A DNA stretch of 64,000 nt from Escherichia coli (lineage in GTDB: Bacteria; Pseudomonadota; Gammaproteobacteria; Enterobacterales; Enterobacteriaceae). Shown one piece after another: positions 1 through 64,000 of the stretch (positions are counted from its first letter, which is position 1; the number at the start of each line of letters is the position of its first letter). The notes under the pieces were generated by a model. It worked only from the letters and a program-made list of their open reading frames with translations, had not been told where the DNA came from and ran no database searches. Location: NCBI RefSeq assembly GCF_003991155.1, contig NZ_CP031295.1. One strand, written 5' to 3'. Both the position numbers and the translations under genes were made by a program.

Positions 1-8725: not shown

Positions 8726-9997
8726 TCAGAATGAAGCAATGGGGATCTCAGTCCATTGTGTTGTATACGAAGGCGAGAGCATTTCCCGTTTCATTTGCCA
8801 TTCAGGGGCGGTTCCTCGCCCCGCAAACCACACTTTCCCTTTTCCAGACTGGTTCAGTTCATCGAGTGTTTTCATTAACTTTTCGCTGTTTTTACGGGGC
8901 TGGATCTCATCAAATAATCCCGGCTGCGCTATACCCGATGGTGTGAAATCAGCCAGCATGACTCCTGCCTTCATATAGCGGTACCCTTCACGCCAGACAT
9001 GGTTTAACGCTCTGCATGCTGCGGCAATAATGTCCCGGCTGTCCTGTGTGGGTAATGGAAGCTTTTCCACAGCGGCATTGCTGTAACAGGGTTCTTTTAC
9101 TGCAAAGGGGGATGTCCGTACAAATGTCGTCACCTGCCGGCAATACTGACGCTCCCCACGTAGTTTCTCTGCGGCCCGCTCTGCATACTGAACAACAGCC
9201 TGGTGCATGGCATCTTTGTCTGTGATTCGTTCACCAAAACTGCGACTACAGACAATCTGCTGTTTTGCCGGTGGTGCTTCTTCCAGGGATATGCAGGACT
9301 CGCCGTTGAGTTCGCGTACCGTACGCTCAAGAATGACGCTGAAGTTTTTCCGGATGAATGCCGTGTTAGCCTGCGCCAGCTGCAGTGCTGTGTTAATACC
9401 CAGCGCATTCAGCTTTTCCGTCAGTCTGCGTCCTACTCCCCAGACCTCACCAACTGGCTGCAGCCCCAGTAGCTTCAAGATCCGATTACGGTTTTCTGCC
9501 TCCAGCGCGACCACACCGGAAAACTGTGGCCATTGCTTTGTTGCCCACTGTGCACTTTTAGCCAGCGTTTTTGTAGGCGCAATGCCCACCCCCATGGTGA
9601 GTCCTGTCCAGCTCTTTACCTGTTCCCTGAGCTGATGACCAAAAACCTCCGGAGAGATGCAATGATTTATCCCCCGCAAATCAATGAACATTTCATCAAT
9701 TGAGTAGGGCTCAACTGCGGGAGAAAGCGACTCCAGAACAGCCATGACCCGTTGGCTCATGCTGTGGTACAGCGCATAATTGCTGGAAAATACATGTATT
9801 TTCTTCTCCAGGCGCATCTGTCTCACCTGAAACCAGGGCTGCCCCATTCTGATGCCAAGGGCTTTTGCCTCCGGGCTGCGCGCGATCACACAGCCATCGT
9901 TATTGCTGAGTACGATGACCGGTTCGTTGCGAAGGTCCGGGCGGAAAACTTTTTCACATGAGGCGTAGAAACTGTTGATATCAGCCAGTGCAAACAT
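8726..9997 (-). CDS. impB: error-prone Y-family polymerase subunit (UmuC/ImpB family)
   Basis: MFALADINSFYASCEKVFRP... N-terminus typical of UmuC/MucB/ImpB; 423 aa. Confidence 0.9.
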   Translation of the reverse strand: MFALADINSFYASCEKVFRPDLRNEPVIVLSNNDGCVIARSPEAKALGIRMGQPWFQVRQMRLEKKIHVFSSNYALYHSMSQRVMAVLESLSPAVEPYSIDEMFIDLRGINHCISPEVFGHQLREQVKSWTGLTMGVGIAPTKTLAKSAQWATKQWPQFSGVVALEAENRNRILKLLGLQPVGEVWGVGRRLTEKLNALGINTALQLAQANTAFIRKNFSVILERTVRELNGESCISLEEAPPAKQQIVCSRSFGERITDKDAMHQAVVQYAERAAEKLRGERQYCRQVTTFVRTSPFAVKEPCYSNAAVEKLPLPTQDSRDIIAAACRALNHVWREGYRYMKAGVMLADFTPSGIAQPGLFDEIQPRKNSEKLMKTLDELNQSGKGKVWFAGRGTAPEWQMKREMLSPSYTTQWTEIPIASF

Positions 9998-10434
9998 CAG
10001 CGTAACTCCCGCGTCCTGTGTATCACGTGAGTGACAACACCAAAAATACAGATGTTTTCCGGATACAGTGTGCGGAATTCCGGGCTGTCTGAAACCGGCT
10101 CCAGTGCCGGGCGTGGGCGCAACAGCAGTCGTTTGACGGTGAACTCACCGTCGATCTCAGCGATAACGATGTCCCCGTGTTGTGGTTTCTCGGCCCTGTC
10201 CACTACCAGCAGATCACCATTCTGCACGCCAGCCTGGTTCATCGATTCACCGCTGGCGCGCAGAAAGAAGGTGGCTGCAGGTCTGCTGATGCAATAGCTG
10301 TTCAGATCCAGTTCCTGCTCAGCATAATCAGTGGCAGGCGAAGGAAAACCGGCCTGGCAACGATCGGCAAACAACGGTCGCACGTAACTGTCATCGCCTG
10401 AAGGGTCAGCCGGACGGTGATAAACGGTACTCAT
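9997..10434 (-). CDS. impA: UmuD/ImpA-like S24 peptidase
   Basis: LexA-type autocleaving domain with SGESM serine motif; translationally coupled to impB. Confidence 0.85.
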   Translation of the reverse strand: MSTVYHRPADPSGDDSYVRPLFADRCQAGFPSPATDYAEQELDLNSYCISRPAATFFLRASGESMNQAGVQNGDLLVVDRAEKPQHGDIVIAEIDGEFTVKRLLLRPRPALEPVSDSPEFRTLYPENICIFGVVTHVIHRTRELR

Positions 10435-10679
10435 GCTGCAGGCAGCCAGCTGTCGTCCTGCCAGATTTCTTCCAGCAGAGACAGGATACGTTCTTTATCC
10501 TTGTCGTTGCGGGCTCCTGTGACAGATACAGACGGGGCGCTGCCCTGGTCAATACGCAGCCAGATTTCCGGGTAGTGTGGTTTCAGACGTTGTTCGATTT
10601 CATTCTGTAGCGCCTGAAGTGTGCCTGATTTGAGGTTTTTTGTGCTCTGGCGGTCGAAAAGAATTTCAATGCGGATCAT
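10431..10679 (-). CDS. impC: ImpC-like small protein
   Basis: First gene of the three-gene operon; start placed at MIRIEILFDRQ (ATG 10677-10679). Confidence 0.7.
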   Translation of the reverse strand: MIRIEILFDRQSTKNLKSGTLQALQNEIEQRLKPHYPEIWLRIDQGSAPSVSVTGARNDKDKERILSLLEEIWQDDSWLPAA

Positions 10680-10702
10680 GTTCTCATCTCCCTTTTTTAT
10701 TG

Positions 10703-10718
10703 CTGTATGTATATACAG
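10703..10718. promoter_or_regulatory. LexA box (SOS operator) upstream of impC
   Basis: CTGTATGTATATACAG fits the CTGT-N8-ACAG consensus, about 25 bp upstream of the impC start. Confidence 0.75.
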
Positions 10719-11072
10719 TATTCTAATAACTGAATCCACACACAGTCAAATGTCATTATTGTGACTAAAAAACGCTCAATTCTCTGAGAGTGTGGCTGTA
10801 TGCCTGCTGTGGACTGCTGTGTCCAGCTTATCCACAGCATTTTGCGCACGGTTCTGTGAATAAAATACCTGGTTACCCAGGCCGTGCCGGCACGTTAACC
10901 GGGCTGCATCCGATGCAAGTGTGTCGCTGTCGCCGGCCTCCTCACCCGGTCACGTTTCGTCGTTCCTCCTCCACGCGCTGCGGCTTCGGGGCCGCACCTG
11001 CATTCGTATGCGGTCGCCCGGTTACAGGTGCGGCACGGCCTGATGGAGGCCGCATGTGAGAGGAGAATTCCC

Positions 11073-11999
11073 ATGCCAAACTGGTGCTCGAATCGTATGC
11101 ATTTTTCTGGTGAACCGGCACAGATTGCTGAGATTAAACGACTGGCCAGCGGTGCCGTCACACCGCTTTATCGCCGCGCCACAAATGAAGGTATTCAGCT
11201 GTTTCTGGCCGGAAGTGCCGGACTTCTGCAGACCACTGAAGATGTGCAGTTTGAACCGTGCCCCGGACTGACGGATGCCGGACGTGGTGTTGTATCGCCG
11301 GAGAATATCGCGTTCACCCGCTGGCTGACACACCTGCAGAACGGTGTACTGCTGGATGAGCAAAACTGCCTGATGCTGCATGAACTCTGGCTGCAGAGTG
11401 GTACTGGCCAGCGTCGCTGGGAAGGATTACCGGATGAGGTCAGGGAAACCATCACCGTGCATTTCACCGCAAAAAGAGGTGACTGGTGTGGCTTCTGGAG
11501 TAACGAGGATGTATCGGTGTGGTGGAACCGTCTGTGTGACAATGTACTGCCGGAAAAAACCATGCCGTTTGACCTGCTGACGGTTCTGCCCACCCGCCTG
11601 GATGTTGAAGTGAATGGCTTTAACGGTGGTGTTCTGAACGGTGTTCCTTCTGCGTATCACTGGTATACGGAACAGTATGGCGTGAAGTGGCCTGTGGGGT
11701 ATGAGGTGAATATCAGCCGTCAGGGAGAAAACTTCATTCAAGTGGATTTCGACACGCCGTGGTGTCAGCCGGAAAGCAACGTTGTTGCAGAATTAAGCCG
11801 CCGTTTCGGCTGCACGCTGGAGCACTGGTACGCCGAACAGGGCTGCAATTTCTGTGGCTGGCAGCGATATGAGCGTGGAGAGCTTGTTGATGTGCTGTGG
11901 GGGGAACTGGAATGGTCTTCCCCGACAGATGATGATGAGCTGCCGGAAGTCACCGCGCCGGAGTGGATAGTCGACAAGGTGGCGCATTACGGGGGATGA
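11073..11999 (+). CDS. conserved leading-region protein, Cys/Trp-rich, unknown function (308 aa)
   Basis: ORF with GAGAGGAG RBS; many W and C residues (PNWCSNRMHF, WCGFWSNEDVSVWWNRLC); no enzymatic motif recognised. Confidence 0.65.
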   Translation: MPNWCSNRMHFSGEPAQIAEIKRLASGAVTPLYRRATNEGIQLFLAGSAGLLQTTEDVQFEPCPGLTDAGRGVVSPENIAFTRWLTHLQNGVLLDEQNCLMLHELWLQSGTGQRRWEGLPDEVRETITVHFTAKRGDWCGFWSNEDVSVWWNRLCDNVLPEKTMPFDLLTVLPTRLDVEVNGFNGGVLNGVPSAYHWYTEQYGVKWPVGYEVNISRQGENFIQVDFDTPWCQPESNVVAELSRRFGCTLEHWYAEQGCNFCGWQRYERGELVDVLWGELEWSSPTDDDELPEVTAPEWIVDKVAHYGG

Positions 12000-12012
12000 A
12001 GTATGACGGAGA

Positions 12013-12038
12013 CGGGCGGGCAACCGCCCGTTTCTTTT
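12013..12038 (+). terminator. rho-independent terminator
   Basis: GGGCGGGCAACCGCCCG hairpin followed by TTTCTTTT. Confidence 0.6.
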
Positions 12039-12383
12039 CCGACAAAGGATGTCGCCGTGCTCCTCTTTTTACTGCGCCGGCTGACGCGGCGCGGCAGGAA
12101 CGCTGCCTGTGGTCAGTGTCCCGCGTCCGGCGGGCACGGGACGGGCGCTTTTACTGCTCCCGGCTGGCACCGGTGACAGTGTACGCCAGCCTGTCGCCCT
12201 TTTCTGATGAACGCCCTTCAAGCCGCTTTCGCGGCATATTCTCGCCGTCAAAAAGACGACGGCTGCGATATTCCACGGTCGGCCTGACCCGTTACCGGAC
12301 GCGGTGAACAGCCCACAGGCAGCGGGGAACGGGCACCACAGGGGTGCCCTCCCGGTGCCCTCTGTAAGAGAAGGAGCGTTGTT

Positions 12384-13067
12384 ATGTCCCGTTTTGTCCT
12401 TGGTAACTGCATCGATGTTATGACGCGTATCCCTGATAACGCCATTGATTTCATATTAACTGACCCGCCATATCTCGTCGGTTTTCGTGACCGTTCCGGG
12501 CGCACCATCGCCGGCGATAAAACCGATGAATGGCTGCAACCGGCCTGTAATGAAATGTACCGCGTACTCAAAAAAGACGCGCTGATGGTGAGCTTCTACG
12601 GCTGGAACCGCGTCGATCGCTTTATGGCCGCCTGGAAAAATGCGGGATTCAGCGTTGTTGGTCACCTGGTCTTCACCAAAAACTACACATCGAAGGCCGC
12701 ATATGTGGGCTATCGCCACGAATGCGCCTACATCCTGGCAAAAGGCCGTCCACGTCTGCCACAAAACCCGCTGCCGGACGTGCTGGGCTGGAAATATTCT
12801 GGCAATCGTCATCACCCGACGGAAAAGCCCGTTACCAGCCTGCAACCGCTGATTGAGAGCTTCACACACCCGAACGCAATTGTGCTGGACCCGTTTGCAG
12901 GCAGCGGCTCAACCTGCGTCGCCGCCCTCCAGTCCGGACGCCGGTATATCGGTATCGAGCTGCTTGAGCAGTATCACCGTGCCGGGCAGCAACGCCTTGC
13001 CGCCGTGCAACGGGCCATGCAGCAGGGGGCCGCGAATGATGACTGGTTTATGCCGGAGGCTGCGTAA
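12384..13067 (+). CDS. orphan DNA methyltransferase, beta-class (motif IV before motif I)
   Basis: DPPY motif (ILTDPPYLVGF) near the N-terminus and SAM-binding FAGSGST near the C-terminus; no adjacent restriction gene. Confidence 0.85.
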   Translation: MSRFVLGNCIDVMTRIPDNAIDFILTDPPYLVGFRDRSGRTIAGDKTDEWLQPACNEMYRVLKKDALMVSFYGWNRVDRFMAAWKNAGFSVVGHLVFTKNYTSKAAYVGYRHECAYILAKGRPRLPQNPLPDVLGWKYSGNRHHPTEKPVTSLQPLIESFTHPNAIVLDPFAGSGSTCVAALQSGRRYIGIELLEQYHRAGQQRLAAVQRAMQQGAANDDWFMPEAA

Positions 13068-13289
13068 ATGAACTATGCCGGACACGAAAAACTTCGCGCC
13101 GACGTGGCGGAGGTGGCCAACACCATGTGTGACCTTCGGGCCAGGCTGAACGATATGGAGCATCGCTGTCGCTTTGATTCCGATGTGCTTGTTGAACGCC
13201 TGACACGCCAGACGCTGTATCGCGCCAATCGCCTGTTTATGGAGGCGTATACCGAAATTCTGGAACTGGATTCCTGCTTCAAAGATTGA
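13068..13289 (+). CDS. hypothetical protein (73 aa)
   Basis: ATG overlaps the methyltransferase stop (translational coupling); no motif recognised. Confidence 0.5.
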   Translation: MNYAGHEKLRADVAEVANTMCDLRARLNDMEHRCRFDSDVLVERLTRQTLYRANRLFMEAYTEILELDSCFKD

Positions 13290-13302
13290 GAAGGAGACGA
13301 GA

Positions 13303-13737
13303 ATGTACGGAACATGCGAAACGCTATGCCGGGAGCTGGCAGCAAAGTATCCGGGAGACGCGCCGCTGATGCTGGTTATCTGGTCCCCGGAAGAGATTCA
13401 GGCACTGGCTGACGGTATGGAAATTTCTCTGACCGATCATGAAATCAGGACCGTCCTGGCGCGCATGGAGGACATCCCGGAAGACCAGCGGACTGAATCC
13501 GGTATTTCTTCCGCCGCGGTGATGGAGATTATCAGCAACGTGAGCGAAAACCGCCAGGTGACCGTCCCTGCTGAACTGCTGGCGTCCCTGATTCAGACCG
13601 CTGAACAGGCACTGTGGAAACGTGAGTGGGCCGCCCGTGATAACGGCCTCGCCGTCCCGGAATGCGTTACCCGCCGTCAGGCGGTGGTTAATCAGGCCCG
13701 CACCCTGCTGAAAAACAACACACACGAAAACAACTGA
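13303..13737 (+). CDS. conserved leading-region protein (144 aa), paralog of 15453..15875
   Basis: Shares N-terminal MY-x-T, SLTD-x-E and RQVTVPA motifs with the 140-aa protein at 15453; GGAG RBS. Confidence 0.65.
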
Positions 13738-13787
13738 TGTTATCGCCGCCTGCCCTGCGGGCGGCGATACAGGGAGAACGCTTAATC

Positions 13788-14564
13788 ATGAACGAAAACA
13801 GCACGCTGAACGCACTGATTTGTCGTCACGCCCGTAACCTGCTGCTGGCGCAGGGCTGGCCGGAAGAGACGGATGTTGACCAGCGAAATCCGAACTATCC
13901 GGGCTGGATCAGCATTTACGTGCGGCTGGATGCGCCCCGGCTGGCGACGTTACTTATCAACCGTCACGGCGGCGTACTGCCGCCGCTCCTGGCCTCCGCC
14001 ATTCAGAGACTGACCGGAACCGGGGCGGAACTGGTACTGTCCGGCAGTCAGTGGCAGTCGCTGCCGGTACTTCCGGCAGACGGAACGCAGGTGTCTTTCC
14101 CGTATGCCGGAGAATGGCTGACCGAAGACGAAATCAGGGCTGTTCTTGATGCGGTGCACGATGCGGTACGAAGCATCTGTTACCAGGTGGCAGAAGATGC
14201 GCGGCGTATCCGTGCGGCGCTGACCACCACCGGTCAGACGTTGCTGACCCGCCAGACGCGCCGCTTTCGCCTGGTCGTGAAGGAAAGCGATCACCCCTGC
14301 TGGCTCGATGAAGATGACGAAAACCTGCCCGTGGTGCTCGATGCCATCGTGAACCGGGGAGCACGTTTTTCGTCGGTGGAAATGTATCTGGTCAGTGAGT
14401 GTATTGAGCATATCCTGTCCAGTGGGCTGGCCTGCGATGTGCTGCGTATACCGGATGAACCGCCCCGCCGCTGGTTTGACCGTGGTGTTCTGCGGGAGGT
14501 GGTCCGGGAAGCCCGGACCGAAATCCGCAGCATGGCGGATGCCCTGGCAAAAATCCGGAAATGA
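13788..14564 (+). CDS. conserved leading-region protein (258 aa), unknown function
   Basis: Long ORF; start placed at MNENSTLN (ATG 13788) just downstream of a hairpin; no motif recognised. Confidence 0.6.
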
Positions 14565-14571
14565 TGACGAT

Positions 14572-14596
14572 GGCGGGGAAAATCCCCGCCTTTTTC
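14572..14596 (+). terminator. rho-independent terminator
   Basis: GGCGGGGAAAATCCCCGCC hairpin followed by TTTTT. Confidence 0.7.
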
Positions 14597-14980
14597 CTGC
14601 CGGTCCCCGGACAGAGCACAAAGGAAGTCGCCGCCGGCTCCGCTTTACCCGGCCATGCAGGGCATGGCCTTGTGGTTTTTCAGTTATGTGGCCTCAGCGT
14701 CGTGTGCGGGCTGTGCCGTGCCTCCATCTTAGCCGGGCTGGCGTTGATGCAAGGGTACGCTTCGCCGCTGCGGTCACCCGGTCCCTCCTTCCCGTCTGCC
14801 GTGATTTTCCGGTCGTTCACCCGCTCAGATTTCGCGGTCTCACCCTGCAACTCCCGTCAGCCGTGTGCGTCAGGCTGCGGCTTCCCTTGCGCCCCTGCAT
14901 CCCCGCCTGTTCGCCCGGCTTTTATGGAGGCACGGCACCGCCCGGTGTCGCGGAATATGTGAACAACGGAGGAAAACATC

Positions 14981-15406
14981 ATGCAATATGCGAAACCTGT
15001 CACTCTGAATGTTGAAGAGTGCGACCGTCTCTCCTTTCTGCCGTATCTGTTTGGCAACGATTTTCTGTATGCCGAGGCGTATGTGTACGCGCTGGCGCAA
15101 AAAATGATGCCGGAATATCAGGGAGGCTTCTGGCACTTCATCCGCCTACCGGACGGTGGCGGTTACATGATGCCGGATGGCGACCGTTTCCACATGGTGA
15201 ACGGTGCAAACTGGTTTGACCGTACCGTGAGTGCTGATGCCGCAGGCATCATCCTGACCTCCCTTGTGATTAACCGCCAGTTGTGGCTGTACCACGACAG
15301 CGGGGATGCAGGACTGACCCAGCTTTACCGGATGCGCGATGCGCAGTTGTGGCGTCACATCGAATTTCACCCCGAATGCAACGCGATTTACGCGGCTCTG
15401 GACTGA
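14981..15406 (+). CDS. klcA: KlcA/ArdB-family antirestriction protein
   Basis: 141 aa; [12 protein letters not shown]...[17 protein letters not shown]...[10 protein letters not shown] resembles KlcA/ArdB as recalled. Confidence 0.8.
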
Positions 15407-15452
15407 TTAACGGACGGGGCGGCAATGCCGCCCCTGTAAAGGAGACGAGAAC

Positions 15453-15875
15453 ATGTACTGTACTGTTAAAGAAATTATCCGCGAAGTGCTGGATACAGAC
15501 GTGCCGGACAGTGAATGCGTTTTTGCCGTAGTGCTGACCCGTGGGGATGTGCGTCACATAGCCCAGGACTGGAGTCTGACAGACGATGAGCTGGAAACCG
15601 TCATGCAGCGGCTGGACGATGCCTTTGAATATGGTGCGGATGTCAGCGTTGTTCACGGCGTTGTTCGTGAACTGATGGAAGAAAAGCGCGCCAGCCGTCA
15701 GGTGACAGTCCCGGCGGTGATGCTGGAAAAAGTGATGGCGCTGGCAGGCAGTGAAATGAAGCGCCTGTATGCCGTCGGGAGTGAGAACGGGGGCGACGGT
15801 GACGCATTCGTCAGGGAGGAACGCGAAGCAATGGACGTTGTGTTACAGGCGCTGGACGGGGAGACGATGTCATGA
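15453..15875 (+). CDS. conserved leading-region protein (140 aa), paralog of 13303..13737
   Basis: Shared motifs with the 144-aa protein (SLTDDELETV, RQVTVPAVMLEKV). Confidence 0.65.
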   Translation: MYCTVKEIIREVLDTDVPDSECVFAVVLTRGDVRHIAQDWSLTDDELETVMQRLDDAFEYGADVSVVHGVVRELMEEKRASRQVTVPAVMLEKVMALAGSEMKRLYAVGSENGGDGDAFVREEREAMDVVLQALDGETMS

Positions 15876-16063
15876 ATATCAGCACAGAAACCCGCGAAAT
15901 TCTGCGTAATTACAGGGCCGTGATTAATGCGCGGCGTCGTGAAATGGGGCAGAAACCGCTCACCACCGCGCAGATTGTTGATGAAATCTGCGATTTTGTG
16001 GCGAATCAGCAGGCGGTTTTCCTGGGCGGTCACTACATCTTACAGGGTAGCAGAAACAGGTGA
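15872..16063 (+). CDS. small hypothetical protein (63 aa)
   Basis: Start overlaps the previous stop (ATGTCATGA); no motif. Confidence 0.5.
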   Translation: MNISTETREILRNYRAVINARRREMGQKPLTTAQIVDEICDFVANQQAVFLGGHYILQGSRNR

Positions 16064-16224
16064 TACAGGGGCAGGCGGTGGAGGCCGCCTGTCAGTCCGC
16101 GCGAAAACCCCTGGCAGGCTGACGCCTGCCGGAAGGGAAGCGGGCCACGCTGGCGCGTCGCCCGTTACCCTTCCCGTCTGTGATGTGTCTGACTCAGGAG
16201 TGTTTCTTTCTTATGTTATGGAAC

Positions 16225-16870
16225 TGTTCCTGATGTTGTTGTTCCTTTATCTGCTGCTCTGATTCTGACTACTGCAGTGTTGTTCTGTCTGCCGGGCGCA
16301 CCTTCGGCTCCCGGCTGCCTGGCGGCATCCGGTCGTCAGGCCCGACTCCGACAGGCAGCTGCTGGCGCACCCGCCAGTCTCCGCCGAACCCGCTGGCGCG
16401 GTTTCGGGCTGTCGCTACGGTCCGATGCGTGAAAACCCCGGGCTTGCAGCGACCGTTCCGGTCGCGCCACCCTTGTCGCGCCGTGGCCTGCGCTCCCGGC
16501 ATCCCGGCAAAAGGCCGCCGGGATGTAAGGGGCAACGCCGTTTCGCGCACGCGCTCTCCGTCGTTGCGGCGGGTCCCTGCTCATTGCCTGCCGGTGCCAC
16601 ACACCCGTATGAGTCCCTGTCGCCGGGGGCTGATACAGCCACAACCTGCCGCACTGACTGTCCAGGGTAAATGAACAGCCCACAAAATTTTTTACCCAAA
16701 ACCCGGTAAAAAATTTTGCGTTCTGCCCAGGACAGGTGCGTCAGGCCGTGGCAGTGATGCCCCTTGCGGCGAAGGTTCTCAAACGGGTGAAGTTCATACC
16801 ACAGGGAATACAGCAGCAGGTTCCCGCGAAACGTCAAAACCGCGGCTCCCGAAACTCAACGGGTGATGTT
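16225..16870 (+). repeat. GC-rich structured repeat, copy 1 (Frpo/ssi-like single-strand promoter candidate)
   Basis: About 650 bp near-identical to 19510-20185 and 24965-25608; internal palindrome AAAATTTTTTACC...GGTAAAAAATTTT at 16684-16718. Confidence 0.7.
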
Positions 16871-17097
16871 CTTTAAAAATCAGGATTTATTTCAGACTCC
16901 GGCAATACGCATTTATGTGTTCTGTCAGTCATCCGGCTGGCAGGTAATGAGAACGCAGGAACAGAAGGAGGAAAACACCGGAGAACGTCAGACGCAGATA
17001 TGAAAAAAGCAGGTCAGGGACCTGCTTAATCCACACCGCAGAGACTGCACGAACAGTCTTTACGGTTTCATTAATTAACGTCATAAGAGGCTAAATT

Positions 17098-17328
17098 ATG
17101 ACAGTAAGTATTGTTTCACCTTCCGCAGCGGCTGTAAAGCCCCGCCGTCATCCCCGTTTCAGACGCGAAGACATCCCCGCGCCGGAAATTGACCCCGTGC
17201 TGAAAGCCTTCGGGCGACACATTGCCCGGAGTTTTCACCGGGGGCGTGGTGTACACATCCCCGCCATGAAAAACACGGCCTTCGGGCAGGTGCTCCGCAC
17301 ACTCGAACTGAAACGCGCTTTTAACTGA
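17098..17328 (+). CDS. small basic hypothetical protein (76 aa)
   Basis: First ORF downstream of repeat copy 1; AGAGG RBS. Confidence 0.5.
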   Translation: MTVSIVSPSAAAVKPRRHPRFRREDIPAPEIDPVLKAFGRHIARSFHRGRGVHIPAMKNTAFGQVLRTLELKRAFN

Positions 17329-17379
17329 TGAGGTGAGCCGCCCCGCGAGGGGCGGCAACAGACGGAAGGAGAACATTTT

Positions 17380-18741
17380 ATGACATTAGCAGCAATCACC
17401 ATGACCGCCCCGGAAGCCGCCAGCCCTGTGCAGATGTACCGCGCGACCTACTCACCGGATGACAACAAACTGCGCCTGTATGCCGTGTCACGTCTTGACC
17501 CGGAGACGTATAAAAAAGTGCATGATGCCGGTTTCCGCTGGGCACCAAAACAGGCGCTGTTTGTCGCGCCAGCCTGGACACCGGGCCGGGAAGACGTGCT
17601 CCTCTCACTTGCCGGAGAGATTGAGGATGAAGACAGCACGCTCGCTGAACGTCAGGAAGCACGGGCGGAGCGGTTTACCGGATACAGCGGAAAGCGGGCC
17701 AGTGAATCCGCACAGGCACTTGATGAAGTGGAAAGACTGGCCGCGATGATCCCGCCCGGTCAGCCCATTCTTGTGGGGCATCACAGCGAACGCCGCGCCC
17801 GTCGTGATGCGCAGCGTATTGAAAACGGCATGAAACGAGCCGTGATGCTCTTTGAACGTGCGGAATACTGGGAAGAGCGGGCGCGGTCGGCACTGCTTCA
17901 CGCGAAGTATAAAGAACGTCCGGACGTTCGCTGGCGTCGTATCAAAAAAATCGAAGCTGATTTGCGCAAGGCTGAAAAGACCATCGCGCAGTCGCAGAAA
18001 TATCTGACGATGTGGCGGGCTGAATCGCTGGATCTGAATATGGCAAAACTCATCAGCAGTCATGACCATATCAGCGCCTGTTTCCCGCTGGATACGTATC
18101 CGCGCCCGGCAGAAAAAAGCCAGTATGAAGGAAGTCGATCGTTATGGTCGGCCCTGGATGATGACATCATCACCACGGAGCAGGCCCGCGAAATTGCGAT
18201 CCGCTGTCATGAACGGCAGATTCAGCGTCAGCAACGCTGGGTTAACCACTATCAGAACCGCCTGATCTATGAGCGTGCCATGCTGGACGAAAGCGGCGGC
18301 GTGGTTACCCGGACACAGGATTTTGAGCCGGGCGGACAGGTTTTCAGCCGGGGCGAGTGGCTGACTATCATCCGCGTGAACAAAAGCAACGGGGCGGTGA
18401 GTTCAGTCACAACGCCGAATTACAGTTTTCTCGGGTACAGCGGCACGATGAAAGTGACGCCCGATCGCATTACGGACTACAAAGCACCATCGGCAGAAGA
18501 GGCTGCCGTCGCCAGTCAGGCCGCTAAGCGTCCGCCGGTAGTCAACTATCCGGGGGAAGGTTTCCGGGAAATGACAAAGGCACAGTGGGCCGCCCTGCCC
18601 CGGGACTGTAAGGCCGTGCGCAGTGTGGCAGAAGCAGAAGACCACGGGGCATACCGGTACCGCCGCACAATGGACAATAATTTCCGCCTGGTGAATGTGT
18701 ATATCTCCGACATGAAAATCACGGAAATCCCACAGAAATAA
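17380..18741 (+). CDS. conserved leading-region protein (453 aa), unknown function
   Basis: Long ORF with GGAGAA RBS; Arg/Glu-rich central region; no catalytic motif recognised. Confidence 0.7.
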   Translation: MTLAAITMTAPEAASPVQMYRATYSPDDNKLRLYAVSRLDPETYKKVHDAGFRWAPKQALFVAPAWTPGREDVLLSLAGEIEDEDSTLAERQEARAERFTGYSGKRASESAQALDEVERLAAMIPPGQPILVGHHSERRARRDAQRIENGMKRAVMLFERAEYWEERARSALLHAKYKERPDVRWRRIKKIEADLRKAEKTIAQSQKYLTMWRAESLDLNMAKLISSHDHISACFPLDTYPRPAEKSQYEGSRSLWSALDDDIITTEQAREIAIRCHERQIQRQQRWVNHYQNRLIYERAMLDESGGVVTRTQDFEPGGQVFSRGEWLTIIRVNKSNGAVSSVTTPNYSFLGYSGTMKVTPDRITDYKAPSAEEAAVASQAAKRPPVVNYPGEGFREMTKAQWAALPRDCKAVRSVAEAEDHGAYRYRRTMDNNFRLVNVYISDMKITEIPQK

Positions 18742-18788
18742 GGTATATCCCCCCGGGAAAATCCCCGGGGGATGACGGAGATAATGAT

Positions 18789-19352
18789 ATGCACAGTCAG
18801 TTAAGAGAACGTATCCGGCTGATGCGCGCAAGGCTGGATAACGCCGCGCCGGTTGCTGAAATCCGGGCTGAATCTCAGCTTTTTGTGACTCCTGCCCCGG
18901 TCTGTGATCGCCTGGTGATGCTGGCGGAGATCAGCAACCGTGATCACATTCTGGAACCCTCTGCCGGCACCGGGGCCATACTGCGGGCGATTCGGGATAC
19001 CGCGCCGGGGGCCATGTGTGATGCGGTGGAAATCAACAGCGGGCTGGTCCGGTATCTGCGGGAAAATTTTAACGGTGTCAGGGTTCAGTGTGGCGACTTC
19101 ATGGAATGGCAGCCGGTGCAGTATTACAGCCGGGTTATCATGAATCCGCCGTTCAGCCACGGGCAGGATATCCGGCATATCCTGCGGGCCTTTTCCCTGT
19201 TGCGTCCGGGGGGCGTGCTGGTCGCCGTCTGTCTCAACGGACCACGCCAGCAGGAGAAGCTGTTACCGTTTTCTGACGTCCGCGAGGAGCTGCCGCGCGG
19301 CACGTTTGCTTATACCGATGTCCCGACGATGATTATTCGTCTGCGTGCCTGA
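18789..19352 (+). CDS. small orphan DNA methyltransferase, gamma-like order (motif I before motif IV)
   Basis: SAM-binding LEPSAGTGAIL followed by VIMNPPFSHGQD (NPPF); only 187 aa. Confidence 0.75.
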   Translation: MHSQLRERIRLMRARLDNAAPVAEIRAESQLFVTPAPVCDRLVMLAEISNRDHILEPSAGTGAILRAIRDTAPGAMCDAVEINSGLVRYLRENFNGVRVQCGDFMEWQPVQYYSRVIMNPPFSHGQDIRHILRAFSLLRPGGVLVAVCLNGPRQQEKLLPFSDVREELPRGTFAYTDVPTMIIRLRA

Positions 19353-19509
19353 AGACGCCGGGCAGGCGGGAGGATAAATGCCCGTCTGCCCGCGCCGGGA
19401 AAAGACCGCGCGCCGGTGGCGCTGAAAGGGGCCGCGCTCACGCGCCGCCCCTTTCATTACGCGGACGTTCTGATGGGGGCTTCTGTTTCTTCATGCCTGT
19501 CATTTGTCT

Positions 19510-20185
19510 GTTACTGATGTTGTTGTTCCTGCTACTGTTCTTCTTTTTCCTGCTGCTCTGATTCTGACTACTGCAGTGTTGTCCTGTCTGCCGGGCGCAC
19601 CTTCGGCTCCCGGCTGCCTGGCGGCATCCGGTCGTCAGGCCCGACTCCGACAGGCAGCTGCTGGCGCACCTGCCAGTCTCCGCCGAACCCGCTGGCGCGG
19701 TTTCGGGCTGTCGCTACGGTCCGATGCGTGAAAACCCCTGGCTTGCAGCGACCGTTCCGGTCGCGCCGCCTCTGTCGCGCCGTGGCCTGCGCTCCTGGCA
19801 TCCCGGCAAAAGACCGCCGGGATGTAAGGGGCAACGCCGTTTCGCAAACCGCGCTTCACGTCGTTGCGGCGGGTCCCTGCCCGTTGTTCTGTCCGGTGCC
19901 ATTCACCTGTTTAAGCCCCTGTCGCCGGGGGCAAAGACAGCCACAACCGTCTCCGCCAGTCCAGGGGTGAAATGTACATCCCGCAAAACTTTTTGCCCAA
20001 AAGCAGGCAAAAACTTTTGCGGGATGTACATTTCACCCCCGGACAGTCGTTTCCGTCCGTGGCAGTGATGCCCCTTGCGGCGAAGGTTCTCAAAAAGGTG
20101 ATGGTGAATACCGGAGGGAACAAAAGGCAGGTCCCCGCAAAACGTCAAAACCGCGGCTCCCGAAACTCAAAAGATGATGGGGGCT
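19510..20185 (+). repeat. GC-rich structured repeat, copy 2 (Frpo/ssi-like), upstream of ssb
   Basis: Near-identical to copies 1 and 3; long hairpin 19962-20041 (GGGGTGAAATGTACATCCCGCAAAACTTTTTGCC ... GGCAAAAACTTTTGCGGGATGTACATTTCACCCC) with a single central mismatch. Confidence 0.7.
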
Positions 20186-20212
20186 GAAAACATCAACAGA
20201 AGGAGGCACATC

Positions 20213-20752
20213 ATGGCAGTTCGTGGCATTAACAAGGTCATTCTCGTAGGACGCCTGGGAAAAGATCCGGAAGTCCGTTACATCCCCAACGGGGGCGCAG
20301 TGGCAAACCTGCAGGTGGCCACATCAGAAAGCTGGCGTGACAAACAGACGGGGGAGATGCGGGAGCAGACAGAATGGCATCGTGTGGTGCTGTTCGGCAA
20401 GCTCGCGGAAGTGGCAGGTGAATATCTGCGCAAGGGCGCGCAGGTCTACATCGAAGGTCAGCTTCGCACCCGTAGCTGGGAGGATAACGGTATCACCCGT
20501 TACGTCACCGAAATTCTTGTTAAGACCACGGGCACCATGCAGATGCTGGGACGTGCCGCAGGTGCTCAGACTCAGCCGGAAGAGGGGCAACAGTTCAGCG
20601 GTCAGTATCAGCCGGAACCACAGGCGGAGGCCGGTACGAAAAAAGGAGGCGCAAAAACGAAAGGCCGTGGACGTAAGGCCACGCAGCCGGAGTCGCAGCC
20701 GCAACCGCCGGAGAGTGACGATTACGGGTTTTCAGATGATATCCCGTTCTGA
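20213..20752 (+). CDS. ssb: plasmid single-stranded DNA-binding protein
   Basis: [25 protein letters not shown]-fold N-terminus, Gly/Gln-rich linker, acidic tail DDIPF; AGGAGG RBS. Confidence 0.95.
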
Positions 20753-20766
20753 ACGACTGACTGTGA

Positions 20767-21042
<276 letters not shown>

Positions 21043-21106
21043 GAGAGGTGCCGGACGGGGATCACGTCCGGCAGACATACAACCACCCCGGTCAAAGGAG
21101 AAATAT

Positions 21107-23065
21107 ATGTCAGTTACAGAGTCTAAGGTAAAAACGGAGCGTAAATCCAGCCGTAAACCTGCAAAAACGCAGGAAACAGTCCTGTCGGCCCTGCTGGCGG
21201 AGACGGCTGAAGTGAGCGTGCCGCTGGCCTCGCTGATTAAGTCACCGCTGAATGTGCGCACGGTGCCGTATTCTGCGGAGTCCGTCAGCGAACTGGCAGA
21301 GTCCATTAAGGGCGTCGGCCTGCTGCAGAATCTGGTTGTTCATGCCCTGCCAGGTGACCGTTACGGTGTCGCCGCAGGCGGTCGCCGACTGGCAGCACTC
21401 AACATGCTGGCAGAGCGCAACATCCTTCCGGCTGACTGGCCTGTCCGCGTGAAGGTTATTCCGCAGGAACTGGCGACTGCCGCATCAATGACTGAAAACG
21501 GTCATCGTCGGGATATGCACCCTGCCGAACAGATTGCCGGATTCCGCGCAATGGCGCAGGAAGGCAAAACACCTGCACAAATCGGTGATTTGCTGGGCTA
21601 TTCACCCCGCCACGTTCAGCGAATGCTGAAACTGGCAGACCTTGCGCCTGTCATCCTCGATGCGCTGGCAGAAGACCGCATCACCACAGAGCACTGTCAG
21701 GCGCTGGCGCTGGAGAACGACACCGCGCGTCAGGTGCAGGTGTTTGAAGCCGCCTGTCAGTCGGGATGGGGCGGTAAACCGGAAGTACAGACCATTCGTC
21801 GTCTGGTGACCGAAAGTGAAGTGGCGGTGGCGGGGAACAGTAAATTCCGCTTCGTGGGGGCTGATGCCTTCTCGCCAGACGAACTGCGCACCGATTTGTT
21901 CAGCGACGACGAGGGTGGCTATGTGGACTGCGTGGCGCTCGATGCCGCCCTGCTGGAAAAACTCCAGGCTGTCGCAGAGTTCCTTCGGGAAGCCGAAGGC
22001 TGGGAATGGTGCGCCGGACGCATGGAGCCTGTCGGTGAGTGCCGTGAGGATGCCGGAACATACCGCTGTCTGCCGGAGCCGGAAGCGGTGCTGACCGAGG
22101 CGGAAGAAGAACGTCTGAACGAACTGATGGCACGTTACGACGCGCTGGAAAACCAGTGTGAGGAATCTGACCTGCTGGAAGCAGAAATGAAGCTGATGCG
22201 CTGCATGGCGAAGGTCAGAGCGTGGACGCCGGAGATGCGTGCCGGAGGTGGAGTGGTGGTGTCCTGGCGTTATGGAAACGTATGTGTCCAGCGTGGTGTG
22301 CAGTTACGCAGTGAGGATGATGCGGCTGACGACGCTGACCGCACGGAACAGGTGCAGGAAAAAGCGTCAGTGGAGGAAATCAGTCTGCCACTGCTGACGA
22401 AAATGTCCTCAGAGCGCACGCTGGCAGTCCAGGCAGCACTGATGCAGCAACCGGACAAATCCCTGACACTGCTGGCATGGACGCTCTGCCTGAATGTGTT
22501 TGGCAGCGGAGCGTACAGTAAACCAGCACAAATCAGCCTGGAATGTAAACATTATTCGCTGACCAGCGATGCGCCATCGGGGAAGGAAGGTGCCGCATTC
22601 ATGGCGCTGATGGCAGAAAAAGCCCGTCTTGCTGCCCTGTTACCGGAGGGATGGTCACGGGACATGACGACATTCCTGTCACTCAGTCAGGAGGTGCTGT
22701 TATCCCTGCTCAGTTTCTGCACCGCATGCAGCCTTAACGGTGTCCAGACCCGTGAGTATGGTCACACGTCACGCAGTCCGCTGGACACGCTGGAGAGCGC
22801 CATCGGTTTTCACATGCGCGACTGGTGGCAGCCGACAAAAGCAAACTTCTTCGGACACCTGAAAAAGCCGCAGATTATCGCAGCCCTGAATGAGGCAGGA
22901 CTGTCCGGTGCTGCACGGGATGCAGAGAAGATGAAGAAAGGTGATGCGGCTGAACATGCAGAGCACCATATGAAAGACAACCGCTGGGTGCCTGGCTGGA
23001 TGTGTGCACCACATCCACAGACGGATACCACTGAACGCACCGATAACCTGGCTGATGCCGCCTGA
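21107..23065 (+). CDS. large ParB/Srx-domain protein of the leading region (652 aa)
   Basis: N-terminal ParB-like motif GLLQNLVVHALPGDRYGVAAGGRRLAAL; long acidic and Cys-containing C-terminal extension. Confidence 0.8.
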   Translation: MSVTESKVKTERKSSRKPAKTQETVLSALLAETAEVSVPLASLIKSPLNVRTVPYSAESVSELAESIKGVGLLQNLVVHALPGDRYGVAAGGRRLAALNMLAERNILPADWPVRVKVIPQELATAASMTENGHRRDMHPAEQIAGFRAMAQEGKTPAQIGDLLGYSPRHVQRMLKLADLAPVILDALAEDRITTEHCQALALENDTARQVQVFEAACQSGWGGKPEVQTIRRLVTESEVAVAGNSKFRFVGADAFSPDELRTDLFSDDEGGYVDCVALDAALLEKLQAVAEFLREAEGWEWCAGRMEPVGECREDAGTYRCLPEPEAVLTEAEEERLNELMARYDALENQCEESDLLEAEMKLMRCMAKVRAWTPEMRAGGGVVVSWRYGNVCVQRGVQLRSEDDAADDADRTEQVQEKASVEEISLPLLTKMSSERTLAVQAALMQQPDKSLTLLAWTLCLNVFGSGAYSKPAQISLECKHYSLTSDAPSGKEGAAFMALMAEKARLAALLPEGWSRDMTTFLSLSQEVLLSLLSFCTACSLNGVQTREYGHTSRSPLDTLESAIGFHMRDWWQPTKANFFGHLKKPQIIAALNEAGLSGAARDAEKMKKGDAAEHAEHHMKDNRWVPGWMCAPHPQTDTTERTDNLADAA

Positions 23066-23119
23066 TAAACAACCACACCGCCCCGCCGGAGACGGGGCGG
23101 CAGCAAGGGAGATACCGTG

Positions 23120-23554
23120 ATGAAAACTGAACTGACCCTGAATGTATTACAGACCATGAGCGCACAGGAATATGAAGATATCCGGGCAGCCGGAAGTGAT
23201 GAACGTCGTGAGCTGACACACGCCGTGATGCGGGAACTGGATGCGCCGGACAACTGGACGATGAACGGCGAGTACGGCAGCGAGTTTGGCGGATTTTTCC
23301 CCGTCCAGGTCCGTTTCACGCCTGCCCACGAACGTTTCCACCTGGCGTTATGTTCACCGGGCGATGTCTCTCAGGTCTGGGTGCTGGTTCTGGTGAATGC
23401 CGGTGGTGAGCCGTTTGCGGTGGTTCAGGTACAGCGGCGGTTTGCACCGGAAGCCGTCAGCCATTCACTGGCACTGGCGGCGTCACTGGACGCGCAGGGG
23501 TACAGCGTCAGTGACATCATCCATATCCTGATGGCGGAAGGAGGTCAGGCATGA
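23120..23554 (+). CDS. psiB: plasmid SOS inhibition protein PsiB
   Basis: [46 protein letters not shown]... matches F PsiB as recalled. Confidence 0.9.
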
Positions 23555-24270
23555 GCGCACGTTCACAGGCACTGGTTCCTCTCAGCACAGAGCAACAGGC
23601 CGCATGGCGGGCGGTGGCGGAGACCGAAAAACGCCGCCATCAGGGTAACACGCTGGCTGAATATCCGTATGCGGGGGCGTTTTTCCGCTGTCTGAACGGA
23701 AGCCGCAGGATATCGCTGTCTGACCTGCGATTTTTCATGCCGTCCCTGACCGCAGAAGAACTGCACGGCAACCGTCTTCAGTGGCTGTATGCCATCGATG
23801 TGCTGATTGAAACACAGGGCGAGGTCTGCCTCCTTCCCCTTCCCGGTGATGCAGCAGAGCGCTTGTTCCCGTCGGTGCGGTTTCGTGTCAGGGAACGCAG
23901 TCGCCATAAATCCGCGCTGGTCATGCAGAAGTACAGCCGCCAGCAGGCGAGGGAGGCAGAGCAGAAAGCCCGTGCGTACCAGGCGCTGGTCGCTCAGGCT
24001 GAAATCGAACTGGCATTCCATTCGCCGGAAACAGTCGGAAGCTGGCATGCACGCTGGAGTGACCGGGTGGCAGAGCATGACCTGGAAACCCTGTTCTGGC
24101 AGTGGGGCGAGCGTTTTCCGTCACTGGCCGGAATGGAACGCTGGCAGTGGCAGGATATGCCATTCTGGCAGGTCATCGCAGAGGCTGGTATGGCGGCAAG
24201 GGTGGTCGGTCATGCTGTTCGTGAGATGGAGCGGTGGATGGTGCCGAACAAACTCCGGGAGGCAGCGTGA
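23551..24270 (+). CDS. psiA: PsiA
   Basis: Translationally coupled to psiB; 239 aa matching F PsiA as recalled. Confidence 0.9.
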
Positions 24271-24491
24271 TGCGGCAACAATCACACGGATTTCCCGTGA
24301 ACGGTCTGAATGAGCGGATTATTTTCAGGGAAAGTGAGTGTGGTCAGCGTGCAGGTATATGGGCTATGATGTGCCCGGCGCTTGAGGCTTTCTGCCTCAT
24401 GACGTGAAGGTGGTTTGTTGCCGTGTTGTGTGGCAGAAAGAAGATAGCCCCGTAGTAAGTTAATTTTCATTAACCACCACGAGGCATCCCT

Positions 24492-24704
24492 ATGTCTAGT
24501 CCACATCAGGATAGCCTCTTACCGCGCTTTGCGCAAGGAGAAGAAGGCCATGAAACTACCACGAAGTTCCCTTGTCTGGTGTGTGTTGATCGTGTGTCTC
24601 ACACTGTTGATATTCACTTATCTGACACGAAAATCGCTGTGCGAGATTCGTTACAGAGACGGACACAGGGAGGTGGCGGCTTTCATGGCTTACGAATCCG
24701 GTAA
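24492..24704 (+). CDS. mok: mok-like overlapping leader ORF of the hok locus (flmC-like)
   Basis: ORF overlapping hok in another frame, as in hok/sok-type loci. Confidence 0.45.
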
Positions 24705-24708
24705 GTAG
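24550..24708 (+). CDS. hok: Hok-family membrane toxin (F FlmA-like, 52 aa)
   Basis: [52 protein letters not shown] read directly from 24550. Confidence 0.85.
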
Positions 24709-24964
24709 CAACCTGGAGGCGGGCGCAGGCCCGCCTTTTCAGGACTGATGCTGGTCTGACTACTGAAGCGCCTTTATAAAGGGGCTGCTGGTTCGCCGGT
24801 AGCCCCTTTCTCCTTGCTGATGTTGTACGGGCATGAACAACCTGACTTCAGGAAGGTCGTTTCCCTTCAGGAACGGGGATGAACGCGCGCCTGCGGCGCC
24901 CGTTCTTTTCCCCCGCCTTCTCTGGTTATGGCCTGTCAGAAATCACATCACCTTCCCTGTGATT

Positions 24965-25608
24965 ATTCTCTTTTTCTTCCTGCTCTGATTCTGACTACTG
25001 CAGTGTTGTCCTGTCTGCCGGGCGTACCTTCGGCTCCCGGCTGCCTGGCGGCATCCGGTCGTCAGGCCCGACTCCGACAGGCAGCTGCTGGCGCACCTGC
25101 CAGTCTCCGCCGAACCCGCTGGCGCGGTTTCGGGCTGTCGCTACGGTCCGATGCGTGAAAACCCCTGGCTTGCAGCGACCGTTCCGGTCGCGCCGCCTCT
25201 GTCGCGCCGTGACCTGCGCTCCCGGCATCCCGGCAAAAGGCGCCGGGATGTAAGGCGCAACGCCGTTTCGCAAACCGCGCTTCACGTCGTTGCGGCGGGT
25301 CCCTGCCCGTTGTTGTGTCCGGTGCCATTCACCAGTTTAAGCCCCTGTCGCCGGGGGCATAGACAGCCACAACCGTCTCCGCCAGTCCAGGGGTGAAATG
25401 CACATCCCGCAAAACTTTTTGCCCAGAAGCAGGCAAAAACTTTTGCGGTCTGCCCCCGGACAGTCGTTTCCGGCCGTGGCAGTGATGCCCCATGCGGCGA
25501 AGGTTCTCAAACAGGTGATGGTGAATACCGGAGGGAACAAAAGGCAGGTCCCCGCAAAACGTCAAAACCGCGGCTCCCGAAACTCAACAGATGATGGGGG
25601 CTGAAAAC
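24965..25608 (+). repeat. GC-rich structured repeat, copy 3 (Frpo/ssi-like)
   Basis: Near-identical to copy 2; palindrome GCAAAACTTTTTGCC...GGCAAAAACTTTTGC at 25407-25448. Confidence 0.7.
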
Positions 25609-25628
25609 CAGAGAGAGGAGAAAGCAGG

Positions 25629-25916
25629 ATGAGTACCCGAAATATCCACGTTAACACCGCGTCGTACACGCTTCTTGTTGCCGGGAAGAAAAAAAACACC
25701 GGGGAAGAGTGGGACGTCCTGGAATTCAGCAGCCTGACTGAGCTGAAAAAATATCGCAAAAGCCACCCGGAAAAGATGGCCTTCAGTTATAGCTACGCGC
25801 TCAGTCAGGGTGTGGATAAGCAGTTCCGCCATATCAACATTGCGGAAGCCGATCACTTCAAACAGTTCCTGCGTCAGATTAAGCGTGCCGGCCTCGATAT
25901 CCGGGCGATCTGCTGA
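25629..25916 (+). CDS. small conserved hypothetical protein (95 aa)
   Basis: First ORF after repeat copy 3; GAGAGGAG RBS. Confidence 0.6.
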   Translation: MSTRNIHVNTASYTLLVAGKKKNTGEEWDVLEFSSLTELKKYRKSHPEKMAFSYSYALSQGVDKQFRHINIAEADHFKQFLRQIKRAGLDIRAIC

Positions 25917-26033
25917 CCGGATGTGATGAATATCCCTCCTGATTGTTGCAATCTTGTTAATGGAGATCGGGGGGATGATATTAAGCGGAAAAATTTTTTA
26001 TTAAATTTATTCTTTCATAAAGGAGTAGCTGTT

Positions 26034-26855
26034 ATGCGATTAGCTTCCCGTTTTGGTCGGTATAATTCCATCCGCCGTGAACGTCCTTTAACGGATGATG
26101 AATTAATGCAGTTCGTGCCTTCGGTATTTTCCGGTGATAAACATGAGTCCCGGAGTGAACGTTATACGTATATTCCAACAATCAATATCATCAATAAGTT
26201 ACGTGATGAAGGTTTCCAGCCATTCTTTGCCTGTCAGAGTCGGATTCGTGATTTGGGACGTCGCGAATACAGTAAACATATGTTACGTCTTCGCAGGGAA
26301 GGGCATATTAACGGACAGGAAGTTCCTGAAATTATCCTGCTTAATTCACATGATGGTTCATCCAGTTATCAGATGATCCCCGGAATTTTTCGTTTTGTCT
26401 GCACAAATGGCCTGGTGTGCGGAAATAATTTTGGCGAAATCCGCGTTCCACATAAAGGTGATATTGTCGGGCAGGTTATCGAGGGAGCGTATGAAGTGCT
26501 CGGTGTCTTTGATAAGGTCACTGATAATATGGAGGCGATGAAAGAAATTCATCTTAACAGTGACGAGCAACATTTATTTGGCAGAGCTGCACTGATGGTC
26601 AGGTATGAAGATGAAAATAAAACGCCAGTGACACCTGAACAGATAATTACTCCCCGTCGTCGGGAAGACAAACAGAACGATCTCTGGACAACCTGGCAGC
26701 GGGTTCAGGAGAATATGATAAAAGGTGGATTATCGGGGCGAAGTGCCTCCGGGAAAAATACCAGGACAAGAGCCATTACAGGTATTGATGGTGATATAAG
26801 AATCAACAAGGCGTTATGGGTGATTGCCGAACAGTTCAGAAAGTGGAAGTCATGA
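26034..26855 (+). CDS. conserved leading-region protein (273 aa), unknown function
   Basis: ORF with AAGGAG RBS; start placed at MRLASRFGRY; family often annotated only as a DUF in F-like plasmids (recollection, unverified). Confidence 0.7.
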   Translation: MRLASRFGRYNSIRRERPLTDDELMQFVPSVFSGDKHESRSERYTYIPTINIINKLRDEGFQPFFACQSRIRDLGRREYSKHMLRLRREGHINGQEVPEIILLNSHDGSSSYQMIPGIFRFVCTNGLVCGNNFGEIRVPHKGDIVGQVIEGAYEVLGVFDKVTDNMEAMKEIHLNSDEQHLFGRAALMVRYEDENKTPVTPEQIITPRRREDKQNDLWTTWQRVQENMIKGGLSGRSASGKNTRTRAITGIDGDIRINKALWVIAEQFRKWKS

Positions 26856-26866
26856 TAATATAAGTA

Positions 26867-26894
26867 AAGCCCCGAAAAAATTTTCGGGGCTTTA
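26867..26894. terminator. bidirectional hairpin terminator
   Basis: AAAGCCCCGAAAAAATTTTCGGGGCTTT perfect palindrome between convergent genes. Confidence 0.65.
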
Positions 26895-27151
26895 CTTATA
26901 TTATCATTTTTCGGCATTGCTGTGTCGTCTGATATACCTCAATTTCATCAACCGGATTTCCGGTTGTCTGTAAATATTGTGCCCGCGAAAAATGGTCTGG
27001 CAGGAGGCTGCACAGTTACCGGGTATATATAAGATGGGTTCCCGCTTCGCGGGGCTTCGGCCAGTCAGTATTGTCACTCATATGATATTTTTGTGTGTGG
27101 CCTTCCATGCCGCTTTTGCGGCATAACCGGTATCTGACAATGTCTGTAAGA

Positions 27152-27661
27152 TTAATTGTTCTGCACGCTGTTAATTTCCGGAAGTGATTTCTTCGTGGCC
27201 GGAAGTCGGATACCTTTACTGCTTTTTATCCCAGTATAAATCCGGTAAACATCTGATGCGTAGGCAAGACGTCTCTGGTTCTGGCGTTCGGTTTTCCTGA
27301 ATCCGGCATTGTATGCACCAACGGCCTCCCAGGTGACGCCCCATTTTTTAAATGCTATTGCCAGATAATAAGCACCGGTATAAATGTTCATGCAGGGATC
27401 TGTTGTCAGATGTTCTGGCTTAATTCCGTAGCGGGCCAGTTCGTTAAAATGCTGGGAATCTACCTGCATCAGTCCGCTGCCATATCCCGTTACCGGATTA
27501 ATACCGATGGCATTAACCCGGTAACGGGATTCTTGCCATGATATTGCTCTCAGTAAATCAGGATCTATTTTGTAATCCCGGCCTGCAAGATCAAAGCAAT
27601 CAGTGGCCTGGCAGATCTCATTTATAAACATCAGGCAGATGGCTAACATCCATTTTTTCAT
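27152..27661 (-). CDS. lytic transglycosylase (F gene X / orf169-like)
   Basis: Signal peptide [12 protein letters not shown] and SLT motif ISWQESRY; sits next to oriT and is transcribed away from it. Confidence 0.85.
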
Positions 27662-28074
27662 TTTTCCACCTCTGGTGACTTTATCCGTAAATAATTTAAC
27701 CCACTCCACAAAAAGGCTCAACAGGTTGGTGGTTCTCACCACCAAAAGCACCACACCCCACGCAAAAACAAGTTTTTGCTGATTTTTCTTTATAAATAGA
27801 GAGTTATGACAAATTAGTTCTTCTTGCTCTCTTTGTGATATTTAAAAAAGCGGTGTTGGCGCAGCTACAACACCGCGCCGACACCGCTTTTTAGGGGTGG
27901 TACTGACTATTTTCATAAAAAACATCATCTTATATTAGGGGTGCTGCTAGCGGCGCGGTGTGTTTTTTTACAGGACGCCCCTGGGGGCGCTGCTAGCGGT
28001 GCGTCCCTGTTTGCATTATGAATTTTAGTGTTTCGAAATTAACTTTATTTTATGTTCAAAAAAGGTAATCTCTA
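27662..28074 (-). other. oriT: origin of transfer (oriT), F-type, nic site near 27752/27753 on the reverse strand
   Basis: Reverse complement of 27740-27775 reads TTTGCGTGGGGTGTGGTGCTTTTGGTG (F nic region as recalled); inverted repeats and AT-rich tracts between gene X and traM. Confidence 0.85.
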
Positions 28075-28458
28075 ATGGCTAAGGTGAACCTGTATATCAG
28101 CAATGATGCCTATGAAAAAATAAATGCGATTATTGAGAAGCGTCGACAGGAAGGGGCAAGGGAAAAAGATGTCAGTTTTTCAGCAACAGCTTCAATGCTT
28201 CTTGAACTGGGGCTTCGTGTACATGAGGCTCAGATGGAGCGTAAAGAGTCTGCATTTAATCAGACTGAGTTTAATAAATTGCTTCTTGAATGCGTTGTAA
28301 AAACACAATCATCAGTAGCGAAAATTTTGGGTATTGAGTCTCTCAGTCCTCATGTCTCCGGAAATCCAAAGTTTGAATATGCCAATATGGTTGAAGATAT
28401 CAGGGAGAAGGTATCATCTGAGATGGAACGATTTTTTCCAAAAAATGATGATGAATAA
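28075..28458 (+). CDS. traM: TraM relaxosome accessory protein
   Basis: MAKVNLYISNDAYEKINAIIEKRRQEGAREKDVSFSATASMLLELGLR... matches F TraM. Confidence 0.95.
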   Translation: MAKVNLYISNDAYEKINAIIEKRRQEGAREKDVSFSATASMLLELGLRVHEAQMERKESAFNQTEFNKLLLECVVKTQSSVAKILGIESLSPHVSGNPKFEYANMVEDIREKVSSEMERFFPKNDDE

Positions 28459-28564
28459 AAGAAATTTGACTTCGTTCAAATATCAGAGTTTTTATGATTT
28501 AAAAAGGTGACAGTACGAAAGATAATTAGTATATTAATTACGTGGTTAATGCCACGTTAAAATT

Positions 28565-28650
28565 TGAATTTGAAAATCGCCGATGCAGGGAGTTCTCTCC
28601 TCCCTGCATCGACTGTCCATAGAATCCTTTGTGAGGAGGTTCCTATGTAT
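28565..28650 (-). ncRNA. finP: FinP antisense RNA (complementary to the traJ leader)
   Basis: Stem-loop GATGCAGGGAG...CTCCCTGCATC in the traJ 5' UTR overlapping the traJ RBS; position as in F-like plasmids; boundaries approximate. Confidence 0.5.
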
Positions 28651-29334
28651 CCGATGGATCGTATTCAACAAAAACATGCTCGTCAAATAGATCTGCTGGA
28701 AAATCTGACGGCAGTTATTCAGGATTATCCAAATCCAGCCTGTATCAGGGACGAAACTGGAAAATTTATTTTTTGCAATACGCTGTTTCATGAGTCATTT
28801 CTTACACAAGATCAAAGTGCTGAAAAATGGCTTCTGTCGCAGAGAGATTTTTGTGAATTGATCTCTGTCACAGAGATGGAAGCATACAGGAATGAGCATA
28901 CGCATCTTAATCTTGTAGAGGATGTTTTTATTCAGAACAGATTCTGGACAATATCTGTCCAGTCATTTCTTAATGGACACAGAAATATTATTCTGTGGCA
29001 ATTTTATGATGCTGCTCATGTTCGTCATAAAGACAGTTATAATCAAAAAACGATTGTCAGTGATGATATCAGAAATATAATCAGAAGAATGAGTGATGAT
29101 TCTTCTGTATCATCATATGTAAATGATGTCTTTTACTTATATAGCACCGGAATCAGTCATAATGCTATAGCAAGAATATTAAATATATCCATCTCCACAT
29201 CAAAGAAACACGCATCTCTGATATGCGACTACTTCTCTGTTTCTAATAAAGATGAGTTAATTATCTTACTCTACAATAAAAAGTTTATTTATTATTTATA
29301 CGAGAAGGCTATGTGTATCATAAATACGCGTTAA
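28645..29334 (+). CDS. traJ: TraJ transfer activator
   Basis: MYPMDRIQQKHARQIDLLENLTAVIQDYPNPACIRDETGKF... matches F TraJ; GAGGAGG RBS. Confidence 0.9.
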   Translation: MYPMDRIQQKHARQIDLLENLTAVIQDYPNPACIRDETGKFIFCNTLFHESFLTQDQSAEKWLLSQRDFCELISVTEMEAYRNEHTHLNLVEDVFIQNRFWTISVQSFLNGHRNIILWQFYDAAHVRHKDSYNQKTIVSDDIRNIIRRMSDDSSVSSYVNDVFYLYSTGISHNAIARILNISISTSKKHASLICDYFSVSNKDELIILLYNKKFIYYLYEKAMCIINTR

Positions 29335-29426
29335 TAAGGTGTTAATAAAATATAGACTTTCCGTCTATTTACCTTTTCTGATTATTCTGTAAACATAAGT
29401 GGTAACCAGAAGATAAACAGCGGGAG

Positions 29427-29828
29427 GTGTTATTGAAAAGATTTGGTACACGTTCTGCAACAGGTAAGATGGTAAAACTAAAATTACCTGTAGATGTGGA
29501 AAGTCTATTAATTGAGGCAAGTAACAGAAGCGGAAGAAGTCGATCGTTTGAGGCAGTAATAAGACTTAAAGATCATCTTCACCGCTATCCAAAGTTTAAC
29601 AGGGCAGGGAATATCTATGGTAAGTCGCTGGTTAAGTATCTGACAATGCGTCTGGATGATGAAACTAACCAGCTACTTATTGCAGCCAAAAATCGTAGTG
29701 GATGGTGTAAAACAGATGAGGCTGCAGACAGAGTTATTGATCATTTGATCAAGTTTCCTGATTTTTATAACTCGGAGATATTCAGGGAGGCAGATAAAGA
29801 GGAAGATATAACATTTAATACACTCTAG
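29427..29828 (+). CDS. traY: TraY relaxosome accessory protein (ribbon-helix-helix)
   Basis: KRFGTRSATGKMVKLKLPVDVESLLIEASNRSGRSRSFEAVIRLKDHL; non-ATG start (GTG 29427 or TTG 29433). Confidence 0.9.
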   Translation: MLLKRFGTRSATGKMVKLKLPVDVESLLIEASNRSGRSRSFEAVIRLKDHLHRYPKFNRAGNIYGKSLVKYLTMRLDDETNQLLIAAKNRSGWCKTDEAADRVIDHLIKFPDFYNSEIFREADKEEDITFNTL

Positions 29829-29860
29829 TTTTATTCATTTATCCGAAATTGAGGTAACTT

Positions 29861-30226
29861 ATGAATGCTGTTTTAAGTGTTCAGGGTGCTTCTGCGCCCG
29901 TCAAAAAGAAGTCGTTTTTTTCTAAATTCACTCGTCTGAATATGCTTCGCCTGGCTCGCGCAGTGATCCCGGCTGCTGTTCTGATGATGTTCTTCCCGCA
30001 GCTGGCGATGGCCGCCGGCAGCAGTGGTCAGGACCTGATGGCAAGCGGTAACACCACGGTTAAGGCGACCTTCGGTAAGGACTCCAGTGTTGTTAAATGG
30101 GTTGTTCTGGCTGAAGTTCTGGTCGGTGCTGTCATGTACATGATGACCAAAAACGTCAAGTTCCTGGCCGGTTTTGCCATCATCTCTGTATTTATTGCTG
30201 TGGGTATGGCCGTCGTTGGCCTCTGA
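29861..30226 (+). CDS. traA: TraA propilin (F-pilin)
   Basis: [23 protein letters not shown]...[32 protein letters not shown] is F propilin. Confidence 0.95.
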
Positions 30227-30240
30227 CAGGAAATAAAACG

Positions 30241-30552
30241 ATGTCGGGAGACGAGAATAAACTTAAGAAATATCGTTTCCCGGAAACACTGACCAACCAG
30301 AGCCGCTGGTTTGGCCTGCCACTGGATGAACTGATCCCCGCAGCAATCTGTATTGGCTGGGGTATCACAACATCGAAATATCTGTTCGGTATTGGTGCAG
30401 CGGTTCTGGTTTATTTCGGGATTAAAAAACTGAAAAAAGGGCGGGGCAGTTCCTGGTTACGTGACCTGATTTACTGGTATATGCCAACAGCCCTGCTGCG
30501 CGGTATTTTTCATAATGTTCCCGATTCGTGTTTCCGGCAGTGGATTAAATAG
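30241..30552 (+). CDS. traL: TraL
   Basis: Position and sequence as in the F tra operon. Confidence 0.9.
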
Positions 30553-30573
30553 AACTGATACCAGGATTGTTAT

Positions 30574-31140
30574 ATGGAACACGGTGCCCGTTTAAGTACC
30601 AGTCGTGTAATGGCCATCGCCTTTATATTTATGTCAGTGCTTATTGTTCTCAGCCTCTCTGTTAACGTCATTCAGGGGGTGAATAACTACCGTCTTCAGA
30701 ATGAGCAACGCACTGCCGTGACGCCAATGGCATTTAATGCCCCCTTTGCCGTGTCACAGAACAGTGCCGACGCCTCTTATTTACAGCAGATGGCGCTGTC
30801 ATTTATTGCCCTCCGTCTGAATGTTTCATCAGAAACCGTCGATGCCTCACATCAGGCGCTTCTGCAATATATCCGCCCGGGCGCACAGAACCAGATGAAA
30901 GTTATTCTGGCTGAAGAAGCGAAGCGTATTAAAAACGATAACGTGAACTCAGCCTTTTTCCAGACCAGTGTTCGTGTCTGGCCTCAGTATGGCCGTGTGG
31001 AAATTCGAGGTGTGCTTAAAACCTGGATTGGTGATTCAAAACCTTTCACTGATATCAAACATTACATCCTTATTCTGAAGCGGGAAAACGGGGTGACCTG
31101 GCTGGATAATTTCGGGGAAACAGACGATGAGAAAAAATAA
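30574..31140 (+). CDS. traE: TraE
   Basis: [28 protein letters not shown] matches F TraE. Confidence 0.9.
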
Positions 31141-31855
31141 TACGGCAATAATATTCGGCAGCCTGTTTTTTTCCTGCAGCGTGATGGCCGCAAACGGTAC
31201 GCTGGCCCCCACCGTGGTGCCAATGGTGAACGGTGGTCAGGCCAGTATTGCCATCAGCAATACCAGCCCGAATCTGTTTACCGTTCCCGGTGACCGGATT
31301 ATCGCCGTGAACAGTCTGGATGGTGCCCTGACCAATAATGAGCAGACCGCCTCCGGCGGTGTGGTGGTTGCCACCGTCAACAAAAAGCCCTTTACGTTCA
31401 TTCTGGAAACAGAACGTGGTCTGAATCTTTCCATTCAGGCCGTTCCCCGTGAAGGCGCGGGGCGTACCATTCAGCTGGTCAGTGACCTGCGCGGAACCGG
31501 AGAAGAAGCCGGTGCGTGGGAAACGTCCACGCCTTACGAATCCCTGCTTGTGACCATCAGCCAGGCCGTCCGTGGCGGAAAATTACCCGCAGGCTGGTAT
31601 CAGGTCCCAGTGACAAAGGAAACCCTGCAGGCCCCGGCGGGGCTGTCTTCAGTGGCAGATGCCGTATGGACGGGGAATCACCTGAAGATGGTCCGCTTTG
31701 CCGTGGAAAATAAAACGCTGTCTGCCCTGAATATCCGGGAAAGTGACTTCTGGCAGCCGGGAACCCGTGCCGTGATGTTCAGCCAGCCTGCCAGCCAGTT
31801 ACTGGCAGGTGCGCGCATGGATGTGTATGTCATCCGTGACGGGGAGGGCAACTGA
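31127..31855 (+). CDS. traK: TraK (secretin-like)
   Basis: Position and sequence as in F. Confidence 0.9.
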
Positions 31856-33282
31856 TGGCCAGTATCAATACCATTGTGAAACGCAAGCAGTACCTGTGGC
31901 TGGGGATTGTGGTTGTCGGTACAGCCTCCGCGATTGGTGGGGCACTGTATCTGTCTGATGTGGACATGTCCGGTAACGGTGAAACCGTGGCTGAACAGGA
32001 GCCTGTGCCGGATATGACCGGTGTGGTGGATACGACCTTTGATGACAAGGTGCGTCAGCATGCCACCACCGAGATGCAGGTGACGGCAGCGCAGATGCAG
32101 AAGCAGTATGAGGAAATCCGTCGTGAGCTGGATGTTCTGAACAAACAGCGCGGTGATGACCAGCGTCGTATTGAAAAGTTGGGACAGGACAATGCCGCCC
32201 TGGCAGAGCAGGTAAAAGCCCTGGGTGCTAATCCCGTCACGGCGACCGGTGAGCCTGTACCGCAGATGCCTGCCTCACCGCCCGGCCCGGAAGGCGAACC
32301 ACAGCCAGGAAACACCCCCGTATCCTTCCCGCCGCAGGGCAGCGTTGCTGTTCCACCGCCGACGGCGTTTTATCCCGGGAATGGTGTCACGCCACCACCA
32401 CAGGTGACGTACCAGTCTGTGCCGGTGCCTAACCGGATACAGCGTAAGGTGTTTACCCGTAATGAGGGAAAACAGGGACCATCACTGCCGTACATTCCGT
32501 CAGGAAGTTTTGCGAAAGCCATGCTGATTGAAGGGGCGGATGCCAATGCCTCTGTCACCGGTAATGAATCCACGGTGCCGATGCAGCTGCGTATCACCGG
32601 CCTGGTGGAAATGCCGAACAGCAAGACGTATGACGCAACGGGATGTTTTGTTGGTCTGGAAGCCTGGGGGGATGTGTCCAGTGAGCGTGCCATTGTACGT
32701 ACCCGCAATATCAGCTGCCTGAAGGACGGCAAAACTATTGATATGCCGATTAAGGGGCATGTCAGCTTCCGGGGTAAAAACGGTATCAAGGGCGAAGTGG
32801 TGATGCGTAACGGCAAAATCCTCGGCTGGGCATGGGGCGCGGGATTTGTTGACGGTATCGGTCAGGGAATGGAGCGCGCCTCCCAGCCGGCTGTCGGGCT
32901 GGGTGCCACTGCTGCTTACGGGGCCGGCGATGTCCTTAAAATGGGTATCGGTGGCGGCGCATCGAAAGCCGCACAGACGCTCAGTGACTACTACATCAAA
33001 CGTGCCGAACAGTATCACCCGGTGATACCGATTGGTGCGGGCAACGAAGTGACCGTGGTGTTCCAGGACGGCTTCCAGCTGAAAACCGTGGAAGAGATGG
33101 CGCTGGAACGCACGCAGAGCAGAGCGGAAGAAGACAATCCGGAAAGTCCGGTTCCTGTTCCGCCATCAGCTGAAAGTCATCTTAACGGCTTTAATACTGA
33201 CCAGATGCTGAAGCAGCTGGGCAACCTGAATCCGCAGCAGTTTATGTCCGGCAGTCAGGGAGGGGGCAATGATGGCAAATAA
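31855..33282 (+). CDS. traB: TraB (VirB10-like)
   Basis: 475 aa with Pro-rich region; F order. Confidence 0.9.
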   Translation: MASINTIVKRKQYLWLGIVVVGTASAIGGALYLSDVDMSGNGETVAEQEPVPDMTGVVDTTFDDKVRQHATTEMQVTAAQMQKQYEEIRRELDVLNKQRGDDQRRIEKLGQDNAALAEQVKALGANPVTATGEPVPQMPASPPGPEGEPQPGNTPVSFPPQGSVAVPPPTAFYPGNGVTPPPQVTYQSVPVPNRIQRKVFTRNEGKQGPSLPYIPSGSFAKAMLIEGADANASVTGNESTVPMQLRITGLVEMPNSKTYDATGCFVGLEAWGDVSSERAIVRTRNISCLKDGKTIDMPIKGHVSFRGKNGIKGEVVMRNGKILGWAWGAGFVDGIGQGMERASQPAVGLGATAAYGAGDVLKMGIGGGASKAAQTLSDYYIKRAEQYHPVIPIGAGNEVTVVFQDGFQLKTVEEMALERTQSRAEEDNPESPVPVPPSAESHLNGFNTDQMLKQLGNLNPQQFMSGSQGGGNDGK

Positions 33283-33862
33283 TACGTCGTCCCGTCAGGC
33301 GGGCCATGCCGCCCGGTATGTTGTCGCCCGGGTTCTGCGAGGACTGTTCTGGTGTCTGAAGTACACCGTCATTCTGCCACTGGCCACAATGGCCCTGATG
33401 GCTCTGTTTGTTTTATGGAAGGACAACACCACGCCGGGGAAATTACTGGTTAAGGAGATTAACTTCGTAAGACAAACAGCACCTGCCGGACAGTTCCCGG
33501 TCAGTGAATGCTGGTTTTCTTCCTCTGATTCTTCAGGCAGATCAGAAATACAGGATATCTGCCATTACCGCGCGGCTGATGCTGCAGATTATGTCAGGGA
33601 GACTGACCGGTCACTGATGCAACTGGTCACCGCATTATGGGCAACACTGGCACTGATGTATGTCTCGCTGGCAGCGATCACCGGGAAATATCCGGTGCGA
33701 CCCGGAAAAATGAAATGTATCCGGGTGGTAACCGCAGATGAACATCTGAAGGAAGTTTATACGGAAGACGCTTCCCTGCCGGGAAAAATCAGGAAATGCC
33801 CTGTTTATCTTCCTGATGACAGAACAAACAGAAACAACGGAGATAAAAATGAACATGCGTAA
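33269..33862 (+). CDS. traP: TraP
   Basis: 197 aa membrane protein in F order. Confidence 0.85.
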   Translation: MMANNTSSRQAGHAARYVVARVLRGLFWCLKYTVILPLATMALMALFVLWKDNTTPGKLLVKEINFVRQTAPAGQFPVSECWFSSSDSSGRSEIQDICHYRAADAADYVRETDRSLMQLVTALWATLALMYVSLAAITGKYPVRPGKMKCIRVVTADEHLKEVYTEDASLPGKIRKCPVYLPDDRTNRNNGDKNEHA

Positions 33863-34046
33863 TATTAATGTTATTACAGCCCTCTCTGTGCCGGGTAAAA
33901 CCGTGTCAGATGATTTTATGCATGCTGTTCTCAGTAACTGCGCCACAAGAATCGTACTTCCTGCACCGGAGAAATTCGGTTCTGAGTCATTGCCGGACAA
34001 TTTTAATATGACTGCTGTCGGTGTGATGAAGAATTCAGAAATATAA
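33849..34046 (+). CDS. trbD: TrbD
   Basis: 65 aa MNMRNINVITALSVPGKTVSDDF...; F order. Confidence 0.8.
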   Translation: MNMRNINVITALSVPGKTVSDDFMHAVLSNCATRIVLPAPEKFGSESLPDNFNMTAVGVMKNSEI

Positions 34047-34057
34047 GGAACCCTTCG

Positions 34058-34309
34058 ATGAATAAGCTGGTTTCTGATGGCAGCGTCAAAAAAATAAATT
34101 ATCCGGTGCTGTATGAGTCCGGAATAACACCTCCGTTATGTGAAGTCAGTGCACCAGAACCTGATGCGGGTGGGAAACGCATTGTGGCATATGTTTATAA
34201 ATCATCACGGAGTACGGTTTTTGAAAATCCTGACATTGTAAAAACCTGTACGGTCAGGGATTTGAAGAAGGATTTTGTGAACTGCGATGAGAAAGGTGAG
34301 GGACAATGA
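34058..34309 (+). CDS. trbG: TrbG
   Basis: 83 aa; F order. Confidence 0.8.
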   Translation: MNKLVSDGSVKKINYPVLYESGITPPLCEVSAPEPDAGGKRIVAYVYKSSRSTVFENPDIVKTCTVRDLKKDFVNCDEKGEGQ

Positions 34310-34821
34310 AACAGATTTCTTTCTTTATTCCTCTGCTGGGGACCTTATTACTTTCCGGCTGTGCCGGAACCAGTACGGAATTTGAGTGTAACGCCACCAC
34401 ATCCGATACCTGTATGACGATGGAGCAGGCCAATGAGAAGGCCAAAAAACTGGAGCAGTCCTCAGAAGCAAAGCCGGTTGCGGCATCACTGCCGCGCCTG
34501 GCTGAAGGGAACTTCCGGACAATGCCGGTGCAGACCGTCACCGCGACCACTCCGTCCGGCAGCAGACCTGCGGTGACAGCACATCCGGAGCAGAAACTGC
34601 TGGCACCTCGCCCGCTGTTTACCGCTGCCCGGGAAGTGAAAACGGTTGTTCCGGTCAGTTCAGTTACGCCGGTAACACCTCCTCGTCCGCTAAGAACGGG
34701 TGAGCAGACGGCAGCATTATGGATAGCGCCTTATATTGATAACCAGGATGTTTATCATCAGCCATCCAGCGTGTTTTTTGTTATTAAACCGTCTGCGTGG
34801 GGAAAACCACGTATTAATTAA
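34306..34821 (+). CDS. traV: TraV lipoprotein
   Basis: Lipobox LLSGCAG; F order. Confidence 0.9.
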   Translation: MKQISFFIPLLGTLLLSGCAGTSTEFECNATTSDTCMTMEQANEKAKKLEQSSEAKPVAASLPRLAEGNFRTMPVQTVTATTPSGSRPAVTAHPEQKLLAPRPLFTAAREVKTVVPVSSVTPVTPPRPLRTGEQTAALWIAPYIDNQDVYHQPSSVFFVIKPSAWGKPRIN

Positions 34822-34955
34822 CTGGCCCTGAAGTTGTATATCAGCCGGCAATGCCGGCGGGCTTTCTGTATTCAAAATCTGCCTGTAAAACGAGTGCCCT
34901 GTGCGTGAAAAGGGATGGGCGGTAGCGTGTCAGAACATGTCGGGAGGAATATTCC

Positions 34956-35177
34956 GTGAGTGATGAAGCCGATGAAGCATATTCAGTGACAGAACAACTG
35001 ACCATGACAGGAATAAACCGGATACGCCAGAAAATAAATGCTCATGGTATTCCTGTTTATCTCTGTGAAGCATGCGGAAATCCTATTCCGGAAGCCCGGC
35101 GGAAAATATTTCCCGGTGTGACGTTGTGCGTTGAATGTCAGGCGTATCAGGAAAGACAGAGAAAACATTATGCATAA
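34956..35177 (+). CDS. traR: TraR (DksA-like zinc finger)
   Basis: C4 motif CEACGNPIPEARRKIFPGVTLCVECQ. Confidence 0.9.
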   Translation: MSDEADEAYSVTEQLTMTGINRIRQKINAHGIPVYLCEACGNPIPEARRKIFPGVTLCVECQAYQERQRKHYA

Positions 35178-35336
35178 GTCAGTCGCAGAACATAGTGATT
35201 TAATTCCGGATGAACATGAGTGGATATTCAGAAAACAGAAATCTTTGTATATGCGCCGGGAAATGGCGCGTTAATTACAGGTATTCCCTTCATGGCTACC
35301 GCATTTCTCGCTTTATTTTTCAACTAAGGAATTCAT

Positions 35337-37964
35337 GTGAATAACCCACTTGAGGCCGTCACTCAGGCGGTTAACTCCCTCGTCACAGCACTGAAACTGC
35401 CTGACGAATCCGCAAAGGCCAATGAAGTTCTGGGCGAAATGAGCTTCCCGCAGTTCAGCCGTCTGCTGCCGTACCGTGATTACAACCAGGAATCCGGTCT
35501 GTTCATGAATGACACCACGATGGGCTTTATGCTGGAAGCCATCCCCATCAATGGGGCGAATGAGTCCATTGTGGAGGCCCTCGATCACATGCTGCGCACC
35601 AAACTGCCGCGCGGTATTCCGTTGTGTATCCATCTGATGTCCAGTCAGCTGGTTGGTGACAGGATTGAATACGGGCTGCGTGAGTTCTCCTGGTCAGGTG
35701 AACAGGCTGAACGGTTTAACGCCATTACCCGGGCCTATTATATGAAAGCGGCAGCGACACAGTTTCCGCTGCCGGAGGGGATGAATCTGCCCCTGACCCT
35801 GCGCCATTACCGGGTGTTTATCTCGTACTGTTCTCCTTCGAAGAAAAAAAGCCGGGCCGACATTCTGGAAATGGAAAACCTGGTGAAAATCATCCGGGCG
35901 TCGTTACAGGGGGCCAGTATCACCACACAGACGGTGGATGCACAGGCCTTTATCGATATTGTCGGGGAGATGATTAACCATAACCCGGACTCCCTGTATC
36001 CGAAAAGACGTCAGCTGGACCCGTATTCTGATCTGAATTATCAGTGTGTGGAGGACAGTTTTGATCTGAAAGTCCGGGCTGATTACCTGACGCTGGGCCT
36101 GCGTGAGAACGGCAGGAACAGCACGGCCCGCATCCTGAATTTCCATCTGGCCCGTAACCCGGAAATCGCCTTCCTGTGGAACATGGCCGACAACTACAGC
36201 AACCTGCTGAACCCGGAACTGTCCATCTCCTGTCCGTTCATCCTGACGCTGACTCTGGTGGTGGAAGACCAGGTGAAAACCCACAGCGAAGCCAACCTGA
36301 AGTACATGGACCTGGAGAAAAAGTCGAAGACCTCCTATGCCAAATGGTTTCCGTCCGTGGAGAAAGAGGCGAAGGAGTGGGGGGAACTGCGTCAGCGGCT
36401 GGGCTCCGGTCAGTCCTCTGTCGTGTCCTACTTCCTCAACATCACAGCATTCTGCAAGGACAATAATGAAACGGCGCTGGAAGTGGAGCAGGACATCCTG
36501 AACAGCTTCCGTAAAAACGGTTTTGAGCTGATTTCACCGCGCTTTAACCACATGCGCAATTTCCTGACCTGCCTGCCCTTTATGGCCGGGAAAGGGCTGT
36601 TTAAACAGTTGAAAGAGGCCGGAGTGGTTCAGCGCGCAGAGAGCTTTAATGTTGCCAACCTGATGCCGTTAGTGGCGGATAACCCCCTGACACCGGCAGG
36701 TCTGCTGGCACCCACCTACCGTAACCAGCTGGCGTTTATCGATATTTTCTTCCGGGGGATGAATAACACCAACTACAACATGGCGGTCTGTGGCACCTCC
36801 GGGGCCGGTAAAACCGGGCTGATACAGCCACTTATCCGCAGCGTGCTGGACTCCGGAGGCTTTGCCGTGGTGTTTGACATGGGGGATGGATACAAGTCCC
36901 TGTGTGAGAACATGGGCGGGGTGTATCTGGACGGTGAAACCCTGCGTTTTAACCCGTTTGCGAACATCACCGATATTGACCAGTCAGCGGAGCGTGTCCG
37001 TGACCAGTTGTCGGTGATGGCCAGCCCCAACGGTAACCTGGATGAAGTGCATGAAGGTCTGCTGCTGCAGGCGGTCAGGGCCTCCTGGCTGGCTAAAAAG
37101 AACAGGGCGCGCATCGATGATGTGGTGGATTTCCTGAAAAACGCCCGTGATAACGACCAGTATGTCGAGTCACCGACCATCCGCAGCCGTCTGGATGAAA
37201 TGATTGTCCTGCTGGATCAATATACCGCCGGCGGCACTTACGGCCGGTATTTTAACTCTGATGAGCCGTCCCTGCGGGATGATGCGAAAATGGTGGTGCT
37301 GGAGCTGGGCGGACTGGAAGACCGTCCGTCACTGCTGGTTGCGGTGATGTTCAGCCTCATTATTTACATCGAGAACAGGATGTACCGCACGCCGCGTAAC
37401 CTCAAAAAACTGAACGTCATTGATGAGGGATGGCGTCTGCTGGACTTCAAAAATCACAAGGTCGGTGAGTTTATTGAGAAAGGTTACCGTACCGCCCGCC
37501 GTCATACCGGTGCCTATATCACCATCACACAGAACATCGTCGACTTTGACTCTGACAAGGCCTCCAGTGCTGCCCGCGCGGCATGGGGTAACTCCTCCTA
37601 CAAAATTATCCTCAAACAGAGTGCGAAGGAGTTCGCGAAATACAACCAGCTGTATCCGGACCAGTTCCTGCCACTGCAGCGTGACATGATTGGTAAGTTC
37701 GGTGCGGCCAAAGATCAGTGGTTCAGTTCCTTCCTGCTGCAGGTGGAAAACCATTCCTCCTGGCACCGTCTGTTTGTGGACCCGTTAAGCCGCGCCATGT
37801 ACAGCTCTGACGGCCCGGATTTTGAGTTTGTGCAGCAGAAGCGTAAAGAGGGGCTGAGTATTCATGAGGCGGTATGGCAGCTGGCGTGGAAGAAGTCAGG
37901 GCCGGAGATGGCTTCGCTGGAAGCCTGGCTGGAAGAACATGAGAAATACAGGAGTGTGGCATGA
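35337..37964 (+). CDS. traC: TraC (VirB4-like ATPase)
   Basis: 875 aa; Walker A GTSGAGKTG. Confidence 0.95.
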   Translation: MNNPLEAVTQAVNSLVTALKLPDESAKANEVLGEMSFPQFSRLLPYRDYNQESGLFMNDTTMGFMLEAIPINGANESIVEALDHMLRTKLPRGIPLCIHLMSSQLVGDRIEYGLREFSWSGEQAERFNAITRAYYMKAAATQFPLPEGMNLPLTLRHYRVFISYCSPSKKKSRADILEMENLVKIIRASLQGASITTQTVDAQAFIDIVGEMINHNPDSLYPKRRQLDPYSDLNYQCVEDSFDLKVRADYLTLGLRENGRNSTARILNFHLARNPEIAFLWNMADNYSNLLNPELSISCPFILTLTLVVEDQVKTHSEANLKYMDLEKKSKTSYAKWFPSVEKEAKEWGELRQRLGSGQSSVVSYFLNITAFCKDNNETALEVEQDILNSFRKNGFELISPRFNHMRNFLTCLPFMAGKGLFKQLKEAGVVQRAESFNVANLMPLVADNPLTPAGLLAPTYRNQLAFIDIFFRGMNNTNYNMAVCGTSGAGKTGLIQPLIRSVLDSGGFAVVFDMGDGYKSLCENMGGVYLDGETLRFNPFANITDIDQSAERVRDQLSVMASPNGNLDEVHEGLLLQAVRASWLAKKNRARIDDVVDFLKNARDNDQYVESPTIRSRLDEMIVLLDQYTAGGTYGRYFNSDEPSLRDDAKMVVLELGGLEDRPSLLVAVMFSLIIYIENRMYRTPRNLKKLNVIDEGWRLLDFKNHKVGEFIEKGYRTARRHTGAYITITQNIVDFDSDKASSAARAAWGNSSYKIILKQSAKEFAKYNQLYPDQFLPLQRDMIGKFGAAKDQWFSSFLLQVENHSSWHRLFVDPLSRAMYSSDGPDFEFVQQKRKEGLSIHEAVWQLAWKKSGPEMASLEAWLEEHEKYRSVA

Positions 37965-38347
37965 GTTCAACGCAGAAACCCGCCGACGTCACGGCAGAAC
38001 AACGCATCCACTGGTGGTGGATGGTGCCGGGATGCCTGGCAATGGTGTTACTGAACGCAGCCGTCAGTTACGGCATTGTCAGACTGAACGCACCGGTGAC
38101 TGTCGCCTTCAACATGAAACAGACCGTGGATGCGTTTTTTGACAGCGCCAGTCAGAAACAACTGTCAGAAGCACAGTCAAAAGCCCTTTCAGCGCGTTTT
38201 AACACGGCACTGGAAGCCAGCCTGCAGGCGTGGCAGCAGAAACACCACGCGGTCATTCTGGTGTCGCCTGCTGTGGTACAGGGGGCACCGGATATCACCC
38301 GGGAAATCCAGCAGGATATTGCCCGGCGAATGAGGGCGGAACCATGA
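37961..38347 (+). CDS. trbI: TrbI
   Basis: 128 aa; F order. Confidence 0.85.
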   Translation: MSSTQKPADVTAEQRIHWWWMVPGCLAMVLLNAAVSYGIVRLNAPVTVAFNMKQTVDAFFDSASQKQLSEAQSKALSARFNTALEASLQAWQQKHHAVILVSPAVVQGAPDITREIQQDIARRMRAEP

Positions 38348-38976
38348 GATGCCGGGGGCTGATTGCCCTGCTGATATGGGGGCAGAGTGTGGCCGCCGCC
38401 GATCTTGGTACCTGGGGCGATCTGTGGCCGGTAAAGGAGCCGGACATGCTGACGGTGATCATGCAGCGCCTGACGGCACTGGAGCAGTCCGGTGAGATGG
38501 GCCGGAAAATGGATGCCTTTAAGGAGCGGGTGATCCGCAACAGTCTGCGGCCCCCTGCCGTGCCCGGTATCGGACGCACGGAGAAATACGGCAGCCGGTT
38601 GTTTGACCCGTCCGTCAGACTGGCTGCGGATATCCGGGATAACGAAGGGCGGGTGTTTGCCCGTCAGGGTGAAGTGATGAATCCGCTGCAGTATGTTCCT
38701 TTTAACCAGACGCTGTATTTCATCAATGGCGATGATCCGGCGCAGGTGGCCTGGATGAAACGCCAGACGCCGCCCACACTGGAGAGCAAAATTATCCTCG
38801 TGCAGGGCAGTATCCCGGAGATGCAGAAAGCGCTGGACAGCCGTATTTACTTTGACCAGAACGGTGTGCTCTGCCAGCGCCTCGGCATTGATCAGGTCCC
38901 GGCACGGGTGAGCGCCGTTCCCGGCGATCGCTTCCTGAAGGTGGAATTTATTCCGGCAGAGGAGGGCAGAAAATGA
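38344..38976 (+). CDS. traW: TraW
   Basis: Signal peptide MRCRGLIALLIWGQSVAA; F order. Confidence 0.9.
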   Translation: MRCRGLIALLIWGQSVAAADLGTWGDLWPVKEPDMLTVIMQRLTALEQSGEMGRKMDAFKERVIRNSLRPPAVPGIGRTEKYGSRLFDPSVRLAADIRDNEGRVFARQGEVMNPLQYVPFNQTLYFINGDDPAQVAWMKRQTPPTLESKIILVQGSIPEMQKALDSRIYFDQNGVLCQRLGIDQVPARVSAVPGDRFLKVEFIPAEEGRK

Positions 38977-39965
38977 AGCGAGGCCTGTGGCTGCTGATGT
39001 TCTTCCTTCTCGCCGGTCATGTCCCTGCGGCGTCTGCGGATTCTGCCTGTGAGGGGCGTTTTGTAAACCCGATCACGGATATCTGCTGGAGCTGTATTTT
39101 CCCGCTCTCGCTGGGCAGTATCAAAGTCAGTCAGGGTAAGGTCCCCGACACGGCGAACCCGTCGATGCCCATTCAGATTTGTCCGGCACCGCCGCCGCTG
39201 TTCAGGCGTATCGGGCTGGCCATTGGTTACTGGGAGCCGATGGCGCTGACGGACGTCACCCGGTCACCGGGATGCATGGTTAACCTGGGCTTCAGCCTGC
39301 CGGCTTTTGGTAAAACGGCACAGGGAACGGCGAAAAAGGATGAGAAGCAGGTGAACGGGGCGTTCTATCACGTTCACTGGTACAAATACCCGCTGACGTA
39401 CTGGCTGAACATCATCACATCGCTGGGCTGTCTGGAAGGTGGTGACCTGGATATCGCTTATCTTTCTGAAATTGACCCCACCTGGACGGACAGCAGCCTG
39501 ACCACCATTCTCAATCCGGAAGCTGTCATCTTTGCCAATCCGATAGCACAGGGGGCCTGTGCAGCAGATGCCATTGCCAGCGCCTTTAATATGCCTCTCG
39601 ATGTTCTGTTCTGGTGTGCCGGTTCGCAGGGCAGTATGTACCCGTTCAATGGCTGGGTGAGTAATGAGTCCAGTCCGTTGCAGTCCTCCCTGCTGGTCAG
39701 TGAACGCATGGCGTTCAAGCTGCACCGTCAGGGCATGATTATGGAAACCATCGGGAAAAATAACGCCGTCTGTAATGAATATCCGTCCCCAATCCTGCCC
39801 AAAGAACGCTGGCGTTACCAGATGGTGAATATGTATCCGGACAGCGGGCAGTGCCACCCGTTCGGGCGCAGCGTGACCCGCTGGGAAACCGGGAAAAATC
39901 CGCCCAACACAAAGAAAAACTTCGGCTACCTGATGTGGCGTAAACGTAACTGTGTCTTCCTGTGA
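38973..39965 (+). CDS. traU: TraU
   Basis: 330 aa; F order. Confidence 0.9.
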   Translation: MKRGLWLLMFFLLAGHVPAASADSACEGRFVNPITDICWSCIFPLSLGSIKVSQGKVPDTANPSMPIQICPAPPPLFRRIGLAIGYWEPMALTDVTRSPGCMVNLGFSLPAFGKTAQGTAKKDEKQVNGAFYHVHWYKYPLTYWLNIITSLGCLEGGDLDIAYLSEIDPTWTDSSLTTILNPEAVIFANPIAQGACAADAIASAFNMPLDVLFWCAGSQGSMYPFNGWVSNESSPLQSSLLVSERMAFKLHRQGMIMETIGKNNAVCNEYPSPILPKERWRYQMVNMYPDSGQCHPFGRSVTRWETGKNPPNTKKNFGYLMWRKRNCVFL

Positions 39966-39970
39966 GGTGA

Positions 39971-40606
39971 ATGATGAAGCTGAGTATGAAATCTCTGGCA
40001 GCACTGCTGATGATGCTGAACGGGGCGGTTATGGCGTCAGAAAACGTGAACACTCCTGAAAACCGCCAGTTCCTGAAGCAGCAGGAAAATTTAAGCAGAC
40101 AACTGCGTGAAAACCTGACCATCAGCTGAAAGCCGGGCGGAGAAGCAGGTGCTGGAAACCCCTTCAGCGTTCAGATAACCATTTCTGGATGAGCTGGTTC
40201 GTAAACAGCAGGCTTCGCAGGACGGGAAACCCGGCAGGGTGCTCTGTATTTTGTGTCGTTTTCCATTCCCGAAGAGGGGCTGAAACGAATGCTGGGCGAA
40301 ACCCGGCACTACGGTATACCCGCCACACTGCGGGGCATGGTGAACAATGACCTGAAGACCACCGCTGAAGCCGTGCTGTCCCTGGTGAAAGACGGCGCGA
40401 CTGATGGTGTTCAGATCGACCCGACGCTGTTTTCACAGTACGGCATTCGCAGTGTACCGGCACTGGTGGTGTTCTGCAGTCATGGATACGACATCATCCG
40501 GGGAAACCTGCGGGTCGGCCAGGCGCTGGAGAAAGTGGCCGCCACGGGTGACTGCCGGCAGGTGGCTCATGATTTACTGGCAGGGAAAGGAGATTCCGGG
40601 AAATGA
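39971..40606 (+). pseudogene. trbC: trbC disrupted by frameshift(s): N-terminal signal-peptide part and C-terminal part in different frames
   Basis: MMKLSMKSLAALLMMLNGAVMASENVNTPENRQFLKQQENLSRQLRENLTIS stops at 40126-40128; TrbC-like continuation (SFSIPEEGLKRMLGETRH ... GDSGK) is in another frame from 40253. Confidence 0.7.
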
Positions 40607-42411
40607 AACGTATTTTACCTCTGATACTGGCTCTGGTTGCCGGCATGGCACAGGCTGACAGCAACAGTGATTACCGGGCCGGTTCTGATTTTGCTCACCA
40701 GATCAAAGGGCAGGGAAGCAGCAGTATTCAGGGCTTTAAGCCACAGGAGAGTATCCCCGGCTATAACGCGAATCCGGACGAGACAAAATATTACGGTGGC
40801 GTGACTGCCGGCGGGGATGGCGGCCTGAAAAATGACGGCACCACGGAATGGGCGACCGGTGAAACCGGAAAAACCATTACAGAGTCATTCATGAACAAGC
40901 CGAAAGACATTCTTTCACCGGATGCACCGTTTATCCAGACCGGCAGGGATGTGGTGAACCGGGCTGACAGCATTGTGGGAAACACCGGGCAGCAGTGCAG
41001 TGCGCAGGAGATTAGCAGGAGTGAATACACGAATTACACCTGTGAGCGGGATTTACAGGTGGAGCAGTACTGCACACGAACTGCCCGTATGGAGCTGCAG
41101 GGGAGTACCACATGGGAAACCCGGACGCTGGAGTATGAAATGAGTCAGCTACCTGCACGTGAAGTGAATGGTCAGTATGTTGTCTCCATTACCTCTCCCG
41201 TTACCGGTGAAATTGTCGATGCGCATTACAGCTGGAGTCGTACTTACTTGCAGAAGAGTGTACCTATGACAATTACAGTACTGGGAACCCCACTGAGCTG
41301 GAATGCCAAATACTCAGCAGATGCCTCATTTACACCAGTACAGAAAACACTGACTGCCGGTGTGGCTTTTACGTCATCTCACCCCGTCCGGGTCGGGAAT
41401 ACAAAATTCAAACGTCATACGGCAATGAAGCTGCGTCTGGTTGTCAGGGTAAAAAAAGCCTCGTACACCCCGTATGTTGTCTGGTCTGAAAGCTGCCCGT
41501 TCAGCAAGGAGCAGGGGAAACTGACAAAAACAGAATGTACGGAGGCTGGCGGGAACAGGACGCTGGTGAAAGACGGTCAGTCATACAGCATGTACCAGAG
41601 CTGCTGGGCATACCGGGACACGTATGTCACGCAGTCAGCAGACAAGGGAACCTGTCAGACCTACACCGACAATCCTGCCTGTACCCTGGTGTCACACCAG
41701 TGTGCCTTTTACTCCGAAGAAGGTGCCTGTCTGCATGAATATGCCACGTACTCCTGTGAGTCAAAAACATCCGGGAAAGTGATGGTCTGTGGGGGAGACG
41801 TATTCTGTCTCGATGGCGAATGCGATAAGGCTCAGAGCGGGCAGAGTAATGATTTTGCCGAAGCCGTTTCTCAGCTGGCGGCACTGGCCGCAGCAGGTAA
41901 GGATGTTGCGGCGCTGAACGGGGGGGATGTCCGTGCTTTCACCGGTCAGGCGAAATTTTGTAAGAAGGCTGCAGCCGGATACAGCAACTGCTGTAAGGAC
42001 AGCGGCTGGGGACAGGATATCGGGCTGGCCAAATGCAGCAGTGATGAAAAGGCCCTGGCTAAAGCAAAATCAAACAAACTGACCGTCAGCGTCGGGGAGT
42101 TCTGTTCGAAGAAAGTGCTGGGTGTCTGTCTGGAGAAAAAACGCAGCTACTGTCAGTTTGATTCGAAGCTGGCGCAGATAGTCCAGCAGCAGGGGCGCAA
42201 CGGTCAGTTGCGTATCAGTTTTGGTAGTGCGAAGCATCCTGACTGTCGGGGGATTACGGTTGATGAGCTGCAGAAAATTCAGTTCAACAGACTGGATTTC
42301 ACTAACTTCTACGAAGACCTGATGAATAACCAGAAAATCCCGGACAGTGGCGTTCTGACGCAGAAAGTGAAAGAGCAGATTGCTGACCAGCTGAAACAGG
42401 CAGGACAGTAA
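40603..42411 (+). CDS. traN: TraN (mating-pair stabilisation, Cys-rich outer membrane protein)
   Basis: 602 aa, signal peptide, many Cys; F order. Confidence 0.95.
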   Translation: MKRILPLILALVAGMAQADSNSDYRAGSDFAHQIKGQGSSSIQGFKPQESIPGYNANPDETKYYGGVTAGGDGGLKNDGTTEWATGETGKTITESFMNKPKDILSPDAPFIQTGRDVVNRADSIVGNTGQQCSAQEISRSEYTNYTCERDLQVEQYCTRTARMELQGSTTWETRTLEYEMSQLPAREVNGQYVVSITSPVTGEIVDAHYSWSRTYLQKSVPMTITVLGTPLSWNAKYSADASFTPVQKTLTAGVAFTSSHPVRVGNTKFKRHTAMKLRLVVRVKKASYTPYVVWSESCPFSKEQGKLTKTECTEAGGNRTLVKDGQSYSMYQSCWAYRDTYVTQSADKGTCQTYTDNPACTLVSHQCAFYSEEGACLHEYATYSCESKTSGKVMVCGGDVFCLDGECDKAQSGQSNDFAEAVSQLAALAAAGKDVAALNGGDVRAFTGQAKFCKKAAAGYSNCCKDSGWGQDIGLAKCSSDEKALAKAKSNKLTVSVGEFCSKKVLGVCLEKKRSYCQFDSKLAQIVQQQGRNGQLRISFGSAKHPDCRGITVDELQKIQFNRLDFTNFYEDLMNNQKIPDSGVLTQKVKEQIADQLKQAGQ

Positions 42412-42434
42412 GGTATGGGAAATAACCGGGGGAA

Positions 42435-42695
42435 ATGATGAAAGTCATATTCACGTCGAACCGTTTTATTGATTTTCTTATCCGGCTTTTGATTACAGCG
42501 ATTGTCATTTCTCCGGTAATTATCTGGTCGTGGGATACGGTAAAAGAAACCACGGCAGACGGGATGCTTGCCGCTGCTTTCGTTATCCTTTACTCCGGTG
42601 TGCTCCTGTTTATTCTGTATTTTTGTTTTTCTGCCCTGACTGACCTGCAGAAACCTGATGAAAGAAAAAGTGATGAAAGGAATGAAGATGAATAA
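42435..42695 (+). CDS. trbE: TrbE
   Basis: 86 aa; F order. Confidence 0.8.
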   Translation: MMKVIFTSNRFIDFLIRLLITAIVISPVIIWSWDTVKETTADGMLAAAFVILYSGVLLFILYFCFSALTDLQKPDERKSDERNEDE

Positions 42696-43431
42696 AGCAT
42701 TACTGCCACTGTTACTCTGCTGCTTTATTTTTCCGGCGTCAGGAAAAGATGCAGGCTGGCAGTGGTATAACGAGAAAATAAATCCGAAGGAAAAAGAAAA
42801 TAAACCTGTATCTGCAGCCCCCCGTCAGGAACCGGATATTATGCAGAAACTGGCCGCACTGCAGACGGCAACAAAGCGGGCGCTGTACGAAGCCATTCTG
42901 TATCCCGGCGTGGATAATTTTGTGAAATATTTCCGGCTGCAAAATTACTGGACTCAGCAGGCCGGGCTTTTCACCATGAGCGCCAGAAAGGCCATGCTGG
43001 CACATCCTGAACTGGACTATAACCTGCAGTACAGCCATTACAACGGCACGGTACGGAACCAGCTGGCAGCAGACCAGGCGCAGCAGCGACAGGCCATTGC
43101 GAAACTGGCTGAACACTACGGCATCATGTTTTTTTACCGGGGGCAGGACCCCATCGACGGGCAACTGGCGCAGGTCATTAATGGCTTCCGGGATACGTAT
43201 GGTCTGAGTGTTATTCCCGTTTCCGTGGATGGCGTGATTAATCCGCTGTTGCCGGATTCCCGGACTGACCAGGGGCAGGCGCAGCGCCTCGGCGTGAAAT
43301 ATTTCCCGGCCATGATGCTGGTTGACCCGAAACAGGGCAGTATTCGCCCGTTATCATACGGCTTTATTTCGCAGGACGACCTGGCAAAACAGTTCCTGAA
43401 CGTTTCTGAAGATTTTAAACCCAATTTTTAA
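42688..43431 (+). CDS. traF: TraF
   Basis: Signal peptide MNKALLPLLLCCFIFPASG; F order. Confidence 0.9.
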   Translation: MNKALLPLLLCCFIFPASGKDAGWQWYNEKINPKEKENKPVSAAPRQEPDIMQKLAALQTATKRALYEAILYPGVDNFVKYFRLQNYWTQQAGLFTMSARKAMLAHPELDYNLQYSHYNGTVRNQLAADQAQQRQAIAKLAEHYGIMFFYRGQDPIDGQLAQVINGFRDTYGLSVIPVSVDGVINPLLPDSRTDQGQAQRLGVKYFPAMMLVDPKQGSIRPLSYGFISQDDLAKQFLNVSEDFKPNF

Positions 43432-43446
43432 TCGCGGATTTGATTT

Positions 43447-43815
43447 ATGAGTGAAGATTATTTGAAAATGTTTACAGGTGTTGTTCTGTTAATATTTGTC
43501 ATTATTGCCGGTTATTTCTTTTCTGAGCGTAATGACAGGAAAATGTTTCTCCTGAGCTCACTGGTTTTCCTTGTTATTAATATCGCGTGTTTATATGTGC
43601 TTACCGCCAGTCTCTGGTTTCTGTGTGGTGCAATTATGAGTCAGGGCGCAGCACTGGTTGTTTCAATAGTTGCGGCCGCATTACCGGACGTTACGAGCTT
43701 CGACAGGTTCAGAAGAATATTTATCTGTATTGTGTTGTCATCGGTATGGTCCGGAGTGATGTGGTTTTTTATAAGGGGGGCTTATGACAGGCTAAGTCAT
43801 ATAAAACGGTCATAA
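43447..43815 (+). CDS. trbA: TrbA
   Basis: 122-aa membrane protein between traF and traQ. Confidence 0.75.
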   Translation: MSEDYLKMFTGVVLLIFVIIAGYFFSERNDRKMFLLSSLVFLVINIACLYVLTASLWFLCGAIMSQGAALVVSIVAAALPDVTSFDRFRRIFICIVLSSVWSGVMWFFIRGAYDRLSHIKRS

Positions 43816-44111
43816 AAACCATACAAAATAATGAGGTTGATTACTGAAGACCATATGATAAACCATACCGCAATCCAGTGGCTTCTGAATAGCTCACAAA
43901 AATAAATATAGATAATTGAAAATAACCATAATACAACGATGCCTGCTGCGATACTTAATAAACTTATTACAAGATAGTCAGGGAAGGCATTGACCGGTAA
44001 TGAATGTGATGCTGCATATATCAGCGCAATAATTGCCGCATTTCCCGGTAACGACTCTCTTATTATGTTTCTGATTATTTCCAGTTTTTCTTTAAAAGAT
44101 CGCTTTTCCAT
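43797..44111 (-). CDS. artA: ArtA (antisense ORF within the tra operon)
   Basis: 104-aa hydrophobic ORF on the opposite strand at the F artA position. Confidence 0.65.
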   Translation of the reverse strand: MEKRSFKEKLEIIRNIIRESLPGNAAIIALIYAASHSLPVNAFPDYLVISLLSIAAGIVVLWLFSIIYIYFCELFRSHWIAVWFIIWSSVINLIILYGFYDRFI

Positions 44112-44191
44112 TTGTACCTCTGATTAATATCACACAAACGCGAATATTACAGACATGAATACTCTCATGTAAATAATAACCGGAGTTTAAC

Positions 44192-44476
44192 ATGATAAGT
44201 AAACGCAGATTCTCTTTACCCCGGCTTGATATTACGGGAATGTGGGTATTTTCCCTGGGTGTCTGGTTTCATATCGTCGCCCGTCTTGTTTACAGCAAAC
44301 CCTGGATGGCTTTTTTTCTGGCGGAGCTGATTGCGGCCATTCTCGTACTGTTCGGCGCATACCAGGTGCTGGATGCATGGATTGCCCGTGTCAGCCGGGA
44401 AGAGCGTGAGGCACTGGAAGCCAGGCAACAGGCCATGATGGAAGGGCAGCAGGAGGGCGGACATGTCTCTCACTAA
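44192..44476 (+). CDS. traQ: TraQ (pilin chaperone)
   Basis: 94 aa MISKRRFSLPRLDITGMWVFSLG...; F order. Confidence 0.9.
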   Translation: MISKRRFSLPRLDITGMWVFSLGVWFHIVARLVYSKPWMAFFLAELIAAILVLFGAYQVLDAWIARVSREEREALEARQQAMMEGQQEGGHVSH

Positions 44477-45008
44477 ATCACTGCTGTTCACCCTGTTGCT
44501 GAGCGCCGCTGCTGTGCAGGCCTCCACCCGGGATGAAATAGAGCGACTCTGGAATCCGCAGGGTATGGCTACGCAGCCTGCACAACCGGCAGCAGGCACG
44601 TCAGCCAGGACAGCAAAGCCGGCTCCCCGCTGGTTCCGCCTCAGTAATGGCAGGCAGGTTAACCTGGCCGACTGGAAGGTGGTGCTGTTTATGCAGGGGC
44701 ATTGCCCTTACTGTCACCAGTTTGACCCGGTACTGAAACAGCTGGCACAGCAGTACGGCTTTTCCGTTTTTTCCTACACCCTGGATGGTCAGGGGGATAC
44801 GGCCTTTCCTGAAGCATTACCGGTGCCACCGGAGGTGATGCAGACCTTCTTCCCGAATATCCCGGTGGCCACACCGACCACCTTCCTGGTCAACGTCAAC
44901 ACGCTTGAGGCATTACCGCTTTTACAGGGGGCAACGGATGCCGCCGGTTTTATGGCGCGGGTGGATACCGTTTTGCAGATGTACGGAGGAAAAAAAGGTG
45001 CGAAATAA
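44463..45008 (+). CDS. trbB: TrbB (thioredoxin-like)
   Basis: CPYC active site; signal peptide. Confidence 0.9.
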   Translation: MSLTKSLLFTLLLSAAAVQASTRDEIERLWNPQGMATQPAQPAAGTSARTAKPAPRWFRLSNGRQVNLADWKVVLFMQGHCPYCHQFDPVLKQLAQQYGFSVFSYTLDGQGDTAFPEALPVPPEVMQTFFPNIPVATPTTFLVNVNTLEALPLLQGATDAAGFMARVDTVLQMYGGKKGAK

Positions 45009-45279
45009 GCAGGTGGTGTTACTCATTGCCGGAATATCCGGCATCGTGACGGGAATAATCGTCAGCCTGAATATCCCCTTTATCCGTCAGGGGCTTTTTT
45101 ATCCCGCCAGCCCTGTAGAAATTGTCGTTTCGCTGAGTCTTACCTTTTCTGTTTCTGTTGTGTTTTTTGTGGGGGCAATTGTGGGATGGATTTCGGTGTC
45201 TGAAATATATTACAGCCGCATGACCGGTCTGAATGAATCATCGGAAATATCAGAGGGAACTTATAATGAGAGAAAATAA
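44998..45279 (+). CDS. trbJ: TrbJ
   Basis: GTG start; RNKQVVLLIAGISGIVTGIIVSL; F order. Confidence 0.75.
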   Translation: MRNKQVVLLIAGISGIVTGIIVSLNIPFIRQGLFYPASPVEIVVSLSLTFSVSVVFFVGAIVGWISVSEIYYSRMTGLNESSEISEGTYNERK

Positions 45280-45646
45280 AAGTAATCCTGAGCTCAAAAT
45301 CAGAAGTACAGAACGAGATTATAAATACATTTCCAGAATTACTGGCAGGTATGCTGGGTTGTCTCTGGTATTCCTGACTGCCGGAATTGTTTTATGGACA
45401 GTTATGGATATTATTTTTGATGCCTGTATTGATTCGTGGAAAGCGGACCCGGAATTAAATAATTCGAGTTATATGTGGAATATCCTGATATATGCCATTC
45501 CGTATGCGTTATATGCGCTTGCAGCCGGGTTTCTTGTTACATTTTTTTCTGTCCCCAATGTACGAATTAATATACGGAAATATCGAGATATTCCTGCTGA
45601 AATGTCGTATGCACCGGGAGAACACATTAAGGGAGGGCAAGAATGA
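45266..45646 (+). CDS. trbF: TrbF
   Basis: 126 aa; F order. Confidence 0.8.
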   Translation: MRENKSNPELKIRSTERDYKYISRITGRYAGLSLVFLTAGIVLWTVMDIIFDACIDSWKADPELNNSSYMWNILIYAIPYALYALAAGFLVTFFSVPNVRINIRKYRDIPAEMSYAPGEHIKGGQE

Positions 45647-47019
45647 TGCCACGCATTAAACCTCTTCTGGTTCTTTGTGCCGCCTTACTGACGGTGACGC
45701 CTGCAGCGTCAGCGGATGTGAACAGCGACATGAATCAGTTCTTTAATAAGCTGGGATTTGCTTCCAATACCACACAGCCGGGCGTCTGGCAGGGGCAGGC
45801 CGCCGGCTATGCTTACGGTGGCTCCCTGTATGCCCGTACTCAGGTCAAAAATGTTCAGCTAATTTCCATGACGCTGCCGGATATCAATGCTGGATGTGGC
45901 GGCATCGACGCCTATCTCGGCTCGTTCAGTTTTATTAATGGTGAGCAGTTGCAGCGTTTTGTTAAGCAGATTATGAGCAATGCTGCCGGTTACTTTTTTG
46001 ACCTTGCCCTGCAGACAACGGTGCCGGAAATAAAAACCGCAAAAGACTTCGTGCAGAAAATGGCAAGCGACATTAACAGTATGAACCTCAGTTCCTGCCA
46101 GGCTGCACAGGGGATTATCGGCGGGCTTTTCCCCCGGACGCAGGTGTCCCAGCAAAAAGTCTGTCAGGACATTGCCGGTGAGAGCAATATTTTTGCTGAC
46201 TGGGCGGCTTCCCGGCAGGGATGTACCGTTGGCGGGAAATCTGACAGTGTCAGGGATAAAGCCAGCGACAAGGATAAGGAGCGGGTGACCAAAAACATCA
46301 ACATCATGTGGAATGCGCTTTCCAAAAACAGAATGTTTGACGGCAACAAAGAGCTGAAAGAATTTGTGATGACGCTGACCGGCTCACTGGTGTTTGGTCC
46401 CAACGGCGAAATCACACCGCTGTCAGCCAGAACCACTGACCGCTCAATTATCCGGGCCATGATGGAAGGCGGCACAGCAAAAATTTATCACTGCAACGAT
46501 TCTGATAAATGCCTGAAAGTGGTGGCAGACACACCGGTGACTATCAGCCGGGATAATGCACTGAAGTCTCAGATTACTAAACTTCTGGCCAGCATTCAGA
46601 ACAAGGCGGTCAGTGACACGCCTCTGGATGACAAGGAAAAAGGCTTTATTTCCAGTACCACCATCCCCGTCTTCAAATACCTGGTTGACCCGCAGATGCT
46701 CGGAGTTTCCAACAGCATGATTTACCAGCTGACGGACTATATCGGTTACGACATCCTGCTGCAGTACATTCAGGAGCTGATACAGCAGGCCCGGGCGATG
46801 GTGGCCACGGGAAATTATGACGAAGCGGTTATCGGACATATTAACGACAACATGAATGATGCCACCCGGCAGATTGCGGCGTTTCAGTCACAGGTGCAGG
46901 TACAGCAGGATGCGCTGCTGGTTGTCGATCGTCAGATGAGCTACATGCGTCAGCAGCTTTCCGCCCGCATGCTCAGTCGTTACCAAAACAACTATCACTT
47001 CGGAGGGAGCACGCGGTGA
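45643..47019 (+). CDS. traH: TraH
   Basis: 458 aa with signal peptide; F order. Confidence 0.95.
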   Translation: MMPRIKPLLVLCAALLTVTPAASADVNSDMNQFFNKLGFASNTTQPGVWQGQAAGYAYGGSLYARTQVKNVQLISMTLPDINAGCGGIDAYLGSFSFINGEQLQRFVKQIMSNAAGYFFDLALQTTVPEIKTAKDFVQKMASDINSMNLSSCQAAQGIIGGLFPRTQVSQQKVCQDIAGESNIFADWAASRQGCTVGGKSDSVRDKASDKDKERVTKNINIMWNALSKNRMFDGNKELKEFVMTLTGSLVFGPNGEITPLSARTTDRSIIRAMMEGGTAKIYHCNDSDKCLKVVADTPVTISRDNALKSQITKLLASIQNKAVSDTPLDDKEKGFISSTTIPVFKYLVDPQMLGVSNSMIYQLTDYIGYDILLQYIQELIQQARAMVATGNYDEAVIGHINDNMNDATRQIAAFQSQVQVQQDALLVVDRQMSYMRQQLSARMLSRYQNNYHFGGSTR

Positions 47020-49838
47020 ATGAAGTTTATGTGATTGCCGGTGGTGAGTGGTTGCGGAATAACCTGAACGCCATTGCCGCCTTTATGGGAACCAGGACGT
47101 GGGATTCCATTGAAAAAATTGCGCTCACATTGTCTGTTCTCGCGGTGGCCGTAATGTGGGTACAGCGGCACAACGTGATGGATTTGCTGGGCTGGGTGGC
47201 CGTATTTGTGCTTATCAGCCTGCTGGTTAATGTCCGCACATCGGTGCAGATTATTGATAACAGTGACCTGGTCAAAGTTCACCGGGTGGATAATGTGCCG
47301 GTCGGACTGGCGATGCCACTTTCACTGACGACCCGTATCGGGCATGCAATGGTGGCCAGTTACGAGATGATCTTCACGCAACCGGACAGTGTCACCTACA
47401 GCAAAACGGGGATGCTGTTTGGCGCAGAACTGGTATCAAAAAGCACCGACTTTTTGTCCCGCAATCCGGAAATCGCCAATCTTTTCCAGGATTATGTGCA
47501 GAACTGTGTTATGGGGGATATTTACCTGAACCACAAATACACGCTGGAGGAGCTGATGGCCTCCGCTGATCCCTACACGCTGATTTTTTCCCGCCCCAGC
47601 CCGCTGCGGGGCGTTTATGACAGCAATAATAATTTCGTAACCTGTAAGGACGCGTCGGTTTCGCTGAAAGACAAGCTGAATCTGGACACACAGAGTGGCG
47701 GAAAAACCTGGCATTATTATGCCCAGCAGCTATTTGGTGGACGCCCTGATCCTAACCTGCTGTTCAGTACGCTGATTGGCGACAGTTACAGTTACTTCTA
47801 TGGCTCAAGTAAATCAGCCAGCCAGATCATCCGCCAGAATGTCACCATCAATGCGCTGAAGGAGGGGATCACCAGTTATGCCGCACGTAATGGTGATTCG
47901 GCCAGCCTGGTGAATCTGGCCACCACGTCATCGATGGAGAAACAACGTCTGGCACATGTCTCCATCGGTCATGTGGCGATGCGGACACTGCCCATGACGC
48001 AGACCATCCTGACGGGGATCGCCATCGGTATTTTCCCGCTCCTGGTACTGGCGGCTGTATTCAACAAACTGACGCTGTCTGTCCTGAAAGGTTATGTGTT
48101 TGCCCTGATGTGGCTGCAGTCATGGCCACTCTTGTACGCCATTCTGAACAGTGCCATGACATTTTATGCGAAACAGAATGGTGCGCCGGTGGTGCTCTCT
48201 GAAATTTCACAGATACAACTGAAATACTCCGATCTGGCTTCCACTGCCGGGTATCTTTCCATGATGATCCCGCCATTATCCTGGATGATGGTCAGGGGGC
48301 TTGGGGCCGGATTTTCCAGTGTGTACAGCCATTTCGCTTCCTCTGCTATCAGCCCGACTGCCAGTGCGGCAGGTAGTGTGGTTGACGGTAATTACTCCTA
48401 CGGCAACATGCAGACGGAAAACGTGAACGGCTTCAGCTGGAGCACCAACAGCACCACGTCGTTTGGTCAGATGATGTACCAGACCGGCAGTGGCGCAACC
48501 GCCACACAGACCCGTGACGGTAATATGGTGATGGATGCAAGCGGAGCGATGTCCCGTTTACCGGTCGGTATCAATGCAACGCGTCAGATTGCAGTGGCAC
48601 AACAGGAAATGGCCCGGGAGGCGTCGAACAGAGCAGAAAGTGCCCTGCATGGTTTCAGCAGCAGTATTGCCAGTGCCTGGAACACGCTCAGTCAGTTTGG
48701 TTCTAACCGGGGGAGCAGTGACTCTGTCACCAGTGGTGCTGACAGTACGATGAGTGCACAGGACTCCATGATGGCCAGCCGTATGCGCAGTGCAGTGGAA
48801 AGCTATGCGAAGGCGCATAATATCAGTAATGAGCAGGCGACTCAGGAACTGGCATCCAGAAGTACGAGAGCTTCTGCCGGGATGTATGGAGATGCTCATG
48901 CTGAATGGGGGGTTAAACCTAAAATTCTTGGTGTTGGTGGAGGATTAGGCGTTAGAGGTGGTGGTCGGGCTGGCATTGACTGGAGTGATGATGATGCGCA
49001 TCAGGCCAGCAGTGGTTCACGGGCCAGCTATGATGCTCGTCATGATATTGACGCTAAAGCCAGTAAGGACTTTAAAGAGGCCAGCGATTACTTTACCAGT
49101 CGCAAAGTCAGTGAATCCGGCAGCCATACTGACAATAATGCTGATTCCCGGGTGGATCAACTGTCTGCAGCCCTGAATTCAGCGAAACAGAGTTACGACC
49201 AGTACACGACGAATATGACCCGCAGCCATGAATATGCTGAAATGGCATCCCGTACTGAAAGCATGAGTGGGCAGATGAGCGAAGATTTGTCGCAACAGTT
49301 TGCACAGTATGTGATGAAACACGCACCGCAGGATGCCGAAGCTATTCTGACAAATACCAGTTCGCCGGAGATTGCAGAACGCCGTCGGGCAATGGCCTGG
49401 TCTTTTGTGCAGGAACAGATACAGCCTGGTGTTGATAATGCCTGGCGGGAATCCCGTGGCGATATTGGTAAAGGAATGGAGAGCGTACCTTCGGGTGGAG
49501 GCAGTCAGGATATTATTGCTGACCATCAGGGACATCAGGCCATTATTGAGCAAAGAACGCAGGACAGTAATATCCGTAATGATGTAAAACATCAGGTTGA
49601 TAATATGGTCACAGAATATAAAGGGAATATAGGTGATACTCAGAACAGCATACGTGGCGAGGAAAATATTGTAAGAGGACAGTATTCTGAACTGCAGAAT
49701 CACCATAAAACAGAGGCATTATCTCAGAATAATAAATATAATGAAGAAAAGTCGGCTCAGGAAAGAATGCCCGGGGCTGACAGTCCACAGGAACTGATGA
49801 AAAGGGCAAAGGAGTATCAGGATAAGTATAAGCAATAA
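47016..49838 (+). CDS. traG: TraG (mating-pair stabilisation / entry exclusion partner)
   Basis: 940 aa; F order. Confidence 0.95.
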   Translation: MNEVYVIAGGEWLRNNLNAIAAFMGTRTWDSIEKIALTLSVLAVAVMWVQRHNVMDLLGWVAVFVLISLLVNVRTSVQIIDNSDLVKVHRVDNVPVGLAMPLSLTTRIGHAMVASYEMIFTQPDSVTYSKTGMLFGAELVSKSTDFLSRNPEIANLFQDYVQNCVMGDIYLNHKYTLEELMASADPYTLIFSRPSPLRGVYDSNNNFVTCKDASVSLKDKLNLDTQSGGKTWHYYAQQLFGGRPDPNLLFSTLIGDSYSYFYGSSKSASQIIRQNVTINALKEGITSYAARNGDSASLVNLATTSSMEKQRLAHVSIGHVAMRTLPMTQTILTGIAIGIFPLLVLAAVFNKLTLSVLKGYVFALMWLQSWPLLYAILNSAMTFYAKQNGAPVVLSEISQIQLKYSDLASTAGYLSMMIPPLSWMMVRGLGAGFSSVYSHFASSAISPTASAAGSVVDGNYSYGNMQTENVNGFSWSTNSTTSFGQMMYQTGSGATATQTRDGNMVMDASGAMSRLPVGINATRQIAVAQQEMAREASNRAESALHGFSSSIASAWNTLSQFGSNRGSSDSVTSGADSTMSAQDSMMASRMRSAVESYAKAHNISNEQATQELASRSTRASAGMYGDAHAEWGVKPKILGVGGGLGVRGGGRAGIDWSDDDAHQASSGSRASYDARHDIDAKASKDFKEASDYFTSRKVSESGSHTDNNADSRVDQLSAALNSAKQSYDQYTTNMTRSHEYAEMASRTESMSGQMSEDLSQQFAQYVMKHAPQDAEAILTNTSSPEIAERRRAMAWSFVQEQIQPGVDNAWRESRGDIGKGMESVPSGGGSQDIIADHQGHQAIIEQRTQDSNIRNDVKHQVDNMVTEYKGNIGDTQNSIRGEENIVRGQYSELQNHHKTEALSQNNKYNEEKSAQERMPGADSPQELMKRAKEYQDKYKQ

Positions 49839-49853
49839 TACTGTGTTTGGGAG

Positions 49854-50351
49854 ATGATAATGAGATGTTTAGCCCATATTGCTCTGGTAACAGTGATACA
49901 GTTTATCGCCTGTTATCTGGCTGATTGGGGGAATGCCGAAACAGTTTTTATGCTGTTCTTCATAGTGCTATGGCAGGGACTGTTTATCTGGTTGTTCTCT
50001 CAAATACGAAAAAAACGGGATGTGTCGGATGAGTTTAAGTTTAGTAAAGGCGTTTGGTATATAACGATGCCAGTATCTTCCTTACTCTCTCCGTTATTAA
50101 GCCTGATGGTTTTTATCATTGGTACACTATACGAATTAAGGCAAGTTAGTGGTTGCATAAGCATAAAAAAATGGGGGCAAAATCAACTCAAAGACCAATA
50201 TGATGGGAGTGAAAAGTTAGACTTCGGGGGCATTGAACAGACCCCAACGATCTACTATAACCCTTCAACCGGATATCCTATGCATGGAGGCTTTGATTCA
50301 GCGGGAAATACTTTTGGGACTCGTTGGCAGGACTATTATGACAGGCAATAA
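49854..50351 (+). CDS. traS: TraS (entry exclusion, inner membrane)
   Basis: Hydrophobic 165-aa protein between traG and traT; called by position. Confidence 0.7.
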
Positions 50352-50382
50352 GAAAACTGTAGTTTGTAAAAAAGGTAATTTG

Positions 50383-51114
50383 ATGAAAACAAAAAAATTG
50401 ATGATGGTTACACTGGTCAGTTCCACTCTGGCCCTTTCAGGGTGTGGTGCGATGAGCACAGCAATCAAGAAGCGTAACCTTGAGGTGAAGACTCAGATGA
50501 GTGAGACCATCTGGCTTGAACCCGCCAGCGAACGCACGGTATTTCTGCAGATCAAAAACACGTCTGATAAAGACATGAGTGGGCTGCAGGGCAAAATTGC
50601 TGATGCTGTGAAAGCAAAAGGGTATCAGGTGGTGACTTCTCCGGATAAAGCCTACTACTGGATTCAGGCGAATGTGCTGAAGGCCGATAAGATGGATCTG
50701 CGGGAGTCTCAGGGATGGCTGAACCGTGGTTATGAAGGCGCAGCAGTTGGTGCAGCGTTAGGTGCCGGTATCACCGGATATAATTCCAATTCTGCCGGTG
50801 CCACACTCGGTGTGGGCCTTGCTGCCGGTCTGGTGGGTATGGCTGCAGATGCGATGGTGGAAGATGTGAACTATACCATGATCACGGATGTGCAGATTGC
50901 AGAGCGTACTAAGGCAACGGTGACAACGGATAATGTTGCCGCCCTGCGTCAGGGCACATCAGGTGCGAAAATTCAGACCAGTACTGAAACAGGTAACCAG
51001 CATAAATACCAGACCCGTGTGGTCTCAAATGCGAACAAGGTTAACCTGAAATTTGAAGAGGCGAAGCCTGTTCTCGAAGACCAGCTGGCCAAATCAATCG
51101 CAAATATTCTCTGA
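50383..51114 (+). CDS. traT: TraT surface exclusion lipoprotein
   Basis: Lipobox LALSGCGA; matches F TraT. Confidence 0.95.
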
Positions 51115-51123
51115 TTATCTTCC

Positions 51124-51220
51124 GGAGGCTGGTCTGACCGGCCTCCTGACTGACGCCTCGCTTTGCTCGTTGTCCAACCCCGGGGAGAAATAAAATAAAT
51201 TTTATTTCTCCCCGGCGTTT
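51124..51220 (+). terminator. tandem hairpins after traT
   Basis: GGAGGCTGGTCTGACCGGCCTCC, then CCCCGGGGAGAAATAAAAT...ATTTTATTTCTCCCCGG. Confidence 0.7.
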
Positions 51221-51366
51221 CCGAAATAAATATGAAAACACTGAGCGGTTGTGCAAATTCTTTGTGCGACCGTGAAGTGTTGCCGGCGAAGCCGGAATTT
51301 AACGGTTATTAATCTTTTCATCATTAATAATCAGTCCGACTGACTTTCTTTCTTCAGAATATCATC

Positions 51367-53507
51367 ATGAGTTTTAACGCAAAGGATATGACCCAGGGCG
51401 GTCAGATTGCGTCCATGCGTATCCGCATGTTCAGTCAGATCGCCAATATCATACTTTACTGCCTGTTTATTTTTTTCTGGATCCTAGTTGGTCTGGTTTT
51501 ATGGGTAAAAATAAGCTGGCAGACGTTTGTGAATGGCTGCATTTACTGGTGGTGCACCACGCTGGAAGGCATGCGGGATTTAATCAGGTCCCAGCCGGTC
51601 TATGAGATCCAGTATTACGGCAAAACCTTCCGGATGAACGCGGCTCAGGTACTGCATGATAAATATATGATCTGGTGCGGAGAGCAGCTATGGTCCGCAT
51701 TCGTTCTGGCCACAGTTGTGGCACTGGTTATTGCCTGATTACCTTCTTTGTTGTCTCACGGATTCTGGGGCGTCAGGGTAAACAACAGAGCGAAAATGAA
51801 GTCACAGGTGGTCGTCAGCTGACAGACAATCCGAAAGACGTTGCCCGGATGCTGAAAAAGACGGCAAGGACTCCGATATACGGATTGGCGACCTGCCGAT
51901 TATCCGGGATTCCGAAATCAGAACTTCTGTCTGCACGGCACGGTCGGGGCCGGTAAGTCGGAAGTTATCCGTCGTCTGGCCAACTACGCCCGTCAGCGTG
52001 GAGATATGGTGGTGATTTATGACCGTTCAGGGAATTTGTTAAAAGTTACTATGATCCCTCCATCGATAAAATCCTGAATCCGCTGGATGCCCGCTGTGCC
52101 GCACGGGATTTGTGGAAGAGTGCCTGACACAGCCAGATTTTGATAATACCGCAAATACTCTGATCCCGATGGGGACAAAAGAGGACCCGTTCTGGCAGGG
52201 TTCAGGACGTACCATTTTTGCGGAAGCGGCATACCTGATGCGTAATGACCCCAACCGCAGCTACAGCAAACTGGTGGACACACTGCTTTCCATCAAAATT
52301 GAAAAGCTGCGTACCTTCCTGCGTAATTCACCGGCGGCCAACCTGGTGGAAGAGAAAATCGAGAAAACGGCCATATCCATCCGTGCTGTGCTGACCAACT
52401 ACGTGAAAGCCATCCGTTACCTGCAGGGGATTGAGCATAACGGTGAGTCTTTACCATCCGTGACTGGATGCGTGGTGTCCGGAAGATCAGAAAAACGGCT
52501 GGCTGTTTATCTCGTCGAATGCCGACACCCATGCCTCCCTGAAGCCGGTGATCTCCATGTGGCTGTCCATTGCCATTCGTGGTCTGCTGGCAATGGGAGA
52601 AAACCGTAACCGTCGTGTGTGGTTTTCTGTGATGAGCTACCCACGTTACACAAACTGCCGGACTGGTGGAGATCCTGCCGGAAGCCCGTAAGTTCGGTGG
52701 CTGTTATGTGTTTGGTATCCAGTCTATGCCCAGCTGGAAGATATCTACGGTGAAAGCGGCTGCCACGCTGTTTGACGTCATGAACACCCGTGCCTTTTTC
52801 GTTCTCCCAGCCATAAGATTGCAGAGTTCGCTGCCGGTGAGATTGGTGAGAAAGAGCACCTGAAAGCCAGCGAGCAGTATTCCTACGGTGCTGATCCGGT
52901 ACGTGACGGGGTATCGACCGGTAAGGATATGGAGCGTCAGACGCTGGTCAGTTATTCCGACATTCAGTCTCTGCCGGATCTGACCTGTTATGTCACCCTG
53001 CCCGGACCGTATCCGGCAGTAAAACTCTCCCTGAAATATCAGACACGACCGAAGGTCGCTCCGGAGTTTATTCCGCGTGACATCAACCCGGAAATGGAGA
53101 ACCGTCTGAGTGCCGTACTTGCCGCAAGGGAAGCAGAAGGTCGTCAGATGGCCAGCCTCTTCGAACCGGATGTCCCGGAGGTTGTTTCCGGAGAAGACGT
53201 GACTCAGGCTGAACAGCCGCAACAGCCGGTGTCTCCTGCCATCAACGATAAGAAGTCAGATGCAGGTGTGAATGTTCCGGCAGGGGGGATCGAGCAGGAG
53301 CTGAAAATGAAACCGGAAGAAGAGATGGAACAGCAACTGCCACCCGGGATCAGTGAATCCGGTGAAGTGGTGGATATGGCCGTTTATGAGGCATGGCAAC
53401 GGGAGCAGAATCCGGATATCCAGCAGAAGATGCAGCGTCGTGAAGAGGTGAACATCAATGTGCACCGGGAGCGCGGGGAGGATGTTGAGCCGGGAGATGA
53501 TTTCTGA
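51367..53507 (+). pseudogene. traD: traD (coupling protein) fragmented into at least five reading-frame segments
   Basis: TraD-like peptide runs in ORFs 51367-51738, 51675-51956, 52112-52609, 52666-52863 and 52929-53507, each in a different frame; Walker [12 protein letters not shown] is in yet another frame near 51935. Confidence 0.8.
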
Positions 53508-53515
53508 TGAACAGG

Positions 53516-53914
53516 TCAGCTCCAGTCTTCAATTCTCAGACCGTCCACACGTTCAAATTCCCGGGTGTTATTAGTCACAATAATCAGTCCCCGACTGCGG
53601 GCATGACCTGCGATCATTTGATCAAATGGCCCGACAGGGCGTCCCTGACGGGCAAGTTCTGCTCTTATCTGGCCGCTGTGTGTGGCTGCGGCAGCGTCGT
53701 AATCCAGAACATCAATGCGGGAAACAAATCCCTCGATCACAGCGAGATTACGTTCAGGCATCTGGCTTTTTTCTGCACCATATATCAGCTCCATCAGGGT
53801 GACCGAACTGATACACATTCTCCCCTGGTTCAGGTTAAAACGCTCCCTGACGCTGGCGGGTTTGTTCTTTATCGTGAAAATGCAGATGTTGGTATCGAGC
53901 ATAAACTTCAGCAT
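53516..53914 (-). CDS. vapC: VapC PIN-domain toxin
   Basis: MLKFMLDTNICIF PIN N-terminus; 132 aa. Confidence 0.85.
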   Translation of the reverse strand: MLKFMLDTNICIFTIKNKPASVRERFNLNQGRMCISSVTLMELIYGAEKSQMPERNLAVIEGFVSRIDVLDYDAAAATHSGQIRAELARQGRPVGPFDQMIAGHARSRGLIIVTNNTREFERVDGLRIEDWS

Positions 53915-54141
53915 CAGAATGACTCCCTTTCCTGCATGCCGGGCTGTTCCCTGTTATCCATAAAATCGGCGCTGACGTTGTGTCCGTCGAACCATTCGTC
54001 CCATGTCTCTCCGGCTGGCGTAATGATTCTGGTTCGTCCGACAGCAATCACTTCAACGCGTTTTACGTTTTCCGGCAATGCAACCGCTTTTGGCAGTCTG
54101 ACCGCCTGGCTGCGGTTGCTGAAAAATACGGTGGTTTCCAT
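53914..54141 (-). CDS. vapB: VapB antitoxin
   Basis: 75-aa ORF immediately upstream of, and coupled to, vapC. Confidence 0.8.
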   Translation of the reverse strand: METTVFFSNRSQAVRLPKAVALPENVKRVEVIAVGRTRIITPAGETWDEWFDGHNVSADFMDNREQPGMQERESF

Positions 54142-54222
54142 TATTTGCCTCCTTATGTGGATATGTCTTGTGTATATCCATTGTGGGATTGATACCGGGA
54201 TATGTCAAAGGGATATACGTTT

Positions 54223-57200
54223 ATGATGAGTATCGCGCAGGTCAGATCGGCCGGAAGTGCCGGTAACTATTATACCGACAAGGATAATTACTATGTGCTG
54301 GGCAGCATGGGAGAACGCTGGGCCGGCAGGGGGGCTGAACAGCTGGGGCTGCAGGGCAGCGTCGATAAGGATGTTTTTACCCGTCTTCTGGAGGGGAAGC
54401 TGCCGGACGGAGCGGATTTAAGCCGCATGCAGGATGGCAGTAATAAGCATCGTCCCGGCTACGACCTGACCTTCTCCGCCCCCAAAAGTGTCTCCGTGAT
54501 GGCCATGTTAGGCGGTGATAAACGTCTTATTGATGCACATAACCAGGCCGTGGATTTTGCTGTCCGTCAGGTGGAGGCGCTGGCTTCCACACGGGTTATG
54601 ACGGACGGACAGTCAGAAACGGTGCTGACCGGTAATCTGGTGATGGCACTGTTTAACCACGACACCAGTCGCGATCAGGAACCACAGTTACACACACATG
54701 CGGTAGTGGCCAATGTCACGCAGCATAACGGCGAGTGGAAGACATTGAGCAGTGACAAAGTGGGGAAAACGGGGTTCATTGAGAATGTGTACGCTAATCA
54801 GATTGCCTTCGGCAGGCTCTACCGGGAAAAACTGAAAGAGCAGGTTGAGGCGCTAGGCTATGAAACGGAAGTGGTTGGTAAGCACGGTATGTGGGAGATG
54901 CCGGGCGTACCGGTGGAGGCCTTCTCCGGACGCTCACAGGCTATCCGGGAGGCCGTCGGGGAAGACGCCTCGCTGAAATCCCGGGATGTGGCGGCACTGG
55001 ATACGCGAAAATCCAAACAGCACGTCGATCCTGAAGTCAGAATGGCTGAATGGATGCAGACGCTGAAGGAAACCGGGTTCGACATCCGGGCGTATCGTGA
55101 CGCGGCGGACCAACGGGCGGAGACCCGCACGCAGACGCCCGGACCCGCTTCACAGGACGGGCCGGATGTGCAGCAGGCGGTGACACAGGCCATTGCCGGA
55201 TTAAGTGAACGCAAAGTGCAGTTTACGTACACGGACGTGCTGGCCAGAACGGTCGGCATACTGCCGCCGGAAAATGGTGTGATTGAACGGGCACGCGCCG
55301 GTATCGATGAGGCCATCAGCCGTGAGCAGCTTATCCCCCTCGATCGTGAGAAGGGGCTGTTCACGTCCGGGATTCATGTGCTCGATGAGCTGTCAGTCCG
55401 GGCACTCAGTCGTGACATCATGAAACAGAACCGGGTGACCGTACATCCGGAGAAAAGTGTCCCCCGGACGGCCGGTTACAGCGATGCGGTCAGTGTTCTG
55501 GCACAGGATCGCCCGTCGCTGGCTATTGTGTCCGGGCAGGGCGGTGCAGCCGGGCAGCGTGAGCGGGTGGCGGAGCTGGTCATGATGGCCCGGGAGCAGG
55601 GGCGGGAGGTGCAGATTATCGCCGCTGACCGTCGCTCGCAGATGAACCTGAAGCAGGATGAACGGCTGTCCGGTGAGCTGATAACCGGACGTCGTCAGCT
55701 GCAGGAGGGCATGGCCTTCACGCCGGGCAATACTGTTATCGTTGACCAGGGCGAAAAACTCTCCCTGAAAGAGACGTTAACCCTGCTGGACGGTGCCGCA
55801 CGTCATAACGTACAGGTCCTGATAACCGACAGCGGGCAGCGAACCGGTACAGGCAGTGCACTGATGGCCATGAAAGATGCCGGGGTGAACACATATCGCT
55901 GGCAGGGGGGAGAACAGCGGCCGGCCACCATCATCAGTGAACCGGACCGTAATGTCCGCTATGCCCGGCTGGCAGGAGATTTTGCTGCCAGCGTGAAAGC
56001 CGGAGAAGAGAGCGTGGCACAGGTCAGCGGGGTACGGGAACAGGCCATACTGACACAGGCCATTCGCAGTGAGCTGAAAACACAGGGCGTGCTCGGACGC
56101 CCGGAGGTAACCATGACCGCCCTGTCGCCGGTCTGGCTGGACAGCCGGAGCCGTTATCTGCGGGATATGTACCGTCCGGGGATGGTGATGGAGCAGTGGA
56201 ACCCGGAGACACGCAGTCATGACCGCTATGTTATCGACCGGGTGACGGCGCAGAGTAACAGCCTGACCCTGCGGGATGCGCAGGATGAAACGCAGGTGGT
56301 GCGTATTTCCTCCCTGGACAGCAGCTGGTCGCTGTTCCGGCCGGAAAAAATGCCGGTGGCAGACGGCGAGCGACTGAGGGTGACAGGGAAAATTCCCGGA
56401 CTCCGCGTCTCCGGCGGTGACCGCCTGCAGGTGGCATCCGTCAGTGAAGATGCGATGACGGTTGTTGTGCCGGGGCGGGCTGAACCGGCCTCCCTGCCTG
56501 TGAGCGATTCACCATTCATGGCACTGAAGCTGGAGAACGGCTGGGTGGAAACGCCCGGGCATTCCGTCAGCGACAGTGCGAAGGTTTTTGCCTCCGTCAC
56601 ACAGATGGCAATGGACAACGCCACCCTGAACGGTCTGGCCCGCAGCGGTCGTGATGTCCGGCTGTATTCCTCACTGGATGAAACCCGTACTGCGGAAAAA
56701 CTTGCCCGCCATCCCTCCTTTACGGTGGTTTCTGAGCAGATAAAGGCGCGTGCCGGTGAGACATTGCTGGAAACCGCTATCAGTCTGCAGAAAACCGGGC
56801 TTCACACGCCGGCACAGCAGGCTATTCATCTGGCGCTTCCTGTGGTGGAAAGTAAAAACCTGGCCTTCAGCATGGTGGACCTGCTGACAGAGGCGAAGTC
56901 GTTTGCTGCAGAAGGAACCAGTTTTACTGAACTGGGAGGGGAAATCAATGCGCAGATAAAACGCGGTGATTTACTGTATGTGGATGTGGCAAAAGGCTAT
57001 GGCACAGGCCTGCTGGTTTCCCGTGCGTCGTATGAGGCAGAAAAGAGCATTCTTCGCCATATTCTCGAAGGTAAGGAGGCGGTCACGCCACTGATGGAGA
57101 GAGTACCTGGCGAACTCATGGAGAAACTGACATCAGGACAGCGTGCCGCTACCCGCATGATACTGGAAACGTCCGACCGTTTCACGGTGGTGCAGGGCTA

Positions 57201-59493
57201 TGCCGGTGTGGGTAAGACCACACAGTTCCGGGCGGTGATGTCAGCCGTGAACATGCTGCCGGAGAGTGAACGTCCCCGTGTCGTGGGGCTGGGGCCCACG
57301 CACCGTGCGGTCGGTGAGATGCGCAGCGCCGGCGTGGATGCACAGACGCTGGCGTCCTTTCTGCATGACACGCAGCTGCTGCAGCGCAGCGGAGAAACGC
57401 CGAATTTCAGCAACACGCTGTTCCTGCTCGATGAGAGCTCTATGGTGGGCAATACCGACATGGCACGGGCATACGCCCTGATTGCGGCCGGTGGCGGTCG
57501 TGCCGTGGCCAGTGGTGACACGGACCAGTTGCAGGCCATCGCGCCCGGTCAGCCTTTCCGTCTCCAGCAGACGCGCAGTGCTGCCGATGTGGTCATCATG
57601 AAGGAGATTGTGCGTCAGACGCCGGAACTGCGGGAGGCGGTATACAGCCTGATTAACCGGGATGTGGAAAGGGCACTGTCCGGGCTTGAGAGTGTGAAAC
57701 CGTCTCAGGTTCCCCGTCAGGAGGGCGCATGGGCACCGGAGCACTCCGTGACGGAGTTCAGTCACAGCCAGGAAGCGAAACTGGCAGAAGCGCAGCAGAA
57801 GGCGATGCTGAAAGGCGAGGCTTTCCCGGATATCCCCATGACACTGTATGAAGCCATTGTCCGCGACTATACCGGCAGGACACCGGAAGCACGGGAGCAG
57901 ACGCTGATTGTCACACACCTGAATGAGGACCGGCGCGTACTGAACAGCATGATTCATGATGCACGGGAAAAGGCCGGTGAGCTGGGCAAAGAGCAGGTCA
58001 TGGTGCCTGTCCTGAACACAGCGAATATACGTGACGGAGAACTGCGTCGTCTCTCCACCTGGGAGAATAACCCGGATGCCCTTGCCCTGGTGGATAGTGT
58101 GTATCACCGGATTGCCGGTATCAGCAAGGATGACGGGCTGATAACCCTGGAGGATGCGGAAGGTAACACGCGGCTGATTTCGCCCCGGGAGGCGGTGGCT
58201 GAAGGCGTCACACTGTACACCCCGGACACCATCCGGGTGGGAACCGGTGACCGGATGCGCTTCACGAAGAGTGACCGGGAGCGAGGTTATGTGGCCAACA
58301 GCGTCTGGACGGTGACAGCGGTTTCCGGTGACAGTGTCACGCTGTCGGACGGACAGCAGATCCGGGTGATTCGCCCAGGTCAGGAGCGGGCAGAGCAACA
58401 TATTGACCTGGCTTATGCCATCACCGCCCACGGTGCGCAGGGGGCAAGTGAAACCTTTGCCATCGCGCTTGAAGGCACGGAAGGTAACCGGAAACTGATG
58501 GCCGGCTTTGAGTCAGCCTACGTGGCCCTGTCGCGTATGAAGCAGCATGTGCAGGTGTACACCGATAACCGTCAGGGCTGGACGGATGCCATCAACAATG
58601 CCGTACAGAAAGGAACTGCCCACGATGTGCTAGAGCCGAAATCGGACCGGGAGGTCATGAATGCAGAGCGGCTGTTCAGTACGGCGCGGGAGCTGCGGGA
58701 CGTGGTGGCCGGCCGTGCCGTTCTCCGTCAGGCAGGGCTGGCCGGGGGAGACAGTCCTGCACGGTTTATTGCACCCGGGCGCAAATATCCGCAGCCGTAT
58801 GTGGCACTGCCGGCTTTTGACCGTAACGGCAAGTCAGCTGGTATCTGGCTGAACCCGCTGACCACGGATGACGGAAACGGGCTGCGGGGCTTCAGTGGTG
58901 AAGGCCGGGTGAAAGGCAGCGGGGATGCGCAGTTCGTGGCCCTGCAGGGCAGCCGTAACGGAGAGAGCCTGCTGGCTGATAATATGCAGGATGGTGTCCG
59001 GATTGCCCGTGATAATCCTGACAGCGGTGTGGTGGTAAGAATCGCCGGTGAAGGTCGTCCGTGGAATCCCAGAACCATCACCGGTGGTCGCGTGTGGGGG
59101 GATATCCCGGACAACAGCGTTCAGCCGGGAGCCGGAAATGGCGAACCGGTCACGGCAGAGGTACTGGCACAGCGGCAGGCTGAAGAGGCCATCCGCCGTG
59201 AAACGGAACGCCGTGCGGATGAAATTGTCCGTAAAATGGCAGAGAACAAACCTGACCTGCCGGACGGCAAAACAGAGCAGGCTGTCAGGGATATTGCCGG
59301 GCTGGAGCGTGACCGGTCTGCCATATCTGAACGGGAAGCCGCGCTGCCGGAGAGTGTACTGCGTGAACCACAACGGGTGCGGGAAGCGGTCCGGGAGGTT
59401 GCCCGGGAAAATCTGCTGCAGGAGCGACTGCAGCAGATGGAGCGGGATATGGTTCGTGACCTGCAGAAAGAGAAAACCCTGGGCGGAGACTGA
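54223..59493 (+). CDS. traI: TraI relaxase-helicase
   Basis: MMSIAQVRSAGSAGNYYTDKDNYYVLGSMGERWAG relaxase N-terminus; helicase Walker A GYAGVGKTT; about 1756 aa. Confidence 0.95.
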   Translation: MMSIAQVRSAGSAGNYYTDKDNYYVLGSMGERWAGRGAEQLGLQGSVDKDVFTRLLEGKLPDGADLSRMQDGSNKHRPGYDLTFSAPKSVSVMAMLGGDKRLIDAHNQAVDFAVRQVEALASTRVMTDGQSETVLTGNLVMALFNHDTSRDQEPQLHTHAVVANVTQHNGEWKTLSSDKVGKTGFIENVYANQIAFGRLYREKLKEQVEALGYETEVVGKHGMWEMPGVPVEAFSGRSQAIREAVGEDASLKSRDVAALDTRKSKQHVDPEVRMAEWMQTLKETGFDIRAYRDAADQRAETRTQTPGPASQDGPDVQQAVTQAIAGLSERKVQFTYTDVLARTVGILPPENGVIERARAGIDEAISREQLIPLDREKGLFTSGIHVLDELSVRALSRDIMKQNRVTVHPEKSVPRTAGYSDAVSVLAQDRPSLAIVSGQGGAAGQRERVAELVMMAREQGREVQIIAADRRSQMNLKQDERLSGELITGRRQLQEGMAFTPGNTVIVDQGEKLSLKETLTLLDGAARHNVQVLITDSGQRTGTGSALMAMKDAGVNTYRWQGGEQRPATIISEPDRNVRYARLAGDFAASVKAGEESVAQVSGVREQAILTQAIRSELKTQGVLGRPEVTMTALSPVWLDSRSRYLRDMYRPGMVMEQWNPETRSHDRYVIDRVTAQSNSLTLRDAQDETQVVRISSLDSSWSLFRPEKMPVADGERLRVTGKIPGLRVSGGDRLQVASVSEDAMTVVVPGRAEPASLPVSDSPFMALKLENGWVETPGHSVSDSAKVFASVTQMAMDNATLNGLARSGRDVRLYSSLDETRTAEKLARHPSFTVVSEQIKARAGETLLETAISLQKTGLHTPAQQAIHLALPVVESKNLAFSMVDLLTEAKSFAAEGTSFTELGGEINAQIKRGDLLYVDVAKGYGTGLLVSRASYEAEKSILRHILEGKEAVTPLMERVPGELMEKLTSGQRAATRMILETSDRFTVVQGYAGVGKTTQFRAVMSAVNMLPESERPRVVGLGPTHRAVGEMRSAGVDAQTLASFLHDTQLLQRSGETPNFSNTLFLLDESSMVGNTDMARAYALIAAGGGRAVASGDTDQLQAIAPGQPFRLQQTRSAADVVIMKEIVRQTPELREAVYSLINRDVERALSGLESVKPSQVPRQEGAWAPEHSVTEFSHSQEAKLAEAQQKAMLKGEAFPDIPMTLYEAIVRDYTGRTPEAREQTLIVTHLNEDRRVLNSMIHDAREKAGELGKEQVMVPVLNTANIRDGELRRLSTWENNPDALALVDSVYHRIAGISKDDGLITLEDAEGNTRLISPREAVAEGVTLYTPDTIRVGTGDRMRFTKSDRERGYVANSVWTVTAVSGDSVTLSDGQQIRVIRPGQERAEQHIDLAYAITAHGAQGASETFAIALEGTEGNRKLMAGFESAYVALSRMKQHVQVYTDNRQGWTDAINNAVQKGTAHDVLEPKSDREVMNAERLFSTARELRDVVAGRAVLRQAGLAGGDSPARFIAPGRKYPQPYVALPAFDRNGKSAGIWLNPLTTDDGNGLRGFSGEGRVKGSGDAQFVALQGSRNGESLLADNMQDGVRIARDNPDSGVVVRIAGEGRPWNPRTITGGRVWGDIPDNSVQPGAGNGEPVTAEVLAQRQAEEAIRRETERRADEIVRKMAENKPDLPDGKTEQAVRDIAGLERDRSAISEREAALPESVLREPQRVREAVREVARENLLQERLQQMERDMVRDLQKEKTLGGD

Positions 59494-59512
59494 CACAGGA
59501 AGATAAACGCTG

Positions 59513-60259
59513 ATGACAACGGATAACACGAACACAACACGTAATGATTCACTGGCTGCCCGGACCGATACCTGGTTGCAGTCGTTGCTGGTCTGGTCAC
59601 CCGGACAGCGGGATATCATCAAAACGGTGGCACTGGTGCTGATGGTTCTGGACCATGCAAACCGCATTCTGCATCTGGACCAGTCGTGGATGTTTCTGGT
59701 CGGGCGTGGGGCCTTTCCGCTGTTTGCCCTGGTGTGGGGGCTGAATCTGTCCCGTCATACGCATATCCGGCAGGAGGCCATTAACCGGCTGTGGGGATGG
59801 GCGGTGATTGCCCAGTTCGCATATTATCTGGCCGGCTTTCCTTGGTATGAGGGGAATATCCTGTTTGCCTTTGCAGTTGCGGCACAGGTGCTGACATGGT
59901 GTGAAACGCGCACCTGGTGGCGTTCCGCAGAGACCATGTTGCTTCTGGCAATGTGGTTGCCTTTCTCCGGCACCAGTTACGGCATTGCCGGGCTGCTGAT
60001 GCTGGCAGTCAGCCACAGGCTGTACCGGGCGGAAGACAGAATGGAACGTCTGGCGCTGGTCGCCTGCCTGCTGGCTGTTATTCCGGCGCTTAACCTTGCC
60101 ACCAGTGATGCAGCGGCGGTGGCCGGCCTTGTGATGACGGTGCTGACTGTTGGTCTGGTGTCCTGTACAGGGAAATCACTACCCCGTTTCTGGTACGGGG
60201 ATTTTTTCCCGACGTTCTATGCCTGTCATCTTACTGTGCTGGGCGTTCTGGCTGTGTGA
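59513..60259 (+). CDS. traX: TraX (pilin acetylase)
   Basis: 248-aa polytopic membrane protein after traI. Confidence 0.9.
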   Translation: MTTDNTNTTRNDSLAARTDTWLQSLLVWSPGQRDIIKTVALVLMVLDHANRILHLDQSWMFLVGRGAFPLFALVWGLNLSRHTHIRQEAINRLWGWAVIAQFAYYLAGFPWYEGNILFAFAVAAQVLTWCETRTWWRSAETMLLLAMWLPFSGTSYGIAGLLMLAVSHRLYRAEDRMERLALVACLLAVIPALNLATSDAAAVAGLVMTVLTVGLVSCTGKSLPRFWYGDFFPTFYACHLTVLGVLAV

Positions 60260-60317
60260 CTGGTATGATGCTGGCGCTGATTCTGCTTATTAATAAACAA
60301 CATAACACAGGATATTT

Positions 60318-61178
60318 ATGAAAATTACGGATCACAAACTCCCTGAAGGTATTGCCCTGACATTTCGTGTCCCGGAAGGAAATATAAAACATCCTTTGAT
60401 TCTCTTATGCCATGGATTTTGCGGTATCCGGAATGTTCTGCTGCCTTCCTTTGCGAATGCGTTTACAGAAGCCGGGTTTGCAACGATTACTTTTGATTAT
60501 CGTGGATTCGGTGAGAGTGAAGGGGAACGAGGTCGTCTGGTTCCGGCAATGCAGACCGAAGATATTATTTCAGTTATCAATTGGGCAGAAAAGCAGGTAT
60601 GTATTGATAATCAGCGTATAGGATTATGGGGAACATCGCTGGGTGGGTGTCATGTATTCAATGCAGCTGCGCAGGATAAAAGAGTGAAAAGTATTGTCAG
60701 CCAGCTGGCTTTTGCTGACGGTGAGGTTCTGGTTACCGGAGAAATGAATGAACTGGAGAAAGCTTCTTTTCTGTCCACGCTGAATAAAATGGCAGAAAAG
60801 AAGAAAAATACCGGGAAAGAGATGTTTGTGGGGGTTACCCGGGTACTGAGTGATAATGAATCAAAGGTATTCTTCGAGAAGGTAAAAGGTCAGTATCCTG
60901 AAATGGATATAAAAATACCTTTCCTTACGGTTATGGAGACGTTGCAATATAAACCGGCAGAGAGCGCAGCCAAAGTACAGTGCCCAGTTTTGGTTGTTAT
61001 TGCCGGCCAGGATAGTGTTAATCCACCAGAACAGGGAAGAGCCTTATATGATGCTGTTGCTTCTGGTACTAAGGAATTATACGAGGAAGCTGACGCATGC
61101 CATTATGATATTTATAAAGGCGCGTTTTTTGAACGTGTGGCGGCAGTACAGACGCAATGGTTTAAAAAACATCTTTAA
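60318..61178 (+). CDS. alpha/beta-fold hydrolase
   Basis: GxSxG nucleophile elbow (LWGTSLGGC) and HGFCG oxyanion-hole-like motif; 286 aa. Confidence 0.7.
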   Translation: MKITDHKLPEGIALTFRVPEGNIKHPLILLCHGFCGIRNVLLPSFANAFTEAGFATITFDYRGFGESEGERGRLVPAMQTEDIISVINWAEKQVCIDNQRIGLWGTSLGGCHVFNAAAQDKRVKSIVSQLAFADGEVLVTGEMNELEKASFLSTLNKMAEKKKNTGKEMFVGVTRVLSDNESKVFFEKVKGQYPEMDIKIPFLTVMETLQYKPAESAAKVQCPVLVVIAGQDSVNPPEQGRALYDAVASGTKELYEEADACHYDIYKGAFFERVAAVQTQWFKKHL

Positions 61179-61280
61179 TTGTCGGTATTAATATGTCAGA
61201 GGTCGTTGAGGTCAGCTTAATATCATAGTGAGTAGTTTCAACGACCTGGAGGACATATTTTCACAAAGGTCAGGGCAATC

Positions 61281-61841
61281 ATGACAGAGCAGAAACGACC
61301 GGTACTGACACTGAAACGGAAAACGGAAGGGGAAACACCGACCCGGAGCCGGAAAACCATCATCAATGTCACCACGCCACCAAAATGGAAGGTGAAAAAG
61401 CAGAAACTGGCGGAGAAGGCTGCCCGGGAAGCAGAGCTGGCGGCGAAGAAAGCACAGGCCAGACAGGCGCTGTCCATTTATCTGACGCTGCCCTCGCTGG
61501 ATGAGGCGGTGAACACTCTGAAACCTTGGTGGCCGGGATTGTTTGACGGTAACACGCCCCGGCTTCTGGCCTGCGGTATCCGGGACGTGTTACTGGAAGA
61601 CGTGGCGCAGCGGAATATCCCGCTCTCGCATAAAAAACTGCGCCGGGCGCTGAAGGCCATCACCCGTTCAGAAAGCTATCTGTGTGCCATGAAAGCCGGT
61701 GCCTGCCGGTATGACACGGAAGGGTATGTGACGGAGCATATTTCTCAGGAGGAGGAAGCGTATGCGGCAGGGCGTTTGGAGAAAATTCGCCGCCAGAACC
61801 GGACAAAGGCAGAACTTCAGGCCGTGCTTGATGGGAAATAA
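61281..61841 (+). CDS. finO: FinO fertility inhibition protein (intact)
   Basis: 186 aa, Lys-rich N-terminus; matches FinO as recalled. Confidence 0.9.
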
Positions 61842-61846
61842 AAAAA

Positions 61847-61875
61847 GCCTCCCCGGAAACCGGGGAGGCTGAAAC
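61847..61875 (+). terminator. rho-independent terminator after finO
   Basis: AGCCTCCCCGGAAACCGGGGAGGCT hairpin. Confidence 0.7.
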
Positions 61876-61976
61876 AATAAGGCTTAAAAGGAAATAACTT
61901 CCGTACCCGAAAGGAAGCCAGTCCACTGAATTATTTACCACAATAATACTGACGACTAAAAGGGAGGAGCAGAAAA

Positions 61977-62189
61977 ATGAATGGATTCAGAAACAGTTCA
62001 CGGAACGGTCAGGTCTGGCGTTACCAGCGTGCCGGCGGGCGGGCCGTTATTCTGGAGGTCAGTGGACGCTGGATGGAAGCGGCAGAAGCATGGCGACGGG
62101 CTGCCTGCATAGCTCCCCGGACAGACTGGCAACAGTTTGCCCGGAAAAGGGCTGAACACTGCCACCGGCGCTGCCGGGGAAGGGTGTAA
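61977..62189 (+). CDS. small basic hypothetical protein (70 aa)
   Basis: ORF with AGGGAGG RBS; Arg/Trp-rich; uncertain. Confidence 0.35.
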   Translation: MNGFRNSSRNGQVWRYQRAGGRAVILEVSGRWMEAAEAWRRAACIAPRTDWQQFARKRAEHCHRRCRGRV

Positions 62190-62869
62190 CGAAAAAAGCA
62201 GCCTTCATTACTCCAGGAGTCAGAAGGCTGAAAGGAGTTTATGAGATTTGCTTTTTTTAATATCCGGTCGGGCAGTATGACCGGCCAGTTCTGAGTAGCA
62301 CAGAGTTTTTTCCGTATTAAGTCGCGATTTTATATTTTGTGATTAATTTCACAAAATAAGGTCTTATTCAATGTGTGCTGCGATATTCAGGGGGGCTGAA
62401 ATACAGGTGCCATTTATCTGATATGGAGAATAACATGAGGAAATATATTCCACTGGTATTATTTATCTTTTCATGGCCGGTATTGTCTGCAGATGTTCAC
62501 GGGCAGATTTATGCACCAGACAGAATGAATGTTAATTAGTTTATGAATACAACAGGGGCTGATCAGCAATCACCGGAACATCGTAGCTGACGCGTTCGCA
62601 ATGCTCAGTTGTCCCCCCCGGAAACGGGAAAAAGTAAGTTTTCCCCCGCTCCCGGCGTTTTTGTAACAAAAACAGGCAAATGGGGGTAATAGTCAGCAAC
62701 AGGGAATGTGGTATTATCGCGGCGGGTGTTTGAGCCTTTCTGGTTCAGGCAAGACGCAGGTACCAGAAATGCGAAGACCCCACTCGTTAATCCATTAACT
62801 CGTGAGGTCTGCATGAAGTACCTTAACACTACTGATTGTAGCCTCTTCTTTGCTGAGAGGTCAAAGTTT

Positions 62870-63019
62870 ATGACGAAATATGCCCTTATCGGGTTGCTCG
62901 CCGTGTGCGCCACGGTGTTGTGTTTTTCACTGATATTCAGGGAACGGTTATGTGAGCTGAATATTCACAGAGGAAATACAGTGGTGCAGGTAACTCTGGC
63001 CTACGAAGCACGGAAGTAA
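62870..63019 (+). CDS. srnB: Hok/Gef-family toxin (SrnB/PndA-like, 49 aa) with in-frame upstream extension from 62813
   Basis: MTKYALIGLLAVCATVLCFSLIFRERLCELNIHRGNTVVQVTLAYEARK resembles the Hok toxin at 24550. Confidence 0.75.
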   Translation: MTKYALIGLLAVCATVLCFSLIFRERLCELNIHRGNTVVQVTLAYEARK

Positions 63020-63302
63020 GCTGCCGGGCGGGGACGGAAGTCCCCGCTTTCCGGAAGTGTGAGGTATTTCAGGGGCAGACACCCTATATACCAGAAACAG
63101 CCGGTCCCGCCCGGGGCCGGCACCCTGGCTAAGGCATTTCCAGCTTTTCAGTCATTTCATTATCAAAATCACATTAAACGGTCGTAATCAGACATGATTT
63201 GTGCGCCAACACAGATCATCGTCACAACTTTCAAGTCGCTGATTTCAAAAAACTGTAGTATTCTCTGCGAAACGATCCCTGTTTGAGAATTGAGGAGGCG
63301 AG

Positions 63303-63560
63303 ATGTCGCAGACAGAAAATGCAGTGACTTCCTCATCAGGCACCAAGCGTACATACCGGAAAGGTAACCCTGTTCCGGCCAGAGAGAGGCAAAGAGCTTC
63401 TCTGGCTCGCAGAAGCAACACTCATAAGGCTTTTCATGCGGTTATTCAGGCCCGGTTAAAAGACAGGCTGAGTGAACTGGCGGATGAGGAAGGTATTACT
63501 CAGGCGCAGATGCTTGAAAAACTGATTGAATCAGAGCTGAAACGCAGAGCGACTTCGTAA
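63303..63560 (+). CDS. copB: IncFII-type replication control protein CopB/RepA2
   Basis: [11 protein letters not shown]... with C-terminal [19 protein letters not shown] matches CopB as recalled. Confidence 0.8.
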
Positions 63561-63689
63561 ATATTCACATTCTTGCTTATCTCAGGAGTGAGTGGTAGAT
63601 TGCTGATCGTTTAAGGAATTTTGTGGCTGGCCACGCCGTAAGGTGGCAGGGAACTGGTTCTGATGTGGATTTACAGGAGCCAGAAAAGC

Positions 63690-63790
63690 GAAAACCCCGA
63701 TAATCTTCTTCAAGTTTGGCGACTAGAAAGATTACCGGGGCCCCATAAAACCGCATAGCCAACAATTCAGCTATGCGGGGAGTATAGTTA
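63690..63790 (-). ncRNA. copA: putative CopA antisense RNA / CopT target region
   Basis: Long imperfect hairpins (CCCCGATAATCTT...AAGATTACCGGGG and CCGCATAGC...GCTATGCGG) between copB and the leader peptide; boundaries approximate. Confidence 0.35.
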
Positions 63791-63791
63791 T

Positions 63792-63866
63792 ATGCCCGGA
63801 AAAGTTCAAGACTTCTTTCTGTGCTCACTCCTTCTGTGCATTGTAAGTGCAGGATGGTGTGGCTAA
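63792..63866 (+). CDS. tap: replication leader peptide (Tap/RepA6-like, 24 aa)
   Basis: [24 protein letters not shown] read from 63792. Confidence 0.5.
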
Positions 63867-64000
63867 TCATGAAACACATTCAGTAATAGCGGGTGGGATT
63901 GAATCAGATCTTCACATTGATTCCAGCAAGTATCCTCACCCGTTTTGCAGCCTTCTCCAGAAAAGGGCTCATTTTGACTCCTTCAAGCATCTGATCTTCA

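Follow-up and report, generated by a model that had tools for sequence, protein, structure and literature searches.

The window analysed here, a 64-kb stretch of Escherichia coli DNA, very probably carries a classical plasmid impCAB operon, repressed by LexA and encoding a Pol V-like polymerase, on an IncF-type conjugative plasmid. Its three minus-strand open reading frames span 8726..10679 in the order impC, impA, impB, and nothing in the sequence was found that contradicts this explanation. The evidence comes from the position of the operon relative to the origin of transfer, the integrity of the encoded proteins, and the quality and conservation of the operator.

The F-type oriT nic site GGGGTGT/GGTGCTTT, which we take to be the nic sequence of F TraI, is present as an exact match in a single copy on the minus strand (27745..27759), flanked by the SLT gene and traM, an arrangement shared with F. 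Since nic lies on the minus strand, this strand would be the transferred one, and the leading region would run from 27745 downward. The plus strand of this region carries ssb, a parB-like gene, psiB, psiA, a methylase gene and a DUF1281 gene, and the minus strand carries imp. With nic in this orientation, ssb, psiB and psiA would use the incoming single-stranded DNA as template. The template for impCAB would be present only after synthesis of the complementary strand, so that the operon would not be transcribed from the incoming single strand. It was reported that leading genes are induced from single-stranded DNA promoters and that conventional promoters require double-stranded DNA (PMC12672017). 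The impCAB operon is found at the end of the leading region farther from oriT, 17 kb away from nic, and both this edge position and its orientation agree with published surveys of umuDC-like operons.

With regard to SOS inhibition, PsiB binds RecA. The psiB gene (23120..23554, plus strand) encodes a conjugation-system SOS inhibitor that matches the NCBIfam equivalog NF010255 with 277 bits (cut-off 100), the alignment covering residues 2-145 of an open reading frame starting at 23117. The psiA gene (23551..24270, plus strand), whose start overlaps the end of psiB, encodes plasmid SOS inhibition protein A and matches NF010258 with 419 bits (cut-off 243). These scores confirm the first-pass annotation, which had placed psiB/psiA at 23120-24270. 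[quoted passage not shown] In comparison with the PsiB/PsiA module of F and ColIb-P9, the matches are at equivalog level, the same psiB-psiA overlap is present, and the psi genes likewise have the parB-like gene on one side and hok/sok on the other, near oriT; no difference was detected between these modules and the one described here, which is a standard one. The imp operon had also been described as lying beside the SOS-inhibition genes. The two do share the leading region, but the psi genes are 12.4 kb from the imp promoter and are not adjacent to it.

This distance would suit a different reading, in which imp is a module independent of psiB/psiA, the two form no selected programme, and history or recombination accounts for the place of imp at the edge of the island. 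Approximately 2,000 plasmid records contain the imp promoter together with impC, the match extending over at least 80% of the query, and approximately 2,500 other records match the query in part, those sampled mostly over the 111 bp that adjoin the DUF1281 gene. In pK71-77-2, for example, sopAB and repE, and not imp and stbAB, come after the DUF1281-methylase block. Many F-type plasmids thus have psiB and the same neighbours without imp, so that co-residence is not obligatory and the modules are separable; moreover, Samuel et al. regard it as unclear what umu-like genes do for plasmids. On the other hand, umu-like operons were found at leading-region island boundaries in late orientation in 90.3% of cases (PMC11541004), which argues for selection on orientation. 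In addition, RecA, the target of PsiB, is also needed for imp derepression and ImpA activation, which makes an interaction mechanistically unavoidable when both modules are present. A purely historical association therefore appears rather unlikely, although it deserves to be taken seriously.

The proteins themselves fit the classical operon closely. The impB gene (8726..9997, minus strand) encodes an intact UmuC-like Y-family translesion DNA polymerase of 423 aa, which matches the Pfam families IMS, IMS_C, IMS_HHH and DUF4113 as well as the NCBIfam UmuC subfamily NF002955 (790.9 bits, cut-off 431, alignment over 1-421 of 422), and Y-family polymerase structures match its residues 5-333. D6, F10, Y11, D101 and E102 (SIDE motif) and the QPGLF motif at 358-362 are present; ImpB thus combines the catalytic Asp/Asp/Glu set of a UmuC-like Y-family polymerase with the UmuC-type C-terminal extension.

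The impA gene (9997..10434, minus strand) encodes a UmuD-like self-cleaving S24 peptidase subunit of 145 aa, with matches to Pfam Peptidase_S24 (85 bits) and to the NCBIfam model of the Pol V autoproteolytic subunit, NF007621 (143 bits, cut-off 110). Its match to the HumD model is below the cut-off of that model. Comparison with the UmuD structure 8gmt (E=3e-36) places the start of UmuD' at ImpA G29, and the ImpA cleavage site A28-G29, S64 and K101 align with UmuD C24-G25, S60 and K97. ImpA accordingly has both the Ser-Lys dyad and the (Ala/Cys)-Gly self-cleavage site of UmuD-like S24 peptidases.

The first gene, impC (10431..10679, minus strand, ATG at 10679), encodes a DinI-like small protein of 82 aa. 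It matches the Pfam DinI family over the whole ImpC length (64.9 bits) but scores 41 bits against the 111-bit cut-off of the NCBIfam DinI equivalog, and is therefore a DinI-like paralogue and not a DinI orthologue. A Shine-Dalgarno sequence, GGGAG, was recognised by inspection at 10688..10692 (minus strand), 8 nt 5' of the impC ATG, and is kept in an alignment of eight sequences, except for GGAAG in two of them. The impC stop overlaps the impA start (ATGA) and the impA stop overlaps the impB start (TGATG, at 9997). Hence, a D-like gene lies directly 5' of a C-like gene and is translationally coupled to it, as in Pol V-type operons, and the DinI-like impC is the first gene and overlaps impA, as in impCAB of the TP110 type. 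The Pfam, NCBIfam and structure matches together bear out the original description of the genes as impC-impA-impB with UmuD/UmuC-like products.

No convincing intrinsic terminator was found 3' of impB: a 16-nt palindrome at 8716..8731 folds at -5.8 kcal/mol (z = -0.46), and a terminator scan near the impB end called nothing. No known RNA families were found in the imp region. A hairpin upstream resembles the hairpin 5' of a klcA-like gene and has no BLAST similarity to the large Frpo-type repeats.

Degraded copies of the operon do occur elsewhere. The plasmid pECO-fce has ISEc53 in the operator and IS21 in impB, pSAN1-2010K-2577 retains just the promoter and ~57 impC codons, and the protein clusters contain many truncated ImpB and ImpC entries. 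It was also reported that deletion of imp genes has no effect on conjugation (PMC12211044, PMC10286972). Such observations would be expected if the operon were a decaying passenger that looks intact and provides neither translesion synthesis nor mutagenesis in this plasmid. Inactivating changes, which the first-pass annotation had named as a reason to abandon its claim, were however not found in the three imp genes, all of which are full length, with every catalytic residue checked present and both coupled junctions intact. ImpA and ImpC are identical to the UniRef representatives IMPA_ECOLX and IMPC_ECOLX, respectively, whereas the likeness of ImpB to the curated ImpB reference extends to membership of the same 90% cluster. 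Furthermore, many plasmids of E. coli, Salmonella and Shigella carry the 2.3 kb imp segment at 100% identity, and it was reported that the imp genes are under negative selection (PMC10286972). Decay in this plasmid is thus very improbable.

The classical reading is further supported by the operon's control region. The LexA operator (SOS box), TACTGTATATACATACAGCA, occupies 10701..10720 on the minus strand, with a CTGT-N8-ACAG core and an AT-rich spacer at 10703..10718. The consensus LexA box claimed upstream of imp at 10703-10718 is exact in position, CTGTATGTATATACAG being found there on the plus strand and reading CTGTATATACATACAG in operon orientation, and the 20-mer matches the ideal palindrome TACTG(TA)5CAGTA at 18 of 20 positions, with two mismatches. 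The predicted sigma-70 promoter (10720..10749, minus strand) consists of TTGACT at 10749..10744, an 18-nt spacer and TAGAAT at 10725..10720; it agrees with the consensus at 10 of 12 positions and is the best candidate within 8400..11200 and the only good match in that region. The first base of the operator is also the final one of the predicted -10 hexamer; from there the operator extends across the expected transcription start and stops 21 nt short of the impC ATG.

On its own, CTGT-N8-ACAG does not suffice as evidence, with ~0.93 copies expected per window and at least one copy in 62 of 100 shuffles, and the 20-mer and a LexA weight matrix were used instead. None of 100 shuffles contained a 20-mer with three or fewer mismatches to the ideal operator. 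On the matrix, which was built from a set of E. coli operators and is approximate, the imp operator scores 28.0 bits, above all operators of that set, compared with 15.5 for the next-best site in the window and a maximum of 17.6 in 20 shuffles. No other credible LexA site was detected in the 64 kb with this rough matrix, including near psiB, ssb and the tra genes, and the dqlB LexA site reported for pTF2 is absent from the window. The 15.5-bit site, which lies within impB (9386..9405), was dismissed as a chance match below the shuffle maximum. Similarly, a weak LexA-like site, GACTGTGTGTGGATTCAGTT (10728..10747, minus strand), overlaps the -35 hexamer but scores 10.9 bits on the same rough matrix, against a mean of 13.1 for the shuffle maxima; it is within the chance range, is probably not significant alone, and was rejected as a functional operator. 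The pTF2 copy of this second site is listed with a heterology index of 13.49 (PMC12211044).

An alignment of eight imp promoters from IncF, IncI-gamma and IncK plasmids showed that the CTGTA...ATACAGCA arms, the -35 and -10 hexamers and the intervening spacer are invariant except for a single base, the second in the spacer of the weak second site; the substitutions in the main box lie in its central spacer. In more distant Klebsiella IncFII(K) homologues (~50% ImpC identity), the upstream DNA cannot be aligned with the imp promoter described here, yet a LexA box is found in the equivalent position, TTGCAA-17-AATAAT being directly followed by AACTGTACATCCATACAGTA, 12 nt 5' of the ATG. The impCAB operon of pTF2 has the identical 20-mer at the same -21 distance to impC, with a heterology index of 1.60, and in an SOS-constitutive lexA mutant carrying pTF2, ImpC was up 21-fold, ImpA 9-fold and ImpB 2-fold (PMC12211044). 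The 2-fold increase of ImpB suggests that induction of the polymerase may be modest or limited post-transcriptionally. That the palindrome arose by chance from AT-rich sequence or serves a regulator other than LexA, leaving imp constitutive or under plasmid control, would be compatible with the near-single chance expectation of the bare core but is scarcely credible given a 20-mer so close to the ideal, placed exactly on the promoter, with half-sites invariant across replicon types, re-created in the unrelated upstream DNA of distant homologues and, in identical form, associated with protein levels raised 9- to 21-fold in an SOS-constitutive strain.

For LexA-repressed impCAB, the steps of repression and induction, the functions of the proteins and the timing at entry may be drawn from the sequence and the literature as follows. 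In undamaged cells, a dimer of host LexA on the operator at 10720..10701 would keep the sigma-70 promoter off; since the operator covers the expected transcription start, the promoter is expected to be shut without damage. Upon DNA damage, a RecA nucleoprotein filament would promote LexA self-cleavage and allow synthesis of one mRNA with three translationally coupled genes. ImpA would then undergo RecA*-dependent cleavage at A28-G29, catalysed by its own S64/K101 dyad and yielding ImpA', and an ImpA' dimer would join ImpB, with D6, D101 and E102 at its active site, to form a Pol V-like translesion polymerase that may raise UV survival and mutation rate. ImpC probably tunes the RecA filament and its co-protease activity, and hence the timing of ImpA processing. 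Tight repression of imp makes sense because overexpression of impCAB is toxic, a severe growth defect having been reported (PMC10286972).

During entry, ssb, psiB and psiA would be expressible from single-stranded DNA promoters, and PsiB would block RecA, so that LexA stays intact. Because the recipient encodes LexA itself and contains it before the plasmid arrives, imp should be silent throughout entry, and impCAB would become available solely as an ordinary SOS function once the plasmid is established. The earlier proposal that the plasmid suppresses SOS on entry and offers mutagenesis once established is supported by the strand geometry. The succession itself is existing knowledge, and a functional coupling of psi and imp is something we infer from the arrangement.

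A more specific possibility, which we hold with little confidence, is that the edge position, late orientation and exceptionally strong operator for host LexA act together as a fail-safe, a toxic polymerase being normally held silent on entry by PsiB and the LexA already there. By an extension of this idea that is just as doubtful, failure of PsiB, or a recipient LexA that does not recognise the operator, would let imp fire once the strand is duplexed. If true, fresh transconjugants might undergo a transient burst of mutagenesis, and plasmid and host might thereby adapt to each other more quickly, an effect analogous to that of imuABC (PMC4151985).

Several known systems are close to the operon described here. 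The impCAB operons of TP110, Shigella and pTF2 comprise the same three genes in the same order. The first description is said to be that of the IncI1 plasmid TP110 by Lodwick, Owen and Strike in 1990, and the operon was reportedly found on the Shigella flexneri virulence plasmid by Runyen-Janecky in 1999; mutagenesis activity has reportedly been published for both the TP110 and the Shigella imp genes. Whereas TP110 is an IncI1 plasmid, the operon studied here is in an IncF context, with F-type nic, tra, FinP and CopA. The chromosomal umuDC operon of E. coli (Pol V) likewise has a self-cleaving S24 subunit, a Y-family polymerase and a LexA box on its promoter, its D and C genes share one base at their junction, and the catalytic and cleavage residues are conserved. 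However, impCAB differs from umuDC in the extra upstream DinI-like gene inside the operon, in the Ala-Gly cleavage site of ImpA in place of the Cys-Gly of UmuD, and in lying on a plasmid, where it borders the leading region, rather than on the chromosome.

Other SOS-regulated modules of the UmuDC type on mobile elements include mucAB (pKM101), samAB (a cryptic plasmid of Salmonella), rumAB (R391/IncJ) and humD (phage P1), which are one- or two-gene modules without an impC-like first gene (reviewed in PMC7092418 and PMC11541004). Their sequences are clearly distinct from imp, with only ~80% identity over ~70 nt of umuD in Salmonella plasmids. ImpC resembles DinI, the RecA modulator of E. coli, in matching the DinI family over its full length and in being, very probably, LexA-controlled, and differs from it in falling short of the equivalog cut-off; its effect on RecA is presumed.

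The impCAB operon, its LexA box, its SOS induction, the toxicity of its overexpression, and the position and orientation of such operons at island ends are already published. The operon is real but ordinary, and its practical value as a discovery is small. Its relevance lies in antibiotic resistance: drugs that induce the SOS response, such as quinolones, would turn on a plasmid-borne error-prone polymerase, and among the resistance plasmids of the IncF and IncI groups a large share would be concerned.

The impCAB operon occupies the minus strand and comprises a DinI-like, a UmuD-like, and a UmuC-like gene. In the ORF listing, combined with a minus-strand reading of 8500..11100, impC extends over 10679..10431 (82 aa), impA over 10434..9997 (145 aa), and impB over 9997..8726 (423 aa). 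The impC ATG was placed at 10679 because translation begun at 10682 gives N-M, and a ribosome-binding site (GGGAG) is present 8 nt 5′ of it. Start and stop codons overlap at both junctions (ATGA between impC and impA, TGATG between impA and impB), as translational coupling would predict. At the distal end, impB (minus, ending at 8726) is convergent with stbB (plus, ending at 8721), and the 4-bp gap is bridged by a perfect 16-nt palindrome, TTCTGATATATCAGAA (8716-8731), each TGA stop coming from one of its arms; the palindrome is not convincing as a bidirectional terminator because its predicted hairpin is weak.

The first-pass annotation had allowed for inactivating changes in the imp genes, and none was seen in the ImpC, ImpA, or ImpB sequences. 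ImpC matches Pfam DinI (64.9 bits) and is considered DinI-like rather than DinI, since it does not reach the cut-off of the NCBIfam DinI equivalog (41 vs. 111). ImpA matches Peptidase_S24 (Pfam), scores above the cut-off of the Pol V autoproteolytic-subunit model (143 vs. 110), and aligns with solved UmuD at E = 3e-36; by global alignment, UmuD C24-G25, S60, and K97 correspond to ImpA A28-G29, S64, and K101, G29 being the residue where UmuD′ starts. ImpB carries the Pfam domains IMS, IMS_HHH, IMS_C, and DUF4113, matches the UmuC subfamily model from end to end (791 bits vs. 431; aligned 1-421 of 422), and is matched by Y-family polymerase structures over residues 5-333. It retains D6, F10, Y11, D101, and E102, as well as a QPGLF motif at the position of the UmuC clamp-binding motif, all of which we take to have the same roles as in UmuC. 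Exact look-up identified the ImpC and ImpA sequences as those behind the UniRef entries "Protein ImpC, RepID=IMPC_ECOLX" and "Protein ImpA, RepID=IMPA_ECOLX", each on at least 1000 contigs, and the ImpB cluster has 8482 members named UmuC, Y-family polymerase, or ImpB.

The LexA box previously noticed in front of the operon, CTGTATGTATATACAG, lies exactly where the first-pass annotation had put it (10703..10718) and is the sole CTGT-N8-ACAG in the window. Such a bare motif proves little alone because 0.93 copies are expected by chance. Far stronger evidence is provided by the 20-mer TACTGTATATACATACAGCA (10720..10701, minus strand), which has two mismatches to the ideal palindrome TACTG(TA)5CAGTA; sites within three mismatches of this ideal appeared in 0 of 100 dinucleotide-preserving shuffles. 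With an approximate position weight matrix derived from known E. coli operators, the 20-mer scores 28.0 bits, exceeding every training site, and the maximum over 20 shuffles is 17.6. The next-best site in the window, the LexA-like CGCTGGGTATTAACACAGCA inside impB (9386-9405), reaches 15.5 bits yet falls within the range of shuffled sequences and was rejected. A promoter scan gave as the best match of the region (10/12) a predicted minus-strand promoter with a -35 of TTGACT (10749..10744), an 18-nt spacer, and a -10 of TAGAAT (10725..10720); the operator therefore starts at the last -10 base and covers the expected start site.

An identical 20-mer has been reported on pTF2 at -21 from impCAB with a heterology index of 1.60 (PMC12211044, 2025), and the distance between operator and impC in the window is likewise 21 nt. 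A weak site on pTF2, AACTGAATCCACACACAGTC (heterology index 13.49; PMC12211044), is found here at 10728..10747. In an SOS-constitutive lexA mutant, ImpC was up 21-fold, ImpA 9-fold, and ImpB 2-fold (PMC12211044). It was also reported that overexpressing impCAB severely impairs growth and that the operon, present in >80% of I-complex plasmids, is under negative selection (PMC10286972, 2023). The initial observation of impCAB with a LexA box is confirmed, and the operon represents an already known system because it shows no departure from published impCAB.

At least 5000 records of the plasmid collection match the 2.3-kb imp region, many with 100% identity; the identical matches listed come from E. 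coli, Salmonella, Shigella, and Klebsiella and reside chiefly on conjugative plasmids, and the best among the matches listed is an IncFIA/FIB/FIC plasmid annotated with DinI-like, umuD, and Y-family polymerase genes. Eight imp promoters from IncF, IncI-gamma/K1, and IncK2/Z plasmids were aligned. The -35 and -10 hexamers and the main-box arms, CTGTA and ATACAGCA, are unchanged in all eight, as is the -35/-10 spacer except for one T/C position, base 2 of the spacer in the weak site. Five of the roughly 20 variable columns lie within the central spacer of the box, which occurs as ATATACAT, ATATATAT, ATATGCAT, ACAAACAT, or ATAAACAT. This pattern would fit constrained LexA half-site contacts, and the evidence is modest because the eight sequences are close relatives.

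On Klebsiella IncFII(K) plasmids, more distant ImpC homologues (~50% identical, by tblastn) again precede umuD- and umuC-like genes; the DNA upstream of them cannot be aligned with the window. Its order is TTGCAA-17 nt-AATAAT, AACTGTACATCCATACAGTA, 12 nt, and ATG, with the box at 2440-2500 of both Klebsiella loci (L003 and L005); AACTGTACATCCATACAGTA is a sulA-like, consensus LexA box directly after the -10, and its placement with respect to promoter and ATG matches that in the window. In L003, the umuC-like gene is seemingly absent or truncated, only a 123-nt ORF being annotated past umuD.

Several plasmids carry decayed or partial copies. In pECO-fce (NZ_CP015160.1, 2100-4010), the central spacer of the operator (window 10706-10713) is interrupted by ISEc53, an ISL3-family element that carries a ClbS/DfsB-like passenger gene; the insertion has an 8-bp target duplication, ATATACAT, and splits the promoter and left half-site off from the operon, and impB is broken by IS21. 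ISL3 elements may preferentially target this operator, an AT-rich palindrome. The IncI-gamma/K1 plasmid NZ_CP014662.1 (2430-2700) retains only the imp promoter, the box, and the first ~57 impC codons, a deletion having removed the remaining operon as far as stbB; its box, TACTGTATATATATACAGCA, is nearer consensus than that of the window, and the remnant is a putative orphan SOS-controlled promoter.

In approximately 2,000 plasmid records, impC and its promoter are present (query coverage of at least 80%), and ~2,500 others match the query partly, the sampled ones mostly over just the 111 bp adjoining the DUF1281 gene. In F-type plasmids that lack imp, such as NZ_CP040885.1 (3300-4050), homology ends near window ~10790, about 40 bp short of the imp -35, and after the DUF1281-methylase block come sopB, sopA, and repE where the window has imp, stbB, and parM. 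From this swap, imp and the stbAB partition genes appear to move as one alternative block. The imp and psiB/psiA modules are separable.

The identities of psiB (23120..23554) and psiA (23551..24270), both on the plus strand, hold by NCBIfam models (277 and 419 bits, respectively). The SOS-inhibition genes are present as claimed, but not beside imp: the modules are 12.4 kb apart. The F nic sequence, GGGGTGT/GGTGCTTT, is present as a single minus-strand copy (27759..27745) flanked by an SLT gene and traM; the traJ 5′ UTR and FinP follow just past it. In F transfer, the 5′ end of the nicked strand enters first, so the minus strand is the one transferred, and the leading region extends downward from 27745. 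The ssb, parB-like, psiB, psiA, antirestriction-like, methylase, and DUF1281 genes are on the plus strand, and the incoming strand is therefore their template. The first minus-strand block, 17 kb from nic, is impCAB, which requires the complementary strand as template.

The leading region also contains long hairpins and repeats. The hairpins at 12101-12324 and 14707-14944 (arms of 30-32 nt, 164-174 nt apart) lie directly upstream of a DNA methylase gene (12384) and an antirestriction-like gene (14981), and would fit, respectively, the class 3 and class 2 ssDNA promoters described in PMC12672017; an ORF overlapped by the former, hypothetical in related plasmids, may be spurious. On the transferred strand, a long imperfect hairpin (10878-11042) immediately precedes the DUF1281 gene; it lies ~130 bp away from the imp -35, faces the opposite way, and is clearly homologous to the 14707-14944 hairpin in front of the klcA/ardB-like gene. 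The 301-nt segment holding it (10780-11080) folds as ssDNA at -72 kcal/mol (z = -4.4), and the hairpin looks like an additional class 2 promoter, which would be the copy farthest from oriT. Three dispersed ~650-bp direct repeats (16225-16868, 19524-20191, and 24969-25608; 86-96% identical), one ending at the ssb start, share a small hairpin, GCTGCCTGGCGGCATCCGG/CCCGACTCCGACAGGCAGC, and are probably Frpo/ssi class 1 single-stranded promoters. Rfam further identified two sok antitoxin RNAs of hok/sok-type loci (24376-24552 and 62724-62882), a CopA-like RNA (63686-63774) indicative of an IncFII-type replicon at the window's right end, and several "antisense to pHK01" RNAs (17004-17103 and 62086-62271), one of which, AS-pc01, falls in the leading region.

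The interpretation offered by the first-pass annotation, that SOS is suppressed on entry and mutagenesis follows establishment, is supported by this strand geometry, with psiB/psiA on the plus strand and impCAB on the minus. PsiB would block RecA, so that LexA, which is host-made and present in the recipient beforehand, would stay intact and could bind the imp promoter once it is double-stranded.

What the first reader, a model, noticed from the sequence alone, without database searches (positions are those of the whole stretch)
10680..27150. Leading-region island packed with anti-defence and establishment genes plus about eleven unknowns
Every gene from 11073 to 26855 is on the + strand, transcribed toward oriT, so the transferred strand (window minus strand, 5' end at nic about 27752) is the template. 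That is the geometry needed for expression from incoming single-stranded DNA. Recognisable members are two orphan methyltransferases of different classes, KlcA/ArdB, SSB, PsiB/PsiA, a 652-aa ParB-like protein and hok/mok. Interleaved are ORFs with no recognisable function (11073, 13068, 13303, 13788, 15453, 15872, 17098, 17380, 20809, 25629, 26034). These are the best candidates for undescribed anti-restriction, anti-CRISPR or other early-establishment functions.
Basis: partly seen in the sequence, partly recalled or inferred. Interest (0 to 1): 0.7.

Follow-up and report, generated by a model that had tools for sequence, protein, structure and literature searches.

The report
Known IncF plasmid leading region
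This is the well-studied "leading region" of an F-type conjugative plasmid: the first DNA to enter a new host, carrying protective genes that switch on early plus about eleven conserved genes of unknown role, all already catalogued in thousands of plasmids.

Summary
An F-type nic site puts the 5' end of the transferred strand at 27752. All roughly 20 protein genes from 11073 to 26855 are on the + strand. The named genes are all confirmed: M.EcoGIX-type and TaqI-like methyltransferases, KlcA/ArdB, SSB, PsiB/PsiA, the 652-aa ParB-like protein and hok/mok.

This is the classic IncF leading region. At least 5000 PLSDB plasmids match it, and it is 94-98% identical to F and 96% identical to IncI1 pESBL over the shared blocks.

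There are three ~650-nt Frpo-type repeats, plus hairpins homologous to the klcA-type and M.EcoGIX-type single-strand promoters. Together they divide the island into five or six operons.

The eleven unknown ORFs are real genes (dN/dS 0.05-0.33 where countable). They stay functionally unannotated, and five of them belong to families Samuel & Burstein (2024) already listed as uncharacterised and leading-region-enriched.

One addition of my own: in 89 of 91 long relatives, the DUF3560 gene (17380) and the adjacent 187-aa methyltransferase (18789) are a single fused protein. The two are therefore probably partners. Their operon, absent from F and pESBL, also carries the AS-pc01 antisense RNA.

Verdict: already known, low interest.

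The parts
8726..10739 (-). Distal boundary of the island: umuC-like Y-family polymerase (8726-9997), umuD (9997-10434) and dinI-like gene (10431-10739), all in the opposite orientation.
   Evidence: ORFs. RefSeq annotation of the 99.8%-identical plasmid NZ_CP117035. The same proteins occur in pESBL. This matches the oriT-to-umuCD island boundary described in PMC11541004.
10878..11042 (-). Candidate extra class-2-like ssDNA-promoter hairpin upstream of DUF1281/yfdA. Unproven.
   Evidence: Folding the T-strand of 10740-11072 gives z = -4.6. The outer stem blocks align with the klcA-upstream element of the window, F and Klebsiella, with a shorter apex (A5).
11073..11999 (+). Unknown 1: DUF1281 plus DUF1281_C protein (YfdA/YubB family, Api92-like), 308 aa.
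   Evidence: Pfam E 1e-47 and 5e-14. PDB 2IJR 'hypothetical protein Api92', E 2e-49. phrog_37043, unknown function. dN/dS against F is 0.33.
12057..12377 (-). Homologue of the class 3 ssDNA promoter that drives M.EcoGIX in pESBL and is conserved in F (ssp3).
   Evidence: T-strand fold dG -98 kcal/mol, z = -6.2. 96.6% identical to F and inside the 95.8% block shared with pESBL. Literature. The RefSeq CDS at 11996-12307 that overlaps it has dN/dS 0.97.
12384..13067 (+). Orphan beta-class N6-adenine DNA methyltransferase of the M.EcoGIX family (DPPY motif), 227 aa.
   Evidence: Pfam N6_N4_Mtase E 1e-37. NCBIfam PRK13699, 501 bits. 216 of 227 aa identical to the pESBL methylase. dN/dS 0.07. M.EcoGIX biochemistry is described in PMC7736820.
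13068..13289 (+). Unknown 2: 73-aa ORF.
   Evidence: phrog_4830, unknown function. No Pfam, NCBIfam or PDB match. 4 synonymous and 3 non-synonymous changes against F. The exact sequence occurs on at least 1000 public contigs.
13303..13737 (+). Unknown 3: DUF1380 protein (YcgB family), 144 aa.
   Evidence: Pfam DUF1380 E 6e-51. dN/dS 0.25. Paralogue of the 15453 gene (28% identity, E 3e-10).
13788..14564 (+). Unknown 4: 258-aa protein (YffA/YchA family). No domain. The family is narrow and restricted to Enterobacteriaceae.
   Evidence: phrog_8919, unknown function. Only 413 homologues, and the best 120 are all at least 83% identical. dN/dS 0.22.
14710..14944 (-). Homologue of the class 2 ssDNA promoter (F ssp2, upstream of klcA/yfgB). 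In F this element is also a replication roadblock resolved by UvrD.
   Evidence: T-strand fold z = -3.1. 95.7% identical to F. 95.2% identical to the pESBL ardA-upstream element as well. Literature.
14981..15406 (+). KlcA/ArdB-type anti-restriction protein, 141 aa.
   Evidence: Pfam Antirestrict E 1e-24. phrog_10132, anti-restriction. 3 non-synonymous changes against F yfgB.
15453..15875 (+). Unknown 5: second DUF1380 paralogue, 140 aa.
   Evidence: Pfam DUF1380 E 0.004. phrog_9024. dN/dS 0.14.
15872..16063 (+). Unknown 6: 63-aa ORF.
   Evidence: No family hit. 5 synonymous and 1 non-synonymous change against F. Occurs on at least 1000 contigs.
16225..16880 (-). Frpo/ssi-type (class 1) ssDNA-promoter repeat, copy 1. 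T-strand hairpin at about 16576-16820.
   Evidence: Direct-repeat families D1, D2 and D4. 93.5% identical to F Frpo2. Fold dG -83 kcal/mol, z = -8.2. Covariation across 11 copies from four plasmids.
17004..17103 (-). AS-pc01 antisense sRNA, covering the Shine-Dalgarno sequence and start codon of orf76.
   Evidence: Rfam RF02875, 98.9 bits against a gathering score of 79. On the minus strand a sigma-70-like site at 17138-17110 and a terminator at 17027-17007 bracket it.
17098..17328 (+). Unknown 7: 76-aa basic ORF, first gene after repeat 1.
   Evidence: No family hit. Conserved in Klebsiella IncFIIK with 26 synonymous and 8 non-synonymous changes, dN/dS 0.07.
17380..18741 (+). Unknown 8: DUF3560 protein (YdbA family), 453 aa. 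Here it is the free-standing N-terminal module of what is a DUF3560-methyltransferase fusion protein in most relatives.
18789..19352 (+). Second orphan methyltransferase: a 187-aa class I Rossmann catalytic domain (NPPF motif) with no room for a separate target-recognition domain.
   Evidence: Pfam MTS E 7e-5. M.TaqI is the best PDB sequence match, E 4.5e-4 alone and 1.4e-8 with the fusion-family profile. PHROG hits fall in the methyltransferase domains of giant phage proteins.
19524..20191 (-). Frpo-type (class 1) repeat, copy 2, upstream of ssb (the Frpo2/ssp1b position). Hairpin at about 19884-20123.
   Evidence: Fold dG -91.5 kcal/mol, z = -11.6. Covariation.
20213..20752 (+). Plasmid SSB, 179 aa.
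   Evidence: NCBIfam PRK13732, 379 bits against a cut-off of 265.
20803..21042 (+). Unknown 9: DUF905 protein (YfjA/YubL; YkfF fold), 77-79 aa.
   Evidence: Pfam DUF905 E 3e-29. PDB 2HJJ YkfF, E 1e-17. F YfjA is produced early in transconjugants from Frpo2.
21107..23065 (+). ParB-like 652-aa protein, orthologue of F YfjB (HerB).
   Evidence: Pfam ParB_N plus HTH_ParB. 93.2% nucleotide identity to F over the full length, dN/dS 0.18. HerB function is described in PMC13370423.
23120..24270 (+). psiB (23120-23554) and psiA (23551-24270), SOS inhibition.
   Evidence: NCBIfam PRK13701 at 277 bits and PRK13704 at 419 bits, both above cut-off.
24376..24708 (+). hok/mok/sok (flm-type) type I toxin-antitoxin locus. 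hok is at 24550-24708 and mok at 24492-24704.
   Evidence: Rfam sok, 88.9 bits against a gathering score of 59. Hok peptide confirmed by translation. A conventional promoter-like site lies at 24341-24370.
24951..25608 (-). Frpo-type (class 1) repeat, copy 3, upstream of ygeA (the Frpo1/ssp1a position). Hairpin at about 25305-25545.
   Evidence: 96.5% identical to F Frpo1. Fold dG -78.4 kcal/mol, z = -7.7.
25629..25916 (+). Unknown 10: YgeA, 95 aa.
   Evidence: No family hit. 98.6% identical to F. In F it is induced early in transconjugants, and its deletion lowers transfer to 3.9%.
26034..26855 (+). Unknown 11: YgeB, DUF932, 273 aa.
26856..26903 (.). Perfect 20-bp-stem bidirectional terminator between ygeB and gene X.
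27152..27742 (-). SLT lytic transglycosylase (gene X/orf169), the only gene between the island and oriT.
   Evidence: annotation. NCBIfam IagB-like, E 7e-33.
27741..27770 (-). oriT nic region. The nick falls between 27753 and 27752 on the minus (transferred) strand.
   Evidence: Sequence read.

Best explanation
Window 10680-27150 is the leading region of an F-like (MOBF, IncFIB/FIC-type) conjugative plasmid. The relaxase nicks the minus strand at 27753/27752, and that strand enters the recipient 5' end first, so this island arrives first as single-stranded DNA.

On the entering strand, long imperfect hairpins fold: three Frpo/ssi class 1 copies, one class 2 element (klcA type), one class 3 element (M.EcoGIX type), and possibly a second class-2-like element. 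These hairpins mimic double-stranded promoters, and host RNA polymerase transcribes the + sense genes downstream of each.

This gives a short burst of protective and establishment proteins:
- an ssDNA-acting M.EcoGIX-type methyltransferase;
- the KlcA/ArdB restriction inhibitor;
- SSB with PsiB/PsiA, which suppress SOS;
- the ParB-like HerB/YfjB protein, which reprograms host transcription;
- YgeA/YgeB, needed for efficient F transfer;
- in this plasmid lineage, a second methyltransferase together with its DUF3560 partner.

Complementary-strand synthesis then removes the hairpins and switches the island off. hok/sok, read from a conventional promoter, guards the segment between two repeat copies against deletion.

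Shown here: the anatomy, the homology, hairpin stability and covariation, and that the ORFs are coding. Taken from published experiments on 94-98% identical sequences: ssDNA-promoter activity, early expression in transconjugants, and the functions of KlcA, M.EcoGIX, PsiB, SSB and HerB. Inferred only: the roles of the eleven unknowns.
For: - F-type nic site with the tra genes on the far side.
- All protein genes co-oriented, bounded by oppositely oriented umuDC/dinI and gene X.
- At least 5000 PLSDB plasmids match, 844 of them over at least 80% of the region, with best hits at 99.8%.
- 94.6%, 93.9% and 97.7% identity to the F leading region in three blocks. 95.8% identity to pESBL over 8748-16134.
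- Three 650-nt repeats, 84-96% identical to F Frpo1 and Frpo2.
- T-strand hairpins with z = -8.2, -11.6 and -7.7. Class 3 z = -6.2 and class 2 z = -3.1.
- 22 of 45 consensus pairs keep pairing through changes on both sides, across 11 copies from four plasmids.
- No excess of conventional sigma-70 sites (11 found, 10.3 expected) and none placed upstream of an operon on the + strand.
- Gene identities.
- Published experiments.
Against: - Nothing in the sequence contradicts this reading.
- The -35 and -10 hexamers inside the hairpins were not mapped here.
- A hairpin z-score is symmetric between strands and does not prove promoter activity.
- The orf76-DUF3560-methyltransferase operon behind repeat 1 is absent from both experimentally profiled plasmids (F and pESBL), so its early induction is inferred from promoter homology alone.
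- Wen et al. state that not all pESBL leading-region genes are induced. DUF1281 may be one of the silent ones.
Confidence: 0.93

Rival explanations
1. The eleven unknown ORFs are annotation noise or decaying cargo with no role in establishment.
For: No function could be assigned by NCBIfam, PADLOC, PHROGs, Pfam (DUF families only), PDB sequence search or fold search. Some RefSeq ORFs in this region really are spurious. Substitution counts for orf63, orf73, YgeA and YfjA are too small to be decisive.
Against: dN/dS is 0.05-0.33 for the unknowns, against about 1 or more for the spurious ORFs. orf76, DUF3560 and methyltransferase 2 keep their order and reading frames at 71-80% nucleotide identity in Klebsiella. 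Each exact protein occurs on at least 1000 contigs. DUF3560 folds with pLDDT 92. F ygeA, yfjA and yfjB are expressed, and ygeA has a transfer phenotype.
Confidence: 0.04
2. The island is a maintenance or defence module: ParB for partition, the methyltransferases as halves of restriction-modification systems, and hok/sok for stability. On this view it is not an early-expression anti-defence island.
For: It contains a ParB-family protein, two methyltransferases and a toxin-antitoxin locus.
Against: No restriction endonuclease and no ParA lie in the island, and none of the ten unknown ORFs scanned against PADLOC gave a hit. The true partition genes (parM and a partition/stability-family gene) lie outside the island beyond umuC. 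HerB does not position the F plasmid. M.EcoGIX-type enzymes are orphan, ssDNA-specific and silent in established cells.
Confidence: 0.02
3. The three 650-nt repeats are remnants of a mobile element or recombination scars, not promoters. The co-orientation of the genes merely reflects co-orientation with replication.
For: The copies are mosaic: the apex of repeat 1 resembles F Frpo2, while repeats 2 and 3 resemble F Frpo1. A GC-rich 200-nt 5' extension is absent from F.
Against: Each copy sits directly upstream of an operon. They are homologous to elements whose deletion abolishes early expression in F. Paired positions show compensatory changes across IncF, IncFIIK and IncI1 copies. The GC-rich part is shared with the pESBL copies of the repeat, at positions consistent with its ssi elements.
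Confidence: 0.02

Closest known systems
Leading region of plasmid F (NC_002483, about 52.5-66.2 kb), with ssDNA promoters Frpo1/ssp1a, Frpo2/ssp1b, ssp2 and ssp3
   Same: Same gene order, orientation and nic sequence. 94-98% nucleotide identity over 10790-16189, 19732-25001 and 25159-28500. Same promoter elements at the same places. Shared genes include ygeA, ygeB, yfjA, yfjB (HerB), psiB, psiA, ssb, klcA (yfgB) and the methylase operon.
   Different: The window has an extra 2.9-kb segment (about 16860-19731) absent from F. It brings a third Frpo copy, the AS-pc01 antisense RNA, orf76, DUF3560 and a second methyltransferase. Each repeat also carries a GC-rich 200-nt 5' extension that F lacks.
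Leading region of IncI1 plasmids pESBL and ColIb-P9 (ssi1-3; class 2 and class 3 ssDNA promoters; M.EcoGIX)
   Same: Window 8748-16134 is 95.8% identical to pESBL 51145-58523, covering umuDC, dinI, DUF1281, the M.EcoGIX operon and the klcA operon. Methyltransferase 1 is 216/227 aa identical to the pESBL enzyme. ssb to psiA is 87% identical. The experimentally mapped class 2 and class 3 promoters are therefore present here.
   Different: pESBL is a MOBP plasmid with a different oriT and relaxase. It has ardA and other genes near oriT instead of ygeA and ygeB, and it lacks the DUF3560-methyltransferase operon.
Anti-defence islands of plasmid leading regions (Samuel & Burstein, Nature 2024)
   Same: All the descriptive features are present: oriT at one end, oppositely oriented umuCD at the other, genes encoded so that the T-strand is the template, anti-restriction, anti-SOS, orphan methyltransferase, SSB and toxin-antitoxin genes, Frpo promoters, and uncharacterised families enriched in the region.
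   Different: No known anti-CRISPR gene was recognised in this particular island.
Fused DUF3560-methyltransferase proteins of other mobile elements (about 630-730 aa)
   Same: The N-terminal ~430-450 aa align with the window's DUF3560 protein over essentially its whole length (42-57% identity). The C-terminal ~160 aa align with the window's methyltransferase 2 (34-48% identity).
   Different: In the window and its enterobacterial IncF/IncFIIK relatives the two parts are separate genes 47 nt apart. The fused forms examined sit in other mobile elements among unrelated small genes.

Membership tests
Plasmid leading-region anti-defence/establishment island | Lies next to oriT/nic on the side transferred first. 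| tested here: met
   F-type nic at 27753/27752 on the minus strand, with traM, traJ and FinP beyond it.
Plasmid leading-region anti-defence/establishment island | Genes are oriented so that the transferred strand is the template. | tested here: met
   All protein genes from 11073 to 26855 are on the + strand and the T-strand is the minus strand.
Plasmid leading-region anti-defence/establishment island | Contains known anti-restriction, anti-SOS, SSB and orphan methyltransferase genes. | tested here: met
   KlcA, PsiB, PsiA, SSB and two methyltransferases.
Plasmid leading-region anti-defence/establishment island | Far boundary formed by umuCD homologues in the opposite orientation. | tested here: met
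   umuC, umuD and dinI-like genes at 8726-10739 on the minus strand.
Plasmid leading-region anti-defence/establishment island | Early, transient expression in transconjugants. | not testable with these tools
   Shown for the F and pESBL homologues in the literature. Not shown for the orf76-DUF3560-methyltransferase operon.
Class 1 ssDNA promoter (Frpo/ssi/ssp1) | Sequence homology to F Frpo1 and Frpo2. | tested here: met
   84-96% identity for all three copies.
Class 1 ssDNA promoter (Frpo/ssi/ssp1) | Long imperfect hairpin in the transferred strand, more stable than shuffled sequence and kept by compensatory changes. | tested here: met
   z = -8.2, -11.6 and -7.7. 22 of 45 pairs have changes on both sides.
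Class 1 ssDNA promoter (Frpo/ssi/ssp1) | -35 and -10 boxes reconstituted in the stem. | tested here: inconclusive
   The consensus scan of the duplex sequence finds no site in the hairpins. I did not map the mismatched-stem hexamers.
Class 1 ssDNA promoter (Frpo/ssi/ssp1) | RNA polymerase initiates on the single-stranded form only. | not testable with these tools
   Published for F Frpo1 and Frpo2.
M.EcoGIX family of ssDNA-specific methyltransferases (gene at 12384) | Beta-class N6_N4 methyltransferase of about 26 kDa with a DPPY motif, closely similar to the pESBL enzyme. | tested here: met
   Pfam E 1e-37. 'LTDPPYL' is visible in the translation. 216 of 227 aa identical to the pESBL leading-region methylase. 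That this pESBL gene is M.EcoGIX is inferred from its size, class and position.
M.EcoGIX family of ssDNA-specific methyltransferases (gene at 12384) | Methylates single strands in the SAY context. | not testable with these tools
   Literature only.
KlcA/ArdB anti-restriction | Antirestrict (PF03230) domain and orthology to F YfgB. | tested here: met
   Pfam E 1e-24. 95.7% nucleotide identity to the F orthologue, dN 0.009. Fraikin et al. state that F YfgB is 93% identical to ArdB of plasmid R64.
HerB/YfjB ParB-like host reprogrammer | ParB N-terminal (CTP-binding) domain plus HTH, about 650 aa, orthologous to F yfjB and located behind Frpo2. | tested here: met
   Pfam ParB_N plus HTH_ParB. Full-length 93.2% nucleotide identity. 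Position behind repeat 2. CTP binding and chromosome binding were not tested.
hok/sok type I toxin-antitoxin | Hok peptide, overlapping mok frame, and the Sok-complementary leader. | tested here: met
DUF3560-methyltransferase fusion family (genes at 17380 and 18789) | N-terminal ~440-aa DUF3560 module and C-terminal class I methyltransferase in one polypeptide. | tested here: not met
   Both parts are present and homologous, but they are encoded as two genes 47 nt apart. 89 of 91 long relatives are fused. This is a split variant of the family.
Known anti-phage defence systems (PADLOC) | Any protein matching a defence-system model. | tested here: not met
   No hit for ten of the eleven unknown ORFs. 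YgeB and the named genes were not scanned against PADLOC.

The most novel reading that the evidence does not exclude
The operon behind the third Frpo copy (orf76 at 17098, DUF3560 at 17380, methyltransferase at 18789) may encode a two-subunit, TaqI-like N6-adenine methyltransferase. The 187-aa catalytic subunit has no target-recognition domain. The DUF3560 protein is confidently folded, has several invariant Arg and His residues, and has no solved structural relative. It would supply nucleic-acid binding, possibly to single-stranded DNA.

On this reading the operon fires from the entering strand. After conversion to double-stranded DNA it would be shut off twice: by loss of the hairpin promoter, and by the AS-pc01 antisense RNA, which can only be made once the complementary strand exists. 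That would give many IncF and IncFIIK plasmids a second layer of restriction evasion beside the M.EcoGIX-type enzyme. Neither experimentally profiled plasmid (F, pESBL) carries this operon.
Probability: 0.3. Interest if true: 0.45.

Novelty: already known. Interest (0 to 1): 0.2.

Why it matters
The leading region decides whether a resistance plasmid survives its first minutes in a new host, so its conserved unknown genes are legitimate targets for blocking the spread of antibiotic resistance. That case has already been made and is under active experimental study for essentially identical sequences: F and pESBL, the 2024 Nature survey, the 2023-2026 work on early expression in transconjugants, and HerB. 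The scan therefore rediscovers a known system.

The practical value added here is a corrected map. It gives five or six ssDNA-promoter operons, flags spurious RefSeq ORFs lying on the promoter hairpins, and places an antisense RNA. It also offers the testable link between DUF3560 and the second methyltransferase.

Tried and rejected
Family searches:
- NCBIfam gave nothing for ten of the eleven unknown ORFs apart from one chance FabG2 hit far below cut-off. YgeB had only a sub-threshold TIGR03299 match.
- PADLOC gave nothing for the ten unknown ORFs scanned; YgeB was not scanned.
- PHROGs returned only 'unknown function' families.
- Pfam on three concatenated constructs found only DUF families. 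The Serglycin hits are an artefact of my GS linkers.
- PDB sequence search matched only DUF1281 (2IJR) and DUF905 (2HJJ), both structural-genomics entries without a function.

Structure and fold searches:
- The profile of the fusion family matched PDB only in the methyltransferase part.

Weak leads dropped:
- A PHROG hint that DUF3560 residues 258-321 resemble DUF905 (E 0.005) was not supported by BLASTP.
- YgeA against YfjA shows only a 30-residue match (E 0.004), too weak to claim.
- Neighbours of the fused DUF3560-methyltransferase genes in metagenomic contigs were unannotated and unrelated to the window's genes.

Other dead ends:
- The conventional promoter scan showed no enrichment.
- miRNA, RsmY and snoRNA hits in Rfam are below gathering scores and simply reflect hairpins and the terminator.
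- The first folding script timed out.
- The supplement of Wen et al. is not held, so I could not check whether DUF1281 is induced in pESBL.
- No paper in the library characterises DUF932, DUF3560, DUF1281, DUF1380 or DUF905.

Full report
**1. Observation check**

Reading the minus strand around 27750 gives ...TTTGCGTGGGGTGT|GGTGCTTTTGGTGG.... To my knowledge this is the F-type nic sequence. traM, traJ, the traJ 5' UTR and FinP lie beyond it.

All conserved protein-coding ORFs from 11073 to 26855 are on the + strand. On the minus strand they are flanked by umuC, umuD and a dinI-like gene (8726-10739) on one side and by the SLT 'gene X' (27152-27742) on the other. Twenty genes in one orientation is far from chance. 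Even counted as six operons it is unusual, and it is the published hallmark of leading regions.

**2. Identity of the region**

844 records cover at least 80% of the query. The best hits are 99.8% identical IncFIB/FIC-type conjugative MOBF plasmids of E. coli, Salmonella and Shigella.

Against plasmid F the window aligns in three blocks:
- 10790-16189 at 94.6%;
- 19732-25001 at 93.9%;
- 25159-28500 at 97.7%.

Against the IncI1 plasmid pESBL, window 8748-16134 is 95.8% identical and ssb to psiA is 87% identical. The region is the classical IncF leading region.

**3. Recognisable genes**

- The 227-aa methyltransferase (12384) is a beta-class N6_N4 enzyme with a DPPY motif (Pfam E 1e-37; NCBIfam PRK13699 at 501 bits). 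It is 216/227 aa identical to the pESBL leading-region methylase, which is the M.EcoGIX family of single-strand-specific m6A enzymes.
- The 187-aa enzyme (18789) is a class I Rossmann methyltransferase with an NPPF motif. Its best PDB sequence relative is M.TaqI.
- KlcA/ArdB, SSB, PsiB and PsiA are unambiguous.
- The 652-aa ParB_N plus HTH protein is the orthologue of F YfjB, with 93% nucleotide identity over the full length.
- Hok is confirmed by translation, together with the overlapping mok frame and the Rfam sok match.

**4.

*Class 1 (Frpo-type) repeats.* Three ~650-nt direct repeats lie at 16225-16880, 19524-20191 and 24951-25608, each directly upstream of an operon. They are 84-96% identical to F Frpo1 and Frpo2. 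On the transferred strand each folds into a ~240-nt imperfect hairpin that is far more stable than shuffled sequence:
- copy 1: dG -83 kcal/mol, z = -8.2;
- copy 2: dG -91.5 kcal/mol, z = -11.6;
- copy 3: dG -78.4 kcal/mol, z = -7.7.

An alignment of 11 copies from this window, F, a Klebsiella IncFIIK plasmid and pESBL gives a consensus hairpin. In 22 of its 45 pairs, pairing is kept through changes on both sides.

*Class 2 and class 3 elements.* The intergenic segment upstream of the first methyltransferase folds with z = -6.2, and the one upstream of klcA with z = -3.1. Both are 95-97% identical to the corresponding segments of F and pESBL. Wen et al. mapped class 3 and class 2 ssDNA promoters in those pESBL segments by 5'-RACE, and Fraikin et al. 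showed that ssp2 of F is a UvrD-resolved roadblock.

*Conventional promoters.* A scan for duplex sigma-70 promoters finds no excess (11 found against 10.3 expected) and none upstream of the operons. This fits an island that is silent in established cells.

*Operon map.* The island has five, possibly six, single-strand-promoter operons:
- possibly DUF1281, as a sixth operon;
- methyltransferase 1, orf73, DUF1380 and orf258;
- klcA, DUF1380 and orf63;
- orf76, DUF3560 and methyltransferase 2;
- ssb, DUF905, herB, psiB and psiA;
- ygeA and ygeB.

The conventionally promoted hok/sok locus lies between the last two repeat copies.

**5. The eleven unknowns**

*They are genes.* Against F or the Klebsiella plasmid their dN/dS is 0.05-0.33. 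Five RefSeq 'hypothetical' CDS that lie on the hairpins and repeats (11996-12307, 19504-19731, 19972-20184, 24928-25158, 25398-25604) give values near or above 1. Counts are small for orf63, orf73 and YgeA and nil for YfjA. orf76 is solid, with 26 synonymous and 8 non-synonymous changes.

*None acquires a function.*
- DUF1281 (Api92-like, PDB 2IJR), the two DUF1380 paralogues, DUF3560, DUF905 (YkfF fold, 2HJJ) and DUF932 remain domains of unknown function.
- orf73, orf258, orf63, orf76 and YgeA have no family at all.
- The ten exact sequences looked up each occur on at least 1000 public contigs.

*They are already catalogued.* Samuel & Burstein list DUF905 (rank 2), the YffA/YchA family (rank 6), DUF1380 (rank 7), DUF1281 (rank 27) and DUF3560 (rank 28) among the uncharacterised families enriched in leading regions. 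Couturier et al. showed that F YgeA and YfjA are produced from the entering strand, that deleting ygeA lowers transfer to 3.9%, and that ygeB could not be deleted.

*Structure predictions gave no lead.* The YgeB model (pLDDT 75) has no meaningful PDB neighbour.

**6. One new lead: DUF3560 and the second methyltransferase**

An exhaustive search with the 453-aa DUF3560 protein found 3885 relatives. Among the best 150 representatives, 91 are at least 600 aa long. Of those, 89 carry the whole DUF3560 protein as an N-terminal module (42-57% identity) followed by a C-terminal domain 34-48% identical to the window's methyltransferase 2. The two adjacent window genes, 47 nt apart, are therefore a split form of a widespread fused protein and very probably work together.

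Several other points fit this:
- The catalytic subunit is too short to contain a target-recognition domain.
- The DUF3560 protein folds confidently (pLDDT 92): a small alpha/beta domain, a long helical bundle carrying the conserved GQPILVGHHSERRA loop, and C-terminal beta domains.
- It has several invariant Arg and His residues and no solved structural relative.

I infer a nucleic-acid-targeting or regulatory partner, but this is not shown.

The operon is absent from F and pESBL. It is present in at least 4890 PLSDB plasmids, with a 71%-identity version in Klebsiella in which the Frpo copy and the order orf76, DUF3560, methyltransferase are conserved.

Its first gene is overlapped at the Shine-Dalgarno sequence and start codon by the Rfam family AS-pc01 on the minus strand. 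AS-pc01 has its own promoter-like site and terminator. This antisense RNA can only be made once the complementary strand exists, which suggests a second off-switch. That too is inference.

**7. Mechanism and comparison with known systems**

The best explanation is the textbook one as recently refined:
1. The T-strand enters from nic.
2. The hairpin promoters fire.
3. A burst of proteins follows: the methyltransferases, KlcA, SSB, PsiB/PsiA, HerB, YgeA/B and the unknowns.
4. Complementary-strand synthesis shuts the island off.

The anatomy, the homology and the structural conservation are shown here. Promoter activity and protein functions are taken from experiments on near-identical sequences. 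All testable membership criteria for a leading-region anti-defence island are met. Expression timing cannot be tested here.

**8. Verdict**

The finding is real and correctly interpreted, but it describes a known and intensively studied system. Its central hypothesis, that the unknown leading-region ORFs are candidate anti-defence or establishment genes, is already published. Novelty: already known. Interest: low (0.2). The residual novelty lies in the DUF3560-methyltransferase partnership, its antisense control, and a possible extra class-2-like hairpin upstream of DUF1281.

Noticed in passing
window 17004-17103 (minus strand): Rfam AS-pc01 antisense sRNA (98.9 bits against a gathering score of 79). 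It has a sigma-70-like site at 17138-17110 and a terminator at 17027-17007, and it overlaps the ribosome-binding site and ATG of orf76. It is the only clear minus-strand gene inside the island.
   Followed up: partly
window 10878-11042: The hairpin upstream of DUF1281/yfdA (z = -4.6) aligns with the klcA-upstream class 2 ssDNA promoter of the window, F and Klebsiella, but has a ~80-nt shorter apex. It may be an additional ssDNA promoter. The papers I read describe F as having four such operons and do not mention it.
   Followed up: partly
window 11996-12307, 19504-19731, 19972-20184, 24928-25158, 25398-25604: 'Hypothetical protein' CDS annotated in RefSeq records of identical plasmids lie on ssDNA-promoter hairpins and repeats. 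Their dN/dS is near or above 1, so they are probably annotation artefacts.
   Followed up: yes
window 16225-16432, 19524-19731, 24951-25158: Each Frpo-type repeat carries a ~72% GC, 200-nt 5' extension. It is absent from both F copies but present in the pESBL and Klebsiella copies. Its role is unknown.
   Followed up: partly
window 16433-16880 compared with 19732-20191 and 25159-25608: The Frpo copies are mosaics. The apex of copy 1 matches F Frpo2, while copies 2 and 3 match F Frpo1, even though copy 2 sits at the Frpo2 (ssb) position. This implies exchange between copies.
   Followed up: partly
window 8748-16134: This block (umuDC, dinI, DUF1281, the M.EcoGIX operon and the klcA operon) is 95.8% identical to the IncI1 (MOBP) plasmid pESBL. 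The distal half of the leading region is thus shared almost unchanged between plasmids with unrelated transfer systems.
   Followed up: yes
window 26856-26903: A perfect 20-bp-stem hairpin with T runs on both sides lies between the convergent genes ygeB and gene X and acts as a bidirectional terminator. It explains the weak RsmY and miRNA hits in Rfam.
   Followed up: yes
window 13788-14564: The orf258 (YffA/YchA) family is unusually narrow: 413 homologues, with the best 120 all at least 83% identical. Length varies from 235 to 260 aa, which suggests a variable internal segment.
   Followed up: no
L004 4250-6301 and L006 8001-10013: Fused DUF3560-methyltransferase genes in metagenomic contigs sit in long co-directional arrays of small unannotated genes, together with RadC, resolvase and integrase genes. 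Each is preceded by a 67-68-aa ORF that abuts or overlaps its start.
   Followed up: partly
window 28540-28651: The traJ 5' UTR and the FinP antisense RNA were detected at full length. This fits an intact FinOP fertility-inhibition target just outside the finding.
   Followed up: no

Follow-up and report, generated by a model that had tools for sequence, protein, structure and literature searches.

The closest described relatives of the elements reported here are promoters that act on single-stranded DNA (ssDNA) in the leading regions of conjugative plasmids. Class 1 comprises Frpo/ssiD of F (Masai and Arai, 1997), Frpo1/2 and ssi1-3 of ColIb-P9, and lies ahead of genes for anti-defence, SSB and PsiB. 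Classes 2 and 3 were defined by RNA-seq of transconjugants, with start sites placed by 5'RACE, in a study that found six induced operons or promoters in the plasmid pESBL (Wen et al., 2025, NAR, PMC12672017). Class 2 is represented upstream of klcA and ardA in pESBL and as ssp2 in F, and class 3 upstream of the M.EcoGIX gene in pESBL and as ssp3 in F; sources on class 2 also include a preprint (bioRxiv 10.1101/2025.04.03.647016), and promoters of both classes were studied further in a 2026 preprint (bioRxiv 10.64898/2026.01.09.698686). In F, ssp2 stalls synthesis of the complementary strand, acting as a replication roadblock that is relieved by UvrD; the preprint on F reports its only abrupt jump in conversion delay at ssp2, and deletion of ssp2 leaves upstream loci unaffected.

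We analyzed a stretch of 64,000 nucleotides from Escherichia coli (the window), which derives from an IncF plasmid with traM, traJ and FinP at about 28 kb and oriT at about 27.9 kb. The leading region extends from about 10.7 kb to about 27.8 kb; its genes lie on the plus strand, and the minus strand is the transferred (T) strand. An earlier note on this DNA had pointed to three non-coding segments as long untranslated leaders, and their positions and sizes proved correct: seg1 at 10790-11072 (283 bp), seg2 at 12039-12383 (345 bp) and seg3 at 14597-14980 (384 bp). Each ends in a Shine-Dalgarno sequence and an ATG (11073, 12384 and 14981), directly upstream of the genes that the note had named: a DUF1281 gene of the YubB/YccB/YfdA family (11073-11999, plus strand, PF06924 and PF18406; PGAP places its start at 11097), an N6_N4 DNA methylase homologous to M.EcoGIX (12384-13067, plus strand, Pfam match) and a KlcA/ArdB antirestriction gene (14981-15406, plus strand, Pfam match to Antirestrict). 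DUF1281 is the 27th largest leading-region family, enriched there and in T-strand orientation. On their other sides, also as described before, seg1 comes after the divergent LexA-box promoter of dinI-umuDC (10720-10749, minus strand), seg2 after an intrinsic terminator past the DUF1281 gene (12012-12039, plus strand; ACGGGCGG-GCAA-CCGCCCGT, then TTCTTTTC), taken from the sequence by eye and absent from the terminator scan's list, and seg3 after an intrinsic terminator that the scan placed past a 275-aa ORF (14572-14597, plus strand).

Each segment is kept at no less than 95% in thousands of plasmids. Their GC contents (61.5%, 64.6% and 64.1% for seg1, seg2 and seg3) are local maxima, and the hairpin cores reach 67-68%, beside flanking genes at about 54-60%; the description "very GC-rich" is a mild overstatement. 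None of the segments significantly matched any of the window's three copies of a 650-bp repeat (16225-16880, 19524-20191 and 24951-25608), as the note had held. Each copy of this repeat contains a Frpo element of class 1, which likewise lies in the leading region and is active only as ssDNA through a long T-strand hairpin that rebuilds -35 and -10 boxes, but which has no detectable similarity to seg1, seg2 or seg3 and a lower GC content (56-58% versus 67-68%).

We consider it probable, at roughly 85%, that all three segments are leading-region ssDNA promoters, with seg3 belonging to class 2, seg2 to class 3 and seg1 to a shortened form of class 2. The minus strand, the template for transcription of these genes, would enter the recipient first, its 5' end leading from oriT, and each segment would fold on it to form a long, imperfect hairpin. 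Of the two arms, the one nearer the gene would then act as the template and the distal one as a substitute non-template strand, the two together rebuilding a sigma-70-like promoter with a TTGnnn -35 and a TAnnnT-type -10 in a small mismatch bubble. Because the promoter would be rebuilt on ssDNA, host RNA polymerase could start before the complementary strand exists. As double-stranded DNA, the same positions would offer only poor hexamers (CTGCAT...TTTTAT in seg3, CTGCAT...TACAGG in seg1 and CTGACC...AACAGC in seg2), and the promoter would shut off. The earlier suggestion of a second, unrelated class of structured promoter elements thus stands as to structure and minus-strand ssDNA, but the segments fall into two classes instead of one. 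They are also mostly promoter hairpin and not leader, in that transcription is predicted to cover no more than the final ~38-65 nt of each segment.

Seg3 (14597-14980, minus strand) is, by its sequence, the same element as the published class 2 promoter (ssp2/Frpo3). Across its full length, identity reaches 96.9% with the region before klcA in pESBL, 95.2% with the one before ardA in pESBL and 95.7% with F ssp2; the downstream gene and the strand also agree. For near-identical copies of seg3, induction specific to transconjugants, a mapped start and inactivity in double-stranded form have been published. Its T strand folds at -90.5 kcal/mol (z = -3.3), and no dinucleotide shuffle did as well. 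With a covariance model, the hairpin itself (14703-14948) scored 82.4 bits on the minus strand and 7 on the plus strand; it forms all 44 consensus pairs and leaves a 3-nt internal loop at the predicted -10. On the non-template arm, the predicted boxes are TTGCAT (14747-14752) and TAAGAT (14726-14731), both on the minus strand. The template arm as double-stranded DNA carries CTGCAT (14895-14900), a 19-nt spacer and TTTTAT (14920-14925), and transcription would start at about 14932.

For seg2 (12039-12383, minus strand), identity was 96.4% with the sequence before M.EcoGIX in pESBL and 96.6% with F; the methylase and the strand are the same, and we found no material difference from class 3. Its T strand folds at -98.4 kcal/mol (z = -6.1), again with no dinucleotide shuffle as good. 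A basal stem joins a non-template arm (12101-12140, minus strand; helices 2-4 with seven covarying pairs) to a template arm (12288-12324, minus strand), placed from the sequence and the consensus structure. Above it lies an apical three-way junction (12143-12287, minus strand) made of hairpin A (12218-12287) and hairpin B (12143-12216), which holds the invariant block TATGCCGCGAAAGCGGCTTGAAGGGCG and long runs of columns invariant across 17 sequences. The predicted -10, GACACT (12115-12120, minus strand), lies within the non-template arm, with its second base (A) and sixth (T) unpaired in the consensus structure; we hypothesize that TTGA (12218-12221) and CC (12139-12140) would together restore a -35, TTGACC, that spans the junction. 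The template-arm side as double-stranded DNA reads CTGACC (12284-12289), a 17-nt spacer and AACAGC (12307-12312). Transcription would start near 12319, upstream of a small leader hairpin (12332-12348, plus strand; helix 1, four of six pairs covarying) that separates the basal stem from the Shine-Dalgarno sequence.

A 103-codon ORF at 11996-12307, annotated by PGAP as a hypothetical protein in thousands of records, overlies seg2 and shares an ATGA overlap with the DUF1281 stop, which might point to small arginine-rich proteins as the product of seg2, if not of all the segments. We find this scarcely credible. The seg2 ORF of F has another start and another frame, separated from this plasmid by a 1-nt indel; homologues at 74-80% identity are open in all three frames with none conserved; one conserved block of DNA is read in differing frames across plasmids; and the ORF passes through a terminator and has no Pfam match. 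Base-pairing and not codons governs conservation, which agrees with the earlier judgment that the segments hold no convincing ORFs.

That pairing was apparent in both hairpin families, as covariation across plasmids. For class 2, we compared 27 arm pairs at 44 pair positions with controls in which the partner columns were slid or shuffled 500 times, and found 86.9% of cells paired versus 34-42% when slid, and double changes at 26 of the 44 pairs versus 8-16. The observed values were matched in 0 of 500 shuffles on four of five measures and in 11 of 500 on the fifth, the count of further pair types. For class 3 (17 sequences), 97.4% of cells were paired versus 33-45% when slid, with 14 covarying pairs versus 0-4. 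All class 2 matches lie on the strand antisense to the downstream genes, with the T strand as template, and the family extends to elements of Burkholderiales. Among class 2 elements, TTG is kept in nearly all and TAnnnT in all, these boxes being predicted from sequence; the layout on the non-template arm is TTGCAT-N15-TAAGAT in seg3 and TTGCAT-N15-TAACGT in seg1.

These comparisons also bear on a different view of the segments, in which promoters of the ordinary double-stranded kind precede long mRNA leaders whose structure regulates expression, for example as a thermosensor, as a riboswitch or by attenuation. Their location between terminator and start codon and their good folding on either strand would suit such leaders, and the covarying small hairpin of seg2 would form in RNA too. 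However, the T strand, antisense to any such mRNA, is the more stably folded of the two strands in 29 of 29 class 2 and 17 of 17 class 3 elements (46 of 46 altogether), and the covariance model strongly favors the minus strand. Conserved G-T wobbles at the first T of the predicted -35 (pair 56:75 in class 2, pair 106:172 in class 3) would become A-C mismatches in mRNA. We found no sigma-70 consensus promoter on the plus strand within 10600-15100, the kind of promoter that the earlier note had set against its own proposal, and no Rfam match for the segments even at E = 1. Homologues of seg2 and seg3 are moreover induced in transconjugants only, and for longer in uvrD recipients (PMC12672017). 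Structured mRNA leaders are therefore very unlikely, and these data favor ssDNA promoters.

With seg2 and seg3 already published in 2025-26, what is new here is the status of seg1 and the swapping of classes between genes, both modest additions. The seg1 module (10790-11072, minus strand) is non-coding and conserved: homology to F starts exactly at 10790, with identities of 99.1% to pESBL (L004 3138-3473) and 95.8% to F (L002 7570-7858). Its T strand folds at -70.2 kcal/mol (z = -5.0, no dinucleotide shuffle as good), which makes all three segments significantly stable as minus-strand ssDNA, and its hairpin alone (10869-11050, minus strand) at -50.3 kcal/mol (z = -4.3). Fold energy alone is not decisive for seg1 and seg3, since after adjustment for GC both are lower than the regional mean by just about 1-1.4 SD.

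Sequence and compensatory changes place seg1 within class 2. A covariance model (R1), trained on a set that excluded IncF and IncI sequences, matched the window at exactly seg1 and seg3, both on the minus strand, and scored seg1 at 83.3 bits (E = 5e-17) on that strand versus 21 bits on the plus strand. Within the window, seg1 matches seg3 at 74% identity over 73 nt (E = 7e-5), and it matches class 2 elements of other loci at about 79% over 71 nt (E = 1e-8), whereas neither seg1 nor seg3 has sequence similarity to seg2. Its arms align with class 2 arms and differ from those of seg3 by compensatory changes (GGCG:CGCC to GCAT:ATGC, and CCTCC:GGAGG to CCG(G)CAC:GTGCGG). Seg1 shares with class 2 both arms, the TTGCAT-N15-TAnnnT layout, apical motifs, the strand and a position before a leading gene, but it differs in an apex of 65 nt versus ~128 nt, in a -10 of TAACGT versus TAAGAT, and in its gene, DUF1281. 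It fits a short-apex subfamily, down to the shared motifs GAAGCCGCAGCGC and CGGGTGAGGA. Three candidates that Samuel et al. (2024, Supplementary Table 2) listed from the metagenome of an insect gut (Frpo' 4, Frpo* 1 and Frpo* 3) are also divergent class 2 elements, of which Frpo* 1 and Frpo* 3 are short-apex like seg1 and align along its length; their identity to seg1 is low, with a mean column identity of 67% in a seven-sequence alignment to which they belong. They were published as low-certainty candidates, with no link to the region upstream of DUF1281 in IncF and IncI plasmids. By its sequence, seg1 is a short-apex paralogue of class 2 that serves DUF1281, with a putative promoter activity.

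The predicted boxes of seg1 on the non-template arm are TTGCAT (10913-10918, minus strand) and TAACGT (10892-10897, minus strand), the latter lying where the pairing is partly mismatched, across from TACAGG (11023-11028) on the template arm, and also present in an Erwinia class 2 element (L030). By geometry, transcription would start at 11035 (plus strand), the A of GGCACGG, 7 nt past the -10 equivalent and within the same start motif as in seg3, giving a 38-nt leader with GGAG before the ATG at 11073.

Whether this hairpin works as a promoter is less certain. TAACGT is the weakest -10 match among class 2 elements (3/6), and the T-strand advantage of seg1 is the smallest (-0.8 to -1.9 kcal/mol versus -3 to -14 in other elements). 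The six induced operons of pESBL (Wen et al., 2025) all mapped elsewhere than seg1; as pESBL carries an identical seg1 hairpin, seg1 may have little or no activity in E. coli matings. It could instead be a genuine class 2-type hairpin without promoter function, either a decaying relic or a structure of the T strand that pauses complementary-strand synthesis as ssp2 does, primes DNA synthesis or marks the boundary of the leading region. A role independent of the gene would fit F, where DUF1281 is frameshifted yet the hairpin remains 98.9% conserved, and class 2 elements are known as replication roadblocks. We regard such a hairpin as possible but somewhat doubtful. Unlike a relic, the seg1 hairpin is the best-conserved feature of the 4-kb stretch (98.9-100% versus 94.5-95.3% for adjacent coding sequence). 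The single-stranded promoters and roadblocks described in the preprint on F do not include a counterpart of seg1, and the sole abrupt delay there is at ssp2, which argues against a structural role. The -35/-10 layout and the Shine-Dalgarno-ATG geometry are kept exactly as in seg3, and short-apex TAnCGT forms were the sole class 2/3 elements that we found before the methylase of Erwinia and Buttiauxella; both points speak against a hairpin without promoter function. Seg1 possibly escaped earlier searches because it reaches only -72 kcal/mol in a 300-nt scan, just under the -75 kcal/mol filter with which the published elements were found, and because DUF1281 is a pseudogene in F.

Exchange between the classes was evident across plasmids. 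Upstream of orthologous methylase and DUF1281 genes, the hairpin is of class 3 or class 2 depending on the plasmid, with DUF1281 orthologues in Citrobacter preceded by a class 3 copy. For class 3, our analysis adds a covariation-backed model of the three-way junction and extra copies before other Citrobacter plasmid genes. It is an evenly poised proposition that the hairpin at 10869-11050 is a seventh, hitherto undescribed ssDNA promoter of IncF/IncI leading regions, serving DUF1281, and that class 2 and class 3 hairpins are interchangeable cassettes. With such promoters, an incoming conjugative plasmid could switch on its anti-restriction genes while still single-stranded.

Judged by sequence identity, the segment upstream of the DNA methylase gene (12039-12383) and the segment upstream of klcA/ardB (14597-14980) are the published class 3 and class 2 single-stranded DNA (ssDNA) promoter elements, and the core of the finding has thus already been reported. 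By RNA-seq of pESBL transconjugants after donor elimination, Wen et al. (NAR 2025, PMC12672017) identified six operons that are induced. Frpo/ssi-type hairpins (class 1) serve three of them, the two that have klcA and ardA share a new hairpin type (class 2), and the one with the methylase M.EcoGIX has yet another type upstream (class 3). Start sites were determined with 5'RACE, and F has conserved copies of classes 2 and 3. The F copies were named ssp2 and ssp3 in a 2026 preprint (bioRxiv 10.64898/2026.01.09.698686), according to which ssp2 stalls complementary-strand synthesis until melted by UvrD, and ssp2 was discovered independently and named Frpo3 in another preprint (bioRxiv 10.1101/2025.04.03.647016). 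In pESBL, the klcA segment has counterparts upstream of klcA (96.9% identity) and of ardA (95.2%), and F ssp2 matches it at 95.7%; the methylase segment is 96.4% identical to its pESBL counterpart and 96.6% to that of F. For these two segments, we only confirm presence in the present plasmid.

The window comes from an IncF conjugative plasmid (Rfam search: FinP and the traJ 5' UTR at 28.5 kb, two sok RNAs and CopA), and a 99.9% identical annotated record gives the gene order dinI-umuDC (minus strand), DUF1281, DNA methylase, DUF1380, antirestriction (klcA), ..., ssb, psiB, hok, transglycosylase, traM. Because the leading genes lie on the plus strand and oriT is near 27.9 kb, the transferred strand (T strand) is the minus strand, the template of the leading genes. 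A 4.4-kb query across the methylase and klcA segments and a third, upstream of the DUF1281 gene (10790-11072), matched more than 5000 plasmid records, mostly from Escherichia, Klebsiella and Salmonella.

The earlier note had placed the three segments correctly, at 283, 345 and 384 bp in map order, and had rightly called them GC-rich (61.5, 64.6 and 64.1% GC, with cores of 67-68%); each ends in a Shine-Dalgarno sequence and an ATG. Its observation that they lack the 650-bp repeat (copies at 16225-16880, 19524-20191 and 24951-25608) also holds, with only 11-25-nt chance BLAST matches to the repeat, and class 1 membership was rejected on this result. The methylase and klcA segments begin, as described, directly past intrinsic terminators (12012-12039, read from the sequence, and 14572-14590, from a terminator scan), and the DUF1281 segment begins past the LexA-box promoter of dinI-umuDC, at the exact point where F homology begins (10790). 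That divergent promoter (10698-10749, minus strand) is a near-consensus sigma-70 TTGACT-18-TAGAAT overlapping a LexA box, CTGT-N8-ACAG, and stands back to back with the segment. The distal edge of the DUF1281 module (10809-10846) carries a short conserved hairpin, TGCTGTGGA...TCCACAGCA and then TTTT, which can form on both strands, and the klcA segment has a comparable terminator-like hairpin at 14651-14669.

Self-BLAST found a long internal inverted repeat in each segment. ssDNA folding of the minus strand, a check proposed in the earlier note, gave -70.2, -98.4 and -90.5 kcal/mol for the DUF1281, methylase and klcA segments, well below dinucleotide shuffles (z = -5.0, -6.1 and -3.3, respectively). 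Other structured features were seen in the leading region. Between the DUF932 and transglycosylase genes, 26856-27151 (minus strand) is homologous to the single-strand initiation signal ssiE of F, listed by sequence in the supplement of Samuel et al. 2024; the T-strand fold of this stretch (z = -8.7) is the strongest in the region after allowing for 44% GC and includes a perfect hairpin of about 22 bp at 26856-26903. The 5' halves of the 650-bp repeat (16280-16579, 19580-19879 and 25000-25299, minus strand) are strongly structured, at -87 to -92 kcal/mol per 300 nt; the 3' halves hold the Frpo-type hairpin, which is a separate structure. A peak at 19160-19459 was rejected as a further promoter hairpin, the neighbouring intergenic stretch (19340-19530) folding as terminator-type hairpins 3' of a class I methyltransferase gene. 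Rfam also matched pHK01 plasmid antisense RNAs, all on the minus strand: AS-pc01 (17004-17103), within the leading region directly past the first class 1 repeat, AS-traG (47735-47820), AS-traI (57072-57148) and AS-pc02 (62086-62271).

We found that the DUF1281 segment is probably an additional member of class 2, apparently new and a modest addition to the published set. It shows 74% identity to the klcA segment over 73 nt (BLAST), and alignment to class 2 shows that both arms are retained and that the apex is shorter by about 40 nt. Its arms differ from class 2 in a compensatory manner, with GGCG:CGCC replaced by GCAT:ATGC and CCTCC:GGAGG by CCG(G)CAC:GTGCGG. A covariance model trained on five short-apex class 2 elements (two Erwinia elements, one Buttiauxella element and two from an insect metagenome, with no IncF or IncI sequence) returned exactly two matches at E below 0.001 over the 64-kb window, namely the DUF1281 hairpin at 10869-11050 (minus strand, 83.3 bits, E = 5e-17, against 21 bits on the plus strand) and the klcA hairpin at 14703-14948 (minus strand, 82.4 bits, against 7 bits on the plus strand). 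Orthologues of the DUF1281 segment score on par with the experimentally validated pESBL and F elements (78-82 bits). The segment is present in pESBL (99.1% identity), where the DUF1281 gene spans 53471-54397, and in F (95.8%), and its hairpin is 98.9-100% identical among the present plasmid, pESBL, F and two other loci, compared to 94.5-95.3% for the adjacent DUF1281 coding sequence. A literature search found no description of a promoter 5' of DUF1281. When we repeated the discovery scan of Wen et al. (300-nt windows, DNA parameters, published threshold of -75 kcal/mol), minima were -88.6 for the methylase segment, -75.1 for the klcA segment, -72.0 for the DUF1281 segment and -90 to -108 kcal/mol for class 1 hairpins; the DUF1281 segment was plausibly overlooked because it falls short of that threshold.

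Direct BLAST of the segments against plasmids returned at least 5000 records for two of the three, with only copies of at least 90% identity among the matches listed. Diversity for covariation, the other check that the earlier note had proposed, was drawn from loci found by methylase-protein search with one genome per species (40 loci, Enterobacterales and Burkholderiales). Class 3 homologues at 74-80% identity occur in ten loci, some with a second copy 5' of another gene. In the consensus of a 17-sequence class 3 alignment (T strand), a long stem at the base leads into a three-way junction, which contains long invariant blocks, and the leader forms a small hairpin of its own, with 97.4% of cells paired (33-45% when partners were slid) and double changes in 14 pairs (0-4 when slid); none of 500 shuffles reached the observed value on four of five measures, and the count of further pair types was no different from shuffles (257/500). 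For class 2, a search with the T-strand signature CTTG-N11-GCCCGGYTA-N9-CACGGC yielded 40 true elements, all antisense to the following gene (methylase, klcA, ardA or DUF1281). In an alignment of 27 distinct class 2 arm pairs joined by an artificial loop, including three Samuel et al. 2024 candidates, 86.9% of cells were paired (34-42% when slid), a percentage inflated by taking the test structure from the klcA segment, and double changes, which are not so inflated, occurred in 26 of 44 pairs (8-16 when slid); shuffles reached the observed value in 0/500 on four of five measures and in 11/500 for further pair types.

In all 29 class 2 and all 17 class 3 elements compared, folding is more stable on the T strand than on the complementary strand. 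The segments are unlikely to be ordinary promoters followed by structured mRNA leaders, given that selection for the structure acts on the antisense strand, that the plus strand carries no sigma-70 consensus in 10600-15100, and that an Rfam search of 10700-15100 gave no match, either at gathering thresholds or with E relaxed to 1. A coding role for the methylase segment was also rejected: PGAP calls a hypothetical protein at 11996-12307 (plus strand, WP_011254640 family) over the class 3 hairpin, and this is likely a spurious gene call because its reading frame is not conserved between F and the present plasmid. All three frames are open in divergent homologues of the segment, and calls of this family are annotated in thousands of plasmid records.

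In Burkholderiales, the class 2 model gave weaker but significant matches (27-38 bits) 3' of a methylase homologue, in Bordetella petrii (L035 6833-7026) and Achromobacter (L034 5805-5987 and L039 5837-6019). The Bordetella match carries GAAGCCGCA, GAACGGGTGAG and TTGGAA-N15-TACTGT, sharing the TTGnnn-N15-TAnnnT layout. These matches suggest that the class 2 family reaches beyond Enterobacterales. Near-identical enterobacterial leading regions in contigs titled Collinsella, Oscillibacter/Oscillospiraceae MAGs and Streptomyces morookaense (L005, L008, L014, L028, L032, L043) are probably contamination or mis-binning.

The arm nearer the gene runs directly into the gene's template strand, and for this reason the distal arm, read from the loop towards the base, would take the non-template role. 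On this arm the predicted class 2 boxes are TTGCAT-N15-TAAGAT for the klcA segment (CTGCAT-N19-TTTTAT as duplex) and TTGCAT-N15-TAACGT for the DUF1281 segment (CTGCAT-N19-TACAGG as duplex). The class 2 -35 keeps TTG in nearly all elements, its first T frequently in a G-T wobble, and the -10 keeps TAnnnT in all, its middle sitting in a 3-nt internal loop; for these reasons the hairpin would be a better promoter than the duplex. In the class 3 methylase segment, the predicted -10 is GACACT (CTGACC-N17-AACAGC as duplex), a hexamer that reads CACACT in relatives and whose base 2 (A) and base 6 (T) are unpaired in the consensus structure. Because the template strand is continuous through the junction, we hypothesize that stacking of the helices would bring TTGA (hairpin A) next to CC (basal stem) and so re-form TTGACC across hairpin B (12143-12216), which lies between the two. 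Predicted starts lie at about 11035, 12319 and 14932 for the DUF1281, methylase and klcA segments, with leaders of 38, 65 and 49 nt. A rule common to both classes, with the -35 first T in a G-T wobble and key -10 bases unpaired on the non-template arm, would explain promoter shut-off once the DNA is double-stranded.

The two classes are exchanged between orthologous genes, an apparently new observation and a modest addition. Upstream of the methylase lies class 3 in about 17 loci and class 2 in 13 (L007, L009-L011, L013-L015, L019, L020, L022, L030, L031 and L042, at about 4220-4480 in most), and DUF1281 has class 2 upstream in the present plasmid and class 3 in Citrobacter. A live alternative applies to the DUF1281 segment only: its T-strand structure may be conserved and yet have little activity as a promoter. 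The segment lies outside the six induced pESBL operons, whose promoters map 5' of ssb, two further genes that lie beyond ardA, and klcA, ardA and M.EcoGIX; its -10 is weak and its strand bias is the smallest seen (a T-strand margin of only 0.8-1.9 kcal/mol); and its hairpin remains 98.9% identical in F although the downstream gene is dead, the F DUF1281 (L002 7856-8778) being frameshifted into two tblastn pieces in different frames. However, DUF1281 orthologues in the two Citrobacter loci (46-47% amino-acid identity) have a class 3 copy upstream (L016 2466-2814; L023 2471-2818), DUF1281 ranks 27th in size among leading-region families and has T-strand orientation, and short-apex TAnCGT forms are the sole class 2 or 3 element found upstream of the methylase of Erwinia and Buttiauxella.

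As a probable class 2 member, the DUF1281 segment is a candidate extra promoter 5' of a large uncharacterised leading-region family. The covariation-backed structures for both families, the class 2 signature and the calibrated, strand-specific class 2 covariance model are usable additions, and the wobble and unpaired-base rule could guide the search for more ssDNA promoter classes. ssDNA promoters determine which genes of an entering plasmid are expressed during its first minutes in the recipient, ahead of the action of restriction systems there, and because they set this earliest gene expression they bear on the establishment of resistance plasmids in new hosts.

Follow-up and report, generated by a model that had tools for sequence, protein, structure and literature searches.

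A methylase operon and a candidate early-expression unit for the DUF1281 family in the leading region of an IncF plasmid

Introduction

At the oriT-distal end of the leading region of an IncF plasmid of Escherichia coli, two consecutive expression modules would follow one another, each of them made of a stem-loop on the transferred strand, then genes, then an intrinsic terminator. The second, which carries a DNA methyltransferase operon, is identified by orthology to published work, while the first, which would serve a single gene of the DUF1281 family, is inferred; taken as a whole, we consider this two-module explanation probable. The window, that is the whole stretch of 64,000 nucleotides analysed here (contig NZ_CP031295.1), had drawn attention for a Cys/Trp-rich protein followed by a terminator, an orphan methyltransferase and a small coupled ORF. 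This observation is real and most of it is already explained by published work, the interpretation given to it in the original prediction being supported in part.

Regarding its general layout, the stretch corresponds to the leading region of a conjugative plasmid of the F type, as the original prediction had it. An exact match to GTGGGGTGTGGTGCTTT, the nic sequence of F oriT, lies on the minus strand at 27745-27761, with 0.02 matches expected by chance. Because it lies on this strand, the minus strand is the transferred strand and the leading region runs from 27.7 kb to 10.8 kb. All genes are oriented towards oriT, and a simple scan of the plus strand from 10400 to 14000 returned no sigma-70-like promoter. 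After correction for GC content, 17 of the 18 structure outliers of the minus strand fall within 10-29 kb, and in 15 hairpins out of 16 the fold is more stable on the transferred strand than on the complementary one. These hairpins are conserved above the synonymous sites of the flanking genes and their alignments contain compensatory changes; they are under selection.

The methylase operon and its single-stranded DNA promoter

The gene at 12384-13067 (plus strand) encodes a beta-class N6-adenine DNA methyltransferase of 227 aa, orthologous to M.EcoGIX (YfbB in R64, YfeA in F). The beta class, first proposed from the order of the motifs, is confirmed, with DPPY at residues 27-30 ahead of FAGSGST at about 171-177, and with matches above cut-off to both Pfam PF01555 (E 1.9e-40, 139.6 bits for a gathering cut-off of 26.7) and NCBIfam PRK13699 (E 3e-151, 501 bits for a cut-off of 244). 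Its relatives in the PDB are the CcrM, RsrI, DpnA, MboIIA and PvuII methylases, and its pN/pS is as low as 0.06-0.14. The enzyme is indeed an orphan, its neighbours being DUF1281, YubE, DUF1380 and a YchA-like protein with neither a nuclease domain nor a PADLOC match among them, and the methyltransferase predicted at 18789 is indeed of a different kind, as the product of 18789-19352 is of the class I SAM type with weak matches to PF05175 and PF13649.

With 216 of its 227 residues (95%) identical to O3K_25847 of pESBL, i.e. M.EcoGIX, an identity that extends over the full length and comes with the same locus and gene order as in pESBL, the protein falls within the M.EcoGIX orthologous group. 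M.EcoGIX of pESBL, from E. coli O104:H4, to which R64 YfbB, F YfeA and M.BceJIII also correspond, has the same length of 227 aa and the same DPPY...FxGSG order, and its locus has the same DUF1281 gene upstream, the same YubE, DUF1380 and YchA genes downstream and the same upstream hairpin. On the other hand, eleven substitutions separate the allele of the window from M.EcoGIX, and the two plasmids differ in type (IncF here, IncI1 for pESBL). M.EcoGIX is a promiscuous beta-class m6A methylase with an SAY motif and a specificity for single strands, which acts on the entering strand and protects incoming plasmids from restriction (PMC7736820, PMC4288162). Through this 95% orthologue, the methyltransferase can be regarded as already characterised, and the methylase part of the locus as confirming published biology.

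Comparison can be extended to DpnA/M1.HpyAVI (PDB 5HEK), which are likewise small enzymes of the beta class that lack a large target-recognition domain, albeit distant ones of which the C-terminal SAM-binding part alone aligns (E about 1e-11). In pneumococci, DpnA acts on the single strands that enter the cell by transformation. By analogy with DpnA-type methylases, protection of DNA entering in single-stranded form may be expected here, with the difference that DpnA is part of a restriction-modification cassette and that the DNA then enters by transformation, not by conjugation.

Between the DUF1281 gene and the methyltransferase, the predicted terminator is present, as an RNA hairpin (12008-12035, 12-bp stem, dG -26.6, z -5.7) followed by UUUUCC. 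This Rho-independent terminator of the DUF1281 unit (12008-12039, plus strand) starts 9 nt past the TGA (11997-11999) and is identical in pESBL; a simple scanner missed it because the stem absorbs part of the T run. The 384 nt of the intergenic stretch are not merely a terminator and a spacer, however, as they hold a class 3 (ssp3) single-stranded DNA (ssDNA) promoter hairpin, that of the M.EcoGIX operon, which was recognised at 12040-12383 on the transferred minus strand from its fold and its homology to the pESBL and F elements. As ssDNA, it folds with a dG of -110.4 and a z of -6.5 around a main stem with arms at 12101-12130 and 12295-12324; pESBL and F carry elements 96-97% identical to it, and a seven-sequence alignment contains 85 pairs, 14 of them compensatory. 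Homology, location on the transferred strand and position immediately 5' of the methylase operon all place it in class 3, and nothing material distinguishes it from the published class 3/F ssp3 element, with which it shares strand, position and orientation before the methylase. For pESBL, 5'RACE and RNA-seq showed that the class 3 promoter upstream of M.EcoGIX has its transcription start within the stem and is active in the single-stranded form only (PMC12672017). No convincing assignment of -35 and -10 hexamers could be made within the class 3 hairpin from its sequence. The RefSeq 'hypothetical protein' ORF at 11996-12307, inside ssp3, is spurious and non-coding; its pN/pS is about 1.3 (0.5 against L005, with 7 differing sites only) for a nucleotide identity of 96-98%. 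Scanning 8-24 kb with Rfam gave nothing in the DUF1281-methylase stretch; the only matches, wrongly named AS-pc01 or miRNA-like, were the class 1 Frpo repeats.

Downstream, the 73-aa ORF at 13068-13289 (plus strand) encodes YubE (PF27407; Hp9 in pESBL, YfcA in R64; phrog_4830, E 1e-36), preceded by GGAGG 9 nt upstream. Its start had been described as overlapping the methyltransferase stop; the junction reads gcgTAAATGaac (TAAATG), so that the ATG of YubE abuts the TAA of the methylase with no overlap; a 1-nt overlap is seen in the homologous gene pairs of Salmonella and Klebsiella. The coupling itself holds, since the ORF is tightly joined to the methylase gene and PF27407-assigned homologues always follow a methylase. 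YubE is conserved under purifying selection (pN/pS 0.23-0.27), and its AF2 model has helices at 7-33 and 41-72 in a plain helical hairpin for which Foldseek found no match in the PDB at E <= 0.001. YubE is thus predicted to be a two-helix hairpin translationally coupled to the methylase, and its conserved coupling suggests that this small helical protein may serve the methylase operon as a partner or accessory. After short gaps come the genes for a DUF1380 protein (13303-13737, plus strand; PF07128, E 5.5e-53) and a YchA-like protein (plus strand, likely start at 13788 and end at 14564; phrog_8919 matches from residue 18), and the operon is closed on the plus strand by an intrinsic terminator at 14572-14598, made of GGCGGGGAAAATCCCCGCC then TTTTTCC.

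For this module, the class 3/ssp3 hairpin (12040-12383) would fold only as long as the plasmid DNA in the recipient is single-stranded and, once folded, would recruit the host RNA polymerase for expression of the methyltransferase, YubE, DUF1380 and the YchA-like gene. By orthology to M.EcoGIX, the methyltransferase would put m6A on ssDNA at the loose SAY motif, which would pre-empt a large number of restriction enzymes ahead of complementary-strand synthesis, and expression would end once the hairpin becomes duplex.

The DUF1281 protein

The ORF at 11073-11999 (plus strand), starting with MPNWCSNRMHF, encodes an acidic protein of 308 aa with DUF1281 and DUF1281_C domains (YubB/YfaB/YfdA/Hp8; Api92-like). 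Membership of the DUF1281/YubB family is given by matches above cut-off to both PF06924 and PF18406 and by the Api92 fold. The start at 11073 is backed by a GAGGAG Shine-Dalgarno sequence and by the MPNWC conserved in all homologues, and is better than the start at 11097 of the identical RefSeq record. The richness in Trp and Cys that had been pointed out is real, with 16 Trp (5.2%), 9 Cys (2.9%) and all the quoted motifs found; the pI is 4.6 and the net charge about -22.

A remote-homology search, which had been suggested for this protein, provided a family and a solved homologue but no indication of activity. Searching the PDB with a profile from the DUF1281 alignment returned 2IJR alone, i.e. 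Api92 of Yersinia pseudotuberculosis. From this comparison comes a fold but no mechanism. PADLOC and NCBIfam gave no match for DUF1281, YubE or DUF1380, and no structural or profile similarity hinting at an activity was found for DUF1281 or YubE. The literature search found no functional study of DUF1281, Api92, YubB or YfaB; in Supplementary Table 1 of Samuel et al. (2024), DUF1281 is listed as an uncharacterised T-strand family that is enriched in leading regions (1949 vs. 22 members). The superfamily also encompasses many phage proteins, and the neighbours of 61 phage homologues are GP88, DUF4241 and unknowns.

The Cys and Trp motifs had been taken to suggest a metal- or nucleic-acid-binding fold, and one reading of the locus would retain a protein of that kind with a Cys/Trp core next to a conventional orphan methyltransferase with its own site specificity. 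Besides the composition of the protein, this could appeal to four Cys (C5, C155, C258 and C261, including a CxxC) that are invariant or at least 90% conserved in the plasmid clade, and to W4, W206 and W230, which are invariant across the superfamily and as aromatics could stack on bases. Nonetheless, C5 is the only one of the nine Cys to be invariant across the superfamily, which makes the metal-binding idea weak; C155, C258 and C261 are conserved only within the plasmid clade, Api92 being devoid of the CxxC (C258/C261), C139, C231 and C247, which belong to the quoted motifs, differ even between closely related plasmids, and H251 is not conserved among phage members. A conserved set of three to four Cys/His ligands, as for a metal or iron-sulfur site, was not found across the plasmid, Yersinia and phage DUF1281 members. 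In addition, so acidic a protein is atypical of DNA binders, and the orthologue of the methylase was shown by experiment to be promiscuous and single-strand-specific rather than site-specific. This alternative is deemed improbable, though a structural metal site might conceivably occur within the plasmid clade only. As for the 'Ferredoxin-like' of the Pfam name, it designates a fold and does not imply iron-sulfur binding. A Cys5-His251-Asp227 triad, made of residues in common with Api92, was considered and dropped, His251 and Asp227 being variable in phage members. An N-terminal-proline site of the tautomerase-like kind was also set aside, given that Api92 has a Glu where the 308-aa protein has Asn3 and that the set of phage homologues was biased by the MPNWC pattern.

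Selection on the gene bears on another alternative, namely that DUF1281 would be a selfish or decaying passenger without any role in transfer, conserved by hitch-hiking with the leading-region backbone. The gene is non-essential in the Tn-seq of pESBL and dispensable in laboratory matings, it is frameshifted in classical F, and many DUF1281 database entries are truncated or fused. Against this, pN/pS values of 0.24-0.44 across lineages indicate purifying selection, full-length homologues with 45-62% identity occupy this same position in plasmids of Salmonella, Klebsiella and Pantoea, 3099 cluster representatives match DUF1281 in a global search, and the motifs are invariant from plasmids to phages, albeit in a biased set as phage homologues were retrieved by the MPNWC pattern. 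A mere passenger is very improbable; the ORF is strongly kept in related plasmids, which is the opposite of the lack of conservation that the original prediction had named as an argument against itself.

A hairpin upstream of DUF1281

Directly 5' of the DUF1281 gene, an imperfect stem-loop occupies 10878-11042 on the transferred minus strand, as seen from an inverted repeat, from the ssDNA fold (dG -71.4, z -4.2) and from its alignment with the class 2 hairpins of klcA and ardA. In this alignment, 93.5% of the cells are paired, against 31-37% in slid controls, and 23 pairs have compensatory changes. With an HMM built from the antirestriction-gene hairpins only, the element itself being excluded, nhmmer matched 10881-10950 (E 0.0035) and 10974-11044 (E 0.081), collinearly on the minus strand. 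F and pESBL match the region at 98.6-100% identity, compared to 94-95% for the adjacent CDS.

The reference in the window is the class 2 (ssp2) hairpin of the klcA/ardB antirestriction operon, at 14707-14944 on the minus strand, a class described previously (PMC12672017; bioRxiv 10.64898/2026.01.09.698686). The element upstream of DUF1281 has in common with the class 2/ssp2 hairpins of klcA(ardB) and ardA a basal stem made of GCCGTGCC...GGCACGGC and an inner one made of CCGGGC/GCCCGG, the order CTTGCAT(-35)-N15-TAAnnT(-10) along the 3' arm, the internal loop at -10 and the distance to the start codon. On its own 3' arm, TTGCAT (10918-10913) and TAACGT (10897-10892) are separated by a spacer of 15 nt; the TTG and TAnnnT are retained in all class 2-type copies except L008, which has TGG for TTG. 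It differs in being about 80 nt shorter, the apical part being absent, and in a weaker -10, a poor TAACGT in place of TAAGAT; its profile similarity is marginal only, its strand asymmetry is marginal as well (-0.8 kcal/mol), and it is absent from the promoters reported for pESBL or F in the accessible parts of these studies. As sequence similarity is weak, it is counted as a divergent relative, and the architecture and homology together argue that the 10878-11042 hairpin is a short relative of the class 2 (ssp2) ssDNA promoters.

A hairpin precedes DUF1281 wherever the upstream flank is kept, i.e. in all examined plasmids except L004, and in one IncFIA plasmid DUF1281 is intact without an upstream hairpin. 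This hairpin resembles class 2 in the window, pESBL, F and Pantoea, and class 3 in plasmids of Salmonella and Klebsiella (E 1.6e-40 and 3.4e-47 with nhmmer); these apparent class 3 relatives directly upstream of DUF1281 are new. Given this alternation between a class 2-like hairpin here and a class 3 one there, DUF1281 looks like a separate early-expression module. Such a module would run from the class 2/ssp2-related hairpin (10878-11042) through the monocistronic DUF1281/YubB gene to the terminator at 12008-12039. DUF1281 would then be made early from the entering strand and might act as an establishment or anti-defence factor, its acting site possibly combining the invariant MPNWCxN N-terminus and the C-terminal ferredoxin-like domain (GTKW, AWxPP, YxExGxxFxG).

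Published transcription data must be set against this. In the accessible part of the pESBL early-conjugation transcriptome, six induced operons and six ssDNA promoters are described, none of which is assigned to Hp8 (DUF1281), and not every leading-region gene is induced (PMC12672017); likewise, the accessible part of the F study describes four ssDNA-promoter operons, none for DUF1281 (bioRxiv 10.64898/2026.01.09.698686). As far as these parts of the two studies go, this argues against a strong activity of the 10878-11042 hairpin. The hairpin could instead be a structural element and not a promoter, either a roadblock of the ssp2 type, which would hinder complementary-strand synthesis where the leading region has its outer border, or an ssi (priming) site, with DUF1281 expressed weakly or from duplex promoters, which we hold as possible, though doubtful. 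Besides the stem architecture in common with ssp2 and a location where synthesis heading for oriT would first reach the leading region, the F data are consistent with it, as the ssp2 stem-loop stalls complementary-strand synthesis independently of transcription, all leading-region loci, including one beside yfdA (i.e. DUF1281), convert later than their distance to oriT predicts, and deletion of ssp2 leaves the loci upstream of it unaffected (bioRxiv 10.64898/2026.01.09.698686). Speaking for a promoter are the TTG and TAnnnT invariant in class 2 and kept here, at the same distance to the start codon as at klcA, as well as the class 3 hairpin that DUF1281 carries elsewhere, given that class 3 in F has promoter but no roadblock activity according to the same data. 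The two roles are in any case mutually compatible. Only tentatively, the element could be an additional, unreported ssp2-type promoter (the fifth in F and the seventh in pESBL), maybe also the first replication roadblock met on the outer side of the leading region, with DUF1281 as a new kind of effector that would act early in establishment or against host defences (as an enzyme or a ligand binder, with Cys5, Lys205 and Glu255 as candidate residues).

Conclusions and perspectives

Sequenced resistance plasmids of the IncF and IncI groups carry the methylase allele by the thousands, and two corrections of current annotations follow from the present analysis, i.e. the spurious ORF within ssp3 and the truncated starts of DUF1281. 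Should the 10878-11042 hairpin prove active, the plasmid functions listed so far as zygotically induced would not be all of them, and DUF1281, which is among the most abundant uncharacterised families of leading regions and has relatives in many phages, would deserve priority in the search for new activities in establishment or anti-defence.

Plasmid setting and transferred strand

The locus comprises, from the ORF listing and the sequence, a 308-aa ORF encoding a DUF1281 protein (11073-11999, + strand), a GC-rich hairpin accompanied by a run of T, a 227-aa methyltransferase ORF (12384-13067, +) and the 73-aa ORF YubE (13068-13289, +), after which more + strand genes follow. Many E. coli, Salmonella and Shigella plasmids match the region at 100% identity, and at least 5000 PLSDB records contain it at ≥90% identity, the identical record being an IncFIA/FIB/FIC conjugative plasmid. 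The F oriT nic sequence is matched exactly at 27745-27761 on the - strand, which designates the - strand as the transferred one and places the leading region from 27.7 kb down to ~10.8 kb, with the DUF1281, methylase and YubE genes oriented towards oriT. After GC correction, 17 of the 18 - strand structure outliers lie within this leading region, and in 15 of 16 hairpins the - strand folds more stably than the complementary strand, the margin being slight for the one upstream of DUF1281. A strong structure outlier (26852-26907; z -4.35) lies some 850 nt from nic, in the form of an inverted repeat whose perfect 27-nt arms enclose a loop of 2 nt.

The methylase operon

The original prediction of a beta-class orphan methyltransferase holds, as the protein has full-length matches to PF01555 and NCBIfam PRK13699, displays DPPY ahead of FAGSGST, i.e. 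the beta-class order, and has no nuclease gene adjoining it among the neighbours examined. The same applies to the second methyltransferase of a different kind at 18789, a class I SAM methyltransferase; two methyltransferase families were already listed among leading-region genes (Samuel et al., 2024). With 216 of 227 residues identical, the methylase corresponds to gene 54782-55465 of the IncI1 plasmid pESBL-EA11 (pESBL hereafter), namely M.EcoGIX, homologous to YfbB of R64 and YfeA of F (Yamaichi et al., Table 2). M.EcoGIX is promiscuous, generating m6A at SAY on single strands only. Expressed from the entering strand, it shields the plasmid from EcoGIII or EcoRI in recipients by up to ~1000-fold (PMC7736820, PMC4288162); it is active without YubE in published constructs (PMC7736820).

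Regarding YubE, its ATG directly follows the methylase TAA (TAAATG), with GGAGG 9 nt upstream, and the two ORFs consequently abut instead of overlapping as had been proposed. Homologues with Pfam PF27407 lie immediately 3' of the methylase in Salmonella, Klebsiella and Pantoea plasmids, and a pN/pS of 0.23-0.27 indicates a real gene. YubE is mosaic: identity is 97% with the F allele but drops to 79-81% with those of pESBL (79%), R64-type plasmids and Shigella, at a synonymous divergence of ~0.5. Its neighbours differ by 5-10%, and this pattern suggests allele exchange by recombination. The modelled protein is a two-helix hairpin, and a structural search with this model returned no informative match.

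Upstream of the methylase, the 384-nt gap after DUF1281 adopts a long, imperfect stem-loop fold on the - strand (dG -110 kcal/mol, z -6.5; inverted-repeat arms at 12101-12130 and 12295-12324) and is 96-97% identical to pESBL and F, against only 90-93% for the flanking methylase gene. Wen et al. (2025, PMC12672017) describe the same element as the M.EcoGIX class 3 ssDNA promoter, showing zygotic induction and a start site mapped by 5'RACE, and the F preprint names its homologue ssp3 (bioRxiv 10.64898/2026.01.09.698686). The terminator expected to separate DUF1281 from the methylase is present (RNA fold -26.6 kcal/mol, z -5.7), but the gap, judging from its sequence, is a class 3 promoter rather than a spacer. 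RefSeq/PGAP places within this element a 'hypothetical protein' of 103 aa (11996-12307, +; WP_011254640 and relatives), which overlies the terminator, gains a stop in one plasmid and, between sequences 96-98% identical in nucleotides, shows a pN/pS of ~1.3 (0.5 in the comparison with plasmid L005, over 7 differing sites only). As the real genes of the locus range from 0.06 to 0.44, this ratio and the stop argue that the ORF is not coding, and the annotation is probably both spurious and widespread.

The operon continues downstream of the methylase with YubE, DUF1380 and a YchA-like gene up to a terminator at 14572-14598, beyond which lies the class 2 (ssp2) hairpin of the antirestriction gene klcA. 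Existing literature already covers the methylase, its promoter and YubE. Of note, a 25-nt motif recurs at 12142-12166, within the class 3 hairpin, from ~650-nt repeats present in three copies (16225-16880, 19524-20191 and 24951-25608; 90-97% identity in the best-conserved blocks, down to 75% elsewhere). These repeats are presumed class 1 Frpo/ssi elements on the basis of their location and repeat organisation; Rfam calls parts of them AS-pc01 (17004-17103, -) and gives sub-threshold miRNA-like matches (19926-20076, -).

The DUF1281 protein

As originally noted, the 308-aa protein is rich in Trp and Cys (16 and 9 residues, respectively; pI 4.6). It is named Hp8 in pESBL, YfaB in R64-type records and YubB or YfdA in F, and belongs to an already catalogued family, the uncharacterised leading-region-enriched family 27 (1949 vs. 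22 members; Samuel et al., 2024); a literature search found no functional study of DUF1281, Api92, YubB or YfaB. In classical F (NC_002483, 6811-7781), a frameshift splits the gene into 183-aa and 145-aa ORFs, which probably accounts for the separate Pfam models DUF1281 and DUF1281_C and for the name YubB. Many RefSeq records begin the protein at the second ATG (11097, 300 aa), losing the invariant MPNWCSNR N-terminus, while those of pESBL and R64 type begin at 11073 (308 aa).

The ORF is conserved in related plasmids, with Salmonella and Klebsiella homologues 47-62% identical, and the remote-homology search proposed originally uncovered a large superfamily (3099 representatives at E 1e-3 or better) reaching phages and giant viruses. 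Relatives are encoded at 61 IMG/VR loci, in 57 of which the ORF extracted at the match (116-346 aa) begins with MPNWC(S/A)N; their gene neighbours were uninformative. Dozens of these phage relatives carry DUF1281_C with GTKW, AWxPP and YxExGxxFxG motifs, and the MPNWC(S/A)N proteins are, by sequence, a large phage family with a core common to plasmid DUF1281.

In a 39-sequence alignment, M1, P2, N3, W4, C5, N7, G203, K205, W206, W230 and E255 are invariant and G257 and G262 nearly so, the N-terminal invariance being partly by construction since that motif served for retrieval. This argues for a conserved site formed by the N-terminal strand and the C-terminal domain. Among plasmid homologues, C5 and C261 show no variation and C155 and C258 at least 90% conservation, but C139, C231 and C247, from the motifs first highlighted, vary; the solved Yersinia homologue Api92 (2IJR) has no CxxC. 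The conservation pattern lends no support to a Cys-based metal cluster (a metal- or nucleic-acid-binding fold had initially been envisaged). Besides, a polinton-like virus paper takes DUF1281_C as a ferredoxin electron carrier (PMC12220804), probably a misinterpretation as the Pfam name denotes the fold only.

The hairpin upstream of DUF1281

Between the start of DUF1281 and the divergently oriented promoter of impC lie 330 nt that contain an inverted repeat (10878-10904 and 11016-11042, -; dG -71, z -4.2). This region is 98.6-100% identical among the window plasmid, pESBL and F, against 5-6% divergence of adjacent coding sequence. Its alignment with the class 2 hairpins of klcA and ardA reveals common basal and inner stems, as well as a common block, CTTGCAT-N15-TAAnnT-GGCACGGC. 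The consensus structure of a nine-sequence alignment has 54 pairs, with 93.5% of cells paired (31-37% with slid partners) and compensatory changes in 23 pairs, values attained by none of 500 shuffles. A profile built from antirestriction-gene hairpins only matched both arms, collinear and on the - strand (E 0.0035 and 0.081), as its only non-self matches within the window, and also matched the copy preceding DUF1281 in Pantoea (E 5.8e-6).

In the Salmonella and Klebsiella plasmids, a class 3 hairpin precedes DUF1281 (E 1.6e-40 and 3.4e-47), while Pantoea has class 2-type hairpins at both DUF1281 and the methylase. In an IncFIA plasmid (NZ_CP027767, locus L004, 340-626), the hairpin is absent, AT-rich sequence extending to 29 nt before the start, beside parM, and the gene is intact despite this loss. 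The predicted hairpin at DUF1281 is a modest new element, class 2-like here and class 3 in other lineages. In Salmonella, Klebsiella and Pantoea, one or two additional small ORFs (156 aa, 77+111 aa or 79+112 aa), devoid of Pfam matches, lie between DUF1281 and the methylase hairpin (L008, 6933-8039; L010, 6933-7919; L012, 6921-7859) and appear co-transcribed with DUF1281.

To the left of the hairpin lies another stem-loop, small and conserved (~10797-10832), together with a terminator-like hairpin (10882-10867, -) followed by ATTTTATT; both (10795-10882) lie between the DUF1281 hairpin and the promoter (10749-10720) of impC, a DinI-like gene, and may act as an insulator.

Significance for the leading region

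Overall, the original observation is confirmed and its interpretation partly supported. The pESBL and F studies count six induced operons (PMC12672017) and four ssDNA-promoter operons (bioRxiv 10.64898/2026.01.09.698686), respectively, none for DUF1281, which together with weak hexamers argues against its expression from the entering strand. The hairpin may instead, or in addition, act as a roadblock to complementary-strand synthesis, as suggested by the F preprint, which describes ssp2 as such a structural roadblock and reports that even the oriT-distal leading loci, among them the one near yfdA, convert later than expected, for reasons left unexplained (bioRxiv 10.64898/2026.01.09.698686). 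The simplest reading is that DUF1281 would constitute a separate hairpin-gene-terminator module, the expression of which would proceed from the entering strand, as for its neighbours.

Follow-up and report, generated by a model that had tools for sequence, protein, structure and literature searches.

In the minus-strand origin of the phages M13 and f1, sigma-70 RNA polymerase reads hairpins in SSB-coated single-stranded DNA as the mimic of a promoter, and the RNA it makes there primes DNA synthesis. The Frpo element of the F plasmid was discovered through the replacement of this M13 complementary-strand origin (PMC7690428), and its homologues in F and in IncI1 plasmids are transcribed by RNA polymerase holoenzyme from their single-stranded form alone, under stimulation by SSB, with zygotic induction of the genes behind them in recipients (PMC9849209, PMC12672017, PMC11541004). 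Both Frpo1 and Frpo2 of F have been tested in vivo, and F without Frpo loses its early protein production (PMC9849209). On pESBL the transcription starts of ssi1-3 were confirmed by 5' RACE (PMC12672017), and a survey of Frpo homologues counted 13,089 in 6,006 elements (PMC11541004). Three dispersed Frpo-like repeats have been described for pO26-CRL125 (R1-R3; PMC3817090) and also for ColIb-P9, where they head leading-region operons (Bates 1999, as cited in PMC9849209 and PMC12672017).

Three direct repeats in the stretch of Escherichia coli DNA analysed here (64,000 nucleotides of contig NZ_CP031295.1; the window) are copies of this well-studied element, and it is very probable that each carries a class-1 (Frpo/ssi-type) single-stranded DNA promoter. 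The observation is correct and already known: a preliminary description of the sequence had held the triplicated arrangement to be worth documenting, a view that does not stand since dispersed Frpo-like copies have been published for ColIb-P9, pO26-CRL125 and F.

The ssi1-ssi3 elements of ColIb-P9 and IncI1 are likewise three dispersed T-strand copies, each placed before an operon of the leading region, and their hairpins follow the same plan as those of the window, with an AT-rich tip stem, a 3'-arm bulge containing CAT(T/C)T, the motif CCCC-TGGAC and an internal loop. However, their outer stem is unrelated in sequence and without TTGACG or TTGAGA, and they serve other genes (ardA and others) in another plasmid group. 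The M13/f1 origin is alike in being a hairpin promoter mimic whose RNA acts as a primer (see also PMC7690428), but it yields a short primer only, drives no gene expression and has no sequence similarity to the repeats. The class 2 (ssp2, upstream of ardB/klcA) and class 3 (ssp3, M.EcoGIX-like methylase) single-stranded DNA promoters share the principle and the region with the three repeats without sharing sequence similarity, and for ssp2 a block of complementary-strand synthesis has been reported, an effect not reported for class 1. The window also contains two further strong T-strand hairpins, one at 14561-14982 directly upstream of an antirestriction gene (14981) and one at 11989-12392 directly upstream of a DNA methylase gene (12384). 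On the class-2-like hairpin of the window the best sigma-70 match, TTGCAT-15-TAAGAT, lies on the 3' arm with its -10 partly unpaired.

Three repeats in the leading region of an F-like plasmid

The window comes from an F-like plasmid (IncF, MOBF). The nic sequence of the F oriT, GGGTGT|GGTGCTTTTGGTGG, has an exact match on the minus strand (0.01 matches expected by chance; Table 1), and the traJ leader and FinP lie at 28.5 kb. The strand of this match makes the minus strand the transferred (T) strand and the sequence below about 27.7 kb the leading region. The genes served by all three copies are on the plus strand, with the minus strand as their template.

The direct repeats measure about 630 bp each and occupy approximately 16225-16859, 19524-20170 and 24951-25587, a threefold repetition beyond chance. 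One 300-nt repeat family starts at 16225, 19524 and 24951 (90-95% identity) and one of 156 nt ends at 16880, 20191 and 25608; these families and the alignment agree in placing the three copies where they had been reported. The statement that the copies are near-identical holds for copy 2 against copy 3 (95.6% across the whole unit) and, in all three copies, for the roughly 177-bp left segment (98-99%), but fails for copy 1 overall (84%) and in particular for its hairpin half, which is only 72-77% identical to those of copies 2 and 3. When the published 351-nt ssiD/Frpo of F (D90178, from supplement 4 of PMC11541004) was used as the reference, full-length minus-strand blastn matches were obtained in the right half of each repeat, at 16857-16526 in copy 1 (80.4% identity), 20183-19825 in copy 2 (94.7%) and 25600-25251 in copy 3 (95.7%).

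Table 1. Coordinates of the repeat-associated features, the operons behind them and the oriT nic region in the window.
Feature	Position	Strand	Remarks
Copy 1 GC-rich flank	16254..16532		Left segment 'A allele' to 16432, then central block
Copy 1 hairpin, probable class-1 ssDNA promoter, 'type 1' variant	16540..16855	-	Tip loop ~16697-16704
Copy 1 operon	17098..19352	+	orf76 17098-17328; DUF3560 protein 17380-18741; small class I SAM methyltransferase 18789-19352
Pyrimidine-rich (CT) tract	19480..19552	+	Precedes copy 2 unit; only partly conserved
Copy 2 GC-rich flank	19553..19831		A allele and central block containing GCGACCGTTCCGGTCGC
Copy 2 hairpin, F Frpo2/ssp1b orthologue by position	19839..20166	-	Tip loop ~19998-20005
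GATGTACATTTCA	20023..20035	+	Exact inverted copy of 19967-19979
Copy 2 operon	20213..24270	+	ssb, DUF905 (yfjA), ParB-like (yfjB), psiB, psiA
Copy 3 GC-rich flank	24980..25257		A allele and central block
Copy 3 hairpin, F Frpo1/ssiD/ssp1a orthologue	25265..25583	-	Tip loop ~25424-25431
Copy 3 operon	25629..26855	+	orf95 (ygeA homologue), orf273 (DUF932, ygeB homologue)
oriT nic region	27739..27758	-	Exact match to the nic sequence of F

Between the base of the hairpin and the start codon there are about 240 nt in copy 1 (ATG 17098), 44 nt in copy 2 (ATG 20213) and 43 nt in copy 3 (ATG 25629), consistent with the 20-230 bp given earlier for the gap to the first gene. Downstream of the hairpins of copies 2 and 3 a Shine-Dalgarno sequence and the operon start codon are found in the correct orientation at this 43-44 nt distance. 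The longer spacer of copy 1 contains a known antisense RNA, and its operon may therefore be under different control.

A comparison with F shows close agreement in two of the three copies. Frpo1 is syntenic with copy 3 and Frpo2 with copy 2, both being about 95% identical, on the same strand and with the same hairpin, in the same places, before ygeA/ygeB and before ssb-psiB-psiA, with hok/sok (flm) between them as here; the gene order of the copy 2 operon is that of the Frpo2 operon (PMC9849209). The third copy and its 3.3-kb module are absent from F, whereas this plasmid has both. The module headed by copy 1 (orf76, the DUF3560 protein and the methyltransferase) is likely to be an early-expressed cassette that the model plasmid has lost. 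Frpo2 of F is itself a hybrid, with an inner hairpin of copy-1 type and an outer stem of copy-2 type; a single crossover was rejected as its origin because the order type 2, type 1, type 2 needs a second exchange or another ancestor. The left flank of F (about 177 bp) is a different 'B allele', with 39-46% identity to that of this plasmid.

The three-copy 10-kb region was found in at least 1316 plasmid records. Across homologues the repeat units are mosaics in which left-segment alleles assort independently of hairpin types. Within multi-copy contigs the left-flank alleles are uniform in 9 of 12 cases and mixed in the remaining 3, so that a strict matching of alleles within a plasmid was discarded in favour of a tendency. 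No family in Rfam covers the repeats themselves. A scan of genome contigs (298 Gb) with the 16-mer GCGACCGTTCCGGTCG, for which more than 100 chance matches were expected and most returns were GC-rich and unrelated, gave only 5 real loci; a metagenome scan with a 23-mer produced a usable result.

Folding of the transferred strand

The Frpo/ssi assignment made in the preliminary description is borne out on this plasmid itself, by position, by homology to the 351-nt ssiD of F, by the T strand being the template, by fold stability relative to shuffles, by covariation and by a strand-specific asymmetry of mismatches. When the minus strand of each copy was folded, as had been proposed, a stable, imperfect hairpin of 316-328 nt resulted (about 328 nt in F), with unit z values of -9.3 to -16.9 against shuffles. 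As DNA, the hairpin of copy 1 folds at -94 kcal/mol with 115 pairs (unit z -9.3), that of copy 2 at -119 kcal/mol with 130 pairs (unit z -16.9) and that of copy 3 at -104 kcal/mol (unit z -11.5). The internal palindrome described earlier is real, yet merely the tip of a hairpin of about 320 nt in each copy.

For copy 2 a stem of roughly 34 bp with one mismatch had been described. The single mismatch (C.C/G.G) is present, but the tip stem extends to 38 bp (inverted repeat 19959-20044). It reaches this length because GATGTACATTTCA pairs a motif that is normally bulged. At the place of GATGTACATTTCA the closest plasmid (99.8% identity across 10 kb) reads TCTG, and the long-stem variant of copy 2 is longer by 9 nt in net terms. 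This version is rare: with identity of 95% or more across an 81-nt query, about 46 of the 1835 plasmid records that matched contain it. The pairing of a conserved bulge by the extra sequence may have changed the activity of copy 2.

The alignment for covariation, which had likewise been suggested for the three copies, was built from 8 homologues, a small set whose members are related; in it, 94.6% of cells keep their pairs, compared with 41-49% when the partners are slid, and 14 pairs show compensatory double changes, compared with 2-5 in the slid controls. None of 500 shuffles reached the observed values. The compensation of TACC/GGTA for TGCC/GGCA, already pointed out between copies, is one of these 14 (alignment pair 162/193; GC:3 AU:2).

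It is conceivable that the hairpin acts as RNA rather than as a DNA promoter, forming a structured 5' leader or an attenuator in mRNAs whose starts lie further upstream. The plus strand also folds well (-152 to -182 kcal/mol under RNA parameters), and each unit directly follows the previous operon, so that read-through RNA would include it. However, the mismatches within the hairpin favour the minus strand: in an arm-against-arm alignment that is strand-symmetric, the transition mismatches on the T strand comprise 91 G.T and 30 A.C across 11 sequences, and 26 and 5 in the three window copies only. This excess of G.T over A.C points to the T strand as the folding strand, and a plus-sense RNA predicts the opposite. 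Moreover, the minus strand is the more stable of the two by 9-16 kcal/mol and keeps its advantage under both parameter sets, and deletion and RACE data from homologues put the transcription starts at the hairpins (PMC9849209, PMC12672017). We consider an RNA leader very improbable.

A role chiefly as ssi priming signals for complementary-strand synthesis, with gene expression incidental, is similarly improbable. Frpo was indeed isolated as ssiD, an element able to take the place of the complementary-strand origin of M13. In vitro, Pol III uses the Frpo RNA as a primer (Masai and Arai 1997, summarised in PMC7690428), and early conversion near ssp1/Frpo sites is reported to be rifampicin-sensitive in vivo (bioRxiv 10.64898/2026.01.09.698686). 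Against this stand the short distance from the hairpins of copies 2 and 3 to correctly oriented operon starts and the loss of early protein production when Frpo is deleted from F (PMC9849209). The priming and promoter roles are compatible with each other.

Candidate promoter and adjoining flank

Promoter boxes within the hairpin were sought with a sigma-70 weight matrix on the T strand of 8 homologues, in hairpin drawings of 16 diverse members and by tabulating the 3'-arm motif in 112 units. None of the three candidate -35/-10 pairs found in this way is near the sigma-70 consensus in both boxes. The best consensus matches, on the 5' arm, are weak (TTGACG-17-TTTTGT, and TTGAGA-17/18-CATCAC or TAAACC) and differ among homologues in their -10 part; on the 3' arm, the -10 of the candidate is poor. 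On balance we lean slightly towards a promoter that lies on the 3' arm of the hairpin as folded by the T strand and directs transcription to the base, with TGGAC(A/T) as its -35 and the internal loop as its -10. In this geometry the motif TGGAC(A/T), which is universally conserved (in copy 2, the complement of 19958-19963), would be the -35 and a conserved internal loop 17-18 nt further on (for example TGTCTT, the complement of 19934-19939) a pre-melted -10, which would put the start of the ssb transcript near 20072-20078. The published Frpo2-acrIIA4 construct starts at plus-strand GTCCCTGTCGCC (PMC11541004) and therefore keeps only the inner hairpin, to which both the TGGAC motif and the loop belong. 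A search of 19350-20300, the region of copy 2, found no conventional double-strand sigma-70 promoter upstream of ssb.

Next to the hairpin, on its 3' side on the T strand and outside the defined Frpo, is a flank that is rich in GC and about 280 bp long. It is the best conserved part of the repeat, with 98-99% identity among the three copies, and that of copy 2 is found at 95-100% identity in more than 5000 plasmid records. The copy 2 flank folds better than shuffles both as T-strand DNA (z -5.0) and as plus-sense RNA (z -4.0), and flanks show no strand preference, the plus and minus folds differing only slightly, and not in the same way under DNA as under RNA parameters. The flank exists in two or more alternative alleles, which recombine independently of hairpin type. 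Copies 1 and 3 have CT tracts in front of them analogous to that of copy 2, and the tract of F is almost pure CT. The literature consulted on these elements yielded no assignment of a function to the flank. Primosome- or primase-type ssi signals (phiX174 n'-pas or G4 type), sets of hairpins that PriA or DnaG recognises on SSB-coated DNA, were considered as a candidate identity for it. We would tentatively allow that it is a separate functional module, for instance a Rho-type terminator or insulator that would close the preceding operon, or a structural brake or priming site that would time the conversion of the promoter to double strand.

That the repeats are functionless duplications or cassette recombination junctions, as might be suggested by their mosaic units with independently assorting alleles and hairpin types, the lack of the copy 1-copy 2 module in F and the hybrid Frpo2, or else coding sequence for the small ORFs that PGAP annotates within them, is scarcely credible in view of the compensatory changes that maintain the hairpin, the conservation of the flank in plasmid records, and an annotated left-flank ORF that has no codon periodicity in its variable sites (21/57, 18/57, 23/58) and whose start is missing in copy 1.

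Proposed role in early expression and plasmid establishment

Our model of the three repeats as single-stranded DNA promoters takes recognition by RNA polymerase, single-strand specificity and priming from the published homologues of F and ColIb-P9, by analogy with which they would apply here. In this model, the minus strand would be led into the recipient by its 5' end, starting from the nick near 27752, with the result that each operon would enter ahead of its own promoter. While still single-stranded, the roughly 320 nt of each repeat would fold into a long imperfect hairpin whose stem would mimic a duplex promoter, and host sigma-70 RNA polymerase would bind it on the SSB-coated DNA and read the T strand in the direction of its 5' end, the plus direction of the window. 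The outcome would be a burst of expression of orf76-DUF3560-methyltransferase, ssb-psiB-psiA and orf95-orf273. The hairpin RNA could additionally prime complementary-strand synthesis, and conversion to double strand would remove the hairpin and so switch the promoter off.

The role of such elements in establishment is settled biology, to which this window adds another example only; the points that are possibly useful are the copy 1 module, the recombining mosaic units and the conserved flank beside the hairpin. Frpo-type elements govern the first minutes of plasmid establishment, through SOS suppression, single-strand protection and anti-restriction, and this control of early establishment gives them a bearing on the spread of resistance plasmids.

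Plasmid setting and repeat architecture

Enterobacterial plasmids by the thousand match the 10-kb region, the top matches being 99.8% identical to it, and these plasmids are typed as IncFIA/FIB/FIC, MOBF and MPF_F. Rfam families typical of the traJ leader, CopA and sok (hok/sok-type) loci were also located in the window (see table). The nic-site sequence of F oriT, GGGTGT|GGTGCTTTTGGTGG, has one exact match in the window, on the minus strand at 27758-27739, which identifies this as the strand that is transferred. The minus strand thus goes into the recipient 5'-first, toward lower coordinates, with the leading region at 9-27.7 kb. The genes named in the preliminary description all lie on the plus strand and are therefore templated by the transferred strand. 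The first sok locus sits between psiA and copy 3 of the repeat, the position of flm in F; flm has been suggested to guard the segment between the two repeats against deletion (PMC9849209).

The three direct repeats previously described are real. Repeat searching recovered a 300-nt three-copy family at 16225/19524/24951 (90-95% identity) and a second three-copy family reaching 16880/20191/25608, which alignment of the three copies resolved into a single unit of ~630 bp. From left to right, this unit comprises a CT-rich tract conserved in part, a left segment (~177 bp), a central block (~107 bp, 93-95% identity), a hairpin-forming region (~325 bp), and finally the start codon of the gene that follows, with its ribosome-binding site. 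Copies 2 and 3 are 95.6% identical overall. Copy 1 shares 84% with them over the whole unit, falling to 72-77% across the hairpin. 'Near-identical' therefore describes the pair formed by copies 2 and 3 and, when all three copies are compared, the left part.

Features of the repeat units, the leading region and the wider plasmid
Feature	Coordinates	Strand	Remark
Long imperfect hairpin, copy 1	16540-16855	minus	dominant ssDNA fold
Long imperfect hairpin, copy 2	19839-20166	minus	dominant ssDNA fold
Long imperfect hairpin, copy 3	25265-25583	minus	dominant ssDNA fold
Left segment, copies 1, 2, 3	16254-16432, 19553-19731, 24980-25158		98-99% identity among copies
Annotated small 'hypothetical proteins' in repeats	19504-19731, 19972-20178, 24928-25158, 25398-25604		positions converted from the annotation of the closest plasmid (L001)
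Further hairpin	11989-12392	minus	ends at DNA methylase gene start (12384)
Further hairpin	14561-14982	minus	ends at antirestriction gene (14981)
AS-pc01 (RF02875)	17004-17103	minus	Rfam; antisense to pHK01_035
traJ leader and FinP	28.5 kb		Rfam
CopA	window		Rfam
sok (hok/sok-type) loci	24376-24552, 62724-62882		Rfam

For the annotated reading frame at 19504-19731, codon periodicity was absent and copy 1 lacks the start, which makes a spurious gene call probable. A separate observation concerns the ~240-bp spacer between hairpin and gene that is found only at copy 1: within it, the antisense RNA family AS-pc01 overlaps orf76 at its leader and start codon, and may silence the orf76 operon once the plasmid is double-stranded.

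A conserved hairpin of the transferred strand

When the units were folded as single-stranded DNA, their minus strands proved far more stable than shuffled sequence (z -16.9, -11.5 and -9.3 for copies 2, 3 and 1), and in each the fold is dominated by one long imperfect hairpin. The internal palindromes first noticed are genuine, but constitute only the tip of this longer hairpin. A consensus structure for eight homologues (the three window copies, two from F and, taken from PMC11541004, one from Serratia and two from insect metagenomes) contains 96 pairs, with 94.6% of cells paired compared to 41-49% when partners were slid by 1-3 columns. Moreover, both partners have changed in 14 pairs, compared to 2-5 for the slid controls, and none of 500 shuffles matched the observed values. 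With so few sequences, and related ones, this counts as support rather than proof.

The folding strand was addressed independently of the predicted structure, by a symmetric arm-versus-arm alignment of 11 sequences. Read on the minus strand, the transition mismatches were predominantly G.T rather than A.C (91 vs 30; 26 vs 5 in the three window copies alone), and the minus-strand fold is 9-16 kcal/mol more stable than that of the plus strand. It is therefore the DNA strand being transferred, rather than the mRNA, that is under selection.

The published F ssiD (= Frpo) sequence (351 nt, D90178, from supplement 4 of PMC11541004) aligns over its full length with the minus strand of copy 3 (95.7%), copy 2 (94.7%) and copy 1 (80.4%), and the initial reading of the repeats as Frpo/ssi-type single-strand promoters was right. 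Comparison with F identifies copy 3, which lies 5' of the ygeA/ygeB homologues orf95 and orf273, as the orthologue of Frpo1. Two short contigs (139 and 178; L032, L033) of the Streptomyces morookaense DSM 40503 assembly also contain a stretch of the enterobacterial unit at 94% identity, for which contaminating E. coli plasmid DNA is the most likely source.

In all other members examined, the AT-rich tip stem is 17-18 bp long and is followed by an unpaired 3'-arm bulge of 8-10 nt that contains a conserved CAT(T/C)T; CCCC-TGGAC comes next. At 20023-20035 copy 2 carries GATGTACATTTCA, whereas the closest plasmid, which shares 99.8% identity with the window over 10 kb, has TCTG there. The GATGTACATTTCA sequence repeats the opposite arm (19967-19979) exactly, in inverted orientation; the bulge is therefore paired, giving a 38-bp stem. 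Of the 1835 plasmid records that match, only ~46 have this long stem, originally put at roughly 34 bp. A template-switch correction ('perfection') of a quasi-palindrome would fit its appearance.

Promoter candidates, flanks and further hairpins

Between the methyltransferase gene and ssb we found no conventional sigma-70 promoter. On DNA coated with SSB, the Frpo stem-loop offers sigma-70 RNA polymerase a pair of -35/-10 boxes, and the RNA made there can be translated or serve as a primer for DNA synthesis (Masai and Arai 1997, summarised in PMC7690428, PMC8406263). When Frpo1 or Frpo2 is deleted from F, transconjugants no longer produce the downstream proteins early (PMC9849209), the start sites at ssi1-3 were confirmed by 5' RACE in pESBL (PMC12672017), and transcripts of such promoters play a part in synthesis of the complementary strand in vivo (bioRxiv 10.64898/2026.01.09.698686). 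Carried over from these homologues, the same mechanism would operate at the window repeats.

Three sets of candidate boxes are apparent: TTGACG-17-TTTTGT on the 5' arm near its base; TTGAGA-17/18-CATCAC or TAAACC, further in on that arm and ending in an internal loop; and, on the 3' arm and running into that loop as well, TGGAC(A/T)-17/18-TGTCTT or one of its variants. We lean towards the 3'-arm candidate, as TGGAC and the loop spacing are the only features common to the F, IncI1, Salmonella and metagenome types, the Frpo2-acrIIA4 construct (PMC11541004) retains only that inner part, and in an unrelated class-2-like hairpin of the window it is again the 3' arm that matches sigma-70 best.

That hairpin emerged from a sliding fold of the transferred strand across the leading region in 300-nt windows, in which the strongest minima (-80 to -104 kcal/mol) fell at seven places. 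These include the three class-1 (Frpo/ssi) hairpins, the GC-rich flanks of copies 1-3 (a separate minimum at copy 1, merged with that of the hairpin at copies 2 and 3) and two further sites, both of these in a block 94.6% identical to F. By position, the hairpin at 11989-12392 corresponds to the class 3 promoter (ssp3) and that at 14561-14982 to class 2 (ssp2) (PMC12672017; bioRxiv 10.1101/2025.04.03.647016), the latter also being similar to the 'Frpo' 4' sequence of PMC11541004. Its 3'-arm match is TTGCAT-15-TAAGAT, with the -35 paired and the -10 partly open. Together with the three repeats, these two hairpins therefore bring the leading region to five predicted single-strand promoters, not three.

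The left flank falls outside the 351-nt Frpo and yet is the best conserved portion of the unit, occurring in more than 5000 plasmid records at 95-100% identity. In F the left segment is swapped for an unrelated-looking 'B allele', the window carrying the A allele. Across 112 units from plasmids and metagenomes, these two main alleles are freely combined with hairpin types, and a single allele is shared by all units in 9 of 12 multi-unit contigs. The flank folds better than shuffled sequence on either strand, with no preference between plus and minus. Reasonable guesses at a putative role are that it terminates or insulates the operon before it, or that it times double-strand conversion. Each unit is preceded by a pyrimidine-rich, G-poor plus-strand tract (19480-19552 in front of copy 2; ~9000-9060 in F, L002, where it is almost pure CT), which resembles a Rho loading site and reads as a purine run on the transferred strand.

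Repeat multiplicity and recombination

The element and its multiple copies are already known, and the same three-copy layout is present in at least 1316 sequenced plasmids. The F plasmid has no equivalent of copy 1 nor of its 3.3-kb orf76 - DUF3560 - methyltransferase module, its antirestriction cluster leading directly into Frpo2. When F Frpo2 (NC_002483, 9175-9646) was compared with 16433-16859 and 19732-20191 of the window, the sites that discriminate copies 1 and 2 were successively copy 2-like, copy 1-like in the inner hairpin, and copy 2-like. This mosaic, with the outer stem of one type and the inner hairpin of the other, shows that the units have recombined, and recombination between such repeats has likewise been remarked upon in the literature (PMC3817090, PMC9849209). 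The repeats have thus acted as sites of recombination, and it was through them that the 3.3-kb module was gained or lost.
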